In this document: positions 1 to 64,000 of the stretch, piece after piece
How positions within the stretch are numbered: the first letter of the stretch is position 1
How the letters are laid out: every line of letters begins with the position of its first letter
From: a virus
DNA: 64,000 bases
Reading direction: 5' to 3' (one strand)
Virus record (IMG/VR): IMGVR_UViG_3300032783_000063
Span: 37,306 to 101,305 of that record
The notes under the pieces: generated by a model
The model's input: the letters and a program-made list of their open reading frames with translations, nothing else
Told to the model about the DNA's origin: nothing
Database searches by the model: none
Program-made: the position numbers and the translations under genes

Positions 1-306
1 CCGCGCGACCGACTTCTCCGCCCGCGCCCACATCGACTCGAACCGGTAATCATCCAGGAACGAATGCGCCGCCGCGTTCGGCCCGGCATCGGCCAGGGCC
101 GCGCGGTCCGTCCACGCCAGCATTCGCTCCGGCACTGTGTACTCCGCCGCGACGTCTGGAATACCCCACTCATTTGAGCTCGGGAACACGGCCCGCAGGT
201 TCAGGTCGTCAAGGTGGCCAGGCGGCTTGGACAGCCACAGGGCGCTCGTCCGGGTGCCCGCCAGGTCAAACGCGCCTGGCTGCTCCGGAAACAGGACTTC
301 CTGCAA
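1..306 (-). CDS. DUF4417-family protein (partial, runs off window)
   Basis: Manual translation from TTG at 306: ...FPSSNEWGIPDV...AAHSFLDDYRFESMW; HxFxDDYRFE is the DUF4417 signature, often found near phage terminase genes. Not in ORF track because truncated. Confidence 0.7.
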   Translation of the reverse strand, partial: MQEVLFPEQPGAFDLAGTRTSALWLSKPPGHLDDLNLRAVFPSSNEWGIPDVAAEYTVPERMLAWTDRAALADAGPNAAAHSFLDDYRFESMWARAEKSVAR

Positions 307-759
307 GCTCGAATGTCCGATTTGAACCTTCCAGGGGGTTCTGAATGTCCGAAATAGCCCCTGAAAGTTGCCTAGGGAGAGAAAAACCTAAATGCACCTG
401 GGCATCCTCAGTGCGATCATGAAAAAAACGACCGCGTTCATCGCCGGGCTGCTCGCGTTCTCCGGGTGCTGTCCGGCCTGTCCTGTTTGATCGCATCGCG
501 GGCGAAGGGGGGTGGCTTGTCTGAGTCCTCGGCGCGCGCCCTCAGTCGTTCGGTCCGGGGTCTCATCGCAGGCACATGCCGGGAGGTTCCCGAAGGTACT
601 GGAATCAGGGACTCGGTCACCGACTCCCATTCCTTTAAATGGGAACTACTATAGTCATACCATCTTGTTTATCTTGAATGCTTATCGTGTAATGATTGCT
701 GTCACATGCACACATATGTGTGGATGGTCGCATGCGGCAGGCATACGGGCAGGGCATGC

Positions 760-813
760 CACCACCCCCCTGCCATGGGCACCACCCCCCTGCCATGGGC
801 ACCACCCCCCTGC
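760..813. repeat. 20-bp tandem repeat (CACCACCCCCCTGCCATGGG, about 2.7 copies)
   Basis: Read directly from sequence. Confidence 0.95.
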
Positions 814-820
814 TGGCAGG

Positions 821-910
821 CACTCCCTCACCGTGGCCCTCTAATCACCAGGACCGTCCGCTGACACTCCCTCACCGTGGCCCTCTAATCACCAGGACCG
901 TCCACTGACA
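821..910. repeat. 44-bp tandem duplication (CACTCCCTCACCGTGGCCCTCTAATCACCAGGACCGTCCRCTGA x2)
   Basis: Copies at 821-864 and 865-908, one mismatch; second copy overlaps the HNH 3' end. Confidence 0.95.
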
Positions 911-1263
911 GGCTGCGGCTGGTCGCCACGCTTCACTGCGTCAGCATGCTCACGACTACAGGCAAGCTGGCTGGCACGGGTGGCACGGTAGGTCACGTGG
1001 CAGATGGGGCAGACACGCTGGCGTGTTCTCTTGCCCTGCCTGCTGGTGCCGACGACACCGCCGGCTGACTCGTTGCACCGGTCGTGCTCGAGTCCCAGGT
1101 AAGCGCGCGGGCCTGCGCCGTCGCGGTGGCCGAGGTGCAGCTTAGTGGCGTCCCACGTGGGCTGGCCGCAGCGTGCGCATGGCTGGCCCGGGCGCCAGCG
1201 GGCGATGAGCCTGGCGCGCATCTTCTGGTGCGCAGGCCCGTATTTGGAGCCCTTGGGTGCCAT
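889..1263 (-). CDS. HNH endonuclease (packaging-associated type)
   Basis: CARCG...LHLGH...EHDRCN, extra C-terminal CxxC; lies upstream of the putative packaging region. Confidence 0.8.
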   Translation of the reverse strand: MAPKGSKYGPAHQKMRARLIARWRPGQPCARCGQPTWDATKLHLGHRDGAGPRAYLGLEHDRCNESAGGVVGTSRQGKRTRQRVCPICHVTYRATRASQLACSREHADAVKRGDQPQPVSGRSW

Positions 1264-1266
1264 CGT

Positions 1267-1437
1267 TCAGCCGATGTAGGTTCGTTCGCCGTTGAGGACG
1301 CGCACTGCGGTGATGGCGTCCATGATCCTGAGCACAGGCTCGCCCCACCGCTCGCTGAGTACGCCAAGCGGCAGCTGGTGGTCGGCGTCAGGCAGCGACT
1401 GGACTTCTTCCATGAGTCGCTCGAAGGGCATCCGCAT
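1267..1437 (-). CDS. small hypothetical protein (56 aa)
   Basis: Manual translation MRMPFERLMEEVQSLPDADHQLPLG...ERTYIG; fills the gap in the operon. Confidence 0.6.
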   Translation of the reverse strand: MRMPFERLMEEVQSLPDADHQLPLGVLSERWGEPVLRIMDAITAVRVLNGERTYIG

Positions 1438-1447
1438 GGGTCAGCGC

Positions 1448-1789
1448 CTAGTCGGTATGGCGTGTGCGAGGCCGGCGAGGTAGCGGACCGGTCATGGTTT
1501 CCCTGTGCGGGCATGAGGTGTCAGGCCCAATATCACCACACATTTCGGGGTGGTGTCTAACCGTCCGTAAGACGCGTGCGAGCCAGGGTCCGAGGGCGGC
1601 GTGGAGGCGGAGGAGTTCCTGGGCGTTGTAGGTGAGTTCCGGGTGTCCTCGGCGGCCGGTGTAGCGGTAGCCGGTCGGGAGGAGGCCGAGTGCGCGGACG
1701 ATGGCGCGGAGTTGTCTTGTGGTGATGGGCGGGTCGAGGAAGCTGGCGGCTTCGGTGAGGGTGAACCCTACTTCTGCGGGTGCGGACAC
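1448..1789 (-). CDS. DNA-binding HTH protein (MerR/excisionase-like)
   Basis: FTLTEAASFLDPPITTRQLR...GRRGHP..TY pattern. Confidence 0.55.
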   Translation of the reverse strand: MSAPAEVGFTLTEAASFLDPPITTRQLRAIVRALGLLPTGYRYTGRRGHPELTYNAQELLRLHAALGPWLARVLRTVRHHPEMCGDIGPDTSCPHRETMTGPLPRRPRTRHTD

Positions 1790-1798
1790 CGGTCCAGA

Positions 1799-2494
1799 TT
1801 AGCGGTGTGTAATTGTTTTAGCGCTGTGTGGTGACTGTGCGTATTCGGCGGATGTTGGCCGTAGCCGCAGCATGATCTCGGGTGTTGTGTAGATCGCCGC
1901 TGACGGGTAGTGGCGGCTGAGTTTGTCCTCGATCTCGGCTTTAACCAGGTCTGTGTCGGGTGACGGCACGAGCCGCTGGGTGACTGCATGTCCGGTGAGT
2001 GCCTCGAATGTGGCTGCGCCTGCGGGGCCGCGGCGGAACATGTTCGGATGTGGTGTCCAGCGCCGCTGGCCGCCGCCGGCTGGGATGAGGTTTTCGTGGT
2101 CGATGGCGAGGGCTACGATGCGTGCCCGCGCGGAGCGGAAGCCGAGCGGGCCGCCGATGACTTTCCCGTCGCCTTCGATGACGCCGATGATGGCGTTCTC
2201 GGGGTCGTAGATGGGTGCGTGGGCTCGTTGCCAGTATGCCCAGAACCCGCAGCCGCAGCGGTACGTGAACCCGGCGGGCTGGAGGTTCGCGGGACTTTTG
2301 TAATAGTCGAAGTCGACGGGCGGCTGGTGGGTGCGGTCATTGGAGCAGACGGCCTGGTTGTCGCCGTCTTTCCACACGTACCAGTTGGATCCCCGGAGCA
2401 TGCCTTCGCCGGTGAGCGTCCAGGTGCGGACGCCGAACACTGACCCGGCGGTGAATAACCCCGGGCCGTTCTCGTGGAATCCGTCTGCGCTCAT
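1799..2494 (-). CDS. conserved actinophage hypothetical protein
   Basis: GVRTW...CGCGFWAY...GVIEGDGKV...GFRSARARIVAL motif set typical of actinophage proteins. Confidence 0.65.
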   Translation of the reverse strand: MSADGFHENGPGLFTAGSVFGVRTWTLTGEGMLRGSNWYVWKDGDNQAVCSNDRTHQPPVDFDYYKSPANLQPAGFTYRCGCGFWAYWQRAHAPIYDPENAIIGVIEGDGKVIGGPLGFRSARARIVALAIDHENLIPAGGGQRRWTPHPNMFRRGPAGAATFEALTGHAVTQRLVPSPDTDLVKAEIEDKLSRHYPSAAIYTTPEIMLRLRPTSAEYAQSPHSAKTITHR

Positions 2495-2624
2495 GCGGGG
2501 ATGGGTTCCCTGGCGGGTGCAGGCTGCGCCGGTGCTGGCTGCGGTACGGGTGCTGGTTCCTGTGCTGGGTGGTCGGGCCAGCGTTCATATTCGCGGACCC
2601 ATTCAGTTTCGCCGATGTTGCCCA

Positions 2625-3356
2625 TCAGTCCGCCTCGCTGTCGGGTTGCGGTGGCACTGGCGGCACTTGTATCTGCCCGTCTGCCCATACGAGCATCGGC
2701 TCGCCGGATGCCTGCCCTATCTCCATGGTAGCTGTCGGGCGGCGGCCGGAACTGTCGGCGCAGTCCCCGTACCAGCACATGACAACGCCGGTGCGCTGTG
2801 CCACGCGAAGGGAGAATGTGGAGCAGTATGGGCAGCGTGGCGGGAGGCCGTCGGGTCCTGGCAGCAGACGGCGCCATACGGGTGCGGTGTCGATGGCGGG
2901 CAACTGCTGGGCTGCGGTGATCCACCGGGAGACAAGGTGCATGGCAGTGGTCTCGGCGTCGGTGCCGAGCTGGACGCCGAGCATGGCGATCGCGTCGATG
3001 GCTGCGAGGGTGTGGGCGTCGCTGCCGCCGCGGCGCCTGCCTGGCGTGCCGGTCAGGGCGAGCCGCATGGATGCCTCGAGGCGCCGGGATCCTTCATGCA
3101 CGTCGGTGATGACAGCGGCGACACGGGGGTTCCACGGTGGCGCGGAAGTGGCCTGGCCGTGGCCGTGGACGCCTTCCTCGTCGGGCTGGGTGATGAGCGC
3201 TTCGACTTTGGGCATCCAGGCTGCGAGGTCGTTGCAGGCGTCGGCGAGCTCGGATGGCCGTTCAGCCGGCATGGGTGTCTTCGGGTTGCTCGGTGACTTC
3301 GCCTTCTCCCCGCACTGTGACCTGTGGTTTGTCGCCGTGTGTAACAATTTCGTCAC
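2625..3356 (-). CDS. hypothetical protein with C-terminal Zn ribbon, possible late-gene regulator
   Basis: SAPPWN motif, RCPYC...VMCWYGDC; start uncertain. Confidence 0.55.
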   Translation of the reverse strand: MTKLLHTATNHRSQCGEKAKSPSNPKTPMPAERPSELADACNDLAAWMPKVEALITQPDEEGVHGHGQATSAPPWNPRVAAVITDVHEGSRRLEASMRLALTGTPGRRRGGSDAHTLAAIDAIAMLGVQLGTDAETTAMHLVSRWITAAQQLPAIDTAPVWRRLLPGPDGLPPRCPYCSTFSLRVAQRTGVVMCWYGDCADSSGRRPTATMEIGQASGEPMLVWADGQIQVPPVPPQPDSEAD

Positions 3357-3642
3357 GCATTGCGATCCGCGAGCCTATACCTTTCCCGGCGTAAAGTTTT
3401 AGGTTGCGGTCTGGGTTATAAGCAGCGTTGGATTCGTCCGGGACTACAGCGGCCTGAACGACGTGCCATGGGGAACAGTCGCGCATGACCAGAGTGTGTC
3501 CGCCCGCGCCGAAATTGCAGCCGCAGTCGCGGTTAAGGCGGTCACGCTCGGCGGCCAGGCCATACCGATTCTGGTATGACGGTCCGGTGGAGACACTACC
3601 GTCTGGGTGCATGATCCCCCATTCGCGGCGGTCAGTCGGCAT
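3262..3642 (-). CDS. hypothetical protein
   Basis: ORF coupled to neighbours. Confidence 0.4.
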   Translation of the reverse strand: MPTDRREWGIMHPDGSVSTGPSYQNRYGLAAERDRLNRDCGCNFGAGGHTLVMRDCSPWHVVQAAVVPDESNAAYNPDRNLKLYAGKGIGSRIAMRDEIVTHGDKPQVTVRGEGEVTEQPEDTHAG

Positions 3643-3865
3643 GTGACCAGGTGGTGTCGGGCGGGGGCCTGAAGGTAACCATGGGCAGCGGTTTGTCCCG
3701 TTTCAGTGTGCTGGTGTCTTTGCGTTTGATGCGGCCTTCGGCGGCGAGGCGCATGATGACGGCGGTGACGAGCCAGGAGGACATGGGCTCGCCGTCGCGG
3801 GCGTCGTTGACGGCGGCGAGGACTTTCGCGGGCATTCTGGCCTGCACGACGGGTGAATTGGCCAC
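3632..3865 (-). CDS. ribbon-helix-helix-like DNA-binding protein
   Basis: VVQARMPAKVLAAVNDARDGEPMSSWLVTAV; GTG start chosen at 3865. Confidence 0.55.
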   Translation of the reverse strand: MANSPVVQARMPAKVLAAVNDARDGEPMSSWLVTAVIMRLAAEGRIKRKDTSTLKRDKPLPMVTFRPPPDTTWSHAD

Positions 3866-3878
3866 GTTTTCTACTGTA

Positions 3879-4121
3879 TTACAGGTTGCCGGGGTCGGCT
3901 GGGTCGGGGATGCCCTGCTTGAGGACGACGACCGGGATAGTGGTGGTGCCGGTGCTGCTCGTGGCGGTGCTGGCGCCGAGGGCATGCGCCAGGCGGAGTG
4001 AGATGGCGTGCCTCAGCCATCCCGACCGTGTCATGTCGCCGCGGGCGTCGTCGATGGCCTCGAGGGTCTGCGCGCTGACCTTGACAGACAGGGTGGCTCG
4101 TTTGCCGGCGGACCGTGGCAC
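3879..4121 (-). CDS. ribbon-helix-helix (CopG-like) protein
   Basis: TLSVKVSAQTLEAIDDARGDMTRSGWLRHAI; similar to the adjacent gene. Confidence 0.65.
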   Translation of the reverse strand: MPRSAGKRATLSVKVSAQTLEAIDDARGDMTRSGWLRHAISLRLAHALGASTATSSTGTTTIPVVVLKQGIPDPADPGNL

Positions 4122-4254
4122 CTGGCCAGCGTAGCGAAACGTGAGACACGGGACACGGGGTGTCGTTAGGCTCCCGCGTCATCAGGCGCTCGGAGGAACG
4201 CCAGCAGGACCGGCGGTCGTCCGCATGGGCGCGAAGCGCGCGAGAAGGACGTTT

Positions 4255-5061
4255 ATGGGCCGCCATAGGAAACCGTCACGCCTGCTGACAGGTGCGACCG
4301 CTGGTGCCGCTGCTGCCCCCGCGCTGGCCGGGGTGGCGGCGGCTTTCTGTCTTACTCAGCCGCCGCCGCAGGAGCCTGCGGTGCTGCCTGACGTGCAGCA
4401 TGTGGCCATGGCTGCCCTGTCGGCGCCAGCGGGGACGTACACGGTGCAGCCAGGCGACACCCTGTCAGGCATCGCCGGCCGAGTGTGGGACAACCCGGCC
4501 GGATGGACAGAGATTTACGGCCAGAACCGGCAGGTGATCGGCGGCGACCCGAACCTGATCCTGGCGGGTGAGCGGCTGACGGTGGGCGCCGAGTTCCCGA
4601 GCCGGCCAGTGCAGGCTGCGCCGGCGCAGTCCGTGCCGCACCTGCAGGGCACTTACGGGCATCCGTATTACTGCGGTGACGGCGACGGCGACGGCTTCGA
4701 CATGCCGTGCTGGAAACTCCACCATGATGCTCCTGGACGGGCGTCCGCTCCCCCACAGGCGCCCGTCCAGGGATACCGGGCACCCGCGGCACCCGTGCAG
4801 GCCCCCGCCCGCGCGGTGTCATACACAGGCTCCGGCGGGTTCCAGTCATGTGTGATCGCACGCGAGTCGGGCGGGAACAGCCAGGTGATGAACTCGTCGG
4901 GGCATTACGGCCTGTACCAGTTCGCCGCGGGCACATGGGCGGCGGCGGGCGGGAACCCCGGCGACTTCGGGCATGCGTCGGTGGCCGAGCAGAACCAGGT
5001 GTTCGCGTCCGCGTATGCGAAGTGGGGCACACAGCCCTGGGCGGGTTACGACGGCTGCTGA
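4255..5061 (+). CDS. rpf: secreted resuscitation-promoting factor (LysM + Rpf transglycosylase)
   Basis: MGRHRKP signal region, LysM YTVQPGDTLSGIA...NLILAGERL, Rpf domain CVIARESGGN...YGLYQF...TW...ASVAEQ...GTQPW..C with catalytic Glu; RBS GAGAAGGA. Confidence 0.9.
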   Translation: MGRHRKPSRLLTGATAGAAAAPALAGVAAAFCLTQPPPQEPAVLPDVQHVAMAALSAPAGTYTVQPGDTLSGIAGRVWDNPAGWTEIYGQNRQVIGGDPNLILAGERLTVGAEFPSRPVQAAPAQSVPHLQGTYGHPYYCGDGDGDGFDMPCWKLHHDAPGRASAPPQAPVQGYRAPAAPVQAPARAVSYTGSGGFQSCVIARESGGNSQVMNSSGHYGLYQFAAGTWAAAGGNPGDFGHASVAEQNQVFASAYAKWGTQPWAGYDGC

Positions 5062-5071
5062 GGAGGGCTGG

Positions 5072-5203
5072 TTGGACGTTGCTGAGGTTCTCGGACTTTT
5101 GCTGACCGGGCTGGCCGGGGTGGCGTGTGTTGTGCTGCTGCGGGCCGTCCTCCACGTGATCCGGCACTGGAGGACGGCCCGCGACATCATCGACGACAGC
5201 TAG
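5072..5203 (+). CDS. small membrane protein
   Basis: TTG start after GGAGG; one hydrophobic helix. Confidence 0.5.
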   Translation: MDVAEVLGLLLTGLAGVACVVLLRAVLHVIRHWRTARDIIDDS

Positions 5204-5538
5204 CCCGTAGCTAGCACCGGCTTGTCGAACGCCCGCACCTTCCCGTGCCAGGACTCGACCATGTCGAGGATGATCCTGGCCTCGGATACGTCCACCCGCA
5301 GGCTGCGGCGTTCACCGTGGCGGGCGCGGTCCATGACTGCCAGCAGCCTGTCCGTTGCGGCGGTCAGCTGGCTGGCCAGGTCCTCACCGCACGCCGGGTC
5401 GGATGTCGGCCAGTGGTCGCACTCGTCGGCGACGAAGTAGCCTTCCGGAGCGAGACCCGGGCTGGGCTCGAGGTGGACTGGGCGGCCTTCCTGCCAGTCC
5501 CTGAGACAGGCGGGGCACATCAGCTCGGGTTTTGTCAT
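5200..5538 (-). CDS. hypothetical protein
   Basis: MTKPELMCPAC...; start overlaps upstream stop. Confidence 0.5.
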   Translation of the reverse strand: MTKPELMCPACLRDWQEGRPVHLEPSPGLAPEGYFVADECDHWPTSDPACGEDLASQLTAATDRLLAVMDRARHGERRSLRVDVSEARIILDMVESWHGKVRAFDKPVLATG

Positions 5539-5966
5539 TGTGGTCCTTTCCTGTTGCCGCATGTGTAGTGTCCGCGGTTTTGCGAGCAAAGCTCGACGTA
5601 GATGTGCTTGTAGGCGAACAGGGTGTCGGTGGTGGAGAAGTGCGTGCCGGCGGTCCCGCCGTTTTCCGCGGTTCCGACGGTGATGTCCTTGGGGTTGCTG
5701 ACCGTGTCGTAGTGGAGGTGGAGTTTCGCCCATCCTGTGCGGCAGGTGGATTTGAGGGTTCCGTCGACGTCGAGGTAGTGATCGCCGAGGGGGTGCGTGC
5801 CCCAGCCGATGGTGCCTTTCCATGTGGCGCAGCTGATGGCGGAACTGTAGTGCGCTGCGTACGCTACTGCCGGCCTGGGTGGTGGCTGCGTGGATGCGCG
5901 GGCTGCTGCGGGTGCGGCCAGCAGGCTGAGTGTTCCTGCGGTGGCCAGGATGGTGCGTGTCCTCAA
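5535..5966 (-). CDS. secreted protein
   Basis: Sec signal peptide (RTRTILATAGTLSLLAAPAAARAS), four Cys. Confidence 0.65.
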   Translation of the reverse strand: MRTRTILATAGTLSLLAAPAAARASTQPPPRPAVAYAAHYSSAISCATWKGTIGWGTHPLGDHYLDVDGTLKSTCRTGWAKLHLHYDTVSNPKDITVGTAENGGTAGTHFSTTDTLFAYKHIYVELCSQNRGHYTCGNRKGPQ

Positions 5967-6228
5967 GTGTCGCCCTTTCGCTGGACGGACACCAGCCATG
6001 CGGACGGGAAGATGACAGAAACAGGTAGGATCATCGCATCTGCACCGGGTTCGCGTGGTCGGTGTGGGTCACGGCCTGGGACGCTCGAACGTCGCCAGGC
6101 CACTTACGTTGAGTATACCAGCCATCACCGCAGGTTAAACGGCTGTGCTGTCATACACAGTGGCGGTGGTGGCGCGGTGGCGGCCGACCGAAGCCGCCCC
6201 GCGCCAGACAAGCCTACGCTGGCCACAG

Positions 6229-6444
6229 TCACCCAGGCGGCGGCGCGTACGGGTCGACGGTCTGCTGCGGCAGCGCCGGCGCCCCCGAGAACGACGGCGC
6301 CGGGCCGTTGTACCCGCCCCCGCCGTCGGGTACATCCGGGGAGTCCTCGTGCACACGGCTGCACGAGCGCGCCGACGACACCGGGACGCCGACGAACACG
6401 ATCGCAGCCGCCAGGACTGACGCTAACCGCCGCCACTTCACCAT
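6229..6444 (-). CDS. small secreted/lipoprotein peptide
   Basis: Basic + hydrophobic N-terminus then Cys; paralogous to 6476-6613. Confidence 0.5.
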   Translation of the reverse strand: MVKWRRLASVLAAAIVFVGVPVSSARSCSRVHEDSPDVPDGGGGYNGPAPSFSGAPALPQQTVDPYAPPPG

Positions 6445-6475
6445 TCCACCACCTATCTACCCGGATTGATCAAGG

Positions 6476-6613
6476 TTAGCCGTTGACGTCGCCGCCGCCA
6501 GTTTCGCCGGACGACGGGTGCTTGTGCGCCGGCCAGCAGCCGCTGACCGCCACCGGGACGCCGGCGAACATAATCGCAGCCAGCAGGATCGCAGCCGCCC
6601 GCCGTTTCTTCAT
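6476..6613 (-). CDS. small lipoprotein peptide (45 aa)
   Basis: MKKRRAAAILLAAIMFAGVPVAVSGC, lipobox-like. Confidence 0.5.
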   Translation of the reverse strand: MKKRRAAAILLAAIMFAGVPVAVSGCWPAHKHPSSGETGGGDVNG

Positions 6614-6851
6614 TCCACCGCCTACGGGATGATCGGGCCGGTTGTCATGGGCGTCGGCGCTGTCGGGTCGCCGTTCCGGCACACCGTGTCGCATCCCTTG
6701 CTAAGGGTTCGCAGGCCGGGCCCCCACGGGCTCCCGTATCTCCTGCGCTTCGATGACCGTTTGCGCCACGGCCTAAGGTCAAGGATAGTAAGGAACACTA
6801 TCACGCTCGACCACGCGAAGGCCCCGTGCTTATACTTGCCATGTCACACAC

Positions 6852-8102
6852 TCAAGCAGCACCATAGGTAATGAATCCACCTGGTGATGGTTTATGTGAA
6901 TCACACCATTTCCCGCCTGCGTATAGTCGTGGCGGCTGAGTGCAGTCAGGCACTATGCAACCTGTCACCTGCAGCACTGGCTCGGCGTTCTCCTGCCGCA
7001 TGTTCTCGACCAGATTGAGATCGCAGATCCAGCAAAGCTGTCCAGGACCTGGACTGCGGTTACCGCGTCCCGTTTTGTGGTCGTGCGGGTTAGCCGTACG
7101 CCAGCGATCTAGTTCCGCCAGCGCCACGGGATCGGGTTCCCCAGGGCGCATGTCACACAGGCATGGGATGTGACCATGATAGCGACATCGGCCAGACTTA
7201 TACCGTTGGGTTCGTTTCGTCTGAAACGCGCTACCAGGCATCCATGTGCCTTGACCATCAGTCAGATGCTGGTAACGCTCAAAGCAAGACGAATGAACTA
7301 GGTAAGCGTGGCCGTCCCAACTGCGCAGCGGAACGATCTCGCCGGCTGGCACGCCGACGACGACATCATCGACAGACAATCCCAGGGCGGGCGTGAGGAC
7401 TGGATGCTCGCGACCGCAGGGACGTCGACTGCCGTCTGGGCAGCGGGGCAGCAAGTTGTCGAAGGTCGCGCACTTGCGGGCTTCGACAACTCTGAGGCCG
7501 GTCGCTGTGACCGCGCGGCGTGGCGGTACACCTTCGCTGAAGATCCTCGGATTGTTGCAGCCCAAAGCTGGTACGGAGTCAAGCATCCGAGGCCGTGGGC
7601 CCCAGTCGTTGAACCACGCTGGAAGATACCCGGCAGCGTAGTACGTTTTAGTTCGATTGTTGATCTTTCTGGAATGTTGCTCGTATCGCTGGATTTCGAT
7701 GTCCGTTGGCACGACGCATCCTGTGATCGCCACATCGAGAACGCCTCCGTCGACCACAACCTCCTGGCCAACGGTCATCCCGGCGTCTTGCGGCGGCCGA
7801 GCACAGTAGTCCTGCTCATTCTGATGTTCAGCGCTCTTCCTGCTGATCTCATGATCATCGTCGTGCCGGTCGTGGCCTTCCCCCGCGAAGTGCCGCGCAA
7901 AGTATTTCTCCGGTGCGCTGGATGTGGCTTGCCGTCGAACGACGTGCATCGCCCCGTCCCCACCATGCTCTAAGCAGAGCAGAACTCGATCATCGCGCTT
8001 GATCTCGTTGTGCAGACTGGTGATAACCCGGTAATCCGCGCCGGACAGCTTGCCGAGATCCAGGTCGCGATGTTCAGGGACATAATGTACACGGCCGGTC
8101 AT
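6852..8102 (-). CDS. CoiA-like PD-(D/E)XK nuclease-domain protein
   Basis: N-terminal C/H Zn site (LLCLEH...FARHF...SAEH), E-V...D...DIEIQR nuclease motif; lower GC than flanks. Confidence 0.65.
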   Translation of the reverse strand: MTGRVHYVPEHRDLDLGKLSGADYRVITSLHNEIKRDDRVLLCLEHGGDGAMHVVRRQATSSAPEKYFARHFAGEGHDRHDDDHEISRKSAEHQNEQDYCARPPQDAGMTVGQEVVVDGGVLDVAITGCVVPTDIEIQRYEQHSRKINNRTKTYYAAGYLPAWFNDWGPRPRMLDSVPALGCNNPRIFSEGVPPRRAVTATGLRVVEARKCATFDNLLPRCPDGSRRPCGREHPVLTPALGLSVDDVVVGVPAGEIVPLRSWDGHAYLVHSSCFERYQHLTDGQGTWMPGSAFQTKRTQRYKSGRCRYHGHIPCLCDMRPGEPDPVALAELDRWRTANPHDHKTGRGNRSPGPGQLCWICDLNLVENMRQENAEPVLQVTGCIVPDCTQPPRLYAGGKWCDSHKPSPGGFITYGAA

Positions 8103-8358
8103 TGGACACCTTCACGAAGTCATGGATATGCATGACCTCAGGGTATACGGACCCTCGGACACTCTGATGTCACGGACGCGCGGCCCTTGACACGCAGTCC
8201 AGGGACAACGGGACATCGCGCCTGCCGTGGCCGTCGCTGGCGGAGGATGAGCTGGCGCGGTTCGCGGCGAAGCGGCTGTCCGAGGAGATGGCTGAACGGC
8301 AGCGGCAGGGCCAGGCCGCCAGGGCCAGGGCTGTGGCCGGGGACTCTGGTGATGCGGC

Positions 8359-8706
8359 GTGAGAACCGACCTGCGTATCGCCTGCGACCGTTGCGGCATC
8401 GACGCCCCGGACATGCCCGACGTTCTGCGCTGGCTGATCAGCGATGAGGCCGGTGGCGGTGTCCCCGCTGTCTGCCCGGCTTGCCAGACCCTGGCTGAGA
8501 GGGGTCTTGTCGCAGCGGCTCACGAGGGGCTCCGGTGGATTCATGACAACGCTGGTGTAGGCGGTCCGGGGACGATGTTCCTGGATTACGTGTCCTGTGT
8601 CGGTGACCAGCTGGTTCGCCGTCGTCATCGCCGGGGTGACCATTCCCGGTGTTACGCGGACGACGGCTGCCGTTCTGCGGGGGCGCGTGTGTTACCGCCG
8701 GGGTGA
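8359..8706 (+). CDS. hypothetical protein with two CxxC motifs
   Basis: CDRC...CPAC; C-terminus doubtful. Confidence 0.4.
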   Translation: MRTDLRIACDRCGIDAPDMPDVLRWLISDEAGGGVPAVCPACQTLAERGLVAAAHEGLRWIHDNAGVGGPGTMFLDYVSCVGDQLVRRRHRRGDHSRCYADDGCRSAGARVLPPG

Positions 8707-8912
8707 CCCCGGATATGCGGAACGGCCGGGGTTACCACGCCCGGCCGCCCGCCAAACCAGCCCGGCTCCCTCAACAGAGCCGTCCAACAGCACCGGATCC
8801 CCACCGTCAAGAGAGGCCCAGATATGGAAAGAGTACCGGAAGAGGCCGACAGAACCACTGCTCCCCGGCCGGCTGCGTCCCGGCTGCATCGCATCAGCAA
8901 AGGCCGGTGGGG

Positions 8913-9297
8913 GTCGCACCTCTCGCACCCGCTCCGCGCTGGCTCGGGTCAGAGGAGGCGTCGCACCTCTCCCGCCCGCGCCGCAGGGCCCTGGCCTCGG
9001 GCGCTGTGCTCGGCGCGGGGGGCGCGGGAGGACCCGGACCGACCACAATGTCCGCCGATGAGTCGCACCTCACGCGGCACCAACTGCCCGGCCCCAGTGC
9101 AAACCAGTGTCACACCTCCCCGACCGCGAGGCCCGGCAGAGGGCCTACAGCAGCACGCATGGCCACCGCCACCCGGACCACACAGCGCTGCTGGCGCCAG
9201 CTCGAACAGGCCGGCTGGCTGTCACCGGCCCTCCGGCTCCATCCCGCCCTGAGACTTCGCGGCCGCTGAGGAGCCTCATGCCCTCATGTCGCCCCTC
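8913..9297 (-). repeat. cluster of short repeats GAGGTGCGAC (minus strand) downstream of tnpB
   Basis: Plus-strand GTCGCACCTC exact at 8913, 8960, 9062; one mismatch at 9109 and 9288. Confidence 0.75.
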
Positions 9298-10832
9298 TGA
9301 GCGGTCAGGCAGCCTTGCGTACGGGCCCGCCGTCTGCGGCGGTGCTTACGTGTGCGCGGCGGCCCCAGGCCCCAGGCAGACGGCACCAGCGCGCCAGACG
9401 GCTCCGCGGCGCTCGGGAGTCGCGCGGCCTCTATGGAGTTAGGAGAGTTCACGGGCTGCTCCCTGACGGGTTGGCATATCTCCCGTGCTGCCACCGTTTG
9501 CGCCACGGCGGTAAAGCGATCCTTAATGTTACCTGCTGCGATTATGTCGGCGTGCCCTGACAATCCGCATCCGACACATTGGAACACGGCCCGGCTCGGC
9601 CGGTTCGCTGCGTCGACCAGCCCGCAACCGGGACACGTCTGCGACGTGTGCGGGGCCGGGACTTTCACCAGGGTCGTCTTGTAGGCAACGAACTGCTGGA
9701 GCTGATACCAGTTCCCGGCGAGGATCTCTCGGTTCAGCCCCGTCTTCTGTTTCACGTTCCGGCCCGGGGCGTCTTCGGTGCCTTTCGCTGATGCGGTCAT
9801 GGCGGACACGTCCAGGTTCTCCATCACCACGGTCGCGTATCTGGCCGCCAGCGCCCTGGAGGCCAGGTGAGCGCCTGCGGTGCGCTGCCTGGTCTCATGC
9901 TGCATCAGCTTCAGGTGCGCCATCTTGTCCCGCAGATACCTGCGCGAATGCTTCCAGCAATCACAATCGTGACCATCAGCGCCTGGCGGGGGGCAGTAGC
10001 CACGGAGCAGATGCGCGCGCCCATTCCGCTGGGTCCAGGTGTCGTGCCGACACGGGTTCAGCCGCCGTTTGCGGGCCATCGCAACCTGCAGCCGCCGTTT
10101 CCGCTCCTGCTGACCAGCAGACAAGCCAGGTGCGTCGTATGTTTCGCCATCCGACGTCATCGCCGTCACCGTCACGCCACGATCCACGCCCACCACCCCG
10201 GACGTCGCAGGCTGCCGCACCTCTGCAGTGTCATATTGGACAGTCGCCCAGTACCGGCCTGTGTCATCCACTCGCAGCGACGCGAACCCCACCAGCGTGT
10301 CCTCGGGCAGCACCCGGTGATAGCGGATCTTCACCAGGCCGATCGCACCGGGCACCTTCAACATGGCCCGGCCAGGACGGCCCGGCCGGATAACACCCGG
10401 CAGCGGACACCGCACCGAGCCCTCCTGCGTCTGCCAGTACAACGACCCGCCCTTATGAACCGACCGGAACCGAGGCGGACTGGACGGCTTGCCTTCCTTC
10501 AGCATCGTGAAATGCCGCGTCCACGACGCCGACAACTGCCGCAGGGCACCATGCAGCATCACCGACGGCACTATGGTGAATGGGTGGGTCTGGCCGTGAT
10601 GCCGAAACTCGCACCCCGCCTTGCGTGCTACCGACACCGCATAGCTGAGGCTCATGCACGACTCGACCCCGGCGTGATGCTTCCACCGGTCCAGCTGCGA
10701 CGCCACAGCCTCATTGAAGAACGCCGTCACCCCGGCGCGCTGCAAGGCGAATGTCTCAGCCTGGGCGGGCGATAACTCGGCGGCGTACACCTGGGCGCGC
10801 TTGTAACGCACCGGGACAACTAGCTGAGACAT
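9276..10832 (-). CDS. tnpB: TnpB-family RNA-guided endonuclease (IS200/IS605-type), no tnpA
   Basis: RuvC-I VGVDRG, RuvC-II VMENL, Zn finger TSQTCPGCG...FQCVGCG, RuvC-III HADIIAAGNI; all three acidic residues intact. Confidence 0.93.
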   Translation of the reverse strand: MSQLVVPVRYKRAQVYAAELSPAQAETFALQRAGVTAFFNEAVASQLDRWKHHAGVESCMSLSYAVSVARKAGCEFRHHGQTHPFTIVPSVMLHGALRQLSASWTRHFTMLKEGKPSSPPRFRSVHKGGSLYWQTQEGSVRCPLPGVIRPGRPGRAMLKVPGAIGLVKIRYHRVLPEDTLVGFASLRVDDTGRYWATVQYDTAEVRQPATSGVVGVDRGVTVTAMTSDGETYDAPGLSAGQQERKRRLQVAMARKRRLNPCRHDTWTQRNGRAHLLRGYCPPPGADGHDCDCWKHSRRYLRDKMAHLKLMQHETRQRTAGAHLASRALAARYATVVMENLDVSAMTASAKGTEDAPGRNVKQKTGLNREILAGNWYQLQQFVAYKTTLVKVPAPHTSQTCPGCGLVDAANRPSRAVFQCVGCGLSGHADIIAAGNIKDRFTAVAQTVAAREICQPVREQPVNSPNSIEAARLPSAAEPSGALVPSAWGLGPPRTRKHRRRRRARTQGCLTAQRGDMRA

Positions 10833-11048
10833 GCTGTAACCGTACTGCTGGAGTCCGACAGTGCAGGGTCACTGCCGGGCCAACCTGCCCGCCCGGCAGA
10901 GTGGGCGAAGTGACCTGGCGCGAAGATGGCCACTACCTGCCGCTGCCAGGGCACCCAGGAGGGATTGCACCATCATCCAGGACATGCTCAGTGCTTAGGA
11001 ACACTGTGCGGCCTGACTTGCCAGTGACATTCCGCTACGTCGACACAC

Positions 11049-11089
11049 GACAAGGGCGCCACGCTCCCGAGGGAACACGGCGCCCTGTC
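11049..11089 (-). terminator. stem-loop after UTRA gene
   Basis: GACAAGGGCGCC...GGCGCCCTGTC inverted repeat. Confidence 0.6.
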
Positions 11090-11102
11090 CTACACCCCGC
11101 GG

Positions 11103-11657
11103 CTACCCGTCGATCGTGAACTCGTAGTCCAGCACCCACTGGGAGGCCGCCACAACATGCACGCACACCTCAACCGCCCGGCCTTCAGCAGTCCAGCCCA
11201 CGTGGAAGATCTCCGTCACGAACTGGTCAGGGTCCAAGCCGAGCGCGGTCGCCTCGGCCTCGGTGGGCCGCCGTGACCTCACCGCCTCGGTGATCCTGGT
11301 CTGCGCGTAGCCGAGCTCAGCAAACCGCGACACGATCCCGCCCGGCCCCGAGTCCTGGTCGACGAGCCGGGTGCCGTCTGCGATGTCAGTCGGGATAAAC
11401 GATGTGGCGAGCTGGACCGTGACCCCGTCCGCGGCCATGCGGCGACGACGGGCCACCACCGGCACGCCCTCGTGAATGCCCAGCACGCGGGCGACGTCTG
11501 CCGACGCGGGAACGCGGCTGACCTCGACTTCTGAGTGCGGTTCGAGGCCGAGGCTGCGGATCTCGGCGTCGAACGCGCCACGGCCGCCGTTGCGTTCGCG
11601 CGCCTGGCGGTTGTAGCGGGTTACTGCGTTGCGGTGGATGACTGGGATCGTGCGCAC
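11103..11657 (-). CDS. stand-alone UTRA domain protein (GntR/HutC effector domain, no HTH)
   Basis: VARVLGI..GVPVVARRRRM..DG.TVQLATSFIP...EAVRSRRPTEAEA.ALGL; GTG start after AAAGGGAG; no wHTH upstream. Confidence 0.85.
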   Translation of the reverse strand: MRTIPVIHRNAVTRYNRQARERNGGRGAFDAEIRSLGLEPHSEVEVSRVPASADVARVLGIHEGVPVVARRRRMAADGVTVQLATSFIPTDIADGTRLVDQDSGPGGIVSRFAELGYAQTRITEAVRSRRPTEAEATALGLDPDQFVTEIFHVGWTAEGRAVEVCVHVVAASQWVLDYEFTIDG

Positions 11658-11726
11658 TGTGCTCCCTTTTCTTGTCGTGCGGTTATGTTGCGCTGCCATT
11701 GAGCGGTAGCGCGTCGTAGACGAGAG

Positions 11727-12476
11727 CTACCCGACAGGCTCCGGGTCCACCGCGTAGTCGTAACTGACTACCTGGTCAGGGGGCAGCACGTGCTCACCGT
11801 AGATCAGCACACCAGCATCGTCGGACCATACGTTCGTCGTGGCCAGGATCGGGGTGCCGATCGGAATACGCAGCGCACCCGCCTCTCGCGCATCTGCCGC
11901 CCGGCCGCGGAGATGATCCCGGCCGTGCGTGACACGCCGCCCCGTCACCGACTCAACCACACGAACAGTGCCGTCCGCCAGCGGCTCCGGTGATGTGAGC
12001 TCAGCTGCGAGCGGGCTGGAGCCGATCGGCGGCACCCAGTCCACCGACAGCATCTGCGGCCGGGCCCTCTTGTAAGTGACCTCTTCACGTCGGTTGACCA
12101 CCGTGCCGATCGGGATGCCCAGCAGTTCAGCCACATAGTTGGGTGCGGTGACCGTCTCTGCGGCGTTGACGATGATCCGTTCGCCGTTGGTGGTGGAGCG
12201 GCGCGGCCCGCCGCCTGTAATACGGTCACGGGCAGACTTGGTGATGATCTCCTTGTCGGCGACAAAAGACCCTTGGGGACTGGTCCAGATGGCGCCTTCT
12301 ACCTGAAGCTGGCTGATGGCCCGGGCGGCCGTGGCTACTGAGATGCCCCAGTCGGTGGCGATCTGGCTGATGGGCGGGAGCTTCTGCCCGGGAACAAGGT
12401 CACCATCGAGGATCGCGGTGCGGTAGTGATCCGCCACCTGTACGTAAACAGGTAGTGGCCGGTCGGCGCGTGGCAT
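11727..12476 (-). CDS. GntR/HutC-family repressor (KorA/KorSA-like)
   Basis: wHTH PVYVQVADHYRTAILDGDLVPGQKLP...WGISVATAARA..L..EG + UTRA; RBS AGGAGG; divergent from the transfer operon. Confidence 0.9.
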   Translation of the reverse strand: MPRADRPLPVYVQVADHYRTAILDGDLVPGQKLPPISQIATDWGISVATAARAISQLQVEGAIWTSPQGSFVADKEIITKSARDRITGGGPRRSTTNGERIIVNAAETVTAPNYVAELLGIPIGTVVNRREEVTYKRARPQMLSVDWVPPIGSSPLAAELTSPEPLADGTVRVVESVTGRRVTHGRDHLRGRAADAREAGALRIPIGTPILATTNVWSDDAGVLIYGEHVLPPDQVVSYDYAVDPEPVG

Positions 12477-12585
12477 TAAGGTCCGCCTCCTGAGGTGGGG
12501 GTCCTTTGGCAGCGTACTCATAGATCTACTGCCCAACCGTATTCTAGTACACGAGTGCTTGTGCTGTGTACGGTGCAGGCGTATG

Positions 12586-12595
12586 CTGTATACAG
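12586..12595. promoter_or_regulatory. palindrome CTGTATACAG, candidate GntR/HutC operator
   Basis: GT-n-TA-n-AC type palindrome in the divergent intergenic region. Confidence 0.45.
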
Positions 12596-12630
12596 ACAGC
12601 AACGGAACGCAACCGAAGGGAGCACGCAGC

Positions 12631-12864
12631 ATGAGCGCCCCCACCATCACCAGCGCACACCCCCCGCTCACCGTGGAGCAGGCCGACATACTCACCGAGG
12701 CCATCGCCGACGCCATCACATTCCGGCAGCCCCACCACGACTGCCCGGCCTGCATGTGGGAGCCCATCCCGTGGGCCTGTGTCGAGCATTTCGCCGACGA
12801 GGCCCGCGCCGAGGCATACATCTCCCTCGCCGCCGAGCTCGGCCTGGAAGCACCGGAGGTCTAG
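12631..12864 (+). CDS. hypothetical protein
   Basis: RBS AAGGGAG; first gene of long plus-strand operon. Confidence 0.65.
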   Translation: MSAPTITSAHPPLTVEQADILTEAIADAITFRQPHHDCPACMWEPIPWACVEHFADEARAEAYISLAAELGLEAPEV

Positions 12865-13092
12865 ATGCCTGACGAACTAGCAGTCACGCCGATCGTTACC
12901 GGCAGCCCCGTCAAGTCGATCGCATATCTCGTCGGCTACGGCGAATACGACGACCAGGTAATCCTGTGTGTCTGCGTGGACGCGCGTGACGCCGCAATGC
13001 AGGCCGACGAGTGGAACCGCACCGGCCGCGAACGGATGCATGACAAAGCGTGGATCGAGACGGTGGACTTCATCCCCGCAGGCGGCTCCTGA
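12865..13092 (+). CDS. hypothetical protein
   Basis: Translationally coupled ORF. Confidence 0.6.
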   Translation: MPDELAVTPIVTGSPVKSIAYLVGYGEYDDQVILCVCVDARDAAMQADEWNRTGRERMHDKAWIETVDFIPAGGS

Positions 13093-13376
13093 TGTCTGAC
13101 TGCGACCTGAACACTGAAAGCCCTCACATCGCCATGTCGGCGCCCGCCCGGTATGGCAAGAGCCCCGGCAAGTTCCTGCGGCTGGTCCCCCCCGACGGCG
13201 ACTATTACGCGAACGTCCTGGACGAGGAACTCGTGCAGACCGTCACAGCCCTGTGCGCTGAATGCGCCCACTGTCACCAGCCGGTCCGCCGCGAGCACGG
13301 CGGCGTCTGGTGCCACGTGTTCGCGTTCGACATGTTCATGTGCCCCGGCGTGCCAGAACCGGAGGCAGCGTCATGA
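13092..13376 (+). CDS. hypothetical protein (Cys-rich C-terminus)
   Basis: TGATG overlap. Confidence 0.55.
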   Translation: MSDCDLNTESPHIAMSAPARYGKSPGKFLRLVPPDGDYYANVLDEELVQTVTALCAECAHCHQPVRREHGGVWCHVFAFDMFMCPGVPEPEAAS

Positions 13377-13645
13377 TCTGGGTGATGGGCGGGTCGATGG
13401 CCCTGTTCCTGGTTGTGATCGTCGGTTTCGGCGTGGCTGTGGTGGCCGAGCTTCTCGGCGGCGGCCGCCGGGCTGATAGGCCGCGGCTGCGGGACGCGGA
13501 TGTGGCCCTGGCCGTGGACGCAGCCCGGCAGGCCGCCTACGCCCAGGGCCAGGCAGACCAGGCCAGCCAGACGTTCGACGCCTACATCGCCGCCGGTCTT
13601 GACGACGTGGAGGCGTTCGCGAACGGCGAGCGGAGGCAGCCATGA
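13373..13645 (+). CDS. membrane protein
   Basis: N-terminal TM helix; ATGA overlap. Confidence 0.6.
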   Translation: MIWVMGGSMALFLVVIVGFGVAVVAELLGGGRRADRPRLRDADVALAVDAARQAAYAQGQADQASQTFDAYIAAGLDDVEAFANGERRQP

Positions 13646-13938
13646 CCGCCTGGGCTGTCCTCGGCGCCATGTTCGTATTCCTGTGCCTCGTCTTCGCCGC
13701 CGGCGAATGGGCGTTCGACATCGTCGGTGTGCGCCGCCGGTATTACGCGTGGCGGCTGGACCGGTGGGAGGCATCCCGGCAGGCCGCCTACGACCGGGCC
13801 GTCGCCGACCAGGAAGAAGAGGAACGCTACGTCCGCGCCGCCGCGGCCGCCGTGCAGGACGAAGCCTGGGACGACATGGTGGCCAAGGGCCTCGACCTCC
13901 TCGAGGCGTGCGCCAATAACGAGAGGACGGACTGGTGA
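13642..13938 (+). CDS. membrane protein
   Basis: N-terminal TM helix; ATGA overlap. Confidence 0.6.
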   Translation: MTAWAVLGAMFVFLCLVFAAGEWAFDIVGVRRRYYAWRLDRWEASRQAAYDRAVADQEEEERYVRAAAAAVQDEAWDDMVAKGLDLLEACANNERTDW

Positions 13939-14387
13939 TGCACACCGTATCGACGTACAGCCCGCAGCTTGTGCTGGATGTCACTGACATGGCCTGGGCG
14001 GATGACGGCGACTGTCAGTACGCCGACCCGGAACTGTGGTTCCCCGCGCCGGGCGAACGGGCCGAAGAAGCGAAATCCATCTGCGCGCAGTGCCCGGTGA
14101 AAGCGGAGTGCCTGGCGTATGCGATGCCCCGCAGCGAGCTGGAGGGCATCTGGGGCGGGACGTCGCAACGTCAGCGTGCCCGCATGCGGGTCAAGGCCCA
14201 GCTGGCGCCCAGGAAGCACGCTGAGGCGGCGGCGCTGGCCGCGGAAGGCATGAAACGGTGCACCCGCTGCCGCCACCCGAAGCCCTATGCGGAGTTTTCG
14301 CTGGATTCCCGTTCACGGGACGGGCGGCGGCCGGATTGCAAGGCGTGCCTGTCGGCGCGCGGGTGGCGGAAGGAGAAGGCGGCATGA
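13935..14387 (+). CDS. whiB: WhiB-family regulator with C-terminal Zn finger
   Basis: C...DPELWFP...AKSICAQCPVKAECLAYA...GIWGG; then KRCTRC...CKAC. Confidence 0.9.
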   Translation: MMHTVSTYSPQLVLDVTDMAWADDGDCQYADPELWFPAPGERAEEAKSICAQCPVKAECLAYAMPRSELEGIWGGTSQRQRARMRVKAQLAPRKHAEAAALAAEGMKRCTRCRHPKPYAEFSLDSRSRDGRRPDCKACLSARGWRKEKAA

Positions 14388-14962
14388 ACGCCCGCGAGAA
14401 ATACGCCCGCCACCACGACAGACCTGAAGGGAACACCATGAGCCAGCCATCTGACACGACACCCGGGGCAGCCCGCCTGAACGAGATCCGCGCCCGCGAG
14501 CAGGCCGCCACGCCCGGCCCGTGGGGCTGGCGCGGACACCTGAGCCAGTCCGTTGAACTGCGCACGATCGGCCAGGGCGGCAAGCGGATCATCACGACGA
14601 TGCGGCAGGACCCGTGCATCGGCGGGACCGAAGACATCGGCCTGTTCCTGCACGACGACCCATGCCAGACCTGCCGCAAGGCATTCGAGACCGGGGAACT
14701 GGTCGAGCCCTTTCAGTGTGAGAAGCCCGAGAATCTGGATACCGTCTGGGTCTGGGGACCGAACGATGCTTGCGAGCCGGTCAACAAGTACGCCAAGGCC
14801 GAGGTACTCGAATGGTCTGACCACGTGTACCGCGACGATGTGAAGGACACCACGCATCCGGACGCCGAGTTCATCGCCCACGCCCGCGAAGACATCAGGT
14901 TCCTCCTGGACATCATCGACGGCATGCAGGAGCAGGTCCGGGATCGTGACGGTGCGGCATGA
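14384..14962 (+). CDS. Ead/Ea22-like phage protein
   Basis: RLNEIRAREQAATPGPW...DAEFIAHAREDI. Confidence 0.7.
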   Translation: MNAREKYARHHDRPEGNTMSQPSDTTPGAARLNEIRAREQAATPGPWGWRGHLSQSVELRTIGQGGKRIITTMRQDPCIGGTEDIGLFLHDDPCQTCRKAFETGELVEPFQCEKPENLDTVWVWGPNDACEPVNKYAKAEVLEWSDHVYRDDVKDTTHPDAEFIAHAREDIRFLLDIIDGMQEQVRDRDGAA

Positions 14963-15180
14963 CTACGACCACTGTTTTGCAGCCGGGGCGGGCGCACCGG
15001 AACGTCAGGCGCGCTGTCCGGCTGTGGCGCAAGCACAAGGCTGCGGCGGCCGTGATGGCCGCTGCGGCGGCCGCTGAGGTTGTCCTGTGGGCGGCGTGGA
15101 CTGTGGTCGCCCTGGCCCTGGCCGTGGCTGTGGCGGGCGTGTCGCGGGCCGCCGCTTACATCAGGGGACGGCGGTCATGA
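14959..15180 (+). CDS. small membrane protein
   Basis: Long hydrophobic segment; coupled to VirD4-like gene. Confidence 0.6.
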   Translation: MTTTTVLQPGRAHRNVRRAVRLWRKHKAAAAVMAAAAAAEVVLWAAWTVVALALAVAVAGVSRAAAYIRGRRS

Positions 15181-16880
15181 ACATCATCACCACTTCCCAT
15201 ATCAAGGCCCAGGTTCGTGACAGTCATGCGGCGCGGCGGACAGCATGGGCGGGGGGTGTCATCCTGGCAGCGGGTGTCATACAGGCGGCACACCGTGTCA
15301 TGCACCTGCCAGGATGGCCGTATGCGCTGATGGCCGCCGCCATCCTGGCCTACCACTATGCGCGGGCCGGGTGGGAACTGGTGGAGTTCCGCCGGACCGG
15401 CGGCCGGGCCGCGCGACGTCGGCGGCGGAAGTATCAGGGCGCTGCCACATTGCGCGACATTCACAAGCACTTGTCACCGGCTGCGGTCACTAAGCGGGCG
15501 GCGGTGACCCGGCCGTCGCTGGACGGGAAGGTAACGCTGGCCGACACGGGTGTCTTCCTCGGCCGCACCCTCCGCGCCAGACGCCGGCTGTGCGGCACCC
15601 ACGAGGACTCGTATCTGATCGTCGGCCCGCCCAGGACGGGAAAGACGGGATGGCTGGCGGGTGTCGTACAGGACGCTCCCGGTGCGTGTGTCGCCACCTC
15701 GAGCCGGGTTGACGTCCTCGTTCACACTGCCCCTGTCCGTGCTGCGAAAGGCCCGGCGTGGGTGCTGAACCCCGGCGGGGACGGGTCCATCCCCACCACG
15801 CTCGCCTGGTCGCCGCTCGACGGCTGCTACACCGCCGCCGGGGCAGTGGAACGCGCCGGCTACCTGATGGCCGCCGCGCCCAAAGACTCGTCCGGGAAAG
15901 ACGCCTGGTGGGAAGGCAAAGGCCACGAGCTCCTCCGCCTCGCCCTGCACGCCGCCGCAGTCGACGGCGGCACCATCCGCGACGCAGCCCAGTGGGTCCG
16001 CGACCCAGCCGACCCGGGCTTCGCCGCCGCGCTAGCCCTCCCCGACGCGGCCCCCGGCTGGGCCGCCGAGCATGCGCGGCTCATCGAATCCGCGGGGGAG
16101 ATGCTGTCCGGCATCGTCGCCTCCGCCGCGGCGGCGCTGGCGTGGCTGGCCGACCCGGCCATGGCACAGGTCGCCGACCCGGACCCTGGCACCGAGTTCT
16201 CCGCCGAGGAGTTCATCCTGTCGCGCGGCACCCTCTACATGATCGGCGCCGACAAGCCCCACTCCAGTTACGCACCCTATTTCGCGGCACTGACAGCGGA
16301 GATTTTCGAGGCAGCGAAACGGGTCGCATCGAACATGCGGAACGGCAGGCTTGACCCGCCGCTGACACTGGCCCTGGACGAGGCGGCGATCATCTGCCCC
16401 GTCCCGCTGGACCGGTGGACGTCCGAGGCCGGCGGTCACGGTGTCACCGTCCTGGCAGGCGTGCAGGCCATGTCACAGCTGCGCGCCCGGTGGGGCGACG
16501 AAGGCGGCCGTACCATCTTCTCCAACTCCACGGTGAAGATGATTTTCGGCGGGCTGACAGACCACGCTGATCTGGAGGCACTGTCAGCGGTGTGCGGTGA
16601 CCGTGACACGTGGCACAAGGTCAAGAGCGACGGCGGGTCGACCAGGCAGCCCGGCAGCGAGCGGCTGTTCCCGCCGGAACGGATCCGGCTGCTGCCCGCC
16701 TGGCATGCCCTGATCCTGCACCGGTCCACGCGGCCGGTGGTAGCCCGTGTCACCCCCGTGTGGCAGCGGAAGGACTATCTGCCGCTGCCCGAGGCCACCT
16801 GCCCGCCGCCCGCTGACATGCCGGCGGTCACCGACGACATCCAGCTCGCACTGCCGCCCGGCACCCAGCCGGCGGCCTGA
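15177..16880 (+). CDS. VirD4/TraG/TraD-like type IV coupling ATPase
   Basis: Two N-terminal TMs, Walker A GPPRTGKT, WSPLDGC, Walker B LALDEAA, GVQAMSQLRARWG, SNSTVKMIFGG (TraG-D C-terminal domain). Confidence 0.88.
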   Translation: MNIITTSHIKAQVRDSHAARRTAWAGGVILAAGVIQAAHRVMHLPGWPYALMAAAILAYHYARAGWELVEFRRTGGRAARRRRRKYQGAATLRDIHKHLSPAAVTKRAAVTRPSLDGKVTLADTGVFLGRTLRARRRLCGTHEDSYLIVGPPRTGKTGWLAGVVQDAPGACVATSSRVDVLVHTAPVRAAKGPAWVLNPGGDGSIPTTLAWSPLDGCYTAAGAVERAGYLMAAAPKDSSGKDAWWEGKGHELLRLALHAAAVDGGTIRDAAQWVRDPADPGFAAALALPDAAPGWAAEHARLIESAGEMLSGIVASAAAALAWLADPAMAQVADPDPGTEFSAEEFILSRGTLYMIGADKPHSSYAPYFAALTAEIFEAAKRVASNMRNGRLDPPLTLALDEAAIICPVPLDRWTSEAGGHGVTVLAGVQAMSQLRARWGDEGGRTIFSNSTVKMIFGGLTDHADLEALSAVCGDRDTWHKVKSDGGSTRQPGSERLFPPERIRLLPAWHALILHRSTRPVVARVTPVWQRKDYLPLPEATCPPPADMPAVTDDIQLALPPGTQPAA

Positions 16881-16901
16881 CCGGAGAAAGGACACACCAC
16901 G

Positions 16902-17723
16902 ATGAGCGAAAGCACCTATTCGCCGCTCTCCCGCAGAGCAAAGCAGCTGCTCAGCCTGCTGAAACGCACCAAGGACAAAGGCGTCCAGCGGGCGATTCTG
17001 CAGGCCCTGGCCCGTGAGATCGAGAAAGGCAAGCGGGCGGTCGTCAGGCGCGCGAAGGAAGCCGCCGAGCGTGCGAAGGACCGGATCAAGTACGGCAAGG
17101 AGTTCGCCCGCAAGGAGGCCCGGAAAGCATCGACGCGGGCGAAGGAGCCGCTGATGCGGCAGCACGCCGCTGGCGGGCAGGCCAGGAAGCCGGGGCCGAA
17201 GATGACCCGCGACGGCTACCACAAAGCTGCCGGGCTCACCCCCGAGCAGTCACGGAAGGTAGCAGCCGGGCCGAAGCCGCTCCGCCGCAGCGTCCGGGAC
17301 CGGGCAGCGAAGGTGCAGGCGAAACTCCAGTCGAAAGCCCGGCCTGTGACGGTGCGCAACCCGGCACCGGCTAAGGCGAAGGTGGTGCACATCGGCGGCA
17401 AGCCGGCCGCTAAGCCAGCACGGACCGTCCGCCCGGCGCCCGCCCCGTCAGCGCCGGCCAGGACCACGCCAGCGCCAGCCCGCGCCCCCGCCGCCACCGC
17501 AGCCAGGACCCCCGTGCGGGCCCCCGCAGCACCCGCCAGGACACCCGTGCCGCTCCCGTCGCAGACCGTCGCACGCGACCACGCAGCCCGCCTCGCGCCC
17601 AGGCCCCGCAAGCCCGCAGCGCCCATCCGCGTCCGCGCACCCAGGGCCCGGGCGCCCAGGCCAGCCGTGCACCCCGTCAAGATCCGCGCACCACGGGTCC
17701 GCATCCCCATCCGCGGCCGCTAA
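16902..17723 (+). CDS. highly basic Ala/Pro/Arg-rich protein
   Basis: RBS GAAAGGA; helical N-terminus, low-complexity basic tail. Confidence 0.65.
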   Translation: MSESTYSPLSRRAKQLLSLLKRTKDKGVQRAILQALAREIEKGKRAVVRRAKEAAERAKDRIKYGKEFARKEARKASTRAKEPLMRQHAAGGQARKPGPKMTRDGYHKAAGLTPEQSRKVAAGPKPLRRSVRDRAAKVQAKLQSKARPVTVRNPAPAKAKVVHIGGKPAAKPARTVRPAPAPSAPARTTPAPARAPAATAARTPVRAPAAPARTPVPLPSQTVARDHAARLAPRPRKPAAPIRVRAPRARAPRPAVHPVKIRAPRVRIPIRGR

Positions 17724-17742
17724 CAGAAAGGAGAACACGCTC

Positions 17743-18021
17743 ATGGATGACAACAGGGCGAAAGCACTGAGCGAAGCCCGCCAGAAACTCACCGAAATGG
17801 AATTCGCATGGGCCGACGCCACCATCAACAGCGTCCACGCGACCGAGGACCCGGACCGCGACCCGCCGACGATCCGCCAGGGATTCGCCGCACTGCGTGG
17901 TCTTGCCGCCGAACAGGCACAACATGACGCGCTGGAAGCGCAGCGGAAGCTGATCTGGGACCTGGAATGGGGTCCGCAGTCGGCGCAGCGCCGCGCTCCC
18001 GGGCTTCGCCGCAGCCGGTAA
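17743..18021 (+). CDS. hypothetical protein
   Basis: RBS GAAAGGAG. Confidence 0.6.
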   Translation: MDDNRAKALSEARQKLTEMEFAWADATINSVHATEDPDRDPPTIRQGFAALRGLAAEQAQHDALEAQRKLIWDLEWGPQSAQRRAPGLRRSR

Positions 18022-18036
18022 CAGGAGAAAAAGAAC

Positions 18037-18213
18037 ATGAAAACCTTCCGGACCATCGTAGGCATCGGGTTCTTCGGTCTGATGGCCGTCGTCGCCACAT
18101 GGGCGATAGTGACGAGCCCCGGTCCTGTCCACTGGGGCCGGATGCTCGTCTTCGGCGTGATCGCGAGCATCCCGCTTGTGATCAAGATGCGCCGCGCCGA
18201 CCGTAACCGCTAA
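18037..18213 (+). CDS. small two-TM membrane protein (Spd-like)
   Basis: Manual translation MKTFRTIVGIGFFGLMAVVATWAIV...MLVFGVIASIPLVIKMRR; RBS AGGAG. Confidence 0.65.
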   Translation: MKTFRTIVGIGFFGLMAVVATWAIVTSPGPVHWGRMLVFGVIASIPLVIKMRRADRNR

Positions 18214-18230
18214 CACAGAAAGACACACAA

Positions 18231-18899
18231 ATGTCCATTAACCTCCGCATCAGCCAGCGCAACCGTGGCACCGAACCCGGCAACCCGTTCAGATGTGCCA
18301 TCGCCAACGCCTGGCGGGCGCAGAAAGGCGGTGACCCGTACGTACCAGGAGACGGCCGCGTACACGTAAGCCACGGCCCGTTCTGGCGCGAAACCCACAA
18401 GATCGGCCCGGACGGCAACAAGGTCATCAAAACCCACGACACCAAAGGCCCGAAAGCAGTCCCGGACCAGGACATCACCCTCGACGGCCCCGCCAAGACA
18501 CCCGCGAAGACCAAGACACCGGCCAAGACGGCGGCGAAGGCATCTGCCCGCGCTGACCGGAAAGCCGCCAGGGCCGCCAGGAAAACAGACACCAAACCGG
18601 CCGCGAAGGCACCTGCTGCTGCCGCAGCACCACAGCAGCAGCGAGCGTGGCCGCCGAAACCAGCACGCACCGCCCCCCCGCAGCAGACACGCGCCACACT
18701 GCGCCGCCCGGCACCCCCGCAGCCAGCCAGACAGCCCGCCGCGACCGCCCAGGCACGCACCAGAGCGGCAGCCCCGGCCCAGGCCCGTGCCACCCAGCGG
18801 CAAGCCATCACCGCAGGCAAACCAGCACAGCAATGGCCGCCGCCATACCGGGAACCCGAGAAAGTCCCCGTCACCCGCAGCCGCAGCCGCGGACGGTAA
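18231..18899 (+). CDS. hypothetical protein with Lys/Ala/Pro-rich tail
   Basis: ORF directly upstream of traB-like gene. Confidence 0.6.
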   Translation: MSINLRISQRNRGTEPGNPFRCAIANAWRAQKGGDPYVPGDGRVHVSHGPFWRETHKIGPDGNKVIKTHDTKGPKAVPDQDITLDGPAKTPAKTKTPAKTAAKASARADRKAARAARKTDTKPAAKAPAAAAAPQQQRAWPPKPARTAPPQQTRATLRRPAPPQPARQPAATAQARTRAAAPAQARATQRQAITAGKPAQQWPPPYREPEKVPVTRSRSRGR

Positions 18900-18911
18900 A
18901 AGGAGCCCTGC

Positions 18912-20843
18912 ATGAGTGCCAGCAAGAAAGAAACCGCCGCGATGGACGCCATCGTCATGACCATCCGGTTCCTCTGGCGCTGGCACTCCGGCTACCCCCT
19001 CCACGGCCCCCACGGCAAATTCCGCACCGACGCCACCTGGTCAAAAGACGCAAAAAACGTCCTCCACCCGATCCCAGGCGGATACGCGCCCCGGTGGCAT
19101 CACCTCCGCTGGCGCCGCCGCGGCCTCTACCGCTCCGCCGCCACCTGGACTGTCATCGGCGCCATCTACGGGTACCTCACCGCACCCGCCGTCACCCTGG
19201 CCATCATCGCTGCCGCCACTGCGGCAGCAGCCGGATACGGCACCTGGAAAGCCATCCGCGTCATCCGCACCTGGCAGTCCGAACGACACGAAATCAGGCC
19301 GCTGAAAGCCCGCCTCAAGCACCTCACCGGCTGGGAACCCGTCAGCATCACCATCGTCCGCGAAGACAACCCCGGCGGCAAGGACTGGCGGGAACTCAAG
19401 ATCGTAGACGTCGAGATCGAATGGCCAGTCGCCGCGCAGCTCGGCCCCCGCGACCAGCCCCTCATCCTCGAGGGCCTCACCGACCGCCTAGCCATCGAAG
19501 CCCCCGAACAGGCCGGGTCAAAATTCAAAGGACGCAACCGGGTTGTCCGATACGTCCAGTCCGAGCCGCCTCCCGGCCTGATCGGCTGGGATCACGTCGC
19601 TGAAGCCGTCGCCGGCGCCGACCGGAACGAGCTCGTGTTCGGCCTCGGCCGGCCCGAGGTGACGGGCAACAGGAAAACCTACGCGATCGTCAAGGCATCC
19701 CTGTCCACCGATAGCCCGCACCTCGCGTGCTCCGGCGGAACAGGCGGCGGGAAAACCAACCTGGGCGCGCTCATCATCCTCCAGGAACTGCACCGCGGCG
19801 CGATCCTCTTCAACATCGACCCCCGCTGGGACTCCCACCTGTGGTCTGAGGGCCTGCCCAACGTCATCTCCGCCCATTCCATCCCCGACGTTCACAACGC
19901 CCTGGCCTGGCTCGGCGAAGAACTCCACCGCCGCTACCAGACCGTGTTCTACGCTTCCCGCGGCACCGGCCGCGCCAGGCCCAAGTGGGCCCGCATCCTC
20001 GTCAACTGCGAAGAACTCAACTTCGGCATGCAGGACCTCAAGGACTACTGGACCGAGTGCCGCGCCGGCGACAAGAGCCTGCCGAAACGGTCCCCCGCGC
20101 TGAAAGCCCTCCAGGCCCTGTCCTGCGCCGGGCGGGCCGTCGACATCCACATCATGCTCTGGGCACAGATGCTCACCGTCGAATGCACCGGAGTGAAGGA
20201 CTCCACCGTCCGCGCCAACGCCGGAATCAAAGCCATGGTCCGCTACGACACCAACAACTGGAACATGCAGATCGGCAAACGGTTCCCCATGCCCCCCGAG
20301 CCCACCGAGCCCGGCCGCATACAACTGGTAACCGCCCGCGGTGTCCAGGAAACCCAGGTCCCCTACCTGTGCCTCGACCAGGACAAGGGTGACGAAGAAG
20401 GCGACAAGGCAGTCGCATGGGCTCGCGAGTACGCCGTCAGCGGCCAAGTCGCAGCACTGCCCACAGGCAAGCACGGAATCCCCCAGAGACTGTGGCCGGT
20501 ACCCATCGCCGAACCCGTCCTAGGACAACTGCAACTTTCGCAAAACGCGGACTCAACCCCAGGTCAGAACCCTGAGACGCCTAGGACAGTCTCAACTGAG
20601 ACACCCGCGATCGAAGCTCCGGTGACCCTTTCCGAGGCATGCGACGAGGAAACAGGGTTCCTCACGTGCGGTCTGATCGCCGCCCGCCGCGCCAGCACCC
20701 GGCCCGGATTCCCCCCGTCATGCGGACACAGGGGCGCAGCGAAGCTGTACTGGCCTGCCGACCTCCGCGCCAAGCTCGCGCGCCCCGACGACACCAGCCA
20801 GATAGCGGACAGTGACGACGATCAGCAGGACGGCGCGGCATGA
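18912..20843 (+). CDS. FtsK/SpoIIIE-type plasmid transfer protein (TraB-like)
   Basis: N-terminal TMs, Walker A SGGTGGGKT, Walker B ILVNCEELN, GRAVDIHIM..AQ, PGRIQLV, C-terminal winged-helix-like VTLSEA...GFP...G.RGAAKLY. Confidence 0.8.
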   Translation: MSASKKETAAMDAIVMTIRFLWRWHSGYPLHGPHGKFRTDATWSKDAKNVLHPIPGGYAPRWHHLRWRRRGLYRSAATWTVIGAIYGYLTAPAVTLAIIAAATAAAAGYGTWKAIRVIRTWQSERHEIRPLKARLKHLTGWEPVSITIVREDNPGGKDWRELKIVDVEIEWPVAAQLGPRDQPLILEGLTDRLAIEAPEQAGSKFKGRNRVVRYVQSEPPPGLIGWDHVAEAVAGADRNELVFGLGRPEVTGNRKTYAIVKASLSTDSPHLACSGGTGGGKTNLGALIILQELHRGAILFNIDPRWDSHLWSEGLPNVISAHSIPDVHNALAWLGEELHRRYQTVFYASRGTGRARPKWARILVNCEELNFGMQDLKDYWTECRAGDKSLPKRSPALKALQALSCAGRAVDIHIMLWAQMLTVECTGVKDSTVRANAGIKAMVRYDTNNWNMQIGKRFPMPPEPTEPGRIQLVTARGVQETQVPYLCLDQDKGDEEGDKAVAWAREYAVSGQVAALPTGKHGIPQRLWPVPIAEPVLGQLQLSQNADSTPGQNPETPRTVSTETPAIEAPVTLSEACDEETGFLTCGLIAARRASTRPGFPPSCGHRGAAKLYWPADLRAKLARPDDTSQIADSDDDQQDGAA

Positions 20844-21727
20844 CACGCCAACTCACCGAGATCGTGCTCGCCAGCCGTGACGACATCCCCGCCGTCCCCC
20901 TCGGGGCGTGGCGCACCAGCGAGATCTGGTGCCCAGTCGGCGCCCCGTTCGGCGCCTATCAGGCGTCGTCACGCGGCCGTATCCGCAGCGTCGACCGCAC
21001 CGCAGCCAACGGCCGCGCCTACAAGGGCGTAGTGCTCAGCGCGCGGCTCTCCCACCGCGGCCCGAGCGCGGGCACCAGGCACTCCTACGAGCAAGTCAAC
21101 GTCACCGCCGGCGACGGCACGAAGCACACCAGGCCCGTCCACTGGCTTGTCACGCTCGCCTTCGAGGGCCCCAGGCCCGCAGGCCAGCCCGAGACCCGCC
21201 ACTACAACGACCAGCCGCTCGACAACAGGTGGGCCCCGGGCGCCACGAAAGAGGAACGGCAGGCCAACGGCGGGAACCTGGGCTACGGGTCGCGGGAGGA
21301 CCAGGAACGCGACCAGGCCGAGAACAACCCGCCCGAGCCGAGGCCGCCGCGACCGGTCGTCCTCTGCGAGCCCCACGGCCGGCCCGTAGTCAACGGCAGC
21401 AAGGTCCGCTGCCAGGCGTGCATCGAGCAGCTGGGCATCGCCGGCGCCCGCCTCATCGCCTCGGGCCTCAGCCCGGCCGAGGCAGCTGAGCAGCTGGGCT
21501 ACAGCTCGCCGGACGGCCTGGTGCGCCACGCCAAAAACCACGGCGGCCTGATCGAGACCATCACCTACTCGCTCGCCGGCGGGACACCGCCCGTGATACT
21601 CGCCGGGGACCCTCCCGCGAGTGTTATACGCAACCACCCTGTGACCAGCGGAAACGTGCCGGATGGCGGCCGCCGCCGAGTGTCCCGGCTGAGGCGCCTG
21701 TTCCGCCAGGTCGGTGACTCACAGTGA
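20840..21727 (+). CDS. NUMOD4-HNH homing endonuclease-like protein
   Basis: EIWCPV...YQASSRGRIRSVDR...VHWLVTLAFEGPRP...TRHYNDQPLDNR...NLGYG. Confidence 0.8.
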   Translation: MTRQLTEIVLASRDDIPAVPLGAWRTSEIWCPVGAPFGAYQASSRGRIRSVDRTAANGRAYKGVVLSARLSHRGPSAGTRHSYEQVNVTAGDGTKHTRPVHWLVTLAFEGPRPAGQPETRHYNDQPLDNRWAPGATKEERQANGGNLGYGSREDQERDQAENNPPEPRPPRPVVLCEPHGRPVVNGSKVRCQACIEQLGIAGARLIASGLSPAEAAEQLGYSSPDGLVRHAKNHGGLIETITYSLAGGTPPVILAGDPPASVIRNHPVTSGNVPDGGRRRVSRLRRLFRQVGDSQ

Positions 21728-22033
21728 ACGCCGGCCTGACGTCACGCACAGTGAGCGGCCCGCTAATCCGATCGAACTGGAAACTCGCCCAAGATCGTTC
21801 ACCGCTAACCATAGTACGCAGCCACATAAGGGGCATAAGCGGGCGTTCTACGCTGGGGCGAGTTGCTCGCGGGGGGAGGCCCGCCGCGAAGCGGCGTAAA
21901 GGCGCGTGGCCTCCCCCCAAACCCGTCCCAGATGGGACAAACTGGGACACCCTTCTGGGACAGCCCAGGGAGACGAGTTGTTTGCTTGATATACACAGCA
22001 AACCGGCTGCCGAGCCGAGTCACACACAGTGAG
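21714..22033. promoter_or_regulatory. three BldD-box-like 15-mers
   Basis: GTGACTCACAGTGAA (21714), GTCACGCACAGTGAG (21741), GTCACACACAGTGAG (22019); each one mismatch to nTnACnC(A/T)GnGTnAn. Confidence 0.55.
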
Positions 22034-22157
22034 CAACAAAAACAAAGGTCAGGTTCAAGGCAGGGGGACATCCTGTACACGTACATGGTTTCACGTGCCA
22101 CGTACAGTGGGTATACTTACGCGCAGAGAGATTCACTCCCTAGCCAACAGAGAGGCC

Positions 22158-22577
22158 ATGTTGAACATCACGGTGTACCTGCCAGAAGAGATCGGCACCT
22201 GGGCGAAGAAAGCGGACCTGAACCTGAGTTACATGCTGCGACGAGCAGTAGAGGGCGAGCAGCACCGCCAGGCCGTGCGGATGAACCTGGGCGACCAATC
22301 AGGCGTACACGAACTGGAGGTACAAGACAAGCACAAGCGGATCTACACCGCCAGGTTCCACGGCCGCCTGCTGACAGAGCATGACGGCGTAACGGCATAC
22401 CTCAGCGACGACGGGAACATCTGGACATACGACGGCTCATCTTTCGACCTGTGCCCGCACGATGAGCCGTGGCTGGACCTGCAGGACTGGCCGCTAGATG
22501 ACTATCTCACCGTGATGGAGGCCATCGGCGTGACAGGCGTCGTGGAGATCGGAAAAAGAAAGGGCATCGTCCCGTGA
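22158..22577 (+). CDS. CcdA-like ribbon-helix-helix protein
   Basis: MLNITVYLPEEIGTWAKKADLNLSYMLRRAV; RBS AGAGG. Confidence 0.6.
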   Translation: MLNITVYLPEEIGTWAKKADLNLSYMLRRAVEGEQHRQAVRMNLGDQSGVHELEVQDKHKRIYTARFHGRLLTEHDGVTAYLSDDGNIWTYDGSSFDLCPHDEPWLDLQDWPLDDYLTVMEAIGVTGVVEIGKRKGIVP

Positions 22578-22614
22578 CCACCAACATCAACTGTCAGGCG
22601 GGGGAGGTGCCCGC

Positions 22615-22797
22615 ATGAGCGGCCAGCGGTTCGTGGTCGCCTGCATCACCGTGTCATTGCTGGTGATCGTCACCCAGGTTCTGCTGTGCGTCCTGGGCGA
22701 CGCCCGCCTGGCGCGGGCGTGGGCCGCCGGGTTCGCTGGCGTCGCAGTCGCATCCGGCCTCATGTATCTCCGCAGCCAGAGAGGCGGCCAACGATGA
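22615..22797 (+). CDS. small two-TM membrane protein
   Basis: Hydrophobicity; RBS GGAGG. Confidence 0.6.
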   Translation: MSGQRFVVACITVSLLVIVTQVLLCVLGDARLARAWAAGFAGVAVASGLMYLRSQRGGQR

Positions 22798-22852
22798 CCG
22801 CCATTGTGGCCGTGGACCGGCGGCAGCACGACAGTAGGGGGGGCATCGTCCC

Positions 22853-23029
22853 GTGAGCACACTCATCGTCGTCGCGGTCATCGTGTTCGTCTTGCTGCAC
22901 GTCCTGGGCGCCGGACAGCATCACCGGCGCCGGTCACGCGGACTCCAGCCCAGGTTCTACTGGTCCTCGAAGTGGGGGCCGTACGGGTCGATCAAGATCG
23001 GGGGCTTTCGCATCGGTCACAAACTGTAG
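22853..23029 (+). CDS. small membrane protein
   Basis: Manual translation VSTLIVVAVIVFVLLHVLGAGQHHRRR... Confidence 0.55.
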   Translation: MSTLIVVAVIVFVLLHVLGAGQHHRRRSRGLQPRFYWSSKWGPYGSIKIGGFRIGHKL

Positions 23030-23092
23030 GGGGGGGGATTATCCCCTCTATTAACTACTAGATAGTCGTTTCAAGTCAAGGGAGCACGAATC

Positions 23093-23536
23093 ATGTCATC
23101 TTGCCCGGGTTTGCATTGCCCAGGGTGCGGCGAGGTGGGGGCTGGCGGCCTGGTGGTCGCCGGTGTTGCCGCAGCGCTGGCTTATGAACTGGGTGCGACG
23201 ATCGCCACGATCGCCGCACTCGTCCTGACCATCGCCGGTGTCACGACTCTCGTCGTCGTCGTGCTGATGGCCATCTTCCTGCGGAAGGTCCTGAAGGACA
23301 CTGCGGGCCAGGAGCAGATCTTGCCGTTCGGTGAGGCGATGCGCCGGTCTGCGGCGGTGCGGGGGCCGTCGAATGCGGCGATCGGGCGGCGGCTGCGGGC
23401 GCTGGAGAACCGGCCTGCGCTGCATGTGCATCTGGGCGGCGAGCAGGACACCGCGCCGGTGTGGACGGCGCGCCAGCAGGCGACGGAGCGGAAGCAGCTG
23501 CCGGGCCGGTCGTGGCCGCGAGAGGACCAGCCGTGA
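23093..23536 (+). CDS. membrane protein (Spd-like)
   Basis: LHCPGC then two TMs, LHVH motif. Confidence 0.6.
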   Translation: MSSCPGLHCPGCGEVGAGGLVVAGVAAALAYELGATIATIAALVLTIAGVTTLVVVVLMAIFLRKVLKDTAGQEQILPFGEAMRRSAAVRGPSNAAIGRRLRALENRPALHVHLGGEQDTAPVWTARQQATERKQLPGRSWPREDQP

Positions 23537-23916
23537 TCGTCCTGGCTGTGGCCGGGGTGGCCGTGCTGATCCTGTGGGCGGCGTTCGGGGATGTTGTTCT
23601 CTGGTCGCTGCTGGCCGCCGGGGTCGTGGTGGCCGCTGCCGGGGCGGTGTTCGCGGTGTGGTGGTGTCGGCGGACTGTGCCGCAGATCCGGCAGCCGTGG
23701 ACTGGTGACATGACCCTGGACGTGCTCAAGGCGCGCGAGCTGGCTGAGGAGCATCCGGTGAAGGTGATCGAGGGCGTGTTCGAGGTGTCGGAGGAACGGC
23801 TCCCGGCACGCAGGAAGAGAGCATGGACCGCTACCCCCAGTAATCAACCGAAGGGAACACACGCAGTGACCAAGCTCAGCGAATGCGACGACCGGCGGGA
23901 CCGGTCTAGGCGATGA
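23533..23916 (+). CDS. membrane protein
   Basis: Two N-terminal TMs; GTGA overlap. Confidence 0.55.
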   Translation: MIVLAVAGVAVLILWAAFGDVVLWSLLAAGVVVAAAGAVFAVWWCRRTVPQIRQPWTGDMTLDVLKARELAEEHPVKVIEGVFEVSEERLPARRKRAWTATPSNQPKGTHAVTKLSECDDRRDRSRR

Positions 23917-24281
23917 ACATTCCAGTCACTCTGACCGGTTTGACTGCCGATGGCGAACTAGTGCCCTTTACCGGTTTCCCGACAGGTGTCCCCGGTCTTG
24001 TGGTCGCTAAGTCGGCCTTCCACCGTGACCCGCCACGGTATGCCGTGGTCCATGCCCGGTCAGGTCTGAGCCTTGGCTACTGCTTCACCGACCCGGAGGC
24101 TGCGCTCAGCTTCGCGCAGGCTGTCGGCTCCGTCGCCTGCTGGCGGCAGCCGGGACCTGCGGTACACGCCGCACTGCGAACCGATCGTTTCAAGGTGGCG
24201 CGAGAGCCATACCTGCGTGCGCGATGCCCTCATGGGCGTACTCGCGGAGCCCTGGATCACGACAACGGGGCAACGCTATGA
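23913..24281 (+). CDS. hypothetical protein
   Basis: Coupled ORF. Confidence 0.55.
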   Translation: MNIPVTLTGLTADGELVPFTGFPTGVPGLVVAKSAFHRDPPRYAVVHARSGLSLGYCFTDPEAALSFAQAVGSVACWRQPGPAVHAALRTDRFKVAREPYLRARCPHGRTRGALDHDNGATL

Positions 24282-24682
24282 GCGGCGAAGAGAAGGGATG
24301 CGTCATGAACTCCACGAAAGGAATCGATCAGATGAATGCAATATCCGGGCCAGCAGTGCGGGCCGCCCCGCAGCCCGATTTCCCGTCCACCGCCTACGGT
24401 GTGCGCTTGACCTGGCTCGGTGAAGACGGTGGCATGGCCGCCGAAGGCCACGTCCCGCTGCTGCGGTTCGTCGCTGCCTGCAACCGTGTAGCGCGCACGG
24501 AGTGTGGTCTGCGGAACCTGGCAGACGAGCGAGGGTTCGCGCTGGACGATGTCCTGGACGTAGTCCGGCACGTCTGGGCCGTGACCGTCCCGCCAGAGGG
24601 CTGGTGCGAGTGGGCGGTCAGCTGGCAGGACGTCACGAAGGAAACTCCCGGCGCCATTCCCCTCACCGTCTACTGGCCGTAA
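24278..24682 (+). CDS. hypothetical protein
   Basis: Coupled ORF. Confidence 0.55.
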   Translation: MSGEEKGCVMNSTKGIDQMNAISGPAVRAAPQPDFPSTAYGVRLTWLGEDGGMAAEGHVPLLRFVAACNRVARTECGLRNLADERGFALDDVLDVVRHVWAVTVPPEGWCEWAVSWQDVTKETPGAIPLTVYWP

Positions 24683-24953
24683 GCGGACAGGGAGCACGCA
24701 ATGAGTGTGTATGACAAGGCTCTGGCGGCTCGGTGTGAGTTGTGCTGGGCGTCGCCGGGGACGGTGTGTCAGCGGCATCCGGCGGGGGTGCATGTGGGAC
24801 GCTTCCCGGACACTACGGTCACAGGCCGGGATGCGTACCGGATCGTACTGGAGGCGGCAGCGTGATTCTCGATCTGGCCATGTTCGCGGTGGGGGTTGTC
24901 ATGGGCTGGGGTGCGGCCTGGTGGATGGCGCGCCGCGATAGGAAGGACAAGTC

Positions 24954-25604
24954 ATGACGCGCACGGGCAACACCACCAGGTACACGGCGGCGGCTGCGCT
25001 GGCTGGCGTGTCACTCATCGCCGCCGTCATCTCCTACCTGCACGCCCTCGCCGTGGTCCGCGCGGTCGGCGCCACGCCGCCGGTGGTGTACCTGATCCCG
25101 TTCCTCGCGGACCTGGTGATCCTGGGGGCGTCGGCGTCGCTGCTGGACGCAGCGTCGTCCGGGAAGGCGAAGCCGCGGCTGGCGGTGGTGTCGCTGGCGA
25201 CGGGGGTTGGGGTGACTCTGGCGATGAACGTGGCGGCGGGGCTGGGTCATGGTGTGGCGGGCGGTCTGGTGGCGGGGTGGCCGGCGGTGGCGTTCGTGTT
25301 GTCGCTGGAGTCCCTGGCGGTGATCGTCCGCTCAAACAGCCGCGAGGCGGCGCGGGCGGCGCGGCAGAGTGCCGTGGCGCCTGTCATACACGACGACAGG
25401 CCCGTCGCTCCCGCCACGGCCGAGCCTGCGCCGGTGGCGTCGGCGGCCGGGGACAACCATGAGGAGATCCGGCGGCTTCTCACCGCCGTCCCGCCGCTGT
25501 CGGTTTCCCAGATCGCTGACAGGGCGAATGTTTCCAAGTCCACGGTCCACCGGGTGAAGCGGCAGTCCCGCAACAACCGGCACGGCCTGTCCGCTGTCCG
25601 GTAG
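24954..25604 (+). CDS. DUF2637 membrane protein with C-terminal HTH (SpdB-like spread protein)
   Basis: AAVISYLHA...P.LADLVI...TLAMNVA...VAGWPAVAFVLSLE, four TMs, HTH SVSQIADRANVSKSTVHRVK. Confidence 0.8.
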   Translation: MTRTGNTTRYTAAAALAGVSLIAAVISYLHALAVVRAVGATPPVVYLIPFLADLVILGASASLLDAASSGKAKPRLAVVSLATGVGVTLAMNVAAGLGHGVAGGLVAGWPAVAFVLSLESLAVIVRSNSREAARAARQSAVAPVIHDDRPVAPATAEPAPVASAAGDNHEEIRRLLTAVPPLSVSQIADRANVSKSTVHRVKRQSRNNRHGLSAVR

Positions 25605-25615
25605 GAGGGAACCCC

Positions 25616-26341
25616 ATGGACGGTCACATGCTGAAGCGGACCCTGGCCGTGCACCAGCGCATAGCCGACGCGTTCAACGATGACCGGTTCCCGGTACGCG
25701 GCCCGAATACGCGGATGCTCGTTGTCACGGGCCTGTGGGTGGTCGGGATCGAGAGGCCCCCGCCTGGTGAGCGGTGGGATCGTGTCCGGGATCTGCTGCA
25801 GCTGAGTCCGTACGGGCTGCTGAACATGTTCAGGGAGGACGCACCTCGGTGGGCGCCGACTGACGAGCATGGCGTTGACCGACGCCGGGTGTGTGAGGCG
25901 CCGATGGTCCGCCGGTCCGGCCCGTGCGGGCAGTCTGAGTCGACTGCGTTCCGGGTGACTGATCCTGCTGATGGGACGTGGCGTATTGCCGGGTTCTGTA
26001 ACCGGCACCGGGAGTATGCGGCGGCGGTGCAGCAGGCTGAGCGTGTCCGCCGCCAGTCCGGGACGTTGCCGGTGCCTGTGCCGAACACGGGAGGGCTGCT
26101 GCCGTGTTATCTCGGCGGTAAACGGGAAGCCTGGGCTGAGAATTATGCGCGTGCCCGGCCGGGGTGGCAGCCTCCTGCGGAGGGTTTGCGGGCGGATGAC
26201 TGGCCAGTCATGGCAAAGGTCGTAGCCAAGGCGGCGGCTCCGCAGCTGTCGCTGCTCGAGGGTGACGGTGAGACCGAGTTCCTGTTCGCTGATGGTACCG
26301 GCCCTCCTTCGCTGCGTCTTTTGCCCGGAGGTGCGGCGTAA
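25616..26341 (+). CDS. hypothetical protein (Cys/His motif)
   Basis: RBS GGAGG; CEAPM.R..GPCG...FCNRH. Confidence 0.65.
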   Translation: MDGHMLKRTLAVHQRIADAFNDDRFPVRGPNTRMLVVTGLWVVGIERPPPGERWDRVRDLLQLSPYGLLNMFREDAPRWAPTDEHGVDRRRVCEAPMVRRSGPCGQSESTAFRVTDPADGTWRIAGFCNRHREYAAAVQQAERVRRQSGTLPVPVPNTGGLLPCYLGGKREAWAENYARARPGWQPPAEGLRADDWPVMAKVVAKAAAPQLSLLEGDGETEFLFADGTGPPSLRLLPGGAA

Positions 26342-26375
26342 GACTGGCAGCCGACATGAGTAGAAAGGCATCACC

Positions 26376-26795
26376 ATGTGCAACCCCGTGACAACCCTCA
26401 ACCCGGACTGCCTCCTCGCCAAAGGCACGGCGAACGGCTACGAGTGGGAAGTCGTCAGCAACCCGCTTGGCTACCGCTGCGGCTATGTGCGCATCCCGGC
26501 CGGGCACCCGTGGCACGGCAAGGGCATCGACGACGTCAACCCGGACCCGTTCGTACATGGCGGCCTGAACTTCGCCCGGGCGGACACTGACTGCGGCAAG
26601 GGCGGCGGGGATGATGCGTGGTGGCTCGGATTCGATTGTGCCCATGCGGGGGACGCCCCGGACCCGGCGCTGCCAGGCCATGATCCTCACATGCTGGAAC
26701 TGCTGCAGCGGGCGGGCTGGACTGTCCGGTCAACGGACTATGTAATCGGCGAGTGCGTGTCACTTGCCCGGCAGGCCGCCGCCGCAGTGCGGTAG
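26376..26795 (+). CDS. conserved phage hypothetical protein
   Basis: GYRCGYVRIP.GHP...VHGGLNF...WWLGFDCAHAGD. Confidence 0.75.
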   Translation: MCNPVTTLNPDCLLAKGTANGYEWEVVSNPLGYRCGYVRIPAGHPWHGKGIDDVNPDPFVHGGLNFARADTDCGKGGGDDAWWLGFDCAHAGDAPDPALPGHDPHMLELLQRAGWTVRSTDYVIGECVSLARQAAAAVR

Positions 26796-26805
26796 AACAC
26801 TGTGC

Positions 26806-27252
26806 GTGAAAGCACTCACCGTCCGTAACCCCTGGGCTCACGCCATCGCCCACTGGCGCGAAACCATCATCAACATGACCTGGCCAACCGGCTACCGCGG
26901 CGAGCTCGCCATCCACGCCCACCCCGCCGCCGACCCCGCAGCGGATGATGACCCTCGCATCGCCGAGGTCGCAAGATCCCATCCGGGCATTCCCATGGCA
27001 GCCGGCGCGGTGGTCGCGGTCGGCCACCTCGCCGGCTGCCATCACGCTGAACGGTGCGACCATGCGTGGACGCCCTGCTGCCAGCCCGGCTGTCACCACC
27101 TGTGCGACCCGTGGGCCACCTACGGCATGTGGCACTGGCAGCTCACCGGAGTGCGGACGCTGGCGGTGCCAGTACCCTGCAAAGCCGGGCTCGGCCTGTG
27201 GGAACTCCCCGAGACGGTCGCCGACCAGACGTACCCGACCGAGGTGCTGTAA
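26806..27252 (+). CDS. ASCH/PUA-domain protein
   Basis: KALTVRNPWAHAI...TW.TGYRGELAIHA...W.L..VR.L..PVPCK..LGLW. Confidence 0.8.
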   Translation: MKALTVRNPWAHAIAHWRETIINMTWPTGYRGELAIHAHPAADPAADDDPRIAEVARSHPGIPMAAGAVVAVGHLAGCHHAERCDHAWTPCCQPGCHHLCDPWATYGMWHWQLTGVRTLAVPVPCKAGLGLWELPETVADQTYPTEVL

Positions 27253-27290
27253 TACACCGTCCTGTCATACCTGTCGGTTACCTTATGGGT

Positions 27291-27656
27291 ATGTCTCGCC
27301 CTGTCGTACTCGCCGTCGCTGCCATCGTCTTACTCGTCGGCTGGGCCACCCACGGCCCCGTCGGCCTCGTCCTCGCCATCCTGCTCGAGGCCACGGTCTA
27401 CTTCATCTCGCTGCGGCTCCACCCGCGGATCCGGCACACCGGCATCCTCGGCCTCGGCTGGTTCACCTGCAGGGGCACCGGCGAGAAACACTCCCACCTG
27501 TTCCGCTGGATCTATCACCGGGATAAGCGGTGCGGCGGGTCGGGGCGGATCATCCGGTGGGGGGCCCGCCGGTGGGGCACTGACAATATCCGGCGGGCGG
27601 AGGTTCTGTCGGCGACACAGCGGGCCAACGCGAAACGTCTCCGCACCTGGCGCTAG
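27291..27656 (+). CDS. membrane protein with DnaJ-like CxGxG Zn finger
   Basis: Two TMs, CRGTG...CGGSGR. Confidence 0.6.
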   Translation: MSRPVVLAVAAIVLLVGWATHGPVGLVLAILLEATVYFISLRLHPRIRHTGILGLGWFTCRGTGEKHSHLFRWIYHRDKRCGGSGRIIRWGARRWGTDNIRRAEVLSATQRANAKRLRTWR

Positions 27657-27715
27657 GCAGCAGCCCGCCCATCCCAACCAGAGGGACAGGCGGGCTGACT
27701 GTTGTACAGCCATTC

Positions 27716-27826
27716 AATTAGCCGACGCTAATTCCAAAATAATTGCGTTTCCATGTGTCACCGCTCCAGCGTGCTCCACAGTGCCTGATAGAGTTGCACT
27801 ACTCCACAGATTATCAACTCTAGGCA
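27716..27826. promoter_or_regulatory. AT-rich inverted repeats upstream of recombinase (candidate res/recombination site)
   Basis: AATTAGC-CGAC-GCTAATT (27716-27733); TAGAGTTG-18nt-CAACTCTA (27789-27822) flanked by TGCC/GGCA. Confidence 0.45.
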
Positions 27827-27841
27827 TTTGGAGGTGCCCGG

Positions 27842-28453
27842 ATGAGCCCAAGACCACCACCTAAACGTAGATACCCTATCGAACCACTCACAGCAGGCGA
27901 AGTTAAGCTTCTGATGCGACAGTTCTCAACTACGACCGCAACGGGTATCAGGAACAGAGCACTCATAACAGTGATGTACCGCTCAGGACTGCGCATCTCG
28001 GAAGCGCTCGCGCTGAAGCCAGCCGACGTTGACCCGAAACAGGGATCAATCAGGGTCCTGCATGGCAAGGGCGACAAGAGCCGCGTCGTCTCCATTGACG
28101 ACGACGCGCTCGCTGTCGTACAGCGCTGGATGGACCGCCGCAAGATCGCCCGCATCAGAAACGGCTACCTGTTCTGCACCCTCCAGGGCGCAGACATCAA
28201 AGGCAGCTACGTCAGGGCAATGCTGAAGAGACAAGCGGAGAGGGCAGGGATCACCAAGCGGATCCACCCCCACGGCCTGAGACATTCCCACGCCGCCGAG
28301 CTCGTCGCCGAAGGCGTACCCGTCAACGTGATCCAGCAGCAACTTGGGCACGCCCACCTATCCACCACTGACGTCTACCTGCGGCACGTAGCCCCGGCAG
28401 ACGTGATCGCCATCGGCCGCAACCGCACATGGAACCTGGAGGACGAAGCGTGA
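27842..28453 (+). CDS. short tyrosine recombinase (catalytic domain only; FimB/resolvase-like)
   Basis: RNRALI.VMYRSGLRISE, KGDKSR, HPHGLRHS, LGH, Y; 203 aa, no arm- or core-binding domain. Confidence 0.9.
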   Translation: MSPRPPPKRRYPIEPLTAGEVKLLMRQFSTTTATGIRNRALITVMYRSGLRISEALALKPADVDPKQGSIRVLHGKGDKSRVVSIDDDALAVVQRWMDRRKIARIRNGYLFCTLQGADIKGSYVRAMLKRQAERAGITKRIHPHGLRHSHAAELVAEGVPVNVIQQQLGHAHLSTTDVYLRHVAPADVIAIGRNRTWNLEDEA

Positions 28454-28674
28454 ATGGCATCCGCACCGACGCACACGCTCTGCCGTACGAGGACAGGGCT
28501 GTCACATTCATCCGCTGGCTGCCCGGCCGCAAGCTTGACGCCTGCGACGATCGAGCCACCAAGCGCGAATGGCTCACGCTGGGCGAGAGCCTGTTCGCGG
28601 CGTGGACCGGCCGCTACACCTCTGACATCTTCGTCGTAGACAGAGCAGCCGCCCGACGATGCCTGAAAATGTGA
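28450..28674 (+). CDS. hypothetical protein
   Basis: GTGA overlap with recombinase. Confidence 0.5.
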   Translation: MNGIRTDAHALPYEDRAVTFIRWLPGRKLDACDDRATKREWLTLGESLFAAWTGRYTSDIFVVDRAAARRCLKM

Positions 28675-28692
28675 CGCAGACACGGGCTCGCC

Positions 28693-28851
28693 CTAGATCC
28701 ATGCGTGGAGTCCGGCGGTGGCGGTCACCACCAGCACGATGAGCACGAACCTTGCTGCGGCCGCGTTGGAGCTGATGGCGTAGCGGACGACGGTCCACAG
28801 GTTTTCGTGGCGGGCCGGCGTGCGGCTTTCGCCGGTTCGGTTAGCCTTCAT
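28693..28851 (-). CDS. small membrane peptide (52 aa)
   Basis: RBS GAGGAGG; C-terminal TM helix. Confidence 0.6.
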   Translation of the reverse strand: MKANRTGESRTPARHENLWTVVRYAISSNAAAARFVLIVLVVTATAGLHAWI

Positions 28852-29153
28852 GGTGAGCACCCTCCTCGGGGTGAGCAGTTTCTGGTGCCCTGCCTGCGGG
28901 AACAGGCGGGGCACTGCTCTTTCTCGGGTCAAGTTACCAGCGCGTATGGCGCCGGGCCCGGTTACGTAGCGTTGATTACCGCCATCCCCGAATGGTTCGC
29001 GGAACCCGGGCGGGGGGCATGGGACTTTAGTCCTGTCTTTCGCGTCTGCCCTAGGGGTGGTGTCGTACACCATGCTGGGGGATCATGAGGGCGGCAGCGG
29101 TTGCTGTCGTACACCAAGCGGGCGCCGTGAGGGGCGCCGCGGGGAGGACCGCG

Positions 29154-29372
29154 ATGGTTGAGTGGGATGCGTCTGGGCAGTTACCGGCACCGCCGGCGCC
29201 GGTGTCGCTGACGGTGGCCGTGGCTGCGTTTCGGGCGGTGGTGTCGGGGGATGTTGAACGGGACTGCGGGGAACTGCGGGAGCACGTGGCGTTCCTGGAG
29301 CGGCTGCTGCCTGATGCCGGGCAGGAGGCGGTGCGGGCGAAGTTCGGGAACCTGCTGGGGCACCGCGGCTGA
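29154..29372 (+). CDS. hypothetical protein
   Basis: RBS GGAGG; followed by terminator. Confidence 0.5.
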   Translation: MVEWDASGQLPAPPAPVSLTVAVAAFRAVVSGDVERDCGELREHVAFLERLLPDAGQEAVRAKFGNLLGHRG

Positions 29373-29385
29373 CGTGCGGGTGAGC

Positions 29386-29420
29386 GAGGCCCCCGGCCGG
29401 TTACCCGGGCCGGGGGCCTC
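29386..29420 (+). terminator. rho-independent terminator
   Basis: GAGGCCCCCGGCC / GGCCGGGGGCCTC stem followed by TGCATTTT. Confidence 0.65.
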
Positions 29421-29909
29421 TGCATTTTGCATGCGGTGTGTAAACCGCGTGTTTGTGTCGGGCGTCACATAGGTGTGGGGATGATCTGGCTGGGGGAGCG
29501 TACCCCGGCGCGGCACAGGCGGCGCAGGGTGCGGCATGCAGTCCGGGTCGTGCGAGGGTGGTGCTGGCCCGGCCGCGGGGGACAGGCCGGGCCAGCGGTG
29601 CCGTTCCACCTGCTGGCTCCGTCCCGGGAGCTCACGTCAACAGTGGGGCAGTCCGCAGACTACGTCAAGGTGCTGCCAGTATCACCATCTGGTGATAGTT
29701 CGCAGAAACGCGCGTCGTGATCGACTGGTCACGGCTAGCGTTTCCGGGCACAGGGCATCGGGTCCTGGCTGTGCGCTCTCTTAGGTTTCCCCGGGGGCAG
29801 GGCGGCCTGGGCCCTTGCCCTTCCAGTTCCGGTAGGCTCCCGTCGCTTGCGTTACGGGGACCGTCTCGGTTAGCTGGCGCTGTCTGGGGGTTCCGGCAGC
29901 GGCGGTGAG

Positions 29910-29952
29910 GGTCGCGGTGTGCCCGGCTAGGACTGGGGGGCACACCGCGACC
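29910..29952. other. perfect 15-bp hairpin
   Basis: GGTCGCGGTGTGCCC / GGGCACACCGCGACC. Confidence 0.7.
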
Positions 29953-30181
29953 GCACTTTACGTAACCCGACGGTTACAGTCGGTTCGCTCAAAGCTGTGG
30001 CGGCCCCCGGCCGGGCGGCATTACCGTGTCATGTATGACACGTATGCCCGGCCGGCTGCTCCCGCTGCCGGGCCGGTTACCGGACGTTTCGTATTCTGCT
30101 GGCAGGCATCGCGGCCGGCAGCAGCCCGCAGACCGGGTGCTGCGCGCGCTCACCTGGCGGCCGTCCCGGCGCGAAGGGTTC

Positions 30182-30385
30182 GTGTTGACGGAAACATATG
30201 AGGAGTGGCAGCAGCGGAAGCTGGAGGCTTCCCATCCGGGGTGGGAGATCAAGGTGACGTCGGATCGGGCGACGGCGCACCGGGGCGGGGATTTCCTGAC
30301 GGCCCCGACGGCGGTGGAGTTACGGATCATGCTGGACCAGGCTGCGTCGGAGGACGCGTGGAAAGAGGACTGGCGGCTGTGGTGA
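30182..30385 (+). CDS. hypothetical protein
   Basis: LEASHPGWEI...LTAPT..EL motif, similar to 32414-32671. Confidence 0.5.
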   Translation: MLTETYEEWQQRKLEASHPGWEIKVTSDRATAHRGGDFLTAPTAVELRIMLDQAASEDAWKEDWRLW

Positions 30386-30427
30386 GCCTTCAGGGCTGGT
30401 GCTGCTTAGACATGCGGAGGCGCCGGC

Positions 30428-31276
30428 ATGAGTGATGTCCCGTTCCCGGATCAGGTGAGCGGCGTGGGGCCGATGGACGGCGGGACGCTGGACGGGACCG
30501 TTCGGGCGCCCAGGCTGCCCGCAGCGGGCAGGTCGCAGCCGGTGGACATTTCCCGGCTGCACCCGCACCCGGATAACATCCGCGAGGATCTCGGGGACCT
30601 GGAGGACATGGCGGCGTCGATCCGCGTGCACGGGATCCTGCAGGCGCTCGTGGTCGTCCCGCATCCGTCCCGGGCAGGTCATTACCATGTTCTCGCCGGG
30701 CACCGGCGCCTGGCTGCGGCCAGGCTGGCGGGGCTGGCGGACGTGCCGGTCACTGTCCGCCAGGCTGACATCGGCGTGTCGAAAGCCGTGCAGGTGATGC
30801 TGATCGAGAACTGTCAGCGTGAGGATCTGGGCCCGGTGGAGAAGGCCGAGGCGATGGGGAAGCTCGTCTCGGGGGGCATGTCGCAGGTGCAGATCGCGAA
30901 GGCTATCGGGATGTCTGATACGACGGTGTCCACGTATCTGGCTCTGCTGGAGCTAGACCGGGCGACGCAGCGGCGGGTGGCTGCGGGGATGGTCCCGGTG
31001 ATGGATGCGGTGCGGGCGGTGCGGAAGACCCGGGCGGCGAGCCGGTCGCGGGACGGCGGGGCGGACCGTAACAAGGCGATGGCGCTGACGTGGGAGCCGG
31101 ATCATTTCACTGACCGGCATCCGCTGGCCCGGAAGGCGAGAGCGATGTGTGACGCACGGGAGCATAACGCGCGGCGGCGGCTTGGCCGGGTGGCGTGCGG
31201 GGAGTGCTGGGAAACGGTGATCCGCCGTGATGAGCAGCTGGTTGTCCGGGCGGGGATGCTGGAGGGCGGCCTTTAG
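30428..31276 (+). CDS. ParB/RepB/Spo0J-family protein
   Basis: LHPHPDNIR...SIRVHGILQALVV...GHRRLAAA...ENCQREDL.PVEKA + HTH. Confidence 0.9.
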   Translation: MSDVPFPDQVSGVGPMDGGTLDGTVRAPRLPAAGRSQPVDISRLHPHPDNIREDLGDLEDMAASIRVHGILQALVVVPHPSRAGHYHVLAGHRRLAAARLAGLADVPVTVRQADIGVSKAVQVMLIENCQREDLGPVEKAEAMGKLVSGGMSQVQIAKAIGMSDTTVSTYLALLELDRATQRRVAAGMVPVMDAVRAVRKTRAASRSRDGGADRNKAMALTWEPDHFTDRHPLARKARAMCDAREHNARRRLGRVACGECWETVIRRDEQLVVRAGMLEGGL

Positions 31277-31618
31277 GCTGGCGCGGCGGCGCGCGGTTCC
31301 AACCAGGTAACTCACATATGGCTGGAGCGCAAGTCCATGCACTCCGCGTGTCGCCGTCGCCTTCCCGTGTTACTGGCGTGCCAAGTGATACCTTCCCCTA
31401 GTTGCAGCGTGTGACGACGCTCGACACGTACCGCTATCGTGGCCGTTCAGCAGGGGGAAGGCATCGTCTGTGTTTCACCGCCGCCACCGGGATCAGCTCA
31501 TCGTCCAGCTCGCAGGCCAGCTCGCCGACTCCCGTGCCCGTGAAGCCAAGATGGCTGAGCGGCTCGAGTGGTTTGAGGCAGCTCTGGCGGACACGCCGTT
31601 CGCCAGAGCCGGGGCCGG

Positions 31619-31975
31619 TCAGCCGGTGCGCCGACCGCCGCTGGCTGTCGTACACCGTTCGGCCAGGTAAGCGTCCCAGAGAATGGCGACGCGCTCGTCC
31701 AGGCTGAGTTCCCGCGGCGGGGCGTCGTCCTGATGCGGCGGCGGGGCGAGGCCGAGGGCGAGACGGACGTCTGCCTCGGCGCCGGTGACACGGGCCATGG
31801 CCAGGATGGTGGCCTGGCGGCCGCAGCCGGTGCGGATGACTTTCCGCCAGCCGGCGGGGGTGATGCCGGCGCGGCGGGCGGCTTCGGCGAGGGTGAGCAT
31901 GGGCACGTGGCGGCGGAGTGCGGTGTCGATGATAACCGTGGCCGCACGTGTGGCATTTACGTCTTCTCTGGACAT
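31619..31975 (-). CDS. putative immunity repressor (HTH)
   Basis: LTLAEAARRAGITPAGWRKV; divergent from Cro-like gene. Confidence 0.65.
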   Translation of the reverse strand: MSREDVNATRAATVIIDTALRRHVPMLTLAEAARRAGITPAGWRKVIRTGCGRQATILAMARVTGAEADVRLALGLAPPPHQDDAPPRELSLDERVAILWDAYLAERCTTASGGRRTG

Positions 31976-32090
31976 CTCACACAGTATGGCATACCTGGCT
32001 GACAGTGTGCGGGCGTAACGCGCCGAAACTTTCCGCGACACGTTGCCGAACGTTGCCCCATGTCAGCGAAAGTACGCTAGAGTTAGCAAC

Positions 32091-32327
32091 GTGCAGCTAC
32101 TAGTGAACGCCGAGGCGCTGACGGCGATCCGCAGCAAGGACGGCCAGTCCATGGCGCAGCTTGCCCGCGGTGCGGGCATCAGCCGCCAGTACCTCAACGA
32201 CATCGAGAAAAAAAGGCGCAGCGCCGGGCCCGCCGTCCGCAGACGTCTCGCCCTGGCCCTCAACGTCCCCGTCTCGGCGATCGAGGCACAGGTCATTGAC
32301 GTGCGAAAACAGGACGATGCTGCATGA
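32091..32327 (+). CDS. Cro/XRE HTH protein
   Basis: ALTAIRSKDGQSMAQLARGAGISRQYLNDIEKKRR...LALALNVP. Confidence 0.8.
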   Translation: MQLLVNAEALTAIRSKDGQSMAQLARGAGISRQYLNDIEKKRRSAGPAVRRRLALALNVPVSAIEAQVIDVRKQDDAA

Positions 32328-32413
32328 CCGGCAACATGCCCTGAACGCACTGCGGGCCGCCCCGGTGGTGCGAGGCGACCCGGCACATCTTCAAGCAAGG
32401 GAGCACGAAGAAT

Positions 32414-32671
32414 ATGCAGGACAATCCTAACAGCGATCTTCGGCACCTGCACGAGCCATCGCTCGCCGCCGAATACAAGGCCATCGAGGCCGAGTTCCCG
32501 GGGTGGCATATCTGGGCCACCGCAGAGAACACATATGCGGTACGGTCCCGGCCCGGCTGGTGCGGGTGCACCGTCTACGCGGCGGACGTGCCGGGGATCC
32601 GGACGGCGATCGCCGAGCAGATACACGAGTGGGCACTGCTCGAGGCCCGCAGAGCATGGGCGGCGGCATGA
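32414..32671 (+). CDS. hypothetical protein
   Basis: RBS AAGGGAG; AEFPGWHIW motif. Confidence 0.6.
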   Translation: MQDNPNSDLRHLHEPSLAAEYKAIEAEFPGWHIWATAENTYAVRSRPGWCGCTVYAADVPGIRTAIAEQIHEWALLEARRAWAAA

Positions 32672-32983
32672 TCTGCGACGACGTGATGGCTGCCCGCCCT
32701 GACCTGGCTTACCTGGCGGACCCGGACGCGGTGCGCCCGGCGACCGTCGGCGAGGCCGCCGAATACGCGCGGCGCGCCACCGACCCGGCATGGGCTGGCC
32801 TTTACGTCTACACCGTCCCGGAAATCGAAGAGAGGGGGAAGCCGTGACGCTGACATATGTGCTCGTGGTGCTGGTCCTGGTCGTCCTGACCGCCAGTTTC
32901 ATGATCTTCCGGCGAAGACGGTGGGGTGAAGGCGACCTGCTCGCCGTGGCCCGCGCCGCCGGGGTAGCCCGGGAGGAGCGGTC

Positions 32984-33334
32984 ATGACGGTCATCGACCT
33001 GCACACTCCCGCCACCGAGCTCGTGGCCGCGGACCTGCTCGAAGACGAAGCTGCCCGGTGGGAAACCGGCGACCCGCTGCCCCCGGTGGTGCGGCGGATC
33101 GCAGGTCCCCGGCTCGACGCCGGGGACCTGACAGAACTGTGGGCCTACTACGCCGAAACCGCCCGGGCTCGCGACCAGCTCCTCTCCTGCCCCGGCGACT
33201 GGCGGCTGTACTACACCGCTGAGGAACTCGGCTACGGCGACCACCAGGAAACCGCGATCGACCTGAAAGCCGCCGAGGCGGACTGGGCCCGCACCGTCAT
33301 CCAGTTCGGCCACTACGGGAGGGACGGACGATGA
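32984..33334 (+). CDS. hypothetical protein
   Basis: Coupled ORF. Confidence 0.55.
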   Translation: MTVIDLHTPATELVAADLLEDEAARWETGDPLPPVVRRIAGPRLDAGDLTELWAYYAETARARDQLLSCPGDWRLYYTAEELGYGDHQETAIDLKAAEADWARTVIQFGHYGRDGR

Positions 33335-34026
33335 CCGACACCAAGCCCACCGGGATCACCGCCGTATTGCAGCGGCCGTTCCCGCCCAACGAGATCGGCA
33401 AGCTGCCCCGCGGCGGCGCCATGCTCGACTACGTCGGCCACGCGGACGTGACCCGGCGGCTGCTCGAGGCGGACCCGGAGTGGAACTGGGAGCCGCTGGC
33501 CACTGATGACCACGGGCTTCCGGTGTTCGACTGCGGGCAGAACGGCCAGCCAGTCGGGCTGTGGATCAGGCTGACGGTCGGCGGGTTCACCCGGCTGGGT
33601 TACGGGTCGGTGCCGGCGAACCAGAACGACGCAGTGAAAGTCCTGATCGGCGACGCCCTCCGGAACGCTGCTATGAGGTTCGGGGTGGCTCTGGACTTGT
33701 GGGCCAAGGGCGACCGCGCCGACCCGACCGCAGAGAACGCGACCGCACCGGGCGGGCCGCGGGTCCAGGCAGCCCGGTCACCGCGCCGCCCGAAGCGTGC
33801 CGAGGTGAAAGCCCCCGACGGCGCCGAGACGGACCTTGAATGGATGGGGCACATGGTCGACAGCCTGATCCCCGCCGCGACCACCCGCGACGAGCTCAAC
33901 TCTTTCTGGGCGGCTGTGGACAAGCATGTTCTCGCCGGCGAATGCACAGACGAGCATGCAGTGCAGGTCAAGGCGATAGTGAAGGAACGCGCCCGCGAGC
34001 TCGGCCTCGACAAGGCGGCAGCGTGA
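33331..34026 (+). CDS. Rad52/Sak-like ssDNA annealing protein
   Basis: LQRPFP...LDYVGHADVTRRL...W.W...K..IGDALRNAAMRFGVALDLW. Confidence 0.8.
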   Translation: MTDTKPTGITAVLQRPFPPNEIGKLPRGGAMLDYVGHADVTRRLLEADPEWNWEPLATDDHGLPVFDCGQNGQPVGLWIRLTVGGFTRLGYGSVPANQNDAVKVLIGDALRNAAMRFGVALDLWAKGDRADPTAENATAPGGPRVQAARSPRRPKRAEVKAPDGAETDLEWMGHMVDSLIPAATTRDELNSFWAAVDKHVLAGECTDEHAVQVKAIVKERARELGLDKAAA

Positions 34027-34583
34027 TGTTCACCCTGAACGGTTACCCGTCGGCGTGGCTGGACCCCGACCATGTACGGCTGGCCATGTACCGGTCCTGG
34101 TGGGACCAGGGCGAGCCGGCGAACCGGGACCCGATAGCCGTGGACCTGTGGCTGGACGCCGGGCCCGTCCCTTTCCCCTGCGCAACGACGGAGGCAGTGT
34201 CATGACCGGACGCCACGGCGACGGCCCGCAAGGATACGAACGCCACGACTGGTACGCCGACTACCGGTGCATCTGCGGCCACATCGTGTATGCGAATGAC
34301 ACGCCGGGTGAGCCGTGCCAGTTCTGCGCCTGCCAGTCGCACACCGCGCCGGCCGCGCCGATCGCGGGTGCGGCATGACGTCGCCGACCGTGTACGAGGC
34401 GAAACGGCGGATCCTCCGCGCCGCCCTCGACGTCCTCCGCTACGAACAGGACCTCGCCGACGACACACCGCCGCTGGCGCACCTGAAGCGAGCGGAGGAT
34501 GCGATGGCGCTGGCCGCCCGTGACCTCACGCAGGCAATCGACGCGCTGCCTGTCGTACAGCACCCGAAAGGCTGGGCAGCCTG

Positions 34584-34886
34584 ATGCGACGCACGCCACT
34601 CCGACACGTCTCAGCCAGGCGGGCGAAGGCCAACCGGGAACGCGCAGCCACAGTGAAAGCCCTGTGGCCTGCGCGGCCCTGGTGTGCAATGCCCGGCTGC
34701 CCCCTCCCCGCCGACGACGTCCACGAGCCCCTTACCCGGGCACGCGGCGGGTCGATCGTGGACCCGGAGAACATGCGGCCCCTGTGCCGTGCTCACCACC
34801 ACTGGGTCACGGTCAGCGAACCCCAGGCCGCTTACGACCTCGGCCTGCTCCGGCACTCCTGGGACCACGGAGGCGACGCAGCGTGA
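34584..34886 (+). CDS. HNH endonuclease
   Basis: CAMPGC...DVHE..TRARGG...NMRPLCRAHH. Confidence 0.75.
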   Translation: MRRTPLRHVSARRAKANRERAATVKALWPARPWCAMPGCPLPADDVHEPLTRARGGSIVDPENMRPLCRAHHHWVTVSEPQAAYDLGLLRHSWDHGGDAA

Positions 34887-35088
34887 TCTACCTCATCGAC
34901 ACGGTCATGGTCGCGTCCATCGCCTTCGTCATCTACCTCCTCCTCACCTGGCACCATCCCGTCGCCGCCCCCGAACTGCGGGAAGACGGCAGGCCCCTCA
35001 CCGACACCGAGAAACGCGCCTACGCGGCCATCTGCCAGACCTTCGACTACGAGTCAGCCCGGGACCCGCACCAGGACAGGAGACGACG

Positions 35089-35463
35089 ATGAGCGACCAT
35101 CCGCATGAACAGTGCGCGACCTGCCTCGCAGCCGCCTACGCCGCGAACGTCGCCCCCATCGACGAGCCCATGCACACCCCGGGCCCGGCACACCCCGCCT
35201 GGCGCGGCCTCACCGACATCCAGGTGTACGACACTTTCGCCGCCCTCGCCAAGGAGCTGACAGCAGTGCCCGACCCGATCGACTTCCCGCCGCTCCTCAC
35301 CCCCGCTGAGGTGGCCGCCATGTTCCACGTCAACCCCAAGACCGTCACCCGCTGGGCCGCCACCGGACGGCTCTCCTCCATCCGCACACCCGGGAACCAG
35401 CGACGCTACCTCGCCGACGAAATCCAGGCATTCCTCGACAGCAAGACCACCGAGCAGTCATGA
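35089..35463 (+). CDS. bldC: BldC-like MerR-family HTH regulator with N-terminal extension
   Basis: LLTPAEVAAMFHVNPKTVTRWAATGRLSSIRTPGNQRRY closely matches Streptomyces BldC as recalled. Confidence 0.85.
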   Translation: MSDHPHEQCATCLAAAYAANVAPIDEPMHTPGPAHPAWRGLTDIQVYDTFAALAKELTAVPDPIDFPPLLTPAEVAAMFHVNPKTVTRWAATGRLSSIRTPGNQRRYLADEIQAFLDSKTTEQS

Positions 35464-35807
35464 ACAGCCCCGTGCCGTACGAACGGCAGGTCGGCGACAG
35501 GCTCCGCGCCATCCGCGCCAGCCGCGGCCTGTCCCTCCTGGACGTCCAGGATAAATCCGGCGGCAGATGGAAGGCTGCTGCCGTCGGCACGTATGAACGC
35601 GGCGACCGGAACATCAACGTGAGAACCCTGTCCGAGCTCGCCCGGTTCTACGGCGTGCACCCGGCGGTGTTCCTGCCGGAAGGCGACGCGCCGGGACTGC
35701 CGCTGCCCGCCCTGCTGGAACTCCTCGAGGCAGCGAAGTACCTCGCGGCAGCACTGCCGGACCTGGAAACCCTCGTCGACACTGCCACGGAAGGCCCCCC
35801 GTCATGA
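35460..35807 (+). CDS. bldD: BldD DNA-binding-domain homologue lacking c-di-GMP domain
   Basis: LRAIR..RGLSL.DV..KSGGRWKA..VG.YERGDR...V..L.ELA.FYGV is the BldD N-terminal XRE signature; only 115 aa. Confidence 0.85.
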   Translation: MNSPVPYERQVGDRLRAIRASRGLSLLDVQDKSGGRWKAAAVGTYERGDRNINVRTLSELARFYGVHPAVFLPEGDAPGLPLPALLELLEAAKYLAAALPDLETLVDTATEGPPS

Positions 35808-36271
35808 CGGGCACCCACAGAACTCCGGGGCCGGCCATCGGTGAAAACCCCCTGGCCGGTCCTGGGTACACTCCTGGCCGGACCCCTTGGGGAAGTGCGG
35901 CCCGGCCAGGAAACAACATCACCCTCATGGCCACTGCCGCCGGGCGCATGAGCGAAGACGAACTCGACCAGCAAGTCCGCGGCATCCTCAAAGACCTCGA
36001 CCTCCACGGCCACCGGATCCTCCGGTTCCACCCGTGGTCCAGCAGGAAATCCGCAGCCGGCTGGCCGGACTGGGCGATGGTCGGCGCAGGCGGGTTCATG
36101 ATCCGGGAACTGAAACGGGAGAGCGAGAAACCCCGGCCGGACCAGCAGGAATGGCTGGACTGGCTGGCCGCGGCCGGGGTCGACGCAGGCGTGTGGCGGC
36201 CATCCGATTTGTACAGCGGAAGAGTCGCACGCGAACTCGCCTCGCTAGCGGGACTCGGAGATGCGGCATGA
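35804..36271 (+). CDS. VRR-NUC nuclease
   Basis: MSEDEL...GWPD...RELK......Q.EWL..L......VWRP. Confidence 0.8.
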   Translation: MTGTHRTPGPAIGENPLAGPGYTPGRTPWGSAARPGNNITLMATAAGRMSEDELDQQVRGILKDLDLHGHRILRFHPWSSRKSAAGWPDWAMVGAGGFMIRELKRESEKPRPDQQEWLDWLAAAGVDAGVWRPSDLYSGRVARELASLAGLGDAA

Positions 36272-37719
36272 CCTTGCGCATCGGCAGTTTGTGCTCCGGC
36301 TACGCCGGCCTGGACATGGCCATCCAGTCAGTCATCGGCGGCGAGCTCGCCTGGGTTGCGGACAATGACCCCGGCGCGTCAAAGATCCTCGCTCACCACT
36401 ACCCCCGCGTTCCCAACCTGGGGGACCTCAGCGAGGTGGACTGGGGCAGCGTCGAACCCGTGGACGTGGCCGCGATGGGCTTCCCCTGCCAGGACGTGTC
36501 CTGCGCCGGGGCTCGGGCGGGTCTGCGGGAGGGCAACCGCACCGGCGTGTGGAACTACTGCGCGACCGCGATCAGCGTCCTCCGCCCGCCTTTGGTGATC
36601 ATCGAGAATGTGAGGGGGCTGCTCAGTGCCTACGCCGACAGCAACATGGAACCCTGCCCGTGGTGTGTGGGAGACGCCGGAGACGAACTTGTTCTGCGAG
36701 CATGCGGGGCTGTTCTCGGAGACCTGGCCAGTCTCGGGTATGACGCGGAGTGGACGGTTGTTTCCGCGGCCGACGCTGGCGCCCCGCACCGCCGCGAACG
36801 GGTGTTCATCGTCGCGTGGCCTGCTGCCGACACCGCAGGCGCGCGATGGGGCCGGGGCGAAGACGCCAGAGCAGATAGCTGTGATGCGGGCACGTGGTCA
36901 TGGGGTGTCGAACCTGAACGAGGTCGCGCCGACGTTACTGAAGACGCCGACGGCGCAGCTGGCGGTGAACGGCGGAAGTCAGCACCCGGACAAACGCCGG
37001 GCGGGCGGGCACGGGCCGACGCTGGCCGACCAGATAGAACACCTCCTGCCCACGCCCAGGGCGACGGACGGGACGAAAGGCGGCCCGAACCAGCGAGGCT
37101 CAGCAGGAGACCTGATGCTCCCGTCAGCGGTCCAACATCTCCTGCCGACCCCGGCCGCGAGGGACTGGAAGTCCGGGCAGTCGAACATGATGGACCGGAA
37201 CGCCCGACCGCTGAACGAGGTCGTGGAAATGCTCCTGCCAACACCGGGTGCGTGCGACTGGAAGGGCTCCGGCCAGACCCAGGGCCGCACACGGGGCGGT
37301 CGGCCCCGGTCGCCTGGGGACAAGGACCTGCCCGAAGCGATAGCGCTCCTGCCGACCCCCAGGGCGAGCGACGGACTAGGTGGAACGGCACACAACCGCA
37401 GCTGGTCCACGACGGACCGGAGCCTGCACACGCTGATCCATACCGGGGAACTTGGGGCGCCTACGAGCCAGCTATCAGACGCTGGGAAGCCACCCTCAGG
37501 CGCCCCGCGCCAAGCCCAACTGAGCCCGGGCGAACCGGAGACCGCCTGAGCCCGGCGTTCGTCGAGTTCATGATGGGCCTGCCCGACGGGTGGATCACCG
37601 ACGTCCCCGGGCTGTCAAGGAACGACCAGCTCAAAGCCCTCGGCAACGGTGTCGTCCCCCAGCAGGCCGCCCTCGCGCTGCGGCTCCTGCTGCCATCCCT
37701 GACGGCGGCCGCAGCATGA
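36268..37719 (+). CDS. DNA cytosine-5 methyltransferase
   Basis: SLCSGYAG (I), GFPCQDVS (IV), ENV (VI), PHRRERVFI (VIII), LGNGVVP (X). Confidence 0.9.
   Translation: MTLRIGSLCSGYAGLDMAIQSVIGGELAWVADNDPGASKILAHHYPRVPNLGDLSEVDWGSVEPVDVAAMGFPCQDVSCAGARAGLREGNRTGVWNYCATAISVLRPPLVIIENVRGLLSAYADSNMEPCPWCVGDAGDELVLRACGAVLGDLASLGYDAEWTVVSAADAGAPHRRERVFIVAWPAADTAGARWGRGEDARADSCDAGTWSWGVEPERGRADVTEDADGAAGGERRKSAPGQTPGGRARADAGRPDRTPPAHAQGDGRDERRPEPARLSRRPDAPVSGPTSPADPGREGLEVRAVEHDGPERPTAERGRGNAPANTGCVRLEGLRPDPGPHTGRSAPVAWGQGPARSDSAPADPQGERRTRWNGTQPQLVHDGPEPAHADPYRGTWGAYEPAIRRWEATLRRPAPSPTEPGRTGDRLSPAFVEFMMGLPDGWITDVPGLSRNDQLKALGNGVVPQQAALALRLLLPSLTAAAA
36626..37549 (+). CDS. nested alternative-frame ORF with LLPTP-x-A-x-D repeats (putative MTase second subunit)
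   Basis: 307-aa open frame inside the MTase with six LLPTP/LLKTP repeats. Confidence 0.6.
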   Translation: MPTPTATWNPARGVWETPETNLFCEHAGLFSETWPVSGMTRSGRLFPRPTLAPRTAANGCSSSRGLLPTPQARDGAGAKTPEQIAVMRARGHGVSNLNEVAPTLLKTPTAQLAVNGGSQHPDKRRAGGHGPTLADQIEHLLPTPRATDGTKGGPNQRGSAGDLMLPSAVQHLLPTPAARDWKSGQSNMMDRNARPLNEVVEMLLPTPGACDWKGSGQTQGRTRGGRPRSPGDKDLPEAIALLPTPRASDGLGGTAHNRSWSTTDRSLHTLIHTGELGAPTSQLSDAGKPPSGAPRQAQLSPGEPETA

Positions 37720-38054
37720 CCCGCATCGCCGACCAGGTATCCGCCGAGCGCATTCAGCGCGCCGCCAAAGGCGAACCCAACCCCGTCGTCGTCGGCCGTG
37801 AACTCGGCGGCGAAGCGTGCCTCTCCATGCCCTCGATCAGCGCCAAGGAGAAAGCCGCAGAAGAGCGCCGCGCAGCCCGGTATGCAACCCGCTGCACCAT
37901 GCTCGCCGTCCACGGCTGCGCCGCCCCCAGACGCCGCCAGTCCCCAGAAGGCCAGTTCCTTGACCTGGTCCTGCGGGCCCTCGGGTTAGCCCCCGACCCC
38001 GTCAAACCCGCCATCCCCAGGAAACGCAAATACGGAGAGGCCATCCCGAGGTGA
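37716..38054 (+). CDS. hypothetical protein
   Basis: ATGA overlap. Confidence 0.5.
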   Translation: MTRIADQVSAERIQRAAKGEPNPVVVGRELGGEACLSMPSISAKEKAAEERRAARYATRCTMLAVHGCAAPRRRQSPEGQFLDLVLRALGLAPDPVKPAIPRKRKYGEAIPR

Positions 38055-38299
38055 ACGACTGGAGGCTGCGCGCGAACTGCCGGGGCATGGACCCCGACCT
38101 GTTCTTCCCCTTGTCCCGCACCGCGCCCATCGACCCCCGGGTGAAAGCCGCGTGCCGGGACTGCCTGGTCATGCGGGACTGCCACGACGACGCGGAGCGG
38201 CGGCAGGAGGCGTGGGGGATACGGGCGGGGATCAACCGGGAACTGCTGCCGTGGCGGCGGCGGGCGGTACAGCGGTCGCGGGGGAAGGTGCCAGCGTGA
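38051..38299 (+). CDS. whiB: WhiB-family regulator
   Basis: DWRLRANCRGMDPDLFFP...ACRDCLVMRDC...WGIRAG. Confidence 0.8.
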   Translation: MNDWRLRANCRGMDPDLFFPLSRTAPIDPRVKAACRDCLVMRDCHDDAERRQEAWGIRAGINRELLPWRRRAVQRSRGKVPA

Positions 38300-38304
38300 A
38301 CAGG

Positions 38305-38541
38305 TCAGGCAGCCCGGTCCGGGCGCGACACGCCGGCGGCCTTGCGAAGTTCCGGCACCGTGATACGGCTGATCGTCGCCCTGTCATAGAAACGCCCGAT
38401 CTTCTCTTCCAGGTCAGCGACCTTGAGGGCGGGATCTTCCATGCGGGCCTGGACGAGCAGCTGCTTGATCCGGTCAATGCGGCGCTGGCGGATCGCATCA
38501 GACCGGCGCACTGCCTTCACTTCGGCGAGCAGTTCGTCCAT
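38305..38541 (-). CDS. small putative HTH protein (opposite strand)
   Basis: RBS GGAGG; VADLEEKIGRFYDRATISRI. Confidence 0.5.
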   Translation of the reverse strand: MDELLAEVKAVRRSDAIRQRRIDRIKQLLVQARMEDPALKVADLEEKIGRFYDRATISRITVPELRKAAGVSRPDRAA

Positions 38542-38720
38542 CGTGTCCACGCCTCCATCATCTGTTATCACCAGTCACCACCACAAGTCATGCACGGGTC
38601 AATGATACCACGCCTGCGTTCGAGACAGGACCGGTCCGCATGACGGCCACCGATGATATATAGTCATGATCGCAGGTTACAAGAAGAGCCACCCTGGACA
38701 ACGGCAGATGGTGGGGCCAT

Positions 38721-39602
38721 ATGGCGAACAGCGTTTTGGACTGGGTCTGGGCAAACTCCCAGTCCCGGCATGCTGCGCGCCTGGTGATGCTCTCTCTGGC
38801 TGACAGCACCAAGACTCCCGGCGGCTGGACGTGGCCGAGTGTCGCATCGCTCATGCAGCGCACAGGGCTCAAGGAGCGGGCCGTGCAGACCGCGCTCATC
38901 GAACTGGCCAGGATGGGCGAGCTAGCCGTCGAGTACAACGCCGGGCCGAAAGGCTGCAACCGCTACAAGGTCACCTGTCAGACCCCCGCAGAATCTGCAC
39001 CCCCCGCAGAATCTGCACCCCCGCAAACTTTGCGGGGTAACGATTTGTCCGAATCGGTATCTTCGCAGGTCGGCGACCCTACCCCCGCAGAATCTGCACC
39101 CCCCGCAGAATCTGCACCCCCGCAAACTTTGCGGCTGACCCCCGCAGAATCTGCACCCGGAACCGTAAGAGAACCGAACTCTCCTACGGAGAGTTCAACA
39201 ACATCTTGTGCAAATACCGCCGCCGTCCTCTTCGGCACGCCCGCCGGGCCACCGAAGACCAGACGCGGCCGTAGGACGACACCGACAGGTGACCCCCGCT
39301 TCGATGAGTGGTATCAGGCGTACCCGGTTCACAGATCACGCGGCGATGCTGAGAAAGCGTGGGCCGAAGCACTCGCTGACGAAGCAGACCCCGCCCAGCT
39401 CACTGCAGCGGCGAGGGCGTATCACGACGACCCGGACGTCTTGCGTGGCTACGCAAAACTCCCGGCCACCTGGCTGCGGAAGAAGTGCTGGCTAGACGAG
39501 CCCCCGCCACCGCCGCGCGTCCCGTTCGCCAGCAACGGACACGGACCTGCAGGCAAAACAACTAACTACACCGATGAGGAGTACCAGCGTGGCTGGACCT
39601 GA
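38721..39602 (+). CDS. phage replication initiator (N-terminal wHTH)
   Basis: WVW...RLVMLSLAD...WPSVASL...GL.ERAVQ.AL..L...G; C-terminal FDEWY.AYP...PATWL; internal iterons. Confidence 0.85.
   Translation: MANSVLDWVWANSQSRHAARLVMLSLADSTKTPGGWTWPSVASLMQRTGLKERAVQTALIELARMGELAVEYNAGPKGCNRYKVTCQTPAESAPPAESAPPQTLRGNDLSESVSSQVGDPTPAESAPPAESAPPQTLRLTPAESAPGTVREPNSPTESSTTSCANTAAVLFGTPAGPPKTRRGRRTTPTGDPRFDEWYQAYPVHRSRGDAEKAWAEALADEADPAQLTAAARAYHDDPDVLRGYAKLPATWLRKKCWLDEPPPPPRVPFASNGHGPAGKTTNYTDEEYQRGWT
38982..39158. repeat. replication-origin iterons (5 x CCCCCGCAGAATCTGCAC)
   Basis: Read directly; inside the initiator gene as in lambda O. Confidence 0.8.
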
Positions 39603-40299
39603 TGCACACGAAAACCTGCTCGGCAAGTTCCCCGGCGCGGTATCTGCCACATGCGACGGCCGGGGGGCCGTGAACCTGGAAGTCGCAGGTGAGGCCCCCG
39701 GCTGGCGGTCAGCGCGGTGCCCGATCTGCGCTGGAAAGAAAGTTTCCGCTGCTGTTGCGGGGTTTGTTCCGCCACGGTTCCGTGACCCGATCAATGTGCC
39801 CGCTGACGTCACGGAATGGGCGGCCCGCGGCCGGACTGCGCAGGGGCTTTACCTGGCTGGCCAGGTCGGTACCGGCAAGACTCATGCTGCATGGGTAGCC
39901 ACGGCTGAGTGGTGTCTGGCCACAGGGACGCTCCCGCATGGCGAAGACGAGCACTGGACTGTCGGCCGGGTGAGACCCACTGTCATTTTCACTCGCATGA
40001 CGGATCTTCTGGACGATCTGCGGCCTGGTGATGAAGCACGTCAGCGGGTTCGGGACTGCCAGTACGCTGACCTGCTGGTCCTGGACGATCTGGGCGCCGA
40101 GAAAGCGTCAGAGTGGACGCAAGAACGCATCTACAGCGTCATCGACCACCGTTATGTGACGTGCTTGCCGCTGATTGTCACGAGCAACCTGCCGCCGACC
40201 AAGCTTTCCGGGCAGACCGGCGAGCGCGTCGCGAGCCGGCTCGCCGAGATGTGCCTTGTGGTGCCGATGACTGGCCGCGACAGGCGGCGGCAGTCATGA
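39589..40299 (+). CDS. DnaC/IstB-like helicase loader
   Basis: GQVGTGKT, LLVLDDLGAE, IVTSN, ERVASRL. Confidence 0.88.
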   Translation: MAGPDAHENLLGKFPGAVSATCDGRGAVNLEVAGEAPGWRSARCPICAGKKVSAAVAGFVPPRFRDPINVPADVTEWAARGRTAQGLYLAGQVGTGKTHAAWVATAEWCLATGTLPHGEDEHWTVGRVRPTVIFTRMTDLLDDLRPGDEARQRVRDCQYADLLVLDDLGAEKASEWTQERIYSVIDHRYVTCLPLIVTSNLPPTKLSGQTGERVASRLAEMCLVVPMTGRDRRRQS

Positions 40300-41642
40300 C
40301 GGTCATCGACGCGCCGCCGGTGGTCATGCCGGACGTTGACCTCGCCGAGAAGGCCGTCCTGGCGGCGATGCTGGCGTCCCGCCGTGCAGCGGAGACGCTG
40401 ATCGAGATCCTGCCGTCGGCGGATTGTTTCGGCAGCCAGATCCACCGGGCCGTGTACGACGCTGTCCGGTATGTGACGGAAAGCGGGGAGCCGCATGAGC
40501 CGCCGTCGGTGCTGAAGCGGCTTGTCGCCGTCGAGGCGGGGGTTTGGCGGACCGGCCAGGCGGGGGTGATCCTCGCCGGCCTGGCCGGTTATGTGACGGC
40601 GTCGTACGAGGCGCATGCCCGGACGGTCCTGAACGCTGCGGTGCGCCGCCGGGGCGAGGTGGCGCTGCTGCAAATCGCGGACCTGCTGAAGGATCCGGCG
40701 TTTGATCCTGAGGGCGGCGGTGACCTGGCGCGGAAGCTGCTGGATGACGCCCTGACAGTGTCGGGTGATAACGGGGCTGCGGTTCCGGTGTCGGAATTGT
40801 TCGTGTCGTCGTTCGAGCGGCTGGAGGCGGGGAAGCAGCCGGGTGTCGTGCAGGTGCCGTGGCTGGATCTGCGGAGTCTGGTGCCGTGGCTGCGGCCGGG
40901 CCAGCTGGTGACGATCGCGGCGCGGCCGTCGCTGGGCAAATCGCTGCTGGGTCAGGACATTGCCCGGCATGTGGCGATGCGCCAGCACCTGCCGGTGATC
41001 TTGTTCACGATGGAGATGGACCGCGACGAGGTCATGGACCGTCTCATCGCTGCTGAGTCGTCGGTGCTGCTGAAGCGGATCACCGACTCCACCCTGGATG
41101 AGGACGAGTGGGATCGGATCGCGGCCACATCACCGCGGTTCGCCGACTCGAAGCTGATCATTGATGACACGCCGCAGATCACGCTGGCGCATATCCGGGC
41201 CCGGCTGCGGGGCATGGCGCGGAAAGATCCGGCGCAGGTGGCGATCGTCGATTACCTGCAGCTGATGGACGGCGCGGGCGGGGAGAACCGGCAGCAGGAG
41301 GTTGCCCGGCTGGTGTCGGGGCTGAAGGCGATTGCCCGCGAGTTCCGGATCCCGGTGGTGATGCTGTGCCAGCTGAACCGGGGACCTGAGGCCCGGCATG
41401 ACAAACGTCCGTACATGTCGGATGCCCGTGAGTCGGGCGCGGTTGAGAACGATTCGGATATCGCGATCCTGATTCACCGCCCGGATCACTATGAGGCCGA
41501 GTCGCCGCGTGCGGGTGAGGCGGACCTGATCGTGGACAAGAACCGGAATGGGCCGCGGGCGACGGTGACGGTGGGGTTCCAGGGTCACTACGGCCGGTTC
41601 GTTGATCTGGCGCCTGCGCATCTGGCGGGCGGTGTGCGATGA
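40296..41642 (+). CDS. dnaB: replicative DNA helicase DnaB
   Basis: AARPSLGKS, IVDYLQL, QLNR, DARESGAVENDSD, KNRNG. Confidence 0.95.
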   Translation: MTVIDAPPVVMPDVDLAEKAVLAAMLASRRAAETLIEILPSADCFGSQIHRAVYDAVRYVTESGEPHEPPSVLKRLVAVEAGVWRTGQAGVILAGLAGYVTASYEAHARTVLNAAVRRRGEVALLQIADLLKDPAFDPEGGGDLARKLLDDALTVSGDNGAAVPVSELFVSSFERLEAGKQPGVVQVPWLDLRSLVPWLRPGQLVTIAARPSLGKSLLGQDIARHVAMRQHLPVILFTMEMDRDEVMDRLIAAESSVLLKRITDSTLDEDEWDRIAATSPRFADSKLIIDDTPQITLAHIRARLRGMARKDPAQVAIVDYLQLMDGAGGENRQQEVARLVSGLKAIAREFRIPVVMLCQLNRGPEARHDKRPYMSDARESGAVENDSDIAILIHRPDHYEAESPRAGEADLIVDKNRNGPRATVTVGFQGHYGRFVDLAPAHLAGGVR

Positions 41643-41842
41643 CCTTGCCCCGGCCTGCCGATAACTGCGGGGAGTGCGTGACGCAGGAGCGGGCGATCAC
41701 TGCCCGGCCGTATCTGGTGCGCGGTGATGGCCCGGATGGTGTGCGGGCGTACTACCGGTGCGGCGGCTGCGGGCATCAGTGGTGGACGTCCTGGAACACG
41801 TTCGGGATGGAAGCGGAAGAGACGGGAGCTGGTGCGGCGTGA
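41639..41842 (+). CDS. small Zn-ribbon protein
   Basis: CGEC...YRCGGCGH.W. Confidence 0.55.
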   Translation: MTLPRPADNCGECVTQERAITARPYLVRGDGPDGVRAYYRCGGCGHQWWTSWNTFGMEAEETGAGAA

Positions 41843-42310
41843 GAGCCGAGATGGGCCTGTGTGGCTGCGGGAGCACGTTTCCGCGGCCGAAGGGCGAGAC
41901 GTACACGCAGTGCCTGGGCTGCCAGACGACGGCCCGGCTCGGGCGGGCTGGCCTGACGGCCGCCGACCCGCAGGTAGCCGCCCTGGCGGCGAGGATCACG
42001 AACGCATATGCGGCGGCCCGGCGGCGTGCCGGGCTTGACGACGCCGCAGCGGCGGGGGGGCTGGCGTGAGCATCGAGCCGGACCCGCAGGCACGGTGGAT
42101 CCGGGCCGCCATGGAGGGCATGCGGGACCGGGACTCGGGTGTGGCGCACTGGGATGTGACGCGGATCGGGCTGATCGAGGTGCTGCCGGAGGTGGTGGCG
42201 ACGTGGGGCCTGGCGGATCAGGCGGATCTCGCGGACCGGCTGCTGGCGCTGCTGCCGCCGAGGTCCCCATAATCGGCGAACTATCAGCAATCAAGTCAAA
42301 TCGTTAGAAA

Positions 42311-42598
42311 GTGGAAGTTATGAATGGTCACGAACTCGCGCGGCAGATCATCGACAAGCACGGCATCGACAGGTACCCGGACAAGTACCTGCAGGCCCTC
42401 AAGGTCATGGAGGAAATCGGCGAGCTCACAGGCGAGCTGCTCAAGAACCCAGACGGGCCGGGGGTGCTGAAGGAGTATGCCGATGTTGGGCTGGCGCTGT
42501 ACGCGCTGGGCAACAAGTTGGGCATCGACCTGGACGATGCGATGCGGCAGGTCATCGGCGGCGAAACGCGAACTTTCGCGAAGGTGACCGTGCGATGA
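42311..42598 (+). CDS. MazG-like nucleotide pyrophosphohydrolase
   Basis: KVMEEIGEL...EYADV. Confidence 0.7.
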   Translation: MEVMNGHELARQIIDKHGIDRYPDKYLQALKVMEEIGELTGELLKNPDGPGVLKEYADVGLALYALGNKLGIDLDDAMRQVIGGETRTFAKVTVR

Positions 42599-42834
42599 GT
42601 GTGTGCAAATGCTCGCCGTGCGGCCGTGAGTTCACCGGGCTGAGCACGTTCGACAGGCATCAGGACGTGAACTACAACCGGCGGCCTGCGGTCGTCTGTG
42701 TGGATCCTGCTGGTCTTGGCATGGTTCAGAACAGATCGGGGCGGTGGGGGTTCCCGCTGGATGAGTCCGGCCGGGCATGGCTGGAGTCGCTGAGGGCCGC
42801 AGAGGCGGATGCTGCGGGGGAGGCCGGCCCGTGA
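42595..42834 (+). CDS. small Zn-binding protein (FDxH type)
   Basis: CSPCGREFTGLSTFDRHQ...C.DP. Confidence 0.65.
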   Translation: MSVCKCSPCGREFTGLSTFDRHQDVNYNRRPAVVCVDPAGLGMVQNRSGRWGFPLDESGRAWLESLRAAEADAAGEAGP

Positions 42835-42957
42835 ATGCCCCTAGCCGTCGATCCCTGCGATTTCTGCGGGCCGTTCAGGGGCGTCTGGACACAACACTTA
42901 GGCCAGGCATTCCTGAGCCCGCAAAACGGCTCTCAGCGCTTCGCGGGGTGACGGGTC

Positions 42958-43176
42958 GTGGCTGAGATCCGGCTGAAGCCCAAAGACGCCCGGGCGAAGT
43001 ACGTCCGCGACTACCGCCGCAACCACCCCGAGTACCGGGCCCGGAACAACCGCATGGCCCGCGCCCGCAAACGCGCCCAGGAGGCCCTGGCCCGCCGCTA
43101 CCCCGACGACTACCGGCGGCTGTACTGGGAGGAACTCGGGAAACTCCACGACGCGGGACTGCTGGACTCGCCGTGA
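42958..43176 (+). CDS. basic hypothetical protein
   Basis: ORF; AL.RRYPDDY.RLY.EE motif. Confidence 0.55.
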   Translation: MAEIRLKPKDARAKYVRDYRRNHPEYRARNNRMARARKRAQEALARRYPDDYRRLYWEELGKLHDAGLLDSP

Positions 43177-44017
43177 AACTCATCATCCGCTCCGCCGCGC
43201 ACGGCCTTTACGATATTGAGGTTGATGGTCTGCGCGTCGGCCACATCATTAACGAGCGGGACGACTGCGGCAGGCGGAACGGGAGACGCGTCGCGCGGCT
43301 CTACACCCACCCCGGCCGTCCCGACATCAAAGCTGGCCTGATGTCGCGGCTGCGGCTCCGGGATCTCCGCGCTGACCTGCGGGAACACCTCAGAGAGAAT
43401 GGTCCGTGGTGGACATCGCCACCGGAAACCCGTTGACGACTGGAAAGCCTGGCGTAACATCCAGGGAAAGCACAAGGCAACCATTCAGGAGCGCCAGTGA
43501 CTGCAACTGTTTACTGCCAGTGCCGGAAGATCATCGCCCGCTGTGAGGCCATGGGCGGATGCGAGTTCGACGGGTGGGTGCATGATTTCACCCGCGACCA
43601 TTTCTGTGGTGACGGGGAGATGGTCGCGGCGCCCGCCGGGCCTGTGCCGTCGGCCGCCCCGTCGGGGTGGGTTGTGCTCAGTTCCGATGATCCGCTGCTG
43701 TCACGAGACGAAGCGGTCGAGGTCGCGGCGAAGGGAAATCTGCGGCGGTCGCTGAAGGGCGAGCCGCAGCGGTACGTGGTCGCGGCGGTCAAGGTCGAGA
43801 GCGCGGCCCTTGAGAGCCGCCCGCGGCTACGTAATGCGGCCGGAAACGGCGCATAGATCCTCGCAGCGTGACTATTCTGTTACTGTCGGTTGGCGTTTCG
43901 CGTACCAATGTGACTCTTGACGTGGGATGATGCCGGTGCGCAACCGCCCGCGCGGGGAGAGGGTCCGGCCGGACCCGGGGCGGGAACGGTATACCGAGCT
44001 CAAAGGAGCAGATCATC

Positions 44018-44740
44018 ATGTTCAAGACAACCGCCAGGATCGCCGCGGCCGGGTTCGCCGCCAGCGCCCTGGCCCTCGCCGGCGCAGCCGCCGCGAACGC
44101 AGCCGCCCGCCCGGACGCCACCAACGCCTGCGGCGCAGCCTGCACTGACGTCATCTTCCAGAACCCCGGCGCGACCGGGCTTCCCGAGTCGGCGACCCTG
44201 GCCGGCAACGCGAACACCTACGTCAACCTCGACCAGGGCAGCAACACCAACGCGCGCGAGGACTTCACCCCGATCGCCGAAGGCACAGTCGTCCCGCTGT
44301 GGTGCAAGGCATCGGGCGCGAAGCAGGCCGGGTCGGTGTTCACGAACCACCAGTGCGCCCTGATCAAGAGCGCGGCCCTGACGGCTGCGACGTCGTTCGA
44401 GTTCAACTACAACCCGAACAACGGCGGCAGCAACGAGTGCGTCGGTGACTTTCACGGCCAGACCCCGGTCCCGTCGGGCTACCGGTTCCGTCTTACCCCG
44501 TGCGGCCAGACCGCAGCCAGTGTCGTGATCGTGTCGAATCACCTGCCCGGCGGCGTTCACACGCAGGCCGGCACGGTGATGGTGATCTCCGGCGGAAGCG
44601 ACAACTTCTCCCGGCCGATCGTCGCGACCTCGACCGGCAGCGCCCTGTTCCCGCAGCCGCTGAAGTGGACGCAGGTCAGCATCAACGGCGGTGTCGTGTC
44701 GGACACGCAGGTCGTGAAGCTGGCGCCTGCGCCGTTCTAG
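44018..44740 (+). CDS. secreted protein
   Basis: Sec signal peptide, six Cys, RBS AAAGGAG. Confidence 0.75.
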   Translation: MFKTTARIAAAGFAASALALAGAAAANAAARPDATNACGAACTDVIFQNPGATGLPESATLAGNANTYVNLDQGSNTNAREDFTPIAEGTVVPLWCKASGAKQAGSVFTNHQCALIKSAALTAATSFEFNYNPNNGGSNECVGDFHGQTPVPSGYRFRLTPCGQTAASVVIVSNHLPGGVHTQAGTVMVISGGSDNFSRPIVATSTGSALFPQPLKWTQVSINGGVVSDTQVVKLAPAPF

Positions 44741-44885
44741 GCCGCTGGCCGGCGCGGCGTTTTCCTGACAGGACGCCGCGAAGGGCGGGCGCTGCGGTCC
44801 GACGACGGCCGGGCTCGTCCTGGGGCCCCTGCCCGCAGCGTGACCTGCGGGCAGGGGCCTTTCCCGTGGGAGAGGGGGATGGCTG

Positions 44886-45287
44886 GTGTCGGAGGGGGAG
44901 CGGGACGCGCGGATCGTGCAGCGGCTGATCGCGGCGGGGGTGATCCCGGTGGTGGTGTCGCTGGTGGCGCGGCCGCTGTTCGTGCATGCCGGGATGTTCG
45001 GGTTCGGGCGTCTGCGGGGGACCGGGAAGGCGTGCGCGGTTCAGTGGCTGCGGCTGGCGCGGGGGGTGCCGGGCCTGCGGATGCACCAGGTGGCCGGGGG
45101 TGTGGTGCTGATGGCGGCGGTGGCGGCTGCCGCGGGGGTTCTGGGGGTGACGGCTGTGCTGACCCGGCGCCCCGCGGGGCGGCATGCGGTAGGCGCGCCG
45201 GTGCTGGTGCCGCTGGTGGTGTTCGACGGCCGCGGCGGCGACACGTTCGAGATGACTGTCATACAGGAGGCGGGCTGGGCTGCTTGA
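44886..45287 (+). CDS. membrane protein
   Basis: Hydrophobic segments. Confidence 0.5.
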   Translation: MSEGERDARIVQRLIAAGVIPVVVSLVARPLFVHAGMFGFGRLRGTGKACAVQWLRLARGVPGLRMHQVAGGVVLMAAVAAAAGVLGVTAVLTRRPAGRHAVGAPVLVPLVVFDGRGGDTFEMTVIQEAGWAA

Positions 45288-45326
45288 CAGCTGGTAGTAC
45301 CGGGTCATAGACTGGTACTACCAGCT
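45284..45326 (+). promoter_or_regulatory. sigma70-type promoter embedded in 13-bp perfect inverted repeat
   Basis: TTGACA(45284)-18nt-TAGACT(45308); AGCTGGTAGTACC/GGTACTACCAGCT. Confidence 0.75.
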
Positions 45327-45343
45327 AAGCAAGGGAGCCAAAA

Positions 45344-45556
45344 ATGGGCGAGACACTCAGCAATGCCGAACAATCAGTAAGAGCGTTCATGGACGCGCAT
45401 CGCGGGCAGTGGATGACTGCGAGAGAAGTCGCCAAGGGTACTGGCTGCCGACTGCCAGTGGCTGAGGACTTCCTGCTCATCATGGCACTAGACGCTGAGA
45501 TTGACAGGAAGCTAAGCGCGCCAGGTCAGTCTGGGCACCTATGGCGGATGCCATGA
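45344..45556 (+). CDS. small winged-helix protein
   Basis: WMTAREVAKGTG; RBS AAGGGAG. Confidence 0.55.
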   Translation: MGETLSNAEQSVRAFMDAHRGQWMTAREVAKGTGCRLPVAEDFLLIMALDAEIDRKLSAPGQSGHLWRMP

Positions 45557-45730
45557 AACTCAGCGATAGGGAACTAGCGGATGCCGAGCGCATCGCCGCC
45601 CGCTACCACATGCCTCTGGCCGGTGTCATACACCTTGGCGAGGTGCTCAAGAACCTGCCCGTGGGCGAGGCGATCACCGCAGCCACCCTCGGCTACACCC
45701 CGCCGCCGCCGAAGCACGGGAAGCACGAAG

Positions 45731-45919
45731 ATGCCTGACGAGCACCTGCGGCGGCCGCTCAGCGCCCGCCCCCCGGAAGCCCTTGAAACGTGGCTGCGTG
45801 AGCACGCCGCGGAAACAGGACACCCCCTCAACGCCATCATCACGGAAGCACTCACCCGCTACCGCGCATGGATCACCAGCAGGACCGACGAGCACGCCGA
45901 AGAAGATGACCAGTCATGA
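45731..45919 (+). CDS. ribbon-helix-helix (Arc-like) protein
   Basis: PLSARPPEALETWLREHAAETGHPLNAIITEAL. Confidence 0.65.
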   Translation: MPDEHLRRPLSARPPEALETWLREHAAETGHPLNAIITEALTRYRAWITSRTDEHAEEDDQS

Positions 45920-46224
45920 CCACAGGGAATGGCACCTACCATCCTACGTCCCCCCGCCGCGCCATCCACGACCGCCTGGCGGCCGCCCGCCAGGCCGAGA
46001 CTGACCTCGACGCGGCAATCGCCCGCGTCACCGTCCCGCAGCGGATCCTCACCGCCGCCGACCAGATCTTCCTCCAGGCGTACCGGTCGTCGGGTCCTGC
46101 CCAGTCCCGGATGGCGTACATCGCGGCGATCGCGGATGCGCCCGGCGCGCAGCTGCTGGCAGCGCTGGCGCACCGCACCTACCTGAACGACCAGGCATGG
46201 AACCATTCAAGGAGCGCAGCATGA
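45916..46224 (+). CDS. hypothetical protein
   Basis: Coupled ORF. Confidence 0.5.
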   Translation: MTTGNGTYHPTSPRRAIHDRLAAARQAETDLDAAIARVTVPQRILTAADQIFLQAYRSSGPAQSRMAYIAAIADAPGAQLLAALAHRTYLNDQAWNHSRSAA

Positions 46225-46562
46225 GCCTTCAGAGCAAGCCGTACTACTGGGTCCGCTGCGACAACTGCAGCGCAGACTGCGACCCCGGCGACGACAACGC
46301 TGTCTGGGGGACCATTGCCGACGCAGTCCGTGCTGGCGCCGTCCAGGACTGGCTGGAGATAGCCGGGAAGCATTACTGCCCGGACTGCCCGCCGTCGGCA
46401 TGGCCTGCCGGGCACGTCGCCTTCCCCCACTTCGCCCGAAACCCCGTCGCAGGCAGTGACTGGTGCCAGTGCCCGTGCGTCGAATGCAGCGGGCACGTCG
46501 AGGGTCTCGAGGGCATGGACTGCATGTGCCCGGACTGCGGCTGCCATGAGGACGTCAAATGA
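46221..46562 (+). CDS. Cys-rich hypothetical protein
   Basis: CDNC...W......HYCPDC. Confidence 0.5.
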   Translation: MSLQSKPYYWVRCDNCSADCDPGDDNAVWGTIADAVRAGAVQDWLEIAGKHYCPDCPPSAWPAGHVAFPHFARNPVAGSDWCQCPCVECSGHVEGLEGMDCMCPDCGCHEDVK

Positions 46563-46776
46563 GCACGCTGGCGCACCGCACCTACCTCGCCGACCAGGAA
46601 GACGTGCCCCTCAGGTCCGGGCACTGGATCGGCGCCGAGGATCTCGCCGGCGTCTCGTTCGACTGGGCCGGGTTCTACACCGGCCTGTACGGACGTGCAG
46701 ACCTTGGTGACGACGGCCAGGACCTGGCTGAGTATCTGCCTGCCGCGCTGGCCGAGCTCAGGTAGCCCTGGCATGC

Positions 46777-46826
46777 AAAAACCGGCCCCGGCCCGCGCAT
46801 TATCAGACTGCGCGGAACCGGGGCCG
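46777..46826 (-). terminator. terminator between convergent early and late operons
   Basis: CGGCCCCGG..CGCGCA / TGCGCG..CCGGGGCCG stem with U-run on the minus strand. Confidence 0.7.
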
Positions 46827-46855
46827 ATCTGTCAGACGGGATTACATCATAACAC

Positions 46856-47398
46856 TCACGGAGCGGGCGGCGGTGGCGGCGGAGGCTGGTCCGTCACCGC
46901 GCCCGGGGTCAGCACCAGCGACGCCACCCCGCCCGGAGTCACCGTGATCAGATCCGACGCCGACAGCGTCCCGTCCGTCACCGTGATCGTCGCCGTCCCC
47001 GGCGCCGCCGCCACGAACAGGCACGAGCTTCCGTCAGCGGACGGGGTGGCGGCCACGACCACGCCGCCGGAGTCCTCCGACCAGGTCAGCGTGTCCGCGA
47101 CCGGGAACCCCTTGGAATCGTCCGCCGCAACCGCATAGGTGACTTCCTGCGTGTCAGACATCTGCACAGACATGTTCTCTCCCAGAAATCGAGTAGGTAC
47201 CGGCAGAGCCGGGCGGCCCTGCTCGAACGTCCACCGTGACGCCGTCAGGACGAGGACGGCGGGCGTGCCGTGCAGGACACTGGCGAACAGTTGCCCGGTG
47301 GCGAGGACCTCGCCGTTGATGTCCCCGTCGCTGTCGCGGCCTTCCCAGAGCTGCACGGCAAACTGCAGGCCGCGGAACCTGGCCTGGTCAGCATCCAT
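46856..47398 (-). CDS. Ig-like domain protein (possible internal start at 47173)
   Basis: LTWS...V..TPSADG.SC..VA.APGTATITVT (Big_2-like). Confidence 0.6.
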   Translation of the reverse strand: MDADQARFRGLQFAVQLWEGRDSDGDINGEVLATGQLFASVLHGTPAVLVLTASRWTFEQGRPALPVPTRFLGENMSVQMSDTQEVTYAVAADDSKGFPVADTLTWSEDSGGVVVAATPSADGSSCLFVAAAPGTATITVTDGTLSASDLITVTPGGVASLVLTPGAVTDQPPPPPPPAP

Positions 47399-47406
47399 GG
47401 CCCTCC

Positions 47407-47634
47407 TTAGGTAGTTGGCGGACCGGGCGCCGGGGGCGGCGCGGCATGTGACGGCGGCCGCGGCCCTGTCGGGGACACCTGCTGGCGCACCGTCACCCCG
47501 AGGACAGCCAGCAGCGCCGACAGGACCGCTGCCACCACCTGCGCGGACGCGCCGAACCCGTACGCGGTCGCCAGCGCGACGATGATCTGTATGACAGCGG
47601 CAGCAAGGACGGGTTCCTGCCGCAGCAGTTTCAG
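47407..47634 (-). CDS. holin (non-canonical CTG start)
   Basis: Manual translation LKLLRQEPVLAAAVIQIIVALATAYGF...LGVTVRQQVSP; two TMs; directly after endolysin; RBS GGAGG. Confidence 0.75.
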   Translation of the reverse strand: MKLLRQEPVLAAAVIQIIVALATAYGFGASAQVVAAVLSALLAVLGVTVRQQVSPTGPRPPSHAAPPPAPGPPTT

Positions 47635-47646
47635 GACAGTGGCCTC

Positions 47647-48438
47647 CTAGGCGGACGGCAGGTACAGGGTCAGTCCCGGCGGCATGTGCGTGCCCGGCGG
47701 GACCTGGCCCAGGAAGATCTGGTTCACGTAGTCGCCGAAGGCTGCGTTCTGGGCCGGGGTGCCGGACAGGGCGGTCTGCCGGATGATCGCCGCAGGGGTG
47801 ATGTGATGCTCGGCGGCGAGCTCGGCGAGGGAGTCCATGCCGATGGTGACGTGGGCGACGACAACATGCGGCGGCGGCGTGCCTGAGCGGATGGCCAGCG
47901 CCCGGGCGATGATCTCCGTCCGCTGTGCCATGCGGACCCTGCCGGGACAGTCGTGGCCGCCCCAGGCTGCGCCGCCGTCCACGTGGAAGAGGATCCCGCG
48001 GCCGCCGTCCGGGTCGTCCGCCGGCGCGAGGGGCCAGCCGTCGAACGCGCTCATGGCCTCGAACACCTGGGCGGAGGCGGTGAGCTGCGCGTCAGTCATC
48101 GGATTGGCCGGGTTGCCCTGGTCCTCGTGCTCGACGCCGCGGTAATGGGGGTTGCCGGCGCACTGGGTCCACGCCATCCAGTCGTGCCCCAGGGTGCCGT
48201 ACTGGTGAATCCCGCCCGTTACGGAGATGCTGAAGTAAGCGCTGGCCTGGGCCGCGGGGTTGTTGAACTCTTCTATGACGTTGTGCTCGTAGCCGACCTC
48301 GGTGTGGATGACCCCGCCCCAGGCTGTCCCGAAGCCGCCCGGCGTGCCGTTCGGCGTGGGCATGGGGTCGTTCCAGGTGATGGCCGCCGGGCCGCGGAGC
48401 AGGCCGTCATCGCCGATCGTGAGCCTGCCTGCAGGCAT
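47647..48438 (-). CDS. endolysin, N-acetylmuramoyl-L-alanine amidase with LysM-like tail
   Basis: VIHTE...SAYF...AW...GVEHE...H...HDCPG. Confidence 0.85.
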   Translation of the reverse strand: MPAGRLTIGDDGLLRGPAAITWNDPMPTPNGTPGGFGTAWGGVIHTEVGYEHNVIEEFNNPAAQASAYFSISVTGGIHQYGTLGHDWMAWTQCAGNPHYRGVEHEDQGNPANPMTDAQLTASAQVFEAMSAFDGWPLAPADDPDGGRGILFHVDGGAAWGGHDCPGRVRMAQRTEIIARALAIRSGTPPPHVVVAHVTIGMDSLAELAAEHHITPAAIIRQTALSGTPAQNAAFGDYVNQIFLGQVPPGTHMPPGLTLYLPSA

Positions 48439-48447
48439 CCTGCCCCC

Positions 48448-48543
48448 TCAACGACGGGTGATGAACCGGGACACGAGGATCCACACTGTGATCACGATGA
48501 CGAGCACGACGGCGCTGTCCGGCACGCCCGGCACCAGCACCAC
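48448..48543 (-). CDS. tiny single-TM peptide in lysis cassette
   Basis: VVLVPGVPDSAVVLVIVITVWILVSRFITRR. Confidence 0.4.
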   Translation of the reverse strand: MVLVPGVPDSAVVLVIVITVWILVSRFITRR

Positions 48544-48548
48544 ATCTC

Positions 48549-49070
48549 CTACTTGAGCTTGAGAAACAGGATGATCACGGAGATGACGGCGATGACCAGG
48601 GAGATGATCGCGACCAGCTGGGCGTTCGCCCCGGATTTCCCCCGTGACTTGTCCGCCTCGGCCTCGAGCTTGTCGATGCGGTCTTTCACCGACGCGGTGG
48701 CCTGGGCGAGGAGACGTTCCCAGTTGCCGCGGTCGGCGTTGATGCGCCGGTCGATCGAATCCTGGGCGGCTTCGAACATGTCGCGGGAGACCATCCGGGC
48801 GGCCTGGTCGGAGATCTGCAGCCGGAACTCGTTCATGCCGTCGAGCCGCCGCTCGAGAGCCGTGTCGGCGGCGGCGGTCTGTTCTTTCCCGTCGAGGAAC
48901 CGCTGTTCGACTTCGCGCTGGAAGGACGCGAACCGCCGGTCGATTTCATCCTGGATGTTCTGGAACCGGATGTCAGCGGCGTGTTCGTGGGATGCCATCT
49001 GAGCGTCGATGGTCTGGCGGGCCAGGACGAGCTGCGCGGCGATTGCTTCGGCCGGGTCGTGCCGGGGCAT
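48549..49070 (-). CDS. coiled-coil protein with C-terminal TM (lysis accessory)
   Basis: RRLDGMNEFR..; C-terminal hydrophobic helix. Confidence 0.65.
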   Translation of the reverse strand: MPRHDPAEAIAAQLVLARQTIDAQMASHEHAADIRFQNIQDEIDRRFASFQREVEQRFLDGKEQTAAADTALERRLDGMNEFRLQISDQAARMVSRDMFEAAQDSIDRRINADRGNWERLLAQATASVKDRIDKLEAEADKSRGKSGANAQLVAIISLVIAVISVIILFLKLK

Positions 49071-49226
49071 GAACTGCTCCCGCAATAGATGTTTCACGTG
49101 AAACCAGGCGGCCAGGGGCGGGACCACGCGCTCTGCGGCGGCTCTCGCGCGCCGCGTCTCTGCCTGTCGCTAAACCCGTTCCGGCTGGGTTCCCCAGCTT
49201 CCCCTCGTTACCGGCGCGTCGGCCGC

Positions 49227-49790
49227 TCAGGTTTCCCACCCTGCCGCGGTGTTCCAGTCCCACCAGTCCGACGGCTGGATCCGCTCGCTCGTGCCAGCAG
49301 GCCGCGGCAGGCCCAGCGACCGGTACACCCACGCCGCCGCGGACGAGCACACCAGATGCCCCGGCGCCTGATGCGACTTGTCCGCCCAGCCCCACCACAG
49401 ATCCAGCAGCACCGCCAGCGACCCCAGGTGCAGGTCGTCGAGGCCGTCGGCGAAAATCCCGCCCGCCCAGTCATAGCCCACGCCGAGGAGGCCGGCTGCG
49501 ACGGTGGCGATGGTGACCCGCTGCGCCTCGGTGCGCGGCTGGGCGGAGTTGGAGTTCCCGAACTTCGCGAACGGCCCGCGGGTGTACTTGGCCATGTCCA
49601 CCCAGCCGACCCCGCCGGGGCGCCCCTCGATCCCCCACCAGCGTTTCCGGATGTCCCGGTGGTGGACGATCGCGACATGGGAGGCGAGGTTCGATTTCCC
49701 GCCGAGGGCCTCGGTGAACCGGATGACATCAGCGGCCCATCCGGATGTCCTGACGGCGATCACGTCCCCGACGGCGAGCTCGCCGATCAA
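49227..49790 (-). CDS. permuted papain-like NlpC/P60 (YiiX/YaeF) protein
   Basis: GDVI...SHVAI...IEG...GYDW...LVCS. Confidence 0.7.
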   Translation of the reverse strand: MIGELAVGDVIAVRTSGWAADVIRFTEALGGKSNLASHVAIVHHRDIRKRWWGIEGRPGGVGWVDMAKYTRGPFAKFGNSNSAQPRTEAQRVTIATVAAGLLGVGYDWAGGIFADGLDDLHLGSLAVLLDLWWGWADKSHQAPGHLVCSSAAAWVYRSLGLPRPAGTSERIQPSDWWDWNTAAGWET

Positions 49791-49797
49791 CAGCCCC

Positions 49798-51030
49798 TCA
49801 TTTCTTCTTGTGATGCTTCGCGCCAGTCCACTTAACCCATTTCGCTCCCGTGGGCGTGCGCACCAGATGATACCCGGGGGTGGCGATCCAGCCTTTGTGA
49901 TGACCGCCCCAGTGCCCCGGCGCCCGCGGGATCTTCACCGGCGGGATCGTCGTCGACACCGCGGACAGCATGTTCGTCACGGACAGGTTCAGTGACTGGA
50001 ACGGGGTGATCGTCAGGGTCTGCGCGGCGTCGTCGTAGGCGACTGCGCCGGACAGGAACGTCACCGGGCCGGGGACGATCTCCCCGCCGTACCCGTAGTC
50101 GGTGAGGATGACCTTGTAAACGTGGCCGGCCTGTTCCGTGCCGATGTCGACTGGCTGGCCGCCGAGGGTGAGGACCTCGCCGTGGCGGGCGGTGAACGGC
50201 CCCGCGAAACTGGCCCGCTGGTAGCGGGCGAGGATGTTCGCGGCGTCGGTGGTGATGGTGCCGGAGGTCTGGTAGCCGGCTGAGGAGAAATCCTCGTACG
50301 CTTCCTGGACCCCGTGCTTCGTGATGGACGCCGGGGTGGTGACGTTCACCGTCGAGAACGTCGCGGCGGATGCGCCGTCGAGGGAGTTCTGATAGCGGAC
50401 ATACAGGGAGTTGATGTCCCCGCCGAGCGTCCGCGCGACGGGGGTCGCGGAAATCAGCACCCGGTCCGCCATGGCGGGCAGCGGGAAGATCGACAGGACG
50501 TTGCCCTGCGGGGTGACGCGCACATACCAGACCTGGCCGCCGGACGTGCAGCACATATTCAGGAGATCGGTGATGGTCTGCGAGCCCTGGTCGACGACCT
50601 GCCCGAACCACAGGCCGGTGTTGGACAGGCCGGGGTTGACCCAGCGGAGCCCGCGGGTGATGGCGGCGTTGATGTGAGAGTTAACGTCGGTCCAGTGCGG
50701 GACGGTCCAGAAGTCCAGGAAATCGGTTCCGAGGTTCCCGGCGCCGTTCGCGGTGATCGTCCACCCGTCCGGGCCGGGAGACGGCTCGAGGAGCTTCCCG
50801 TCCCAGACGGCCTGGCCGCCGCGGTAAACCCGGACGGTCCGCCCGGGGTCGAGGGCGTCGGTGCGGAACCTCGCGTCCGCCTGCAGGGTGCAGGTGAGCT
50901 GGTCCGGGCCGCCGGGCAGCGCATACGAGTAGGCGGCCGGGGTGACATGGCCGAGAGCGCCCAGCCACCGCTGATGGGTGCCGGCGGGGGTCTGCGTCAT
51001 GACCTGGGAGATGCCCGGCTCGCCGATCAT
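49798..51030 (-). CDS. minor tail protein (baseplate hub-like)
   Basis: Position; VRVYRGG..VWDGKL.EP. Confidence 0.7.
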   Translation of the reverse strand: MIGEPGISQVMTQTPAGTHQRWLGALGHVTPAAYSYALPGGPDQLTCTLQADARFRTDALDPGRTVRVYRGGQAVWDGKLLEPSPGPDGWTITANGAGNLGTDFLDFWTVPHWTDVNSHINAAITRGLRWVNPGLSNTGLWFGQVVDQGSQTITDLLNMCCTSGGQVWYVRVTPQGNVLSIFPLPAMADRVLISATPVARTLGGDINSLYVRYQNSLDGASAATFSTVNVTTPASITKHGVQEAYEDFSSAGYQTSGTITTDAANILARYQRASFAGPFTARHGEVLTLGGQPVDIGTEQAGHVYKVILTDYGYGGEIVPGPVTFLSGAVAYDDAAQTLTITPFQSLNLSVTNMLSAVSTTIPPVKIPRAPGHWGGHHKGWIATPGYHLVRTPTGAKWVKWTGAKHHKKK

Positions 51031-51039
51031 CCGGGCCCC

Positions 51040-51480
51040 CTAGAAGGCGTAGGCGTTGAGCGGGTAGATCGTGTTCCAGGCGACTGCGGTCACGCTCGAG
51101 TCGACCCGCTGGCAGGAACACACCCCGTTTGTGCCGATGAACAGGTACGGGACGTTCACGATGGCACTGGTGCCGCCGGTTGTGGCGAGCGGGATCCGGA
51201 CCGGGGCGTTCTGCGGCTGGAAATCACCCGGCAGGGTGCCCATGATCTGGGTGCCGTTCGCTGTCGTCCCGGTGTTCAGGTAACCGCAGGTGAGAACCAG
51301 GTTCACGGCGCCGATAGAAGACGGGAGCAGCAGGAACGCGGCGTGCAGGTCACCGGTCTCGTTGGTCCAGCCGTTCTGGCCGTTGGCGAGCCACCACTGG
51401 CCCGGGTCGGTCCAGGATCCGAGCTGGCCGATGAGGCTGTTGAGCCGGTTTTCCGTCGCAATCGACTTCTCAGATGTCAT
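51040..51480 (-). CDS. minor tail protein
   Basis: NGW...GT.I.GTLP.DFQP. Confidence 0.6.
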   Translation of the reverse strand: MTSEKSIATENRLNSLIGQLGSWTDPGQWWLANGQNGWTNETGDLHAAFLLLPSSIGAVNLVLTCGYLNTGTTANGTQIMGTLPGDFQPQNAPVRIPLATTGGTSAIVNVPYLFIGTNGVCSCQRVDSSVTAVAWNTIYPLNAYAF

Positions 51481-54032
51481 GCGAAACGGTCATTCCACCA
51501 TCTAGGCCAGTATGTGAGCTGGACGGACGGCGCCCCGCCCGTTGAGTACACCAGCAGCTGCTGGTTGTTGTCCGGGTCGACGCCGATGCCCGGGCCGGAC
51601 ACGATGGCCCGGTCCAGGAGACTCACCGCCGCGGACCGGTCGAACACTGAGCCCATGATCAGGCCCAGGTCCTGGTCGACGGTCGGCTCGTCCAGGTAAT
51701 AGTTCGCGTACCCGGTGGGGGACTGGATGATGACCGTTGATCCCATCGTGTCAAGGAACAGGACGTCCTGGAATGTGTCGGAGGTGTCGGTGGATGTGAT
51801 GGCCACGGTGAAGTAGGCGGCGAAGTTGTCGGGGGCGAGGGCGTTGACGGGGAGCGTGACCTCGCCGAGGATGGCCATCTGCGATGGCAGGCTGCTGGGG
51901 GTGACCGTAGCGGACGCTGACGTGGTGTAGGACGCTCCGCCGCTGGGCTGTTCCCACTGGGTGACGGTGACGGTGAGGGTTCTCGGGGTTGTCGGGCTGT
52001 CCCAGACGTTGGCGACGAGGACGACGGTGTAGGTGCCGGCGAACCTGGCGTTGAGGGACGGGACGAGGGACGGGACGGGGTACTGGCTGGTGCCGTCGGG
52101 GGTGTCGTCGGGGCCGGGGGAGACGAACGGGCACAGGGTGTCGGGGGCGCCGGGTGCGGGCCGGTGGGCGAGGAGGGTGTTGGAGGTCTGCGGGTACAGG
52201 TAGGTGAGGACGACCTGGCCGTTTGCACCGTCGGCGGCGTTGCCGTTCGGGCTGCCCCCGCCGCCGCCGCCGCCGGGCCAGATGCCGTGCTTGGCGGGGC
52301 TGACGCCGGTTTTGCCAAGGCCGTGTCCGCCCGCGCCGCCGGTCCACCCGGGCGTGCCGCCCGCGCCGCCGGTGCCTCCCGTCCCGCCTGCGGTGGCGCC
52401 CCCGTCGCCGCCGTCGCCGCCCGCGCCGCCGGTGCCGCCCCCGCCGCCGCCTCCGCCGCCGCCGCCGCCGGTATACGCCAGGCCGCCCGCGCCGCCGTCG
52501 TAATGCACCGGCGCAGCCGACCCGGTGCCGCCGAGTCCGCCGACGCTGCCGGTGCCGTTCGTCCCGCCGTGAGCGGTTACCGTCACTGAATCGCCGGTGA
52601 ACTCGGATACGCCCGCGCTGCCCCCGCCGCCGCCGCCGACCCCGGCACCGCCGGACACGGTGAAACTGTAGATATTCCCCGGGGTTACCGCGACCGCAGG
52701 GTCATATGCGGCCTCGCCACCGCCGCCACCAGCGCCGGACCCGCCGATCGGGCCGGGTGCGCCCGCGCCGCCGCCGCCCGTGCATTCCACCGCGACCGTC
52801 GTCACGCCGTACGGCGCGGTCCACTGGAAATTCCCGGCCGTGGTAAACGTCTGGGTGGTCTCCACCAGGGAACCGCCGCCGCCACCCGGCAGCTGGAACT
52901 GCCACGACGCGGGCCCGCGTGCCGTGCCGACGATCCCCGCCAGGTCATAGACGGCGCCGCGGACCGGGGCGAGATCCTGCTCGACCGGCGGCGGCACCGC
53001 ATACAGGTCATCCAGGTAGAAGTTCGTGTACCGCAGGTCCCCGCCGCCCATGTTCGTGACCTGCACCGTGTATCCGGCGACCGCAGTGAAATCGAACGCG
53101 AGCGCGGCGACAGTCAGGGTCGGGAACGGGATCCGGATTTTCGTCCACTTCGGGGCAGCGGCCTGGTCCGACCCGAGGACCACCACGGATTTCGCGAACG
53201 ACAGGGTGTTCGCTGAACTGTCGGTGAGGGTGAACGCGAACCGGACCGGGCCGCCTGCCCGGCACCAGGCGCCGAAGAAATGGGTGGACGAGAACCCGGT
53301 CCACATGGTGATCGCGGCGAGGCCGGTCAGGTCCAGGTCCAGTCCGGTGACCGTGTAAGAGGGGTGGACGCCCGTCCCGTCAGGGTGGGCGCCGGGCGGC
53401 GGCCACCACGCTGACGACCCTGACGGCCCGGCTGTGGCCTGCGTCCACCCGGAGGCGGTCACCGACGTGAAATCGTCGATCAGCACCGGTGCGGCCGGGG
53501 CGGTCTGCCCGGAGATCGGCGACGGGAAATCCACGACGACGGGCAGGTCCGACCGGGCGTACGGGAGGGCCTGGAACGTGAGGGTCAGCTGGCCGTACGG
53601 GTGCAGGTTGTACTGGTCCGGGCCGCCCCATTTGATCACGGATGCCTGGGCGCGGAAACAGTCGAACAGCAGCGGCATCAGGCTGGTGTTCCCCGCGTAC
53701 GGCCCGGTCGTGTCGCGGGTCCACCGCATCGTCCAGGTCTGCTGGTTGATCGCGGACAGGAGCACTTCGCGGGCAGCGGCGAGGGTGTAGAAGTCCGGGG
53801 CGGTGATCAGGACGGGGAGGGTGATGGTGCGGTTGGAGGCGCGGTACCCGAACGGTCGTTCCCCGTCGAGGAGCAGCGAGGCGACCATGTCGGTGGTGGG
53901 TGCGGGGGCGCCGAGGTCGTAGCCGGGCTGGAGGCGGAAGGATGCGCCGGGACACCGCGGGTCGGTGGACTGGACCCCGCCGACCGCGCCGATGAGCTCG
54001 ATCGCGTTCGCGAGGATGAGGCTGTCCGTTAT
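51477..54032 (-). CDS. minor tail protein (Dit-like N-terminus, Gly-rich domain); probable ATA start
   Basis: Frame extends 48 codons upstream of the ORF-track ATG to ATA ACG GAC AGC CTC (xTDSLILA), bounded by in-frame TGA; FT..G...W..P.GVT.V.VEC.GGGG motif. Confidence 0.75.
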   Translation of the reverse strand: MTDSLILANAIELIGAVGGVQSTDPRCPGASFRLQPGYDLGAPAPTTDMVASLLLDGERPFGYRASNRTITLPVLITAPDFYTLAAAREVLLSAINQQTWTMRWTRDTTGPYAGNTSLMPLLFDCFRAQASVIKWGGPDQYNLHPYGQLTLTFQALPYARSDLPVVVDFPSPISGQTAPAAPVLIDDFTSVTASGWTQATAGPSGSSAWWPPPGAHPDGTGVHPSYTVTGLDLDLTGLAAITMWTGFSSTHFFGAWCRAGGPVRFAFTLTDSSANTLSFAKSVVVLGSDQAAAPKWTKIRIPFPTLTVAALAFDFTAVAGYTVQVTNMGGGDLRYTNFYLDDLYAVPPPVEQDLAPVRGAVYDLAGIVGTARGPASWQFQLPGGGGGSLVETTQTFTTAGNFQWTAPYGVTTVAVECTGGGGAGAPGPIGGSGAGGGGGEAAYDPAVAVTPGNIYSFTVSGGAGVGGGGGGSAGVSEFTGDSVTVTAHGGTNGTGSVGGLGGTGSAAPVHYDGGAGGLAYTGGGGGGGGGGGGTGGAGGDGGDGGATAGGTGGTGGAGGTPGWTGGAGGHGLGKTGVSPAKHGIWPGGGGGGGSPNGNAADGANGQVVLTYLYPQTSNTLLAHRPAPGAPDTLCPFVSPGPDDTPDGTSQYPVPSLVPSLNARFAGTYTVVLVANVWDSPTTPRTLTVTVTQWEQPSGGASYTTSASATVTPSSLPSQMAILGEVTLPVNALAPDNFAAYFTVAITSTDTSDTFQDVLFLDTMGSTVIIQSPTGYANYYLDEPTVDQDLGLIMGSVFDRSAAVSLLDRAIVSGPGIGVDPDNNQQLLVYSTGGAPSVQLTYWPRWWNDRFA

Positions 54033-54046
54033 GTCCGCTCACCCCC

Positions 54047-57000
54047 CTACCGGTACATGGCGGAATAGCCGGCAGTGCGTGCCGCGCCGCCAAGTGCCCC
54101 CGTGATCCCCGCCGCCGTTGATCCCGGAGCCGCTGCGGCCACGCTGATCAGGGCCGACAGCAGGCCGCACACGTCATCCAGCGACGCCCCGTCCCCCCCG
54201 CCATCGGCGGGGGTGAGGTGCTCGGGTTTCCCGGTGTTGTTCTTCACCAGCGACAGGCCGGGCGGCAGCGTGCCGCCCTTGTCCATCAGGTACGGCTTGT
54301 ACGCCCCCGACTCGTACGTCGTCCACGGCGAGAACCCGTCCGCCGCATGGAACTTGTAAACGGCGGCGCGGGCGTTGTTCATCGGGATCAGCAGGGCCTG
54401 GTTCACGCCCACCGACGGGACGGAATTACCAGGCGTTATCTGCCAAAGGCCCCAGCCGGTCGTCGAGTACGGCTGGCCCTGCTGGACAGCGGACGGCCGG
54501 CGGGCGGATTCCGCGCCGGTGATGGCCTGGGCGATGTTCGCGTACTGGCCGCCGGGGCCGCCCGCAGCCACCCACAGTTTCGCGACGTCTTGCGCCGACA
54601 TGGCCCCCGCCGGGACGGCCCCGCCGCCGCCGCCGAACCCGCCGGGCGGGGTGCCGAACCCGACCGCCCCGCCGAGCCCGGCGACCTGCGTGCCCAGGCC
54701 GGGTGCTTCTGCGTTGACCATCTGCGACGGGGAGATGACGATGCCGACATGGCCGGGGGCGGAGACGGAGCCGCCGTCACCGGAGCCGACGAAGAACGCC
54801 AGGCCGCCGGTGGTCGGGCCTTTCTTCCGGTTCACCCAGTTCCACTGGTCCTGCGATGTCCGCGGTGGGTACAGGTGAAAATGGTTATAAACGTACTCAA
54901 CCATGCCCGAGCAGTCCCAGCCAGATGGGGATGTACCACCCCAGACATAGGGGACCTTGCCCACGAACGACTGGGCGAACTCCGCGATGGCGCTGCCGCT
55001 GCCGGTCGCCGCCCGCGCCGCCGCGATCCCCGCGAGGACGGCGTTCTTCAGCGCTTCAGCGACCTGGTTGTTCTGCGCCTTGTCTTCTTTCACCGTCCAG
55101 TTGCCCAGCCCCGGCGGGCTGGAGCCGACGTAACTGCCGGTGAGGAACCCGGGCACGCCGATCGCCTTGAACAGGCCGGCCAGGCCCTTCGTCCGCTGCT
55201 TGTCGACGACGGTCTCGCCGGGCTCGAGCAGCGCCGGGATGATGTCCCCGCCGCCGAACCCGGGGATTTTCCCGCCTGTCGCGCCGGTCCAGATGCCGGT
55301 GGCGCGGCTGGCGTTCCCCGGCCCGGGCGACCCGGGGAAGATCTGCTTGATCGACCAGTTGCCCGCAGCGGTGTAAGTCATGTCGGTGTAGACATGCTTG
55401 GGGACCTTGCCGTAGGCCGTGGTCAGGTCGTCGACCAGCCGTCTCGCGGTCTGGGCGTTGATCCCGGCGTTTTCCAGGTCGGTGATTACCTGCTGCCGGG
55501 CTTTCTTCGCCGCATCGGAGTCAGCCCCGTTTCTCTTGATGGTCTGGTTGTATTTGTCCAGGTCCGCGTGGCCCTGCCGGGCGTTCCCGGCTGCGGACTC
55601 GATGTCGTAGATGAGCTGCAGCCGGGCTTTGTGTGCCTCTTCGGAGTGGGATCCGTTCTGCTGCACGGCGGTCGTGTACCGGTTGACGTCCGTACGCGCA
55701 GTGTTGGCGTCGACCCCGGCCTGCTCCAGGTCGGACAGCAGCGACTTCCTGGCTGCCTTCGACGCGGCGGACCCGGCCCAGCCTTCGCTGAGCGCGGTGG
55801 TGTACTTGTCCAGCGCCGCCCGGGCAGTGTCGGCGCCTTTCGCCTGGTTCTGGAACTCCTTGAGGATGGCCGTCGTCTGCTTCGCCGCAGGCTCCTTGCT
55901 TTTCTCCAGGGCCTGCGTCCACTCGTTAAGCTTGCCGAGCACCCCGTTGAACGCATTGTCAGCGCTGGCCCTGAAGCCGTCAAACGCCTTCGCGGCGCTT
56001 CTGAGTTTCGGCCCGATCCCCGGCACCCATCCGAACACTTTCGCCAGGGAGTCGATGACCGAACTGACCAGCAGCAGGATCGCATCCATGATGAACTTGG
56101 CGCCCAGGACGACGCCTCCCGCCACGCCGAGCATGACGATCCCGATGTCCTTGATGATGTTCCGGAACTTACTTGACGTGTCATACGCCTTGTAAATCCC
56201 GAACGCCAGCGCCGCGATCCCGATGACGAGAAGAGCGACCGGGTCGGTCAGTATGGCGATTGCAGCTATCGCAAGGTTCAGCCCCTTGACCGCGACCGCT
56301 ACCGCGCCGATCGCCAGGGCGGTCTGCGCGATGCCCTTCCAGTGCTCCGACAGGGCCGCCATCAGCTTGATCACATACGGCATCAGCTTGACGCCGATCG
56401 CGATCGCCAGCGACTGGGCCCGCGCCTCCAGTTCCTTCCACTTCTGCGCCGGGGTCTGCTGCGTTCTCTTCCACGCATCCGCGAACCCGTCCGCGGCCTT
56501 CGTCAGAGCCGGGTACTTCGACTGAAGCCGGTCCAACTGCCCGGCCAGGATCGCGATCCCAGTCCCGGCTTTCTTCCCGAAAATCTGCGTGATCACATCA
56601 CCCTGCTGCTTGGCGGAAATCCCCGCCTCCCGCATGTGCGTGACCAGTTGCTCCACCGCAGGCAGCAGGCCCCCGGACTGCATCGTCTTCGCGAACGACG
56701 CCGCGTTCAGCCCGATCGACTGGAGTTCCTTCGCCCCGGCCTTTGCCGGCACCGCCAGAGCCTGCACCGCCATCCGCAGTTCCGTGCCCGCCTGCGCGCC
56801 GCGGATGTTGTTGTCGCCGAACACCGCCAGCGCCGCGCCCACATCCTTGATGGACAGGCCGTAGCCCTTCACCACAGCCACCATGCCCGTGCCGAACGCA
56901 TCCGCGAGGTCCTGCATCTTCATGTCGCCGACGCCGACGGTCGCGTTCAGCACGCCCATCGCCTGCTGCATGTTCTGCACGCCGGGGATCCCCGCTGCCA

Positions 57001-57502
57001 CCGAAGCGGTCAGCGCATTCGTCACATCCTCGAGGTTCGCCCCGCCGACCGCCGCGCCCTCCGCAGCGGTCTTCACGATCCCCAGCGCCTTCGCGGACGT
57101 GATCCCCAGCGACTCGAAGTTCGACTCGACGTGATACAGCGACACCGCGAGAGAATCCGGGGAGAACCCCACCTTCCCCGCCAGGTCCAGCACCCCCTGC
57201 CTCAGCCCGGCGAGCTTCGGCGCCGCGACCCCCGCCTGCGTGGACAGGCGGGTCATCTGCGCGTCGAACGTCGCCGCCATCTTCACCGACGCCACCGCTG
57301 CACCGGCCATCGCCAGCGAGATCATCCCCGAGACCTTGACCAGCTTCGAGTTCTGGAAGCCCTTAGCCCACGAATCCCCTGCCTTCGCGCCCGCCGCCCC
57401 GGCCCCGGCGGCGCCCTTAGCGGTCTCTGCCTGGATTTCCTTGCCCAGGTTCGCGCCGATGGCCTCGATTTTCACGAAGGCGGTCGCCAGCACAGACGGC
57501 AC
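54047..57502 (-). CDS. tape measure protein (TP901-like) with NlpC/P60 and lytic transglycosylase domains
   Basis: Long Ala-rich helical protein; PYVWGG...WDCSG...H; AES...GLWQI. Confidence 0.92.
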   Translation of the reverse strand: MPSVLATAFVKIEAIGANLGKEIQAETAKGAAGAGAAGAKAGDSWAKGFQNSKLVKVSGMISLAMAGAAVASVKMAATFDAQMTRLSTQAGVAAPKLAGLRQGVLDLAGKVGFSPDSLAVSLYHVESNFESLGITSAKALGIVKTAAEGAAVGGANLEDVTNALTASVAAGIPGVQNMQQAMGVLNATVGVGDMKMQDLADAFGTGMVAVVKGYGLSIKDVGAALAVFGDNNIRGAQAGTELRMAVQALAVPAKAGAKELQSIGLNAASFAKTMQSGGLLPAVEQLVTHMREAGISAKQQGDVITQIFGKKAGTGIAILAGQLDRLQSKYPALTKAADGFADAWKRTQQTPAQKWKELEARAQSLAIAIGVKLMPYVIKLMAALSEHWKGIAQTALAIGAVAVAVKGLNLAIAAIAILTDPVALLVIGIAALAFGIYKAYDTSSKFRNIIKDIGIVMLGVAGGVVLGAKFIMDAILLLVSSVIDSLAKVFGWVPGIGPKLRSAAKAFDGFRASADNAFNGVLGKLNEWTQALEKSKEPAAKQTTAILKEFQNQAKGADTARAALDKYTTALSEGWAGSAASKAARKSLLSDLEQAGVDANTARTDVNRYTTAVQQNGSHSEEAHKARLQLIYDIESAAGNARQGHADLDKYNQTIKRNGADSDAAKKARQQVITDLENAGINAQTARRLVDDLTTAYGKVPKHVYTDMTYTAAGNWSIKQIFPGSPGPGNASRATGIWTGATGGKIPGFGGGDIIPALLEPGETVVDKQRTKGLAGLFKAIGVPGFLTGSYVGSSPPGLGNWTVKEDKAQNNQVAEALKNAVLAGIAAARAATGSGSAIAEFAQSFVGKVPYVWGGTSPSGWDCSGMVEYVYNHFHLYPPRTSQDQWNWVNRKKGPTTGGLAFFVGSGDGGSVSAPGHVGIVISPSQMVNAEAPGLGTQVAGLGGAVGFGTPPGGFGGGGGAVPAGAMSAQDVAKLWVAAGGPGGQYANIAQAITGAESARRPSAVQQGQPYSTTGWGLWQITPGNSVPSVGVNQALLIPMNNARAAVYKFHAADGFSPWTTYESGAYKPYLMDKGGTLPPGLSLVKNNTGKPEHLTPADGGGDGASLDDVCGLLSALISVAAAAPGSTAAGITGALGGAARTAGYSAMYR

Positions 57503-57517
57503 GGCAACCCCTCTCAG

Positions 57518-57772
57518 TCAAGGCATCTGGTATTTGGCCCAGACAGCGTCTGCCTGCGCCCACGGATCCAGCGGCGCCCTCAGCTCCTCCAGGAACTCCT
57601 CGCGCCCCTCCTCGTCCTTCGCGTCGAGAAGCACAGCGAAGATCAGGTTGCACAGCTGCCGCGGGTTCATGCCCTCCACCCCGCGCCCGGTCTTCGCCAG
57701 TTGCATGCCGTCGAGATGGGCAAGGTTCCCCGCTACGGACTGGAGGAGCCGGACCGCGGCAGGGTAGGGCGC
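57518..57772 (-). CDS. tail assembly chaperone frameshift extension (G-T type)
   Basis: Overlapping -1 frame PYPAAVRLL...RQLCNL before tape measure. Confidence 0.6.
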   Translation of the reverse strand, partial: APYPAAVRLLQSVAGNLAHLDGMQLAKTGRGVEGMNPRQLCNLIFAVLLDAKDEEGREEFLEELRAPLDPWAQADAVWAKYQMP

Positions 57773-58284
57773 GACGTCAGGATCTCCACCGTCTGCTGTA
57801 CGACAGGCAGGAGTTCCTCCGCCTCCGCTTTCGACGCGATCGCATGGGCCTCGAACTTGTGCCAGTCGCCCTTGTCCGCGAACGGGCACACTGCGGTCAG
57901 GTCACCTGCGGCGATATTCTTGCAGTCGGGGCAGTCGCCGCACGGTGGTACCTCACCCTGGATGCAGTCCTGCAGCATGTGGTAGATCGCTGACAAGGCC
58001 GCCATGTCCGACGTGTCCAGCTGGGAGTCCGCTGCGGCGGCGAACTTCATCAAGGGCATCAGCCCGACCTTCGCGGCGATCCGGTACCGGCGCCCCTGGA
58101 ACTCCACCGAGTTGACCGGGGTCAGGCCCTGGGTGAGTGCCTGCACCTCAGCCAGCGCCCGCTCATCCGCATCGCCCTTGAGCCGGCCCATGTCCGGCTC
58201 GGCCTCTGCGGTTATCACGGCCGCAGCGGACGGCGAAGAGGCCGCCCCGGCTCGAGAGCGAGGACGGCCATTAGGAACCGGCAT
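57733..58284 (-). CDS. tail assembly chaperone
   Basis: Position; ends RPTLPRSGSSS. Confidence 0.7.
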   Translation of the reverse strand: MPVPNGRPRSRAGAASSPSAAAVITAEAEPDMGRLKGDADERALAEVQALTQGLTPVNSVEFQGRRYRIAAKVGLMPLMKFAAAADSQLDTSDMAALSAIYHMLQDCIQGEVPPCGDCPDCKNIAAGDLTAVCPFADKGDWHKFEAHAIASKAEAEELLPVVQQTVEILTSRPTLPRSGSSSP

Positions 58285-58295
58285 AAGCGAATCTC

Positions 58296-58601
58296 CTAGA
58301 GAAGTTTGGGAACGTCATGTTCCATCGCGTCAATCAGCGCGCGAGTGGCCTTGCGGATCTGCTTCGCCGGACGTTCCTGGAACAGGTCGTACCAGATCGC
58401 ATGCACCTCTGTGAAACCGCCGTCCTTGCCGTGACCGTGGCTCCAGCCGATGGAATCCCGCAGGTCTCCTGTCCGCACCAGAGCCCGGCGCCGCGCTCCC
58501 GCCGCCACTGCGGGCCCGATGACAGCCGAGATCTCCTCGCCGACCTGCGCGTCGAACAGCGCAATCTCGAAGTCATCAAGGACGACGTAGAAATCGGCCA
58601 T
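58296..58601 (-). CDS. HK97 gp10-like neck protein
   Basis: ARRRALVRTGDLRDSI. Confidence 0.7.
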   Translation of the reverse strand: MADFYVVLDDFEIALFDAQVGEEISAVIGPAVAAGARRRALVRTGDLRDSIGWSHGHGKDGGFTEVHAIWYDLFQERPAKQIRKATRALIDAMEHDVPKLL

Positions 58602-58614
58602 CTAAGGCGCCGGG

Positions 58615-59031
58615 CTAGGTCCCGACGCCGCCCACGCCGTAGCGCTTTATCGGGCCAGATGCGTTCCAGGTGGCTTTGATTGACACGCCTGCGCCGACGC
58701 CGGATGCGACCGAGAAGTCGGGGAGGATCCGGCCGAAGAAATACTGGGTGGCCAGGTTCGTGGACGGGTACAGGTAGAAGTTCCGCGGCAGTCCGTCTGT
58801 GGCCGCCACGTAGGTCTGTGACGTCTCCGTGTCATACCATCCGGAGAAGTCACCGGACGCGTCCGGCAGGCCCGCCACGTAGACGAGGTTCGTGTCACCC
58901 ATCGCAGTTACGTCAACCTTCGCAACTGTGAAGTTAATGGTGAAATCCGACACGTACGCCATAGGTGAAGCCATATCGGTACTTTGCACACCACAATAGG
59001 CGATTCCGTTGCGGCCGTGGATCCGTGCCAT
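58615..59031 (-). CDS. major tail (tube) protein
   Basis: MARIHGRNG...DVTAMGD...YVAGLPDASGDFSGWYD. Confidence 0.75.
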   Translation of the reverse strand: MARIHGRNGIAYCGVQSTDMASPMAYVSDFTINFTVAKVDVTAMGDTNLVYVAGLPDASGDFSGWYDTETSQTYVAATDGLPRNFYLYPSTNLATQYFFGRILPDFSVASGVGAGVSIKATWNASGPIKRYGVGGVGT

Positions 59032-59055
59032 GTGCCACTCCGTCCTTGAAGCTGT

Positions 59056-60130
59056 CTAGCTGATCACTGCGGGCTGTCGGTCGAGCATGGCCAGCAGGCG
59101 CCTGGCGTTGTTGGTGAACGTCCGGTCAGCTACCGCCTGCCGGGCCTTCACCGCAACATCAGCGCGGGTCTGGTCCTGAGCGGGGCGAAGCCACCAGCGG
59201 AGCTTGTCCGACGCGTCCCGGGGCCCCTCGAACGTGGGGAGCATCCACAGCAGGTCGTCGCCTTCGGGCCGCGGGTCGCGGAGGAAGAACAGGCCGCAGG
59301 CGGCCTGCTCGATCTCCCGCGGGCCGACGGCCCAGCCTTTGCCGACATGGTTGTCCTGGGCTTCGCGGCGGTACAGGTTGATGCCCGCCCGGGCGGACCG
59401 GTAGCAGTCGACGACCTGCTCGTTGTCGAGGCACCGGTCTTTCTCGTGGGCGAGGTATTTGCTGATGGGCGACTCGTCGGGGAGCTCGGCCCAGTTGCCG
59501 GTGAGCATGACGTCGAGGCCGTCGAGGTCCATGGCCTCGAAGAACCGCATGCGGGATTCGTAGCCGGTGCCGTTGAAGGTGAAGTCGCAGGCGAGCTCGG
59601 GGGTGACGGGGCCGGGGGTGTGGATGCCGGGGCGGTATGCGTGGGGCATGTAGTGGGTGTCGGGGCAGACCTGGCGGAAGGCGTCGATGTTGGCGGGGTC
59701 GTTGAGGAGGTTGATGTGGGCTAGGTGCGCGCGTTCCAACTGGTCGTCGTCTTCGTAGGGTGATTCGGTGTGGAGTATGACAATTTTATGTCCTCTGCCG
59801 TGCATGATCTTGATGATGTGGGGGGGGACGAAGAACGCGGAGATGAGGAGGATGACGTCGGGCCAGAAGGTGTAGGCGGCGGACAGGAGCCCGGCGGCGG
59901 CGAGGGTGGAGGCTTGCTCGTTGGTGCAGGCGCGGCGGAGGAGGGGCTCGCCGTTGTCGTTGGTGGTGCCGGTTTCGACGAGGGCGGCGCCGTAGAAGGT
60001 GAGCCGGTCGGAGAGGTTGTATCTGGCGACCTGGTGGCCGAGTGCGGTGAGGGCCTCGACCCAGCCGGCGCAGACGTCGGCGACGGAGAAGTCAGGCTAA
60101 AGGCCCTGGGTGACCAACCAACCAGCGCAT
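59056..60130 (-). pseudogene. glycosyltransferase (CgeB/Glyco_trans_1_2-like), frameshifted by 7-nt insertion near start
   Basis: MRWLVGHPGP then PDFSVADV...HTESPY...F.GT.Y.SR...Y......INL.R...PRE.E.AACG; frames join if 7 nt are removed. Confidence 0.7.
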
Positions 60131-60158
60131 GAGCATCACCTCCCTTCTTCTGCGGCAG

Positions 60159-60578
60159 CTAGGGTGCTCCGCAGATCACGGAGAGGGTGGCAGCGAGGTA
60201 TTCGACGCCGCCGTAGGACATGAGCCCGTACCCGGACGCGCGGTCGAGGTAGGCGTAGGAGACGGCCCCGCCGAGCGACGGGTCGGTTCGGATGGCGGCC
60301 CAGATGGACTGCGGGCCGTCGGGGGACAGGTAGCTGTCGAGTTCGGTCTGGCCGGACCGGTCGGAGCCGGATGCGGTGAGAACGATGACGTCGAAGGTGA
60401 GGTCGGCGGCGTTGTCGCCCATGGTCTGGCCGTAGGTGATGAAGGTGCCGCGGGCGGGGCGGACGACGGCGGTCGGGGGGGAGATCTGGCCGGGGACGGT
60501 GGCGACGGTGCGGAGGCCGGGGATCTGGGCGGCGATCTGGCCGGCGAGGGCGCTGCGGATGCTGCTGATGGGGAACAT
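60159..60578 (-). CDS. tail terminator / completion protein
   Basis: SIR.ALA......PGLR....PGQISPP.AVV...D.SLGG.V. Confidence 0.7.
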   Translation of the reverse strand: MFPISSIRSALAGQIAAQIPGLRTVATVPGQISPPTAVVRPARGTFITYGQTMGDNAADLTFDVIVLTASGSDRSGQTELDSYLSPDGPQSIWAAIRTDPSLGGAVSYAYLDRASGYGLMSYGGVEYLAATLSVICGAP

Positions 60579-62573
60579 TCAGGTGATCCAGCAGTAGAAG
60601 CCGGCGTTGATGTTGGCGGTGAGCGTTCCGATGCTGGTGTTGACTGACGGCGGGCTGGTGAAGGTGCCGCCGGTGCCGCAGAGCGCGGGGGCGGCGGCGG
60701 AGAACGCGGTGGTGCGGGGGCCGTCGGCGGCGAGGAGATGCGGGGGGGTGCCCTGGTAGAAGCTGATCCCGGCGTAATACTGGCCGGTGACTGGGGGTGT
60801 GTAGGGGCTGGCGAGGGTGACTGTCGCGGGTGCGTCGTCGTCGGGGAAGTCACCGGCGGTGATCGCTGAGGAGACGGCGGCGATTCTCGCGGTGCCGGAT
60901 GCCGTGACGGTGAGGATCGCGGCGAACCCGCTGGTGCCGCCGGATCCCGCAGCGCCGGTGTCGACCCAGAAGTTGAGTTTGCTGCAGGTGATCCCGGCGG
61001 CGAGGGTGATGGTCTGGCAGTACAGCAGCCCGGTGTTGGAGGGGGTGAGTTCCTGGGTGATGCCTGCGCTGCGGTCGTGGGTGACGGCGAGCGTTCCGGC
61101 GGGGGCGGTGTCGAGGATCCGCTGGACGGGGGCCAGGTACTGGGAGCTGGCGGATCCGTAGCCGTGGACGGCCTGGAGGGTGACGCCGGGGGCGTAGAGG
61201 ACGGGGGAGGTGAGGTTGGAGCCGCCCTGGCCCTGGCCGAAGATGGTGTCGCCGGAGATGGTGAGGGTGGCTGCCGTGTTGTCGTTGAAGATGCCGCCGG
61301 ACGCGCCGTTGAGGACGCTGCCGGACACGGTGATGTTGGTGCCGTGGTTGTTGCTGGTGCAGGCTAGGCCCCACTGGGGGCTGAACGACCCGGCCCCGTC
61401 GGGGAGGCCGGGGTAAACCTGGGTGCCGGAGATGTTGACGGGCCCGGAGTAGCCGTCGACGGCGATGCCGGCGTAGTTGCTGGTGGTGGATGTTGATCCG
61501 GGGCGGCGGAAGAACCCGCCGGTGATGTTGACCGGGGGCGCGGTGGCGGTGGCGCTGTTGGAGAACAGGTAGATGCCGTTGGTGGTGCCGCCGTCAGTGG
61601 TGCAGCCCTCGAAGGTGATGCCGCCGGAGTCGACGGTGCCCGAGTTGTAAGACCCTTCGTAGGAGATGCAGCCGTTGCCGGCGTTGCTGTGCTCGGCGTG
61701 GCACTGGCACCAGATGGAGTCGTAGGAGGCGTAGATGAGGAAGCCTTCTGCCTGGCAGTTGTAGGCGGCGCAGTACAGCCATTCGGAGTCGGAGGCGTGG
61801 ATGGAGAAGCCGCCGCCGGTGCCGGAGAGGGTGCCGCAGGTGCGGATGTTGACGTTCTGTGCGCGCATGGCGCCGCCGGCGTTGGGGGTGTTGATGTATC
61901 CCCAGTTCGGCATGTTGAGGACCATGACGTCAGTGAGGCTGGTGCGGCCGACGCCGGTTGATCCGGTGGCGGAGTAGACGCAGATCCCGGCGGTGCTGAC
62001 GGCGTTCCCGGTGGCGTCGGTGCCGCCGTGGGCGGCGGACATGCGGGAGCCGTCGATGAGGATGGATTCGACGTGCTGTTCGTTGGCGGCGATGCCGTAG
62101 CCGCCGGTGGTGGGGTCGGCGATGAGGATCGCGGCGATGGCGTCTGCCGGGTAGGTGCCGGAGGTGAAGGTTGCGGCGGGCTGGATGACGGTGCCGGTGA
62201 TGCCGGTGGTGAGCGAGACGTGTGGTGCCATCCTGCTGGAGGCGGGGGAGCCGAGGAGGGTGGTGAACGGGGGGATGGCGATGGGGGTGCTGGTTTTGTA
62301 GACGCCGGCGGGGAGGTAGCAGACGCGGCTTCCTGCGGCGGCGTCGGCGAGGGCGGCGTTGATCGCGGGTGCGTTGTCGGCGGCGCCGGGGGCGGCGCCG
62401 TAGGCGGAAGCGCAGGCGTTGACCCAGTCAACGGGCACCAGGTCGGCGACGGCGATTTTCCTGGTGGTGCCGGTGGCGTCCATGCTGGTGTCGTGGATGT
62501 CGACGATGGGGAGGACGTCGTCGGGCTGGACGCTGGCCGGGGCGAGGGCGGAGAAGGCGGTGATCTTGGTCAA
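60579..62573 (-). CDS. pectate-lyase-like beta-helix depolymerase / tail spike
   Basis: TTG start, TKITAF..L...DDVLPIVD fibre N-terminus, YGA.P..ADN..AINAAL...YLPAGVY, beta-helix repeats. Confidence 0.8.
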   Translation of the reverse strand: MTKITAFSALAPASVQPDDVLPIVDIHDTSMDATGTTRKIAVADLVPVDWVNACASAYGAAPGAADNAPAINAALADAAAGSRVCYLPAGVYKTSTPIAIPPFTTLLGSPASSRMAPHVSLTTGITGTVIQPAATFTSGTYPADAIAAILIADPTTGGYGIAANEQHVESILIDGSRMSAAHGGTDATGNAVSTAGICVYSATGSTGVGRTSLTDVMVLNMPNWGYINTPNAGGAMRAQNVNIRTCGTLSGTGGGFSIHASDSEWLYCAAYNCQAEGFLIYASYDSIWCQCHAEHSNAGNGCISYEGSYNSGTVDSGGITFEGCTTDGGTTNGIYLFSNSATATAPPVNITGGFFRRPGSTSTTSNYAGIAVDGYSGPVNISGTQVYPGLPDGAGSFSPQWGLACTSNNHGTNITVSGSVLNGASGGIFNDNTAATLTISGDTIFGQGQGGSNLTSPVLYAPGVTLQAVHGYGSASSQYLAPVQRILDTAPAGTLAVTHDRSAGITQELTPSNTGLLYCQTITLAAGITCSKLNFWVDTGAAGSGGTSGFAAILTVTASGTARIAAVSSAITAGDFPDDDAPATVTLASPYTPPVTGQYYAGISFYQGTPPHLLAADGPRTTAFSAAAPALCGTGGTFTSPPSVNTSIGTLTANINAGFYCWIT

Positions 62574-62586
62574 GGCCGCCGCCTTT

Positions 62587-63231
62587 CTAGCCTGCCTGGA
62601 TGTCGTTGCCTGCCTGGTCGGAGATGTGGCTGCCGCCCTGGTCGTCAATGTCGCCGACGCTGAACTGGGCGAACGCCTCGGCCGCAGCTGCCGGGTCGGC
62701 GGTGCTGATATCGCGCGGGCCGGTCGTCGCCAGCGTTTCGGCTGCTGCCGCAGCTTCGGTGAGGGTGATGGTGTGCGGCCCGGCCGTCTCGATCAGGTCC
62801 GCGGCGGCGGCGGTGTCCGCCGGGACGGGTACCGGGGTGGTGCTGCGGAATACCGGTGAGGCGGCTGCCCAGGTGGCTTTCACCGACACGGCGCCGCTGG
62901 TGCTGCTGGTGACGTTGAAGTCGGGGAGGATCCGGCCGAAGAAATACCGGTCGTCCTGGGTGACGGACGGGTACAGGTAGAAGTTGCGGGGGAGGCTGTC
63001 AACGGCAGCGATGTAGGTCTGGGTGGTTTCGGTGTCGTACCAGCCAGTGAAATCCCCGGACGCCTCGGGGAGGCCGGGGACGTAGATGAGGTTGGGGTCG
63101 CCGACGCATTCGAGGGCGGTGCGGGCCGCAGCGAAGGTAATGTCCCAGTCCGTCATATAGGCGCAGGGCGACGCATCGGTGGTGGCGGTCTGGCCGACGT
63201 AGATGATCCCGGCGCGTCCGTGAATCCTCAT
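62587..63231 (-). CDS. major tail protein paralogue with C-terminal extension
   Basis: Shares RIHGR.G, GLP.ASGDF.GWYDTET.QTY, LPRNFYLYPS, YFFGRILPDF, KATW with 58615-59031. Confidence 0.8.
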   Translation of the reverse strand: MRIHGRAGIIYVGQTATTDASPCAYMTDWDITFAAARTALECVGDPNLIYVPGLPEASGDFTGWYDTETTQTYIAAVDSLPRNFYLYPSVTQDDRYFFGRILPDFNVTSSTSGAVSVKATWAAASPVFRSTTPVPVPADTAAAADLIETAGPHTITLTEAAAAAETLATTGPRDISTADPAAAAEAFAQFSVGDIDDQGGSHISDQAGNDIQAG

Positions 63232-63247
63232 CGCAGCCGGGCTCCCT

Positions 63248-63883
63248 TTAGTTCGGTGAGCCCCAGTCCAGCCGCCAGGCTTCCTCGATGACCGCGGCAG
63301 GGAATGTGTCAGGGTCGCAGGTTTCGCCCCAGGTCAGCCACGCAATGCTGTGCGGTGACGCGGCGGCGGTGAGGACTGTGTGCGGGCCTGGCAGGTCAAG
63401 GCCCAGGACCAGCCCCGGCTCGTCCGCCTCGTCCAGGTGCGCGGCCGTGAAGCTAGCCAGGTTGCAGCCGGCGAGACCTTGCAGGGTGATGACCTCGAGC
63501 AGGTCCGGGATGTAGACGCCCCCGGCCGGCCGGCCGCCCGCCGCGGCGAACAGGTCCCGGAGTTCACTGTCCGGCGCCCTGATCCCGGTGGCTAGCCAGA
63601 GGCTGGCGGCGATGGCCTGCACCGCGCACCCGTCGTAGCCGAGGTCCCTGGCGAGCGCGCGGCGTTTCGCCGCAGCGTGCCGGCGCCGGGTCGCTGCGGC
63701 TTTCCTCGCCGCGATACGTTTCGTTTTCGCGGACTCATGGTGGCGGCGGCCCTTAGTGTGCGGTACGCCCCCGCCGCCAGCGTTCGGGGCCTTGACGGCC
63801 TTCGCGGCCTTATGTGCCTTGATTGTCTTCCTGACCGCGGCAGGTTTGCGGCTGGCGGGTTTCGCTTTGCCGTGAGCCCGCAC
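63248..63883 (-). CDS. basic N-terminus + papain/C39-like peptidase-fold domain
   Basis: K/R/H-rich first third; GC.VQAIA.SL...GPHTVL...TWG. Confidence 0.5.
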   Translation of the reverse strand: MRAHGKAKPASRKPAAVRKTIKAHKAAKAVKAPNAGGGGVPHTKGRRHHESAKTKRIAARKAAATRRRHAAAKRRALARDLGYDGCAVQAIAASLWLATGIRAPDSELRDLFAAAGGRPAGGVYIPDLLEVITLQGLAGCNLASFTAAHLDEADEPGLVLGLDLPGPHTVLTAAASPHSIAWLTWGETCDPDTFPAAVIEEAWRLDWGSPN

Positions 63884-64000
63884 CTACACCCCGACCTTCC
63901 TGGACGGGTCTATGTACCGTTGCAGCAGGTACTCGACCTGTGATCCTGCCTGCACATGCACCATGCCGAAGTCGGCCATGCCCTGCACGCCGAACGGGGC
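63884..64000 (-). CDS. head-to-tail adaptor (C-terminal fragment)
   Basis: APFGVQGMADFGMVHV...VEYLLQRY. Confidence 0.65.
   Translation of the reverse strand, partial: APFGVQGMADFGMVHVQAGSQVEYLLQRYIDPSRKVGV

Follow-up and report, generated by a model that had tools for sequence, protein, structure and literature searches.

The window, that is the whole 64,000-nt stretch analysed here, belongs to the 101,305-bp record IMGVR_UViG_3300032783_000063, a phage genome of soil/wetland origin with a DTR and a CheckV completeness of 100%. Tape measure, DnaB and methyltransferase genes make up its phage context. The locus contains the gene of a miniature RuvC nuclease with a guide-RNA scaffold in its last codons, five copies of a short motif (units R1–R5) and, 2.2 kb beyond the repeat cluster, a predicted compact guide-RNA gene, which an earlier sequence-only reading of the same DNA had missed (Table 1).

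Table 1. Features of the nuclease locus, with positions in the window.
Feature	Position	Strand	Basis
Stand-alone compact guide-RNA gene (predicted)	6688–6778	−	Covariance model R1, 68.8 bits, E ~1e-14
Most likely non-coding stretch of ~630 nt between effector and next gene, holding R2–R5	8644–9275	.	GC periodicity, profile searches
Unit R5	8913–8924	−	Exact 12-mer GAGAGGTGCGAC
Unit R4	8960–8971	−	Exact 12-mer GAGAGGTGCGAC
Unit R3	9062–9071	−	Exact 10-mer
Unit R2	9109–9118	−	GAGGTGTGAC, one mismatch; preceding GGGGAG can pair with CUCUCC
Effector gene, 518 aa, Cas12n/V-U4-like miniature RuvC nuclease	9276–10832	−	Profile, PDB and structure matches
Unit R1	9288–9322	−	Alignment: positional homologue of the relatives' first 36-nt CRISPR repeat; overlaps the ORF 3′ end; ends in GAGGGGCGAC
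Scaffold core (stem A and composite stem B), within the ORF, codons ~439–466	9436–9516	−	Covariance model, covariation
Helix C, 5′ strand CUCUCC (anti-repeat)	9442–9447	−	Pairing table

The effector retains the RuvC triad D217/E338/D429 and a CxxC...CxxC zinc finger (C400, C403, C419 and C422), all invariant in the homologue alignment A1. It matches the Pfam family Cas12f1-like_TNB (3.9e-14). The best PADLOC match is Cas12u4 (9e-43 to 6e-51, a model with no curated cut-off), the guided_TnpB model scoring about equal, and NCBIfam guided_TnpB gives 136.9 bits, above its cut-off. By sequence the best PDB match is RdCas12n (9J09), the alignment being limited to residues 307–438 in the C-terminal half (E 2.8e-16). 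The AF2 model (pLDDT 75.6 overall) has the TnpB/Cas12f fold, with ISDra2 TnpB as the top Foldseek match (3.6e-17), followed by Cas12f, LaTranC and Cas12p. Residues 444–518 form a C-terminal tail with pLDDT below 50, which is predicted to be disordered.

The sequence-only reading had called this gene a solo TnpB. The guided_TnpB score and the structural match speak for that name, and the ORF 3′ end and the scaffold overlap, with the guide position directly behind, as in the TnpB–omegaRNA of IS200/IS605 and IS607 elements (ISDra2 TnpB, PDB 8H1J). However, the protein exceeds TnpB in length by about 100 aa, carries an extra Cys/His insertion and the tail, and is Cas12n/V-U4-like. The 101-kb genome holds neither a PF01797 (Y1) nor a PF00239 (serine recombinase) gene, hence no TnpA, and Cas1 is also absent from it. 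The gene is single-copy, lacks conserved element ends and has different flanks in every relative. A mobile TnpB of IS200/IS605 or IS607 is ruled out by the missing TnpA, the single copy and the variable flanks. The effector is best described as a domesticated Cas12n/V-U4-like protein and not as a transposon TnpB.

Cas12n enzymes cleave dsDNA under RNA guidance as monomers and use a 5′-AAN PAM. The window effector shares with Cas12n (type V-N, formerly V-U4/C2c9; RdCas12n and AcCas12n) the size of about 500–560 aa, within a 400–700-aa range, the RuvC D-E-D triad, the C-terminal zinc-finger (TNB) domain, the lack of adaptation genes and, in its relatives, an array directly 3′ of the gene. In Cas12n the tracrRNA/scaffold is encoded within a disordered, dispensable C-terminal tail (PMC12216341; bioRxiv 10.64898/2026.03.27.714800). 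The same arrangement is found here: the predicted scaffold lies in the codons of the disordered tail and begins 10 codons past the last RuvC Asp, compared with about 10 codons in Cas12n. The window differs from Cas12n in its 12-nt minimal repeat ends, its stand-alone single-guide RNA gene and the lack of a regular array.

The scaffold core scores 95 bits (E ~1e-20) with covariance model R1. Among 12 scaffold copies, compensatory changes occur in 12 of 19 pairs, and 97.3% of the cells pair. In none of 500 shuffles is the observed covariation score, the paired percentage or the count of compensatory pairs attained; the measure of further pair types is attained in 16 of 500, and slid controls collapse. 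Just 3′ of stem B a scaffold segment forms helix C, 5–7 bp long, with the 5–7 nt preceding (G/A)UGCGAC. Four versions of this helix covary (CUCGC:GCGAG, CUCUC:GAGAG, CCCUU:AAGGG and CCCGC:GCGGG). Covariation thus shows both the scaffold and helix C. The sequence-only reading had seen no clear anti-repeat; this point has to be revised, as the segment just behind the second scaffold hairpin takes part in a short helix, which covaries between lineages. A global RNA duplex search for an anti-repeat gave nothing significant (z near 0), and a 28-bp pairing of R4 with 9392–9427 (z −2.1) was lost after multiple-test correction. As in OMEGA systems, the scaffold overlaps the 3′ end of the ORF and the guide position lies directly after the scaffold end.

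The only second match of the covariance model in the 101-kb genome is the stand-alone gene, which was first noticed as a weak DNA self-match. By its sequence and MFE fold, the predicted RNA has stem A, stem B, in which CGCAGG/CCUGCG is compensatory, a helix C that closes in cis (CCCUU-AGC-AAGGG) and then AUGCGAC, and the candidate guide begins at 6687. Helix C closes in cis within the stand-alone RNAs of the relatives as well; such compact single-guide RNA genes are found in the window, L004, L006, L014 and G001. Compact scaffold–guide cassettes are dispersed in the genomes, one of them inside an effector ORF. An origin of the stand-alone RNA as the remaining tail of a dead effector gene was rejected: the upstream DNA has no effector similarity, and L004 has no room for the ORF.

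All five motif copies lie downstream of the effector ORF, R1 overlapping its 3′ end, and on its strand. The 10-mer GAGGTGCGAC occurs exactly at 8913, 8960 and 9062, and with one mismatch at 9109 (GAGGTGTGAC) and 9288 (GAGGGGCGAC), with spacings of 179, 47, 102 and 47 nt. A recount thus confirms the five positions and four spacings of the sequence-only reading, which had also noticed no copies elsewhere in the window; exact copies are in fact confined to these three sites across the complete 101,305-bp record. The remaining one-mismatch matches in the window are scattered and at chance level. Under a first-order Markov model, 0.59 exact copies are expected in the genome, and the genome-wide probability of at least three exact copies on one strand within 160 nt is ~3e-8, so that the cluster is highly improbable by chance.

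The effector ORF reads through R1 and stops 12 nt later; the 5′ part of R1 has weak similarity to the relatives' first repeat. Both R1 and R2 carry mismatches within the otherwise invariant part. R4 together with two further G can form 6 bp with the scaffold CUCUCCU plus a possible G-U (the 7th pair, read from the sequence). Over R2–R5, 39 of the 40 positions of the 10-mers are kept, and the adjacent 26 nt are unrecognisable. The intervening sequences had been described as unrelated. This is right in that the 5′ parts of the units have no significant mutual similarity, R4 and R5 being the exception, with 86% identity over 28 nt. A degenerate full scaffold in front of each of R2–R5 was considered and rejected, as the covariance model finds nothing there with filters off.

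The stretch with R2–R5 is most likely non-coding. The codon-position GC is ~0.7/0.7/0.7, without periodicity, compared with 0.65/0.51/0.78 in the effector core; its ORFs have no Pfam or PHROGs match. No Rfam family is matched, and a promoter and terminator consensus scan found none. Between the repeats, the homologues have no conserved sequence. Protein-coding sequence and conserved inter-repeat sequences were two of the three findings that the sequence-only reading had named as arguing against several guides, and neither was found. Contigs of three wetland DNA runs, which may be the source sample, are identical over 6600–9508, therefore no array polymorphism is seen in these runs.

By repeat-finding and TRF-type criteria the window holds no CRISPR array in the sense of at least three regular direct repeats of 23–55 nt with unique spacers of similar length. 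The repeated length is only 10–12 nt (28 nt for R4/R5), and units of 36 nt, if assumed, would leave two “spacers” of only ~11 nt. The window also lacks the regular array 3′ of the effector that is known from Cas12n; such arrays are present in L003, L007, L008 and L011/L012, whose effectors are 60–64% identical to the window protein. The comparison of homologue flanks proposed in the sequence-only reading yields conserved repeats here, 36 nt long and with unique spacers. The repeats end in the same 10-mer (in L007 in AAGGTGCGAC), the period is 72–74 nt and the spacers are about 36 nt (mostly 30–38 nt, a few shorter). The largest array has 22 repeats (L003). These arrays begin inside the last codons of the effector, the first repeat overlapping the stop codon; in L003 it encodes ...SPGNGA-stop. 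In L003/L018 the array adjoins portal, prohead protease and capsid genes. L003 also has 10–20-nt spacer remnants and degenerate distal repeats. The window motif is homologous to these CRISPR repeat ends, and its earlier interpretation as a repeated scaffold 3′ end holds; the same end terminates true CRISPR repeats in the relatives.

The two other lineages of the window subclade, L004 and L005/6/16, likewise have short repeat ends that are irregularly placed and separated by unrelated sequence. L004 has three exact copies of GAGATGCGAC and variants, and its stand-alone RNA carries the same variant. L009 has lost the array and keeps a single scaffold end, as in TnpB. Four states are thus distributed among proteins 47–81% identical to the window effector, from phages and metagenomic contigs: a single end (L009), irregular 12-nt ends (window, L004 and L005/6/16), arrays (for example L003) and stand-alone RNA genes. 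As the motif ends both the window units and the relatives' CRISPR repeats, one protein family holds single-guide, mini-array and full-array stages. The DNA loci come from a related-locus search, most homologues, including deep-branching ones, being represented as proteins without DNA context. A single-protein scan of viral proteins gave no relatives, and a peptide-pattern scan of 185,579 species genomes gave no clade member; the clade is found only in metagenomic and phage contigs. A viral scan for two 10-mers 36–66 nt apart returned, beyond the L003 contig, a type I-C array in reverse, coding tandem repeats or chance pairs, and the same scan of genomes type I-C arrays for the most part, or isolated pairs due to chance. 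L024, with similar repeats and no TnpB-like gene, was rejected as a relative.

Sites at which a protein binds the DNA (iterons, a partition site or operators) typically look like this, as short, irregularly spaced direct repeats within a long intergenic stretch. However, the motif ends the relatives' CRISPR repeats and the stand-alone RNAs, is always on the effector strand and covaries with an RNA helix, and we consider such sites, like a chance cluster unrelated to the nuclease in view of the ~3e-8 above, hardly credible. The units might also be transcribed and, instead of each carrying a guide, act as hairpins or decoys that expose or conceal the handle; they could titrate the scaffold or the effector, fix the first guide's 3′ end or make the transcript more stable. 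The sequence-only reading had noticed a CCTC...GAGG hairpin, and the units do fold with the motif GAGG paired to an upstream CCUC-type stretch, so that in each the 10-mer can come to lie in a hairpin's 3′ arm. R5 mimics helix C in cis with the upstream CCUCCUC, and in the predicted fold of its 47-nt unit a helix-C-like hairpin leaves GCGAC single-stranded. However, the fold energies are no better than those of shuffles (z −0.6 to −1.6, in DNA of 67–78% GC), and in the relatives the homologous motifs simply end CRISPR repeats, with spacers behind them. We regard a purely regulatory role as very improbable.

We suggest, with a probability of about 0.5, that the 10-mer copies are repeated 3′ guide-RNA handles belonging to a Cas12n-like (type V-N/V-U4-like) nuclease, which the phage encodes without a transposase and which would be loaded with several guides. 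The handle would consist of 5–7 nt that pair, as helix C, with the CUCUCC segment behind stem B, and then of the invariant GUGCGAC, with the guide directly next to it. As helix C joins the scaffold to the repeat, the conserved 12-mer would be the scaffold-contacting part of the repeat, which would explain that this part is kept and the rest of the unit is not. The window would then contain R1 in cis with a mutated invariant part, the four minimal units R2–R5 and the separate single-guide RNA gene. Read-through transcription of the effector gene would give a precursor RNA, on which the ORF-embedded scaffold may act in trans, in a tracrRNA-like manner, on R3–R5. With the scaffold serving R3–R5 in trans, the nuclease could therefore be loaded with several different guides, presumably directed at competing phages, plasmids or the host; this multi-guide function is what we infer for the locus. 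We note the irregular spacing and the partial sequestration of the handle in the unit folds, which count against it, as do the two “spacers” of only ~11 nt under 36-nt units, the trans pairing of 5–7 bp only, the negative global duplex search and the R1/R2 mismatches.

Alternatively, R2–R5 are a decaying regular array or by-products of duplication of the scaffold 3′ module and give no guides, and the working RNA is the stand-alone one, perhaps together with the ORF scaffold and R1. A quick, midpoint-rooted tree with SH-aLRT support only nests the window subclade inside the family beside the array-bearing clade, therefore the units may be remains of a regular array. The proto-CRISPR direction of the sequence-only reading is thus not upheld: on this tree, a nascent array is no more likely than a reduced one. 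The irregular spacing and truncated spacers, the remnants and degenerate repeats of L003, the array loss in L009 and the complete compact guide RNA elsewhere in the genome agree with decay, and the R4–R5 unit resembles the scaffold 3′ module minus stems A and B. However, neutral decay should strike all positions, and here the 10-mers stand nearly intact beside unrecognisable sequence. The kept part is exactly the scaffold-contacting one, the pattern is common to three lineages with lineage-specific variants, and a compact phage genome retains 630 nt of non-coding DNA. An array without function is a serious possibility that falls short of an even chance.

A stronger form of the multi-guide reading is that the 12-nt units serve as functional minimal crRNA handles, which assemble with the ORF scaffold via the 5–7 bp helix alone, and that new units arise without Cas1–Cas2 by duplication of the scaffold 3′ module or by cassette insertion. 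This form we consider unlikely. The protospacer search called for in the sequence-only reading was not fruitful: for the relatives' spacers and the window candidate guides none was convincing in the phage genome, all loci or GenBank phages, nor for two 18-mers in IMG/VR. No PAM is therefore inferred. DNA similarity to phage and plasmid collections gave nothing relevant.

The proposed organisation has parallels in other small nucleases. In TranC, as described by Jin et al. (Cell 2025, as cited in PMC13565253), the omega-RNA is divided between a tracr-like scaffold and units that resemble crRNAs. The concept of single-chain and split guides for one small TnpB-like effector would be common to both, and the window genome encodes both candidate forms; however, LaTranC is a distant match (E ~1e-8 by sequence, Foldseek 1e-11), and TranC arrays are described as regular, with 32–38-nt repeats. 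Phage mini-Cas12 nucleases (the Cas12p “hacker”, CasPhi/Cas12j and CauTranC9) are likewise small type V effectors in phage genomes with no Cas1 and a presumed anti-rival role, but belong to different protein families (Foldseek 4e-9 to 2e-7) and have regular arrays. The Cas12p structure shows the guide together with no more than 10 nt of repeat. Irregular omega-RNA-like arrays noted in a survey of TnpB and Cas12 have a sharp repeat boundary at the scaffold–guide junction and uneven spacing, and serial duplication of omega-RNA segments was proposed for them (PMC10691335). Those repeats exceed 60 bp and lie beside inactivated TnpBs, whereas here the repeat is ~12 nt and the nuclease is intact.

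The very short natural handle and the ~90-nt natural single-guide scaffold, with a nuclease core of ~440 aa, are of interest for compact editors. As the minimal RNA contacts can be read from covariation, the split of ωRNA into crRNA and tracrRNA is testable with few constructs. The emergence of CRISPR arrays out of TnpB's single guide has been argued mostly from distant comparisons, and the four states within one protein family bear on this question. For phage biology, the locus represents a putative multi-locus guide system that lacks Cas1 and is carried by tailed actinophage-like genomes. On the stronger form of the multi-guide reading, the phage clade would be a living series that shows the interconversion of omega-RNA, natural single-guide RNA genes, mini-arrays and full CRISPR arrays.

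The window covers bases 37306-101305 of an IMG/VR virus record of 101,305 bp, which has direct terminal repeats and a completeness rating of 100%. Genes for a tape measure protein, a DnaB-like helicase and a methyltransferase mark it as a tailed phage. The sequence-only reading had named the effector gene a solo TnpB. The protein scores over the cut-off of the generic guided_TnpB model of NCBIfam, and its AlphaFold model (pLDDT 75.6) has a fold of TnpB/Cas12f type, with ISDra2 TnpB as the top Foldseek match (3.6e-17). The best-fitting defence model, which has no curated cut-off, is Cas12u4 (V-U4, now Cas12n; 9e-43), and the closest solved structure by sequence is RdCas12n (PDB 9J09; PMC12216341). 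The RuvC triad and zinc ligands do not vary across the family alignment. The gene is present in one copy, and a search of the 101-kb genome for Y1 transposase, serine recombinase and Cas1 found none. Hence, judging from gene content, the effector is domesticated and not a transposon gene.

Features of the repeat cluster and guide-RNA scaffolds (window coordinates unless a locus is named)
Feature	Position	Strand	Remarks
Effector ORF	9276-10832	-	518 aa, TNB zinc-finger domain
ORF-embedded scaffold	9436-9516	-	covariance model, 95 bits
R1	9288-9322	-	positional homologue of relatives' first repeat; one-mismatch 10-mer at 9288
R2	9109-9118	-	one-mismatch 10-mer at 9109
R3	9062-9071	-	exact 10-mer at 9062
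R4	8960-8971	-	exact 10-mer at 8960
R5	8913-8924	-	exact 10-mer at 8913
Stand-alone compact scaffold	6688-6778 (model match 6696-6778)	-	68.8 bits; candidate guide from 6687 downward
Stand-alone compact scaffold of 210-kb phage	L147:1501-1572 = G001:169580-169651		45 bits

The effector belongs to a tight clade of some 50 proteins (500-590 aa), every one of metagenomic origin, with E-values down to 1e-269 and a wide gap to ordinary TnpBs at ~1e-41. A peptide-pattern scan of 185,579 species genomes found no member. We examined the DNA context of one viral and 13 metagenomic related loci. In L003, a complete 210-kb phage without Cas1, the effector adjoins genes for the portal, prohead protease and capsid. 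Downstream of it stand 22 repeats, each 36 nt long with GAGGTGCGAC as its end; distal repeats are degenerate and end in near variants, and most repeats have unique spacers of 30-38 nt. Seven repeats of this type are present in L011/L012, four in L007 and at least two in L008 (contig end reached). In these array-bearing relatives the first repeat starts within the effector's last codons; it encodes the C-terminus ...SPGNGA and supplies the stop codon, TGA. Several spacers (L007:4616-4759, L003:4937-4972, L003:5404-5441) are near-perfect hairpins with 5-6-bp stems and 6-nt loops, one being a 38-nt palindrome, which is unusual if they were taken from random protospacers.

In the window the 10-mer GAGGTGCGAC, the conserved 3' end of the guide-RNA scaffold, recurs 3' of the ORF at the positions and spacings first reported, and its three exact copies are the only ones in the whole record. 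A first-order Markov model expects 0.59 exact copies in the genome and gives a genome-wide probability of ~3e-8 for three same-strand copies inside 160 nt. The GC content of 8644-9275 is flat across codon positions, in contrast to the adjoining genes, and its ORFs have no matches in Pfam or PHROGs; we therefore take this stretch as non-coding. The nearest relatives, L004 (81% identity) and L005/L006/L016 (68%), also show short repeat ends that are irregularly spaced and separated by unrelated sequence; in L004 these are three exact and three near copies of GAGATGCGAC. Neither downstream sequence nor flanking genes are conserved between any loci compared. Three wetland DNA runs yielded contigs that are identical across the array region. 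Within the effector gene (window 9430-10800) the assemblies of these runs break near 9508 and 9795, and short contigs 85-90% alike overlap it, so several diverged family members share the same samples.

The tail-codon DNA is conserved far above what a disordered tail would require. In a 12-copy alignment two hairpins are supported (stem A, and stem B, which has three parts), with compensatory changes in 12 of 19 pairs. In total 97.3% of cells pair, versus 33-48% when partners are slid by 1-3 columns, and the covariation score was reached by 0 of 500 shuffles. The resulting covariance model has exactly two matches in the 101-kb genome and finds no further scaffold among R2-R5. As published for Cas12n, whose tracrRNA is embedded in the ORF and whose tail is disordered (PMC12216341; bioRxiv 10.64898/2026.03.27.714800), the first match lies in codons of the tail, predicted to be disordered from residue 444 on. 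The tail (codons 441-518, window 9279-9512) keeps family-wide protein motifs, L-I/V-P-x-x-W-G and then an R/K-rich run, in the family alignment. The same DNA seems to serve both peptide and RNA.

The sequence-only reading saw no clear anti-repeat, but one exists. It is a short third helix (helix C), seen via the compact RNAs, in which 5 nt past the AA after stem B pair with 5 nt before (G/A)UGCGAC. Helix C covaries in four versions: CUCGC:GCGAG (array-bearing loci and L014), CUCUC:GAGAG (window, L004), CCCUU:AAGGG (window stand-alone RNA) and CCCGC:GCGGG (210-kb phage stand-alone RNA). A global RNA duplex search for the anti-repeat was uninformative (z near 0). The closing loop is 3-5 nt in stand-alone RNAs, while in the ORF-embedded form the strands are 170-260 nt apart, across the rest of the tail codons, or on separate array units. 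With the scaffold segment CUCUCCU, R4 can form 6 bp and a possible G-U (seventh pair read from sequence), R2 6 bp (GGGGAG before the motif), R5 5 and R3 4 (GUGAG). This pairing accounts for the retention of exactly GAGAGGTGCGAC in R4 and R5, whereas the remainder of the units is dissimilar. The invariant part is perfect in R3-R5; R2 carries GUGUGAC, and R1, through which the ORF continues, GGCGAC instead of UGCGAC. A short handle has some precedent in the published Cas12p structure, in which no more than 10 nt of the repeat are visible. The 47-nt R4-R5 unit folds into a helix-C-like stem that holds an inner hairpin and leaves GCGAC unpaired, like the scaffold 3' module and the 3' part of the L004 stand-alone RNA; some units may thus be duplicated 3' modules, not repeat-spacer pairs.

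The second match, on the effector strand 2.2 kb past R5, stands alone. It comprises stem A, stem B and helix C closed in cis, and ends in GGGATGCGAC. It is located between a 416-aa ORF and small ORFs whose products look secreted, with a TACTAT box directly upstream; directly 3' are two neighbouring small ORFs (window 6400-6650, minus strand) with similar signal-peptide/lipoprotein-like starts (MKKRRAAAILLAA..., ...WRRLASVLAAAIVF...). Stand-alone copies in L004, L005/6/16 and L014 lie upstream of the effector and divergent, and that of the array-bearing 210-kb phage, with a TATATT box upstream, is 74 kb from the effector. All are compact and terminate in (G/A)UGCGAC, and the sequence after each differs. 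A stray wetland contig carries a further one with a different guide. In L010 (contig WNGK01316797.1) a 90-nt in-frame insertion (L010:1893-1982) lies in the Cys/His-rich loop before CWKHS of the homologous effector ORF. It is a compact scaffold-like element (61 bits) ending in GGGATGCGAC, which suggests that scaffold cassettes can move or be copied.

Other viral and genome-contig sites with paired 10-mers were type I-C arrays read in reverse, or chance. Type I-C repeats usually begin, at their 5' end, with the reverse complement GTCGCACCTC, which has many genome matches; an AT-rich phage contig (L017:1300-1800, IMGVR_UViG_2585427655_000001) has a five-repeat array of this type. Only ~11 nt are shared with the family's repeats, and we take the likeness as coincidence.

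We estimate the probability of a functional multi-guide locus at about 0.5. The main rival, that R2-R5 are remnants of a once regular array, is a serious if somewhat weaker candidate: in a quick tree (SH-aLRT support only, midpoint root) the window subclade is nested within the family as a neighbour of the array-bearing clade, and arrays can be lost, as in L009, with a single repeat end 3' of the stop codon. Two things argue against pure decay: three lineages, each with variants of its own, selectively retain the scaffold-contacting 12 nt, and a phage has kept 630 nt of non-coding DNA. Some other role for the units is improbable.

Earlier publications cover downstream arrays without Cas1, the emergence of arrays from omega-RNA on several occasions, TranC intermediates and mini Cas12s carried by phages. 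A limited literature search found no description of this effector lineage, confined to phages and metagenomes, of irregular clusters of minimal 12-nt repeat ends as a subclade trait, or of dispersed stand-alone natural single-guide RNA genes, near or far from the effector. Searches of the phage genome, all loci and GenBank phages (two 18-mers also against IMG/VR) gave no convincing protospacers for the relatives' spacers or the window's candidate guides.

For the multi-guide locus we suggest that effector-gene transcripts running on downstream would carry R2-R5. The ORF-embedded scaffold would act on them in trans, like the Cas12n tracrRNA on crRNAs, and the stand-alone gene would add one more, single-chain guide. 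The guides would be directed at the host or at competing mobile elements; transcription, processing, assembly and targets are all proposed by inference.

What the first reader, a model, noticed from the sequence alone, without database searches (positions are those of the whole stretch)
11727..27656. Streptomyces-plasmid-type conjugation/spread module inside a tailed-phage genome
Seen: a GntR repressor divergent from a long operon containing a VirD4-like coupling ATPase (15177), an FtsK/TraB-like ATPase with TMs and a C-terminal winged helix (18912), a DUF2637 four-TM + HTH protein (24954) and many small membrane proteins. These are interleaved with ordinary phage genes (WhiB, Ead/Ea22, NUMOD4-HNH, ASCH), with no visible element boundary. 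I see no relaxase, VirB4 or rolling-circle Rep. Established: Kor(GntR)-TraB-Spd is the hypha-to-hypha dsDNA transfer system of actinomycete plasmids and AICEs. Inference: a phage able to spread both as virions and by conjugation or intramycelial transfer, with an unusual TraB + VirD4 pairing.
Basis: partly seen in the sequence, partly recalled or inferred. Interest (0 to 1): 0.85.

Follow-up and report, generated by a model that had tools for sequence, protein, structure and literature searches.

The report
Conjugation-like DNA-pump module in actinophage
A complete 101-kb tailed phage of soil actinobacteria carries two membrane DNA-pump ATPases of the kinds plasmids use for conjugation, plus a nicking-type nuclease and a conserved DNA site, as an old built-in part of its genome; it may therefore pass its DNA between host cells without virus particles, which has one experimental precedent (pZL12) and is untested here.

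Summary
The window is part of a complete 101-kb tailed-phage genome assembled with matching ends. It has a terminase, an intein-bearing portal, an HK97-type capsid, a tape measure and an endolysin.

At 11.7-28.9 kb a HutC-type GntR gene faces a long plus-strand operon. The operon encodes:
- an intact VirD4-type coupling ATPase;
- a divergent membrane ATPase with an FtsK/TcpA fold;
- a DUF2637 four-TM protein with an HTH;
- about eight small membrane proteins and two very basic proteins.

No relaxase, VirB4, ParA or full-length integrase was found.

The block is native. Its composition matches the rest of the genome, contigs from four runs bridge both edges, and related viral contigs with homologous tail and DnaB genes carry the same VirD4/FtsK-like pair.

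Two points are new. The "ordinary" NUMOD4-HNH gene is a co-conserved I-HmuI-like partner of the FtsK-like gene. Just downstream lies a conserved hairpin followed by TGGGACA direct repeats, which is a clt-like candidate site.

My best reading (about 0.45) is a TraB-like, capsid-independent DNA transfer or spread system. The precedent is plasmid-phage pZL12, which is not homologous. This scan has flagged similar modules in other phage genomes.

I class it as a new variant of a known kind. Its function is untested.

The parts
11103..11699 (-). UTRA-only protein (198 aa, no HTH), just downstream of the GntR gene on the same strand. It could be a ligand-sensing or anti-repressor paralogue.
   Evidence: Pfam UTRA 3.7e-19. 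Weak similarity to the UTRA part of the GntR gene pZL12.80.
11727..12821 (-). HutC-type GntR regulator (HTH plus UTRA), divergent from the operon. Candidate Kor-like repressor.
   Evidence: GntR 8e-11 and UTRA 5e-10. Homologous divergent GntR genes lie upstream of the coupling-protein gene in L033, L039 and Actinomadura L138.
13262..13938 (+). Two tandem paralogous single-TM proteins (13262-13645 and 13642-13938).
   Evidence: Hydropathy. Internal direct repeats D4/D8 with 251-bp spacing.
13935..14387 (+). WhiB-like regulator.
   Evidence: Pfam Whib 5.5e-21.
14959..15180 (+). Small single-TM ORF that overlaps the start of the coupling-protein gene.
   Evidence: Hydropathy 2.46.
15087..16880 (+). 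VirD4/TraG-type type IV coupling protein. The start is either GTG 15087 or ATG 15177.
   Evidence: TraG-D_C 4.2e-21, TrwB_AAD_bind 7.7e-10, T4SS-DNA_transf 3.5e-9. K186 and D431/E432 are invariant in alignment A2. About 37% identical to coupling proteins of Streptomyces and Pseudonocardia plasmids.
16902..17723 (+). Very basic, Ala/Pro/Lys/Arg-rich low-complexity protein (273 aa). Possible DNA-coating protein.
   Evidence: Translation. No family hit.
18037..18213 (+). Small two-TM protein.
   Evidence: Hydropathy.
18231..18899 (+). Second very basic low-complexity protein (222 aa).
   Evidence: Translation. No family hit.
18912..20843 (+). Membrane-anchored FtsK/TcpA-fold ATPase with a small C-terminal alpha/beta domain at about residues 570-625. 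Candidate dsDNA translocase (TraB analogue).
   Evidence: Walker A G278/G280/K281 and E367/E368 are invariant in alignment A1.
20840..21727 (+). I-HmuI-like NUMOD4-HNH endonuclease with a four-Cys zinc ribbon and a C-terminal HTH. Co-conserved partner of the FtsK-like gene.
   Evidence: NUMOD4 8.5e-6 and HNH PHROGs. Family profile hits I-HmuI (1u3e) at 1.8e-11; Foldseek top hit is 1u3e. H121 is invariant and the four Cys nearly invariant, in at least 90% of rows. Adjacent to the FtsK-like gene in 48 of 90 unique loci.
21871..21962 (+). Conserved cis element: a GC-rich hairpin at about 21871-21918, a C-rich tract, then three direct TGGGACA repeats at 21933, 21943 and 21956. Candidate clt-like loading site or operator.
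   Evidence: Fold z-score -3.5. The double-repeat pattern matches twice against 0.00 expected. Enrichment downstream of the HNH gene in 27 loci is 30-fold. The double repeat occurs once in each of 22 loci, always there and on the same strand.
22615..23916 (+). Run of four small membrane proteins (22615-22797, 22853-23029, 23093-23536, 23461-23916). Candidate Spd-like proteins.
   Evidence: Hydropathy. The 22853-23029 protein has homologues beside the module in L026, L033, L061 and L076.
24954..25604 (+). DUF2637 four-TM membrane protein with a C-terminal HTH.
   Evidence: Homologues lie within about 1.7 kb of the FtsK-like gene in 19 unique loci.
26764..27252 (+). ASCH-like protein.
   Evidence: phrog_3193 at 2.9e-25. 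36% identity to an annotated ASCH protein on the coupling-protein plasmid NZ_CP149448.
27842..28453 (+). Short (203 aa) tyrosine recombinase made of the catalytic domain only. It is the only recombinase in the genome and could be a multimer resolvase.
   Evidence: Phage_integrase 1.3e-41. Only PF00589 hit in the genome, and no serine recombinase.
28883..28916 (+). Terminator-like hairpin with 14 base pairs. Probable end of the plus-strand operon.

Best explanation
The block is a native, old module of a lineage of large tailed phages of mycelial actinobacteria. It is built around a membrane-anchored FtsK/TcpA-type ATPase. I propose that it is a TraB-like, capsid-independent DNA translocation system.

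Proposed mechanism (every functional step below is inferred, none is shown):
1. The divergent HutC-type GntR protein represses the operon, as Kor proteins do.
2. When derepressed, the FtsK-like ATPase forms a ring at the membrane or a hyphal cross-wall.
3. It loads on the phage DNA at the hairpin and TGGGACA-repeat site just downstream of its gene, through its C-terminal domain or the HTH of a partner protein.
4. It pumps the phage genome into the neighbouring compartment or hypha. The phage probably persists as a non-integrated replicon.
5. The DUF2637 four-TM/HTH protein and the small membrane proteins act as the membrane partners, in the role of Spd proteins.
6. The I-HmuI-like HNH enzyme may nick or cut at the site.
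7. The VirD4-type coupling protein, present in only a subset of the lineage, adds a second motor or docking function.

Shown: the gene identities, folds and conserved catalytic residues, the conserved linkage, the conserved cis element, and that the block belongs to the phage genome.
For: - Virion genes and the module sit on one complete genome with matching ends.
- The ATPase has an FtsK/TcpA fold with invariant Walker motifs. TcpA, its best structural match, is a conjugative DNA translocase.
- The coupling protein is intact.
- The layout of a GntR gene divergent from an operon with small membrane proteins and an FtsK-like ATPase is the same as in plasmid-phage pZL12. [quoted passage not shown]
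- Plasmid cousins of the ATPase are annotated Tra or pRL2-11 on Streptomyces plasmids. The Atlas places its nearest cluster mostly in viruses and the next ones on actinobacterial replicons.
- DUF2637 proteins sit beside coupling proteins on Streptomyces plasmids and in an Actinomadura integrated element that has a divergent GntR gene, and beside the FtsK-like gene in phage contigs.
- The direct-repeat site immediately downstream of the pump gene pair is conserved across loci with only 28-50% protein identity. That is the position and form of a clt.
- The module is native: composition, bridging contigs, relatives that share tail and DnaB genes, and FtsK-linked coupling proteins spread over a clade apart from plasmid ones (quick tree).
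- There is no full-length integrase or serine recombinase. There is a ParB-like protein and an iteron array.
Against: - No transfer has been observed, and the host is unknown.
- The ATPase fails the Pfam FtsK_SpoIIIE cut-off. It shows no detectable kinship to the pZL12 FtsK-like protein beyond the P-loop.
- FtsK-like genes are common in Streptomyces phages, lytic ones included, with unknown function (PMC11536984, PMC13587820, PMC10117723). Such a gene alone does not imply conjugation.
- Neither lysogeny nor a plasmid state is shown. No ParA was found and no Rep protein was identified.
- A coupling protein without a relaxase has no known substrate.
- The TGGGACA repeats could equally be an operator or promoter element for the downstream genes.
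- An HNH nuclease next to a DNA pump also fits a defence or exclusion role.
Confidence: 0.45

Rival explanations
1. Developmental segregation device. The FtsK-like pump and its small membrane partners move or clear phage or prophage DNA across sporulation or vegetative septa, in the manner of the host SffA-SmeA and FtsK (named from my own knowledge). This would keep a non-integrated prophage that lacks ParA in spores and hyphal compartments. It is vertical inheritance, not horizontal transfer.
For: - No ParA and no integrase, but a ParB-like protein is present.
- WhiB lies in the same operon.
- Phage ftsK, parB and whiB genes are discussed as tools for manipulating host development (PMC10117723).
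- A pump with a sequence-specific loading site fits directional DNA clearance.
Against: - Nothing explains the coupling protein or the HNH nuclease.
- The nearest non-phage relatives sit on plasmids and integrated elements in transfer-type contexts, not in chromosomal segregation loci.
Confidence: 0.17
2. Exclusion or defence module. Membrane ATPases with a nuclease intercept incoming foreign DNA, from superinfecting phages or conjugating plasmids, at the envelope.
For: - An HNH nuclease is co-conserved with a membrane-anchored HerA/FtsK-superfamily ATPase. Pairings of an ATPase with a nuclease are common in defence systems.
- The module is repressor-controlled and lies in an accessory region.
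Against: - There is no meaningful PADLOC match, only P-loop or HTH-level hits to MADS components at E about 1e-3.
- The conserved cis site lies on the phage's own DNA next to the genes, which points to action on self DNA.
Confidence: 0.13
3. Lytic-cycle DNA handling. The ATPases and the nuclease serve phage replication, concatemer processing, or DNA entry or exit during ordinary infection, for example spreading replicating genomes along a multigenomic hypha before lysis.
For: - FtsK-like genes occur in lytic Streptomyces phages and have been suggested to act in replication (PMC11536984).
- The FtsK-like gene occurs in 18 IMG/VR contigs, two of them complete genomes that lack the coupling protein.
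- HNH nucleases assist terminases in some phages (from my own knowledge).
Against: - The module is far from the terminase and head genes, and it is under a GntR/UTRA ligand-type repressor.
- The membrane anchoring and the many small membrane proteins fit poorly with a cytoplasmic replication role.
Confidence: 0.15
4. Passenger element or assembly artefact. An AICE, ICE or plasmid fragment was inserted into, or misjoined with, a phage genome and has no role for the phage.
For: - A recombinase gene lies at the right edge and a TnpB gene just to the left.
- The closest named coupling proteins are on plasmids and integrated elements.
Against: - No flanking direct repeats.
- Tetranucleotide similarity of 0.904 lies within the genome's own range of 0.878-0.952.
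- Single contigs at even depth span both edges in four runs.
- Relatives with homologous tail genes or DnaB carry the same pair.
- The coupling proteins linked to the FtsK-like gene form their own clade.
Confidence: 0.04

Closest known systems
Streptomyces plasmid-phage pZL12 / phiZL12 (GQ919031; Zhong et al. 2010, cited in PMC3583192, PMC4487206 and PMC7157519) and its relative pSLE1
   Same: A roughly 90-kb virion-encoding replicon with ParB. A GntR gene (pZL12.80) is divergent from an operon of small and membrane proteins that ends in large genes, including an FtsK/SpoIIIE-like one (pZL12.71c-73c). Its conjugal transfer needs a major tra gene plus two adjacent genes (PMC3583192).
   Different: It is not a relative. 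Only three weakly shared genes were found, and the two FtsK-like proteins align only at the P-loop. pZL12 has ParA and shows no match to this phage's VirD4-type coupling protein, its I-HmuI-like HNH partner or its FtsK-like protein at the tblastn cut-offs used. I could not read the primary paper because PMC2897331 is not held.
Kor-TraB-clt-Spd dsDNA conjugation system of Streptomyces plasmids and AICEs (pSVH1, pIJ101, pSAM2, pWTY27)
   Same: A single membrane FtsK-like pump with a C-terminal DNA-binding domain; short direct repeats next to its gene; a GntR-type repressor; small membrane proteins (PMC3583192, PMC3429521).
   Different: The pump belongs to a separate, mostly viral family below the Pfam FtsK_SpoIIIE cut-off. 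The repeats are TGGGACA words downstream of an intervening HNH gene. Homology to Spd proteins is untested. A VirD4-type coupling protein is present as well, and the element encodes virions.
TcpA, the FtsK-like coupling protein of Clostridium perfringens plasmid pCW3 (PDB 6o1w-6o1z)
   Different: Identity is 15-17%. TcpA works inside a multi-protein Tcp apparatus with a relaxase, and none of those partners was found here.
VirD4-type coupling protein with DUF2637 protein (and MobF relaxase) on Streptomyces and Pseudonocardia plasmids, and the Actinomadura hibisca integrated element
   Same: The coupling protein is 34-50% identical. A DUF2637 protein is adjacent. A divergent GntR/UTRA gene is present in Actinomadura, and an ASCH gene is shared with plasmid NZ_CP149448.
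   Different: Those elements carry a MobF relaxase or PrimPol/DUF3631 replication genes, have no virion genes, and lack the FtsK-like/HNH pair. The phage-linked coupling proteins form a separate group.
FtsK/SpoIIIE-like genes of isolated Streptomyces phages (such as Geonosis, Jaresh, AndoPrime and Dagobah)
   Same: Actinophages often carry an FtsK-like ATPase of unknown role (PMC11536984, PMC13587820, PMC10117723). Dagobah's 309-aa protein matches the ATPase core at 30% identity.
   Different: Among 50,697 phage records, only Dagobah matches this family, and no record has a convincing VirD4 homologue. The membrane anchor, the HNH partner, the DUF2637 partner and the cis site are not described for those phages.

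Membership tests
TraB-type (AICE / Streptomyces plasmid) dsDNA conjugation system | Membrane-associated FtsK/SpoIIIE-family ATPase with intact Walker A and B motifs | tested here: inconclusive
   The fold is FtsK/TcpA, the Walker motifs are invariant and a TM segment is present. However, PF01580 reaches only 16.3 bits against a cut-off of 24. No canonical TraB sequence was available for comparison.
TraB-type (AICE / Streptomyces plasmid) dsDNA conjugation system | C-terminal winged-helix domain that binds 8-bp repeats of a clt site at or next to the tra gene | tested here: inconclusive
   A small, well-modelled C-terminal alpha/beta domain exists but is not named by any search. Conserved TGGGACA direct repeats lie about 1.1 kb downstream of the pump gene, after the HNH gene. 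Binding was not tested.
TraB-type (AICE / Streptomyces plasmid) dsDNA conjugation system | Spd (spread) membrane proteins encoded with tra | not testable with these tools
   About eight small TM proteins and a four-TM DUF2637/HTH protein are present. No Spd profile or reference sequence was on hand.
TraB-type (AICE / Streptomyces plasmid) dsDNA conjugation system | GntR-family Kor repressor divergent from the tra operon | tested here: met
   GntR plus UTRA at 11727-12821(-), divergent from the operon. The same arrangement is seen in relatives.
TraB-type (AICE / Streptomyces plasmid) dsDNA conjugation system | Contact-dependent transfer of double-stranded DNA | not testable with these tools
   This needs a cultured host and mating assays.
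T4SS-type conjugative element (ICE or conjugative plasmid) | VirD4-type coupling protein | tested here: met
   TraG-D_C, TrwB_AAD_bind and T4SS-DNA_transf are all over cut-off.
T4SS-type conjugative element (ICE or conjugative plasmid) | Relaxase | tested here: not met
   No TrwC (PF08751) or Relaxase (PF03432) match at E <= 1 in the six-frame genome. Other MOB families were not searched.
T4SS-type conjugative element (ICE or conjugative plasmid) | VirB4-type ATPase and mating-pore proteins | tested here: not met
   AAA_10 gives only a 15-bit P-loop match, and that match is to the FtsK-like gene itself.
Phage-plasmid (P1 or pZL12 type) | Complete set of virion, packaging and lysis genes | tested here: met
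   Large terminase, portal, HK97-type capsid, tape measure and endolysin. IMG/VR classes the record as having direct terminal repeats, and CheckV rates it 100% complete.
Phage-plasmid (P1 or pZL12 type) | Plasmid replication and partition functions, with no integration module | tested here: inconclusive
   Present: a ParB-like protein, an 18-bp iteron array at 38983-39158 and DnaB. Absent: ParA. No Rep protein was identified. The only recombinase is a 203-aa tyrosine recombinase.
Known anti-phage defence systems (PADLOC) | Significant match to a defence-system protein model | tested here: not met
   Only hits at E about 1e-3 to 5e-5, over short P-loop or HTH stretches, to the MADS components mad8 and mad1.

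The most novel reading that the evidence does not exclude
A relaxase-free DNA-export machine native to phages. The I-HmuI-type nicking HNH enzyme would act at the hairpin and TGGGACA-repeat site as the functional counterpart of relaxase and oriT. The FtsK-like motor, joined in this sub-lineage by a VirD4-type motor, would then drive the phage genome through a DUF2637/small-protein channel into neighbouring hyphae. If so, a whole lineage of uncultured actinophages would spread both as virions and by a new kind of conjugation.
Probability: 0.15. Interest if true: 0.85.

Novelty: new variant of a known kind. Interest (0 to 1): 0.62.

Why it matters
Phages and conjugative elements are usually treated as separate routes of gene flow. 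Apart from pZL12, no tailed phage has been shown to move by cell contact.

Here a complete phage genome, and a lineage of uncultured relatives, keep two conjugation-type DNA motors under a ligand-type repressor. They also keep a nuclease partner and a conserved DNA site. Together these give concrete parts to test: a site to delete, domains to test for binding, and ATPases to mutate.

If the module moves DNA between hyphae, that would change how phage spread, lysogeny and gene transfer are modelled in mycelial antibiotic-producing bacteria. It would also define a minimal DNA-export system without a relaxase. If it instead serves segregation or exclusion, it would still explain a widespread, unannotated gene set of actinophages.

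Tried and rejected
The contexts of the closest protein relatives (P0003, P0004) and of the five contigs that carry the identical ATPase could not be read.
- Complex prediction on the FtsK-like cytoplasmic part with the HNH-like protein gave no answer.
- The search for att-like flanking repeats found only low-identity chance pairs.
- An exact k-mer cluster scan found no repeat array inside the block other than the TGGGACA words. The only strong array in the window is at 38983-39158.
- Kinship with pZL12 is rejected: three weakly shared genes, and hhalign probability 0.6% between the two FtsK-like proteins.
- Megablast of the block against phage records gave no match.
- tblastn of the DUF2637 protein against plasmids and phages gave no match.
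- Single-protein scans of viral and genome contigs found nothing; the alignment-based scans did.
- A PF05065 capsid search in the five VirD4-bearing viral contigs gave no match. Their phage nature rests on IMG/VR labels and on shared tail and DnaB genes.
- The C-terminal 84 residues of the ATPase matched no PDB sequence.
- PADLOC gave nothing meaningful.
- SCP2 (NC_003904) is not in the plasmid collection and the pZL12 paper PMC2897331 is not held.
- Literature searches on pRL2 and DUF2637 gave nothing useful.
- The short-sided 'joints' in the read-laying output have sides of 20-22 letters and come from other organisms. I do not read them as deletions.

Full report
**What the window is.** The 64-kb window is bases 37306-101305 of a single 101,305-bp record. 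The two ends of the record repeat 127 bases. IMG/VR classes it as a virus with direct terminal repeats, and CheckV rates it 100% complete. G+C is about 67% throughout.

The genome encodes a large terminase, a portal interrupted by an intein, an HK97-type major capsid protein, fibre-like proteins and glycosyltransferases. Within the window it also encodes a 1151-aa tape measure with NlpC/P60 and lysozyme-like domains and an amidase endolysin.

**Checking the observation.** I picked genes by third-position G+C and scanned them against Pfam, PHROGs and NCBIfam.
- 11727-12821(-) is a GntR HTH plus UTRA protein of the HutC type. It is followed on the same strand by an UTRA-only protein at 11103-11699.
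- Plus-strand genes run from 12865 to a 14-bp-stem terminator-like hairpin at 28883-28916.
- 15087/15177-16880 is a VirD4-type coupling protein. Three Pfam families score over cut-off, and the Walker A lysine and Walker B Asp-Glu are invariant among 23 relatives.
- 18912-20843 (643 aa) has no Pfam hit at 0.01, and FtsK_SpoIIIE reaches only 16.3 bits. A 30-sequence family profile nonetheless hits TcpA of pCW3 and FtsK in the PDB.
- The protein has a strong hydrophobic segment at residues 81-99. It also has a confidently modelled small alpha/beta domain at about residues 570-625 that no search names.
- 24954-25604 has four hydrophobic segments and an HTH. Its own DUF2637 score is below cut-off, but all 15 family members tested match DUF2637, best 4.9e-17.
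- WhiB (13935-14387) and a NUMOD4/HNH protein (20840-21727) are confirmed.
- About eight small ORFs have predicted TM segments. Two proteins (16902-17723 and 18231-18899) are extremely basic and low in complexity.
- ASCH rests on 36% identity to an annotated plasmid protein. Ead/Ea22 is not confirmed.
- Six-frame searches of the whole genome find no TrwC or MOBP relaxase, no VirB4-like AAA_10, no ParA and no serine recombinase. They find a single tyrosine recombinase of only 203 aa, at 27842-28453.

**Inserted element, chimera or native?**
- No exact direct repeats flank the block.
- The block's tetranucleotide usage correlates with the rest of the genome at 0.904. That lies inside the range for all 15-kb windows, 0.878-0.952.
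- Logan contigs of four wetland metagenome runs cover 9500-29499. In one run a single 31-kb contig covers it with no differences, and in another a 20-kb contig does. Depth is even across both edges of the block. These samples may include the source and probably belong to one campaign, so this is an independent assembly rather than independent biology.
- IMG/VR contigs from other samples carry the same order of genes: VirD4-like, then FtsK-like, then HNH-like (L033, L034, L035, L037), as does a MAG contig (L027).
- When read in full, one of these contigs shares this phage's tail genes and tape measure. Another shares its DnaB at 63% identity.
- The block is therefore a native part of a phage lineage, not a recent insertion or a misassembly.

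**How widespread the parts are.**
- The FtsK-like protein has more than 130 relatives in public metagenomes, 18 loci in IMG/VR and 101 in JGI metagenomes. The ESM Atlas places its nearest cluster mostly in viruses, and the next clusters (named pRL2-11) on actinobacterial replicons.
- Among 50,697 deposited phage genomes, only Streptomyces phage Dagobah matches it, weakly. None has a convincing VirD4 homologue.
- On plasmids, its 30%-identical cousins are annotated DUF87, pRL2-11, Tra or FtsK, almost all in Streptomyces.
- Across 90 unique loci, the HNH-like gene is directly adjacent and on the same strand in 47 (36 directly downstream, 11 directly upstream). A 48th locus has one 3 kb away on the opposite strand. 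Among loci with at least 1 kb on both sides, the count is 24 of 49.
- In the same 90 loci, a DUF2637/HTH homologue is nearby in 19 and a VirD4 homologue lies upstream in 8. Among loci with at least 5 kb of upstream sequence, the VirD4 count is 5 of 27.
- Several pairs of FtsK-like and VirD4-like proteins come from contigs of identical length, and so probably from the same contig.
- In a quick maximum-likelihood tree the FtsK-linked and viral coupling proteins form one group. Those of plasmids and chromosomal elements form another. The split has SH-aLRT 80, the root is at the midpoint, and the rows were chosen by similarity to the query. On this evidence the pairing is old within the lineage.

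First, the HNH protein is not a stray homing endonuclease.
- Its family profile hits I-HmuI (PDB 1u3e) at 1.8e-11, and 1u3e is also the top fold match. I-HmuI is known as a strand-specific nicking enzyme; that statement is from my own knowledge.
- The catalytic His121 and three NUMOD4-region residues are invariant in 29 sequences. Four Cys that form a likely zinc ribbon are nearly invariant, and a C-terminal HTH follows.

Second, there is a conserved cis element downstream of the HNH gene.
- The 300-bp gap after the gene holds a stable hairpin at about 21871-21918 (fold z-score -3.5). A C-rich tract follows, then three direct TGGGACA repeats at 21933, 21943 and 21956.
- The word occurs only nine times in the 101-kb genome. 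The double-repeat pattern is expected 0.00 times in shuffles of the window.
- In 27 related loci the word is 30-fold enriched in the 500 bp after the HNH gene. It usually appears as two or three copies of TGGGACA or TAGGACA spaced 9-10 bp apart, behind a GC hairpin.
- Among all 141 loci fetched, the double repeat occurs in 22. In each it occurs once, on the gene strand and at that place.

**Mechanism.** I think the most likely reading is a TraB-like DNA translocation system.

In Streptomyces plasmids and AICEs a single membrane FtsK-like protein binds short repeats next to its gene and pumps double-stranded DNA into the neighbouring hypha. Spd membrane proteins help, and a GntR-type Kor repressor controls the system (PMC3583192, PMC3429521).

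The present module has a counterpart for each of these parts, from different protein families. It adds a nicking-type nuclease and, in this sub-lineage, a VirD4-type motor.

The plasmid-phage pZL12 shows the same layout of a GntR gene divergent from an operon that ends in an FtsK-like gene. It has a described transfer locus (PMC3583192). It is not related to this phage.

The genome has no full-length integrase, a ParB-like protein, an 18-bp iteron array at 38983-39158 and a short recombinase that could resolve multimers. These features fit a non-integrated carrier state but do not prove one.

Every functional step of this mechanism is inferred.

**Rival readings.**
- The pump may serve vertical segregation of the phage DNA across septa, as SffA-SmeA does for the host chromosome.
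- The module may be an exclusion or defence device. PADLOC gives no real match, and the cis site on the phage's own DNA argues against this.
- It may handle DNA during ordinary lytic growth. FtsK-like genes also occur in lytic Streptomyces phages (PMC11536984).
- A coupling protein without a relaxase has no known substrate. On the nearest plasmids it sits with a MobF relaxase and a DUF2637 protein. In Actinomadura hibisca it sits with a divergent GntR gene, a DUF2637 protein and PrimPol/DUF3631 replication genes.

**Host.** The closest FtsK-like genes in genome collections come from Streptosporangiaceae MAGs. The closest named coupling proteins come from Actinomadura. The runs that hold the phage are wetland metagenomes. 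A Streptomyces host is therefore not indicated, but a mycelial actinomycete is likely.

**Novelty and verdict.** A virion-encoding replicon with a TraB-like transfer locus is a known but very rare kind (pZL12 and pSLE1). This scan has flagged comparable modules in several other phage genomes.

What is new here:
- a VirD4-type coupling protein kept in a phage lineage beside the FtsK-like pump;
- recognition of the I-HmuI-like nuclease as a conserved partner;
- the conserved hairpin and TGGGACA site.

I rate it a new variant of a known kind, with interest 0.62. Confidence in the transfer or spread mechanism is 0.45.

The complex prediction gave no answer.

Noticed in passing
window 38983-39158: An array of five or six copies of an 18-bp word (CCCCCGCAGAATCTGCAC, with a palindromic GCAGAATCTGC core). 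It lies in a 750-bp gap upstream of the DnaB helicase gene. It is the only strong repeat array in the window and could be a replication origin or a ParB site.
   Followed up: partly
window 9793-9824 (inside the TnpB gene at 9276-10832): Logan contigs of three of the four runs break at this same place inside the solo TnpB gene, while one run reads straight through. The TnpB element may be multi-copy or polymorphic in the population.
   Followed up: no
window 11103-11699 (-): An UTRA-only protein with no HTH sits directly behind the full GntR/UTRA regulator on the same strand. It could be an effector-binding decoy or an anti-repressor.
   Followed up: no
window 21716-21753 and 22018-22033: Three copies of a GTSAC-N-CACAGTGAR word flank the hairpin and TGGGACA element in the same intergenic region. 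GTGAC/GTCAC-rich words also follow the repeats in related loci, so the region may hold more than one binding site.
   Followed up: partly
window 16902-17723 and 18231-18899: Two very basic low-complexity proteins rich in Ala, Pro, Lys and Arg lie between the two ATPase genes. They resemble histone-like tails and could coat DNA. Only one weak homologue of each was seen in relatives.
   Followed up: no
L002 9233-11872 (-) = genome 28233-30872: The portal gene is interrupted by an intein with a LAGLIDADG endonuclease domain.
   Followed up: no
L138 (Actinomadura hibisca NBRC 15177, contig NZ_BCRO01000012.1): A chromosomal element has a divergent GntR/UTRA gene, a VirD4-type coupling protein (50% identical), a 540-aa DUF2637 protein, DpdA, PrimPol and DUF3631. 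This is an AICE-like replication set with a coupling protein where TraB would be expected.
   Followed up: partly
window 22746: An A>G variant in two of the four wetland runs, carried on short low-depth contigs beside the main contig. It indicates minor strain variation of the phage in those samples.
   Followed up: no
window 13262-13938: Two tandem paralogous single-TM proteins share a C-terminal motif; their repeat units are 251 bp apart.
   Followed up: no

What the first reader, a model, noticed from the sequence alone, without database searches (positions are those of the whole stretch)
35089..35807. Phage-encoded BldC + truncated BldD pair: candidate hijack of the host sporulation switch
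Seen: two translationally coupled genes in the early operon. The first carries a near-copy of the BldC MerR domain. The second carries the BldD DNA-binding signature (LRAIR...GLSL...KS.GRWKA..VG.YERGDR...ELA.FYGV) but is only 115 aa. The c-di-GMP-binding C-terminal domain (RxD-x8-RxxD) is absent and replaced by a Leu-rich amphipathic helix (LPALLELLEAAKYLAAALPDLETL). Established: BldD represses sporulation genes in filamentous actinomycetes and needs c-di-GMP to dimerise; BldC also delays development. Inference: the phage protein is either a c-di-GMP-independent BldD holding hyphae vegetative, or a dominant-negative competitor that triggers sporulation. With two WhiBs and an Rpf, this looks like a coherent viral life-cycle-control kit.
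Basis: partly seen in the sequence, partly recalled or inferred. Interest (0 to 1): 0.9.

Follow-up and report, generated by a model that had tools for sequence, protein, structure and literature searches.

The report
Phage copies of BldC and BldD
A complete 101-kb phage of actinobacteria carries, as two overlapping genes, its own versions of the host developmental regulators BldC and BldD; its BldD has lost the c-di-GMP sensor domain, so it could act on BldD-type DNA sites regardless of the host's signal, which has not been tested.

Summary
Gene A (35089-35463, 124 aa) passes NCBI's BldC-family cut-off. Gene B (35460-35807, 115 aa) is a BldD-type DNA-binding domain: 58% identical to the solved BldD domain, with a model rmsd of 0.4 A. 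B matches 27 of the 28 positions that are at least 90% conserved in 58 full-length BldDs. It has no c-di-GMP domain; a 28-residue amphipathic helix follows the domain instead. The genes overlap by ATGA.

Such genes are rare in phages. None of 50,697 GenBank phage records has a BldD-like domain, and one has a BldC-like gene. B's nearest relative outside its own cluster is a metagenomic protein in which a MerR/excisionase-type HTH is fused to the same domain and tail.

A is a divergent BldC. It has a conserved 62-aa N-terminal extension, and the invariant wing His46 is Gln.

The phage has three near-identical BldD-box-type palindromes in one intergenic region.

I read the pair as c-di-GMP-blind DNA-binding regulators of BldD/BldC specificity. 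Whether they control phage genes, host development or both is open. The host is unknown, and the tree cannot tell host capture from an old mobile lineage.

The hijack idea is plausible but unproven.

The parts
35089..35463 (+). Gene A: 124-aa BldC-family protein
   Evidence: ORF and translation. NCBIfam HTH_BldC 86.3 bits, cut-off 77. PDB 6AMK/6AMA E 2.5e-17. Relatives P0038, P0313 and P0314 are 81-82% identical over the full length.
35089..35274 (+). A, residues 1-62: N-terminal extension of unknown function, with conserved H6, C9, C12, H29 and H35
   Evidence: No Pfam, NCBIfam or PHROG hit. No Atlas lead. Conserved in three close relatives. AlphaFold gives helices 10-19 and 43-58 at low to moderate confidence.
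35293..35436 (+). A, residues 69-116: BldC-type winged helix-turn-helix
   Evidence: pLDDT about 90. It matches 30 of the 33 positions that are at least 90% conserved in 108 cellular BldC-like proteins. The misses are R22H, G45N and H46Q.
35460..35807 (+). Gene B: 115-aa BldD-type DNA-binding domain plus a helical tail
35469..35681 (+). B, residues 4-74: BldD-type XRE DNA-binding domain
   Evidence: Foldseek to 2EWT/4OB4: rmsd 0.4 A, 58% identity. It matches 27 of the 28 positions that are at least 90% conserved in 58 full-length BldDs.
35703..35786 (+). [quoted passage not shown]
   Evidence: AlphaFold helix 82-109, pLDDT 84-89 falling to 60. Amphipathic moment test. Not similar to the BldD C-terminal domain. 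Homologous to the tail of the fusion protein P0157, z 10.3.
35460..35463 (+). ATGA stop/start overlap between A and B. The same overlap occurs at 35089-35092 and 35804-35807.
   Evidence: Sequence.
21714..21729 (.). BldD-box-type palindrome, copy 1 (TGAC-N5-GTGA); candidate operator, by inference
21741..21756 (.). BldD-box-type palindrome, copy 2 (GTCACGCACAGTGAGC)
22019..22034 (.). BldD-box-type palindrome, copy 3 (GTCACACACAGTGAGC). It lies about 58 nt upstream of a promoter-like site at 22090-22117.

Best explanation
A and B are two co-translated phage DNA-binding regulators of the BldC and BldD lineages. B keeps the whole BldD DNA-reading surface, so it should recognise BldD-box-type palindromes (TNAC-N5-GTNA). 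[quoted passage not shown] In BldD the DNA-binding domains pair only weakly, and a c-di-GMP tetramer that bridges the C-terminal domains is needed for tight binding. I infer that B's helix provides that pairing permanently, making a BldD that ignores the host's c-di-GMP level. A keeps BldC's base-contacting residues and head-to-tail contacts. It has a changed wing tip (His46 to Gln) and an extra N-terminal module, so it probably coats direct repeats in the BldC manner but reads a different groove shape. The two act together on DNA: in a related metagenomic protein they are one polypeptide. Their likely targets are the phage's own cluster of BldD-box-type sites and, through the same specificity, host promoters under BldD control. 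That would keep development genes repressed during infection. Shown here: homology, domain loss, helix prediction, gene overlap, the fusion, and the sites. Inferred: dimerisation through the helix, the DNA targets, and any effect on the host.
For: BldD-specific similarity. B matches 27 of the 28 positions that are at least 90% conserved in 58 full-length BldDs. B is 58% (median) identical to them, against 61% among themselves. There is no c-di-GMP domain or motif. A confident DNA-binding domain is followed by a long amphipathic helix. The tail is 92-95% conserved in close relatives and is shared with P0157. A passes the BldC cut-off and keeps K26, R30, W31, R47, R48, G44, F21 and V23 (residue roles from PMC5859096). 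P0157 fuses a wHTH to a B-like protein that has the same tail. A second, otherwise unrelated complete viral contig carries both gene types 4.7 kb apart. Three near-identical TCAC-N5-GTGA sites lie within 320 bp of one intergenic region. BldD's weak domain pairing and its need for c-di-GMP come from PMC4151990. A host locked in vegetative growth gives large clear plaques, and developmental genes are repressed early in infection (PMC10117723).
Against: There is no experiment and no expression data. The host is unknown. BldD-box matches are not enriched across the window: 11 against 6.3 +/- 2.3 expected, and 33 against 26 +/- 5 with one mismatch. Only the one cluster stands out, and another regulator could bind it. 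No such site lies next to the A/B genes. A's invariant wing His46, whose H46E mutant loses DNA binding, is Gln. The N-terminal HTH of P0157 is only 32% identical to A and falls below the BldC cut-off.
Confidence: 0.5

Rival explanations
1. The pair are purely internal phage regulators, a Cro-like XRE and an architectural wHTH that time phage gene expression. They have no effect on host development. The likeness to BldD and BldC reflects an old lineage of short forms carried on mobile elements, not mimicry.
For: A few dozen apparently complete short BldD-type proteins with varied helical tails exist in metagenomes and in three other viral contigs. The AU test does not reject a tree in which all full-length BldDs form one clade that excludes every short form (p 0.475). 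The phage has its own palindrome cluster. A BldC-like phage protein, D29 Gp36, is already known to regulate phage genes (PMC12266134).
Against: B is as close to cellular BldDs as they are to each other, and it keeps nearly every conserved residue. That is unusual for phage repressors, which diverge fast. If B has the same specificity as BldD, host sites would be bound anyway.
Confidence: 0.25
2. A and B form a lysogeny or excision module. A is a recombination directionality factor (excisionase) for the phage's tyrosine recombinase, and B is the Cro- or CI-type switch protein.
For: A hits excisionase families (PHROG 66, E 3e-9; TIGR01764, 26.8 bits). P0157's N-terminal domain passes the excisionase cut-off. 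A tyrosine recombinase lies at window 27887-28387 and a ParB at 30428-31276. BldC and Xis share a fold (PMC5859096).
Against: A is above the BldC cut-off but below the excisionase cut-off. The recombinase lies 7 kb away, and its open frame is only 209 aa, which is Xer-like in size. B sits inside a co-directional replication and recombination operon, not in a divergent immunity position.
Confidence: 0.1
3. B is a dominant-negative competitor. It occupies BldD boxes weakly or pairs with host BldD domains, which lifts repression and pushes the host into development.
For: BldD domain-domain contacts are weak and malleable, so mixed pairs are conceivable (PMC4151990). B lacks the domain that makes BldD an effective repressor.
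Against: Early sporulation helps the host escape: a bldD mutant gives small turbid plaques and fast regrowth of resistant cells (PMC10117723). A conserved amphipathic helix argues for a self-sufficient protein.
Confidence: 0.08

Closest known systems
BldD of Streptomyces (PDB 2EWT, 4OB4; c-di-GMP complexes 4OAX-4OAZ)
   Same: The XRE-type DNA-binding domain is the same: 58% identity and rmsd 0.4 A. B matches 27 of the 28 conserved positions, including the RWKA...YERGDR recognition region and Tyr62 (Tyr64 in B).
   Different: B has no C-terminal domain and no RGD/RQDD c-di-GMP motifs. It is 115 aa rather than about 160-170 aa. A single amphipathic helix follows the linker. B is phage-encoded. 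It scores 89.5 bits against the equivalog cut-off of 250.
BldC of Streptomyces (PDB 6AMA, 6AMK)
   Same: The winged HTH is about 65% identical and lies above the NCBIfam BldC cut-off. Base contacts K26 and R30, the kink residue W31, wing residues R47 and R48, and most head-to-tail contacts are kept.
   Different: A has a 62-aa conserved N-terminal extension, whereas BldC is a bare 68-aa wHTH. The invariant G45 and H46 are N and Q. R22 is H and K33 is A. A is 67% (median) identical to cellular BldC-like proteins, against 81% among themselves.
Mycobacteriophage D29 Gp36 (MerR-like, BldC/Xis-like phage regulator; PMC12266134)
   Same: It is a small phage-encoded wHTH protein that binds direct repeats and tunes phage gene expression.
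   Different: Gp36 resembles BldC only in structure. It did not appear in a tblastn search with A at E 1e-6. It has no XRE partner of BldD type.
Phage-encoded WhiB-like regulators and other development genes of actinophages (ParB, FtsK, SsgA), as cited in PMC10117723
   Same: These are host developmental regulator families carried by actinophages. This phage also has two WhiBs.
   Different: WhiB is common, in 24% of actinophage genomes according to that paper. BldD-type domains were found in none of the 50,697 GenBank phage records.
XRE repressors with a C-terminal pairing helix (ClgR 3F51, SinR 1B0N)
   Same: They have a five-helix XRE domain followed by a helix that is used for oligomerisation. 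Foldseek aligns ClgR over 111 columns.
   Different: Identity is only 19-23%. The helical match is poor (rmsd about 15 A), so this is an analogy and not shared ancestry of the tail.

Membership tests
BldD (NCBIfam NF050110 equivalog) | BldD-type XRE DNA-binding domain | tested here: met
BldD (NCBIfam NF050110 equivalog) | C-terminal domain (PF21179) with the RxD-x8-RxxD c-di-GMP motifs | tested here: not met
   There is no PF21179 hit. The local C-terminal-domain profile gives no hit, and the tail scores no better than its shuffles. The tail holds no Arg.
BldD (NCBIfam NF050110 equivalog) | Whole-protein score above the curated cut-off (250 bits) | tested here: not met
   89.5 bits.
BldD (NCBIfam NF050110 equivalog) | Binds the BldD box TNAC-N5-GTNA; binding is enhanced by c-di-GMP | not testable with these tools
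   Only indirect evidence: the recognition residues are conserved, and the phage has three box-type sites.
BldC family (NCBIfam NF033787 subfamily) | Score above the curated cut-off (77 bits) | tested here: met
   86.3 bits; 87.8 bits on the genome scan.
BldC family (NCBIfam NF033787 subfamily) | Protein consists of the wHTH alone (about 68 aa) | tested here: not met
   A has a 62-aa N-terminal extension that is conserved in relatives.
BldC family (NCBIfam NF033787 subfamily) | DNA-contact residues K26, R30, W31, H46, R47 and R48 | tested here: inconclusive
   Five of the six are kept. H46, invariant in 108 cellular members and essential in BldC, is Gln.
BldC family (NCBIfam NF033787 subfamily) | Head-to-tail contact residues (L11, E16, F21, R22, V23, I40, T42, L43, G44) | tested here: inconclusive
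   Seven are kept. R22 is H. L43 is P, which also occurs in 12 of 108 cellular members.
Excisionase (TIGR01764) | Score above the curated cut-off (28.8 bits) | tested here: not met
   26.8 bits.

The most novel reading that the evidence does not exclude
The phage makes a c-di-GMP-blind BldD together with a modified BldC. Together they clamp the host's developmental regulon shut during infection. This blocks the aerial-hyphae and spore escape route that otherwise contains plaques. It would be a viral bypass of a bacterial second-messenger checkpoint, achieved by deleting the sensor domain of the host's own master repressor.
Probability: 0.3. Interest if true: 0.85.

Novelty: new variant of a known kind. 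Interest (0 to 1): 0.62.

Why it matters
BldD bound to c-di-GMP sits at the top of the Streptomyces developmental cascade, and BldC delays the same transition. Development is also known to limit phage spread. A natural, phage-made BldD without its c-di-GMP sensor would be a ready-made separation-of-function allele. It would test directly whether forced pairing of the DNA-binding domains is enough for repression. It would also add a second-messenger bypass to the known ways in which phages steer host differentiation, which so far include WhiB-like proteins and sporulation sigma factors. The fusion protein and the scattered short forms suggest that BldD-type domains are a modular part reused by mobile elements.

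Tried and rejected
1. Tail as a remnant of the BldD C-terminal domain: rejected. MAFFT and tblastn stretch the alignment into that region, but a profile of 46 BldD post-domain regions scores B's tail no better than its shuffles (34 of 200 shuffles score as high).

2. One family of 'short BldDs' sharing one tail: rejected. B's tail is clearly related only to P0157's (z 10.3). P0223 gives z 3.3 and the rest give z of about 2 or less.

3. Phylogenetic proof of capture from a host: not obtained. The 77-column tree is mostly unresolved. The AU test does not reject full-length BldDs as one clade that excludes the short forms (p 0.475).

The metagenome and genome scans returned chromosomal BldDs, chosen through the YERGDRNI pattern. 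P0157 and P0256 are not in IMG/VR. The only hint is that the B-like P0312 and the A-like P0038 are each recorded on a contig of 8,260 bp.

No result.

6. Genome-wide enrichment of BldD boxes: not significant.

7. N-terminal extension of A: no family, Atlas or structural lead.

8. Search for short forms in 401 Actinomycetota genomes: the 150 best matches all lie in open frames of 147 aa or more. 136 weaker matches were not listed. The sample includes 13 unpublished genomes; no single claim rests on any of them, only the tally.

9. TTA codons in A or B: none.

Full report
**What is there**

The window is bases 37306-101305 of a 101,305-bp IMG/VR virus record with direct terminal repeats, judged complete. 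Its GC content is 67%. A lies at 35089-35463 (124 aa) and B at 35460-35807 (115 aa), both on the + strand.

Three successive gene junctions are ATGA overlaps: 35089-35092, 35460-35463 and 35804-35807. So A and B lie in a tightly packed, co-directional gene string. Pfam places the following around them:
- ParB at 30428-31276
- a C5 cytosine methylase at 36268-37719
- a WhiB at 38051-38299
- a DnaB helicase at 40113-41642

The small neighbouring ORFs have no family. The phage is far from cultured phages: its DnaB is at most 36% identical to any GenBank phage.

**Gene B**

- Pfam sees only generic HTH_3/HTH_31.
- NCBIfam's BldD equivalog gives 89.5 bits (E 1.8e-25), restricted to profile positions 4-76 of 162. 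The next family has E 8e-5.
- Against the PDB, the BldD DNA-binding domain (2EWT, 4OB4) scores E 1.4e-19. The next XRE scores 0.003.
- An AlphaFold model (pLDDT 87.7) has a five-helix domain at residues 7-71 (pLDDT 96-98), a linker at 72-81, and one long helix at 82-109.
- Foldseek superposes the domain on 2EWT/4OB4 at 0.4 A rmsd and 58% identity. The next hits, restriction-modification controller proteins and ClgR, are three orders of magnitude weaker.
- I aligned 58 full-length BldDs, taken from a search of 1.84 billion representative proteins and from a word-index search. B matches 27 of the 28 positions that are at least 90% conserved; the one miss is Val to Ala. It matches 36 of 41 positions at 70% or more.
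- B's identity to those BldDs is 58% (median) and 65% (maximum). The BldDs are 61% (median) identical to each other.
- So B's domain lies inside BldD diversity, and the residues of the recognition region (S33, R36, W37, K38, Y45, E46, R47, D49, R50) are all kept.

**The missing sensor**

There is no PF21179 hit. A profile of the BldD C-terminal domain finds nothing. The tail scores no better than its shuffles against a profile of 46 BldD post-domain regions. The tail has no arginine, so the RxD/RxxD c-di-GMP motifs cannot be present. The helix is amphipathic: moment 0.98 against 0.48 +/- 0.25 in shuffles, with 3.8% of shuffles as high. The tail is nearly unchanged in the relatives that are 92-95% identical over the whole protein, P0003 and P0312.

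**Gene A**

- NCBIfam HTH_BldC gives 86.3 bits, above the 77-bit cut-off, on residues 69-116. The excisionase model is just below its cut-off (26.8 against 28.8).
- PHROGs places A with excisionases and regulators.
- The PDB search gives the BldC structures 6AMK/6AMA at E 2.5e-17.
- I mapped the residues named in the BldC-DNA paper (PMC5859096) onto A.
  - Kept DNA-contact and wing residues: K26, R30, W31, T27, T29, R47, R48.
  - Kept head-to-tail contacts: L11, E16, F21, V23, I40, T42, G44.
  - Changed: R22H, K33A, L43P, G45N, H46Q.
- In 108 cellular BldC-like proteins, G45 and H46 are invariant and R22 is 96% conserved. P at position 43 occurs in 12 of them. H46E abolishes DNA binding in BldC.
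- A is 67% (median) identical to cellular BldC-like proteins, which are 81% identical to each other.
- So A is a divergent member of the family. It is altered exactly at the residue that reads the narrow AT-rich minor groove.
- Residues 1-62 have no family and no structural lead. They are conserved in three relatives, including H6, C9, C12, H29 and H35. A metal site is a guess only.

**How unusual this is**

- tblastn of B against 50,697 GenBank phage records gives nothing at E 1e-3.
- The same search with A gives one uncultured faecal phage at E 1e-6.
- Pattern scans of 2.9 million IMG/VR contigs give three clearly BldD-type hits and one distant XRE (30% identical), and seven loci with BldC-like genes.
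  - L003 encodes a domain-only protein of 76 aa.
  - L004 is a low-GC virus that encodes a 72-aa protein.
  - L005 encodes a protein of about 102 aa with a helical tail.
- The L005 record is a complete 82.6-kb virus. Within the 12 kb compared it shares only these two genes with this phage. It carries a BldC-family gene (80.9 bits) 4.7 kb from its BldD-like gene.
- I found no paper on phage BldD or BldC homologues in the searchable library. The nearest is D29 Gp36, a BldC/Xis-like phage regulator recognised by structure.

**Relatives and the fusion**

The exhaustive search finds 403 cluster representatives at E 1e-10 or better. About half carry the BldD C-terminal domain. Many of the rest are frameshifted or cut fragments. 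A few dozen look like complete short proteins: a domain plus 30-50 residues of helix-prone tail. These are known only from metagenomes. In 401 sampled Actinomycetota genomes, 216 have a BldD-type domain. All 150 best matches lie in open frames of at least 147 aa (this tally includes 13 unpublished genomes). The tails are not one family.

The exception is P0157 (174 aa; its longest contig is 65 kb). Its C-terminal 105 residues are 53% identical to B, tail included. Its N-terminus is a MerR/excisionase-type wHTH: 32% identical to A's, above the excisionase cut-off and below the BldC cut-off. So B's closest relative outside its own cluster is fused to the kind of domain that A carries. This is a Rosetta-stone argument that A and B work on DNA together.

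**Origin**

The domain tree has 77 columns and is largely unresolved. Short forms are scattered among full-length BldDs. The AU test does not reject a tree with all full-length BldDs as one clade (p 0.475). Capture from a host and an old mobile-element lineage therefore both remain possible.

**Possible targets**

The BldD box is TNAC-N5-GTNA (PMC4151990). The window has 11 matches against 6.3 +/- 2.3 expected, which is not striking. Three of them are near-identical 16-mers (GTCACnCACAGTGAGC) at 21714, 21741 and 22019, all in one 890-bp intergenic region. A weaker reversed copy lies at 26795. A promoter-like site follows the third copy. Nothing shows which protein binds them.

**Mechanism**

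According to PMC4151990, BldD's DNA-binding domains pair only weakly (10 uM or more). A c-di-GMP tetramer bridging the C-terminal domains raises their local concentration so that the box is bound. B has the reading head but not the sensor, and it has a conserved amphipathic helix in the sensor's place. The most economical reading is a constitutive dimer, and therefore a BldD activity that does not depend on c-di-GMP.

If it acts on the host, it would keep the BldD regulon repressed, including bldN and whiB. BldC also prolongs vegetative growth (PMC6428758). Work with phage Alderaan bears on this (PMC10117723):
- A host locked in vegetative growth (bldN mutant) gives large clear plaques.
- A bldD mutant gives small turbid plaques and fast regrowth of resistant cells.
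- Developmental genes are repressed early in infection.

So such a function would pay for a phage. This is inference. Three rivals remain, and I cannot separate them from the main reading by computation: a purely internal regulator, an excision or switch module (there is a tyrosine recombinase at 27887-28387), and a dominant-negative protein.

**Caveats**

- The host is unknown. B's closest BldDs are from uncultured Actinomycetota, not from Streptomyces.
- BldD-type proteins occur widely in the phylum, including in genomes of 1.3-3 Mb. 'Sporulation switch' may therefore be the wrong word for this host.

**Verdict**

The homology reading is correct. 'Truncated BldD' describes the architecture, not a proven history. 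'Hijack' is a good hypothesis at roughly 30%. I class it as a new variant of a known kind: phage-borne copies of host developmental regulators.

Noticed in passing
window 21714-22034 and 26795-26810: Three near-identical 16-mers, GTCAC-n-CACAGTGAGC, which are BldD-box-type palindromes, lie in one intergenic region. A degenerate reversed copy lies 5 kb downstream. GGGACA occurs three times between them (21931-21960).
   Followed up: partly
window 27887-28387 (+): A tyrosine recombinase (PF00589, 142.7 bits) sits in an open frame of only 209 aa, which is Xer-like in size. It lies near a ParB (30428-31276). No serine recombinase was found in the genome. This suggests a plasmid-like or temperate lifestyle.
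   Followed up: partly
window 32043-32327 (+): A second small XRE protein (HTH_3, 33.6 bits), not of BldD type, lies 3 kb upstream of A.
   Followed up: no
P0157 (metagenome protein, longest contig 65,380 bp): A natural fusion of an excisionase/MerR-type wHTH with a BldD-type domain and the same tail as gene B.
   Followed up: partly
P0039, P0040 (metagenome proteins): Proteins with two BldC-type wHTH domains in tandem. This is a covalent version of the head-to-tail BldC dimer.
   Followed up: no
L053 5001-5357 and P0013: A chromosomal BldD variant of about 123 aa in an uncultured actinomycete (198-kb contig). The stretch holding helix alpha-2 and the first c-di-GMP motif is missing, but the end of the C-terminal domain is kept.
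   Followed up: no
G001 (MAG reached through L016): L177, L181, L183, L184: One actinobacterial MAG has five BldD-type matches. The four read here are full-length, and two of them are adjacent. So BldD is multi-copy in some lineages.
   Followed up: partly
L185 2462-3127 (Variovorax plasmid NZ_LR594676.1): A 221-aa regulator on a betaproteobacterial plasmid starts with a domain that is 45% identical to B's. The BldD-type head occurs outside Actinomycetota with other C-terminal parts.
   Followed up: no
window 35089-35274 (A residues 1-62): The conserved residues H6, C9, C12, H29 and H35 in the extension might form a metal site. There is no family and no confident fold.
   Followed up: partly
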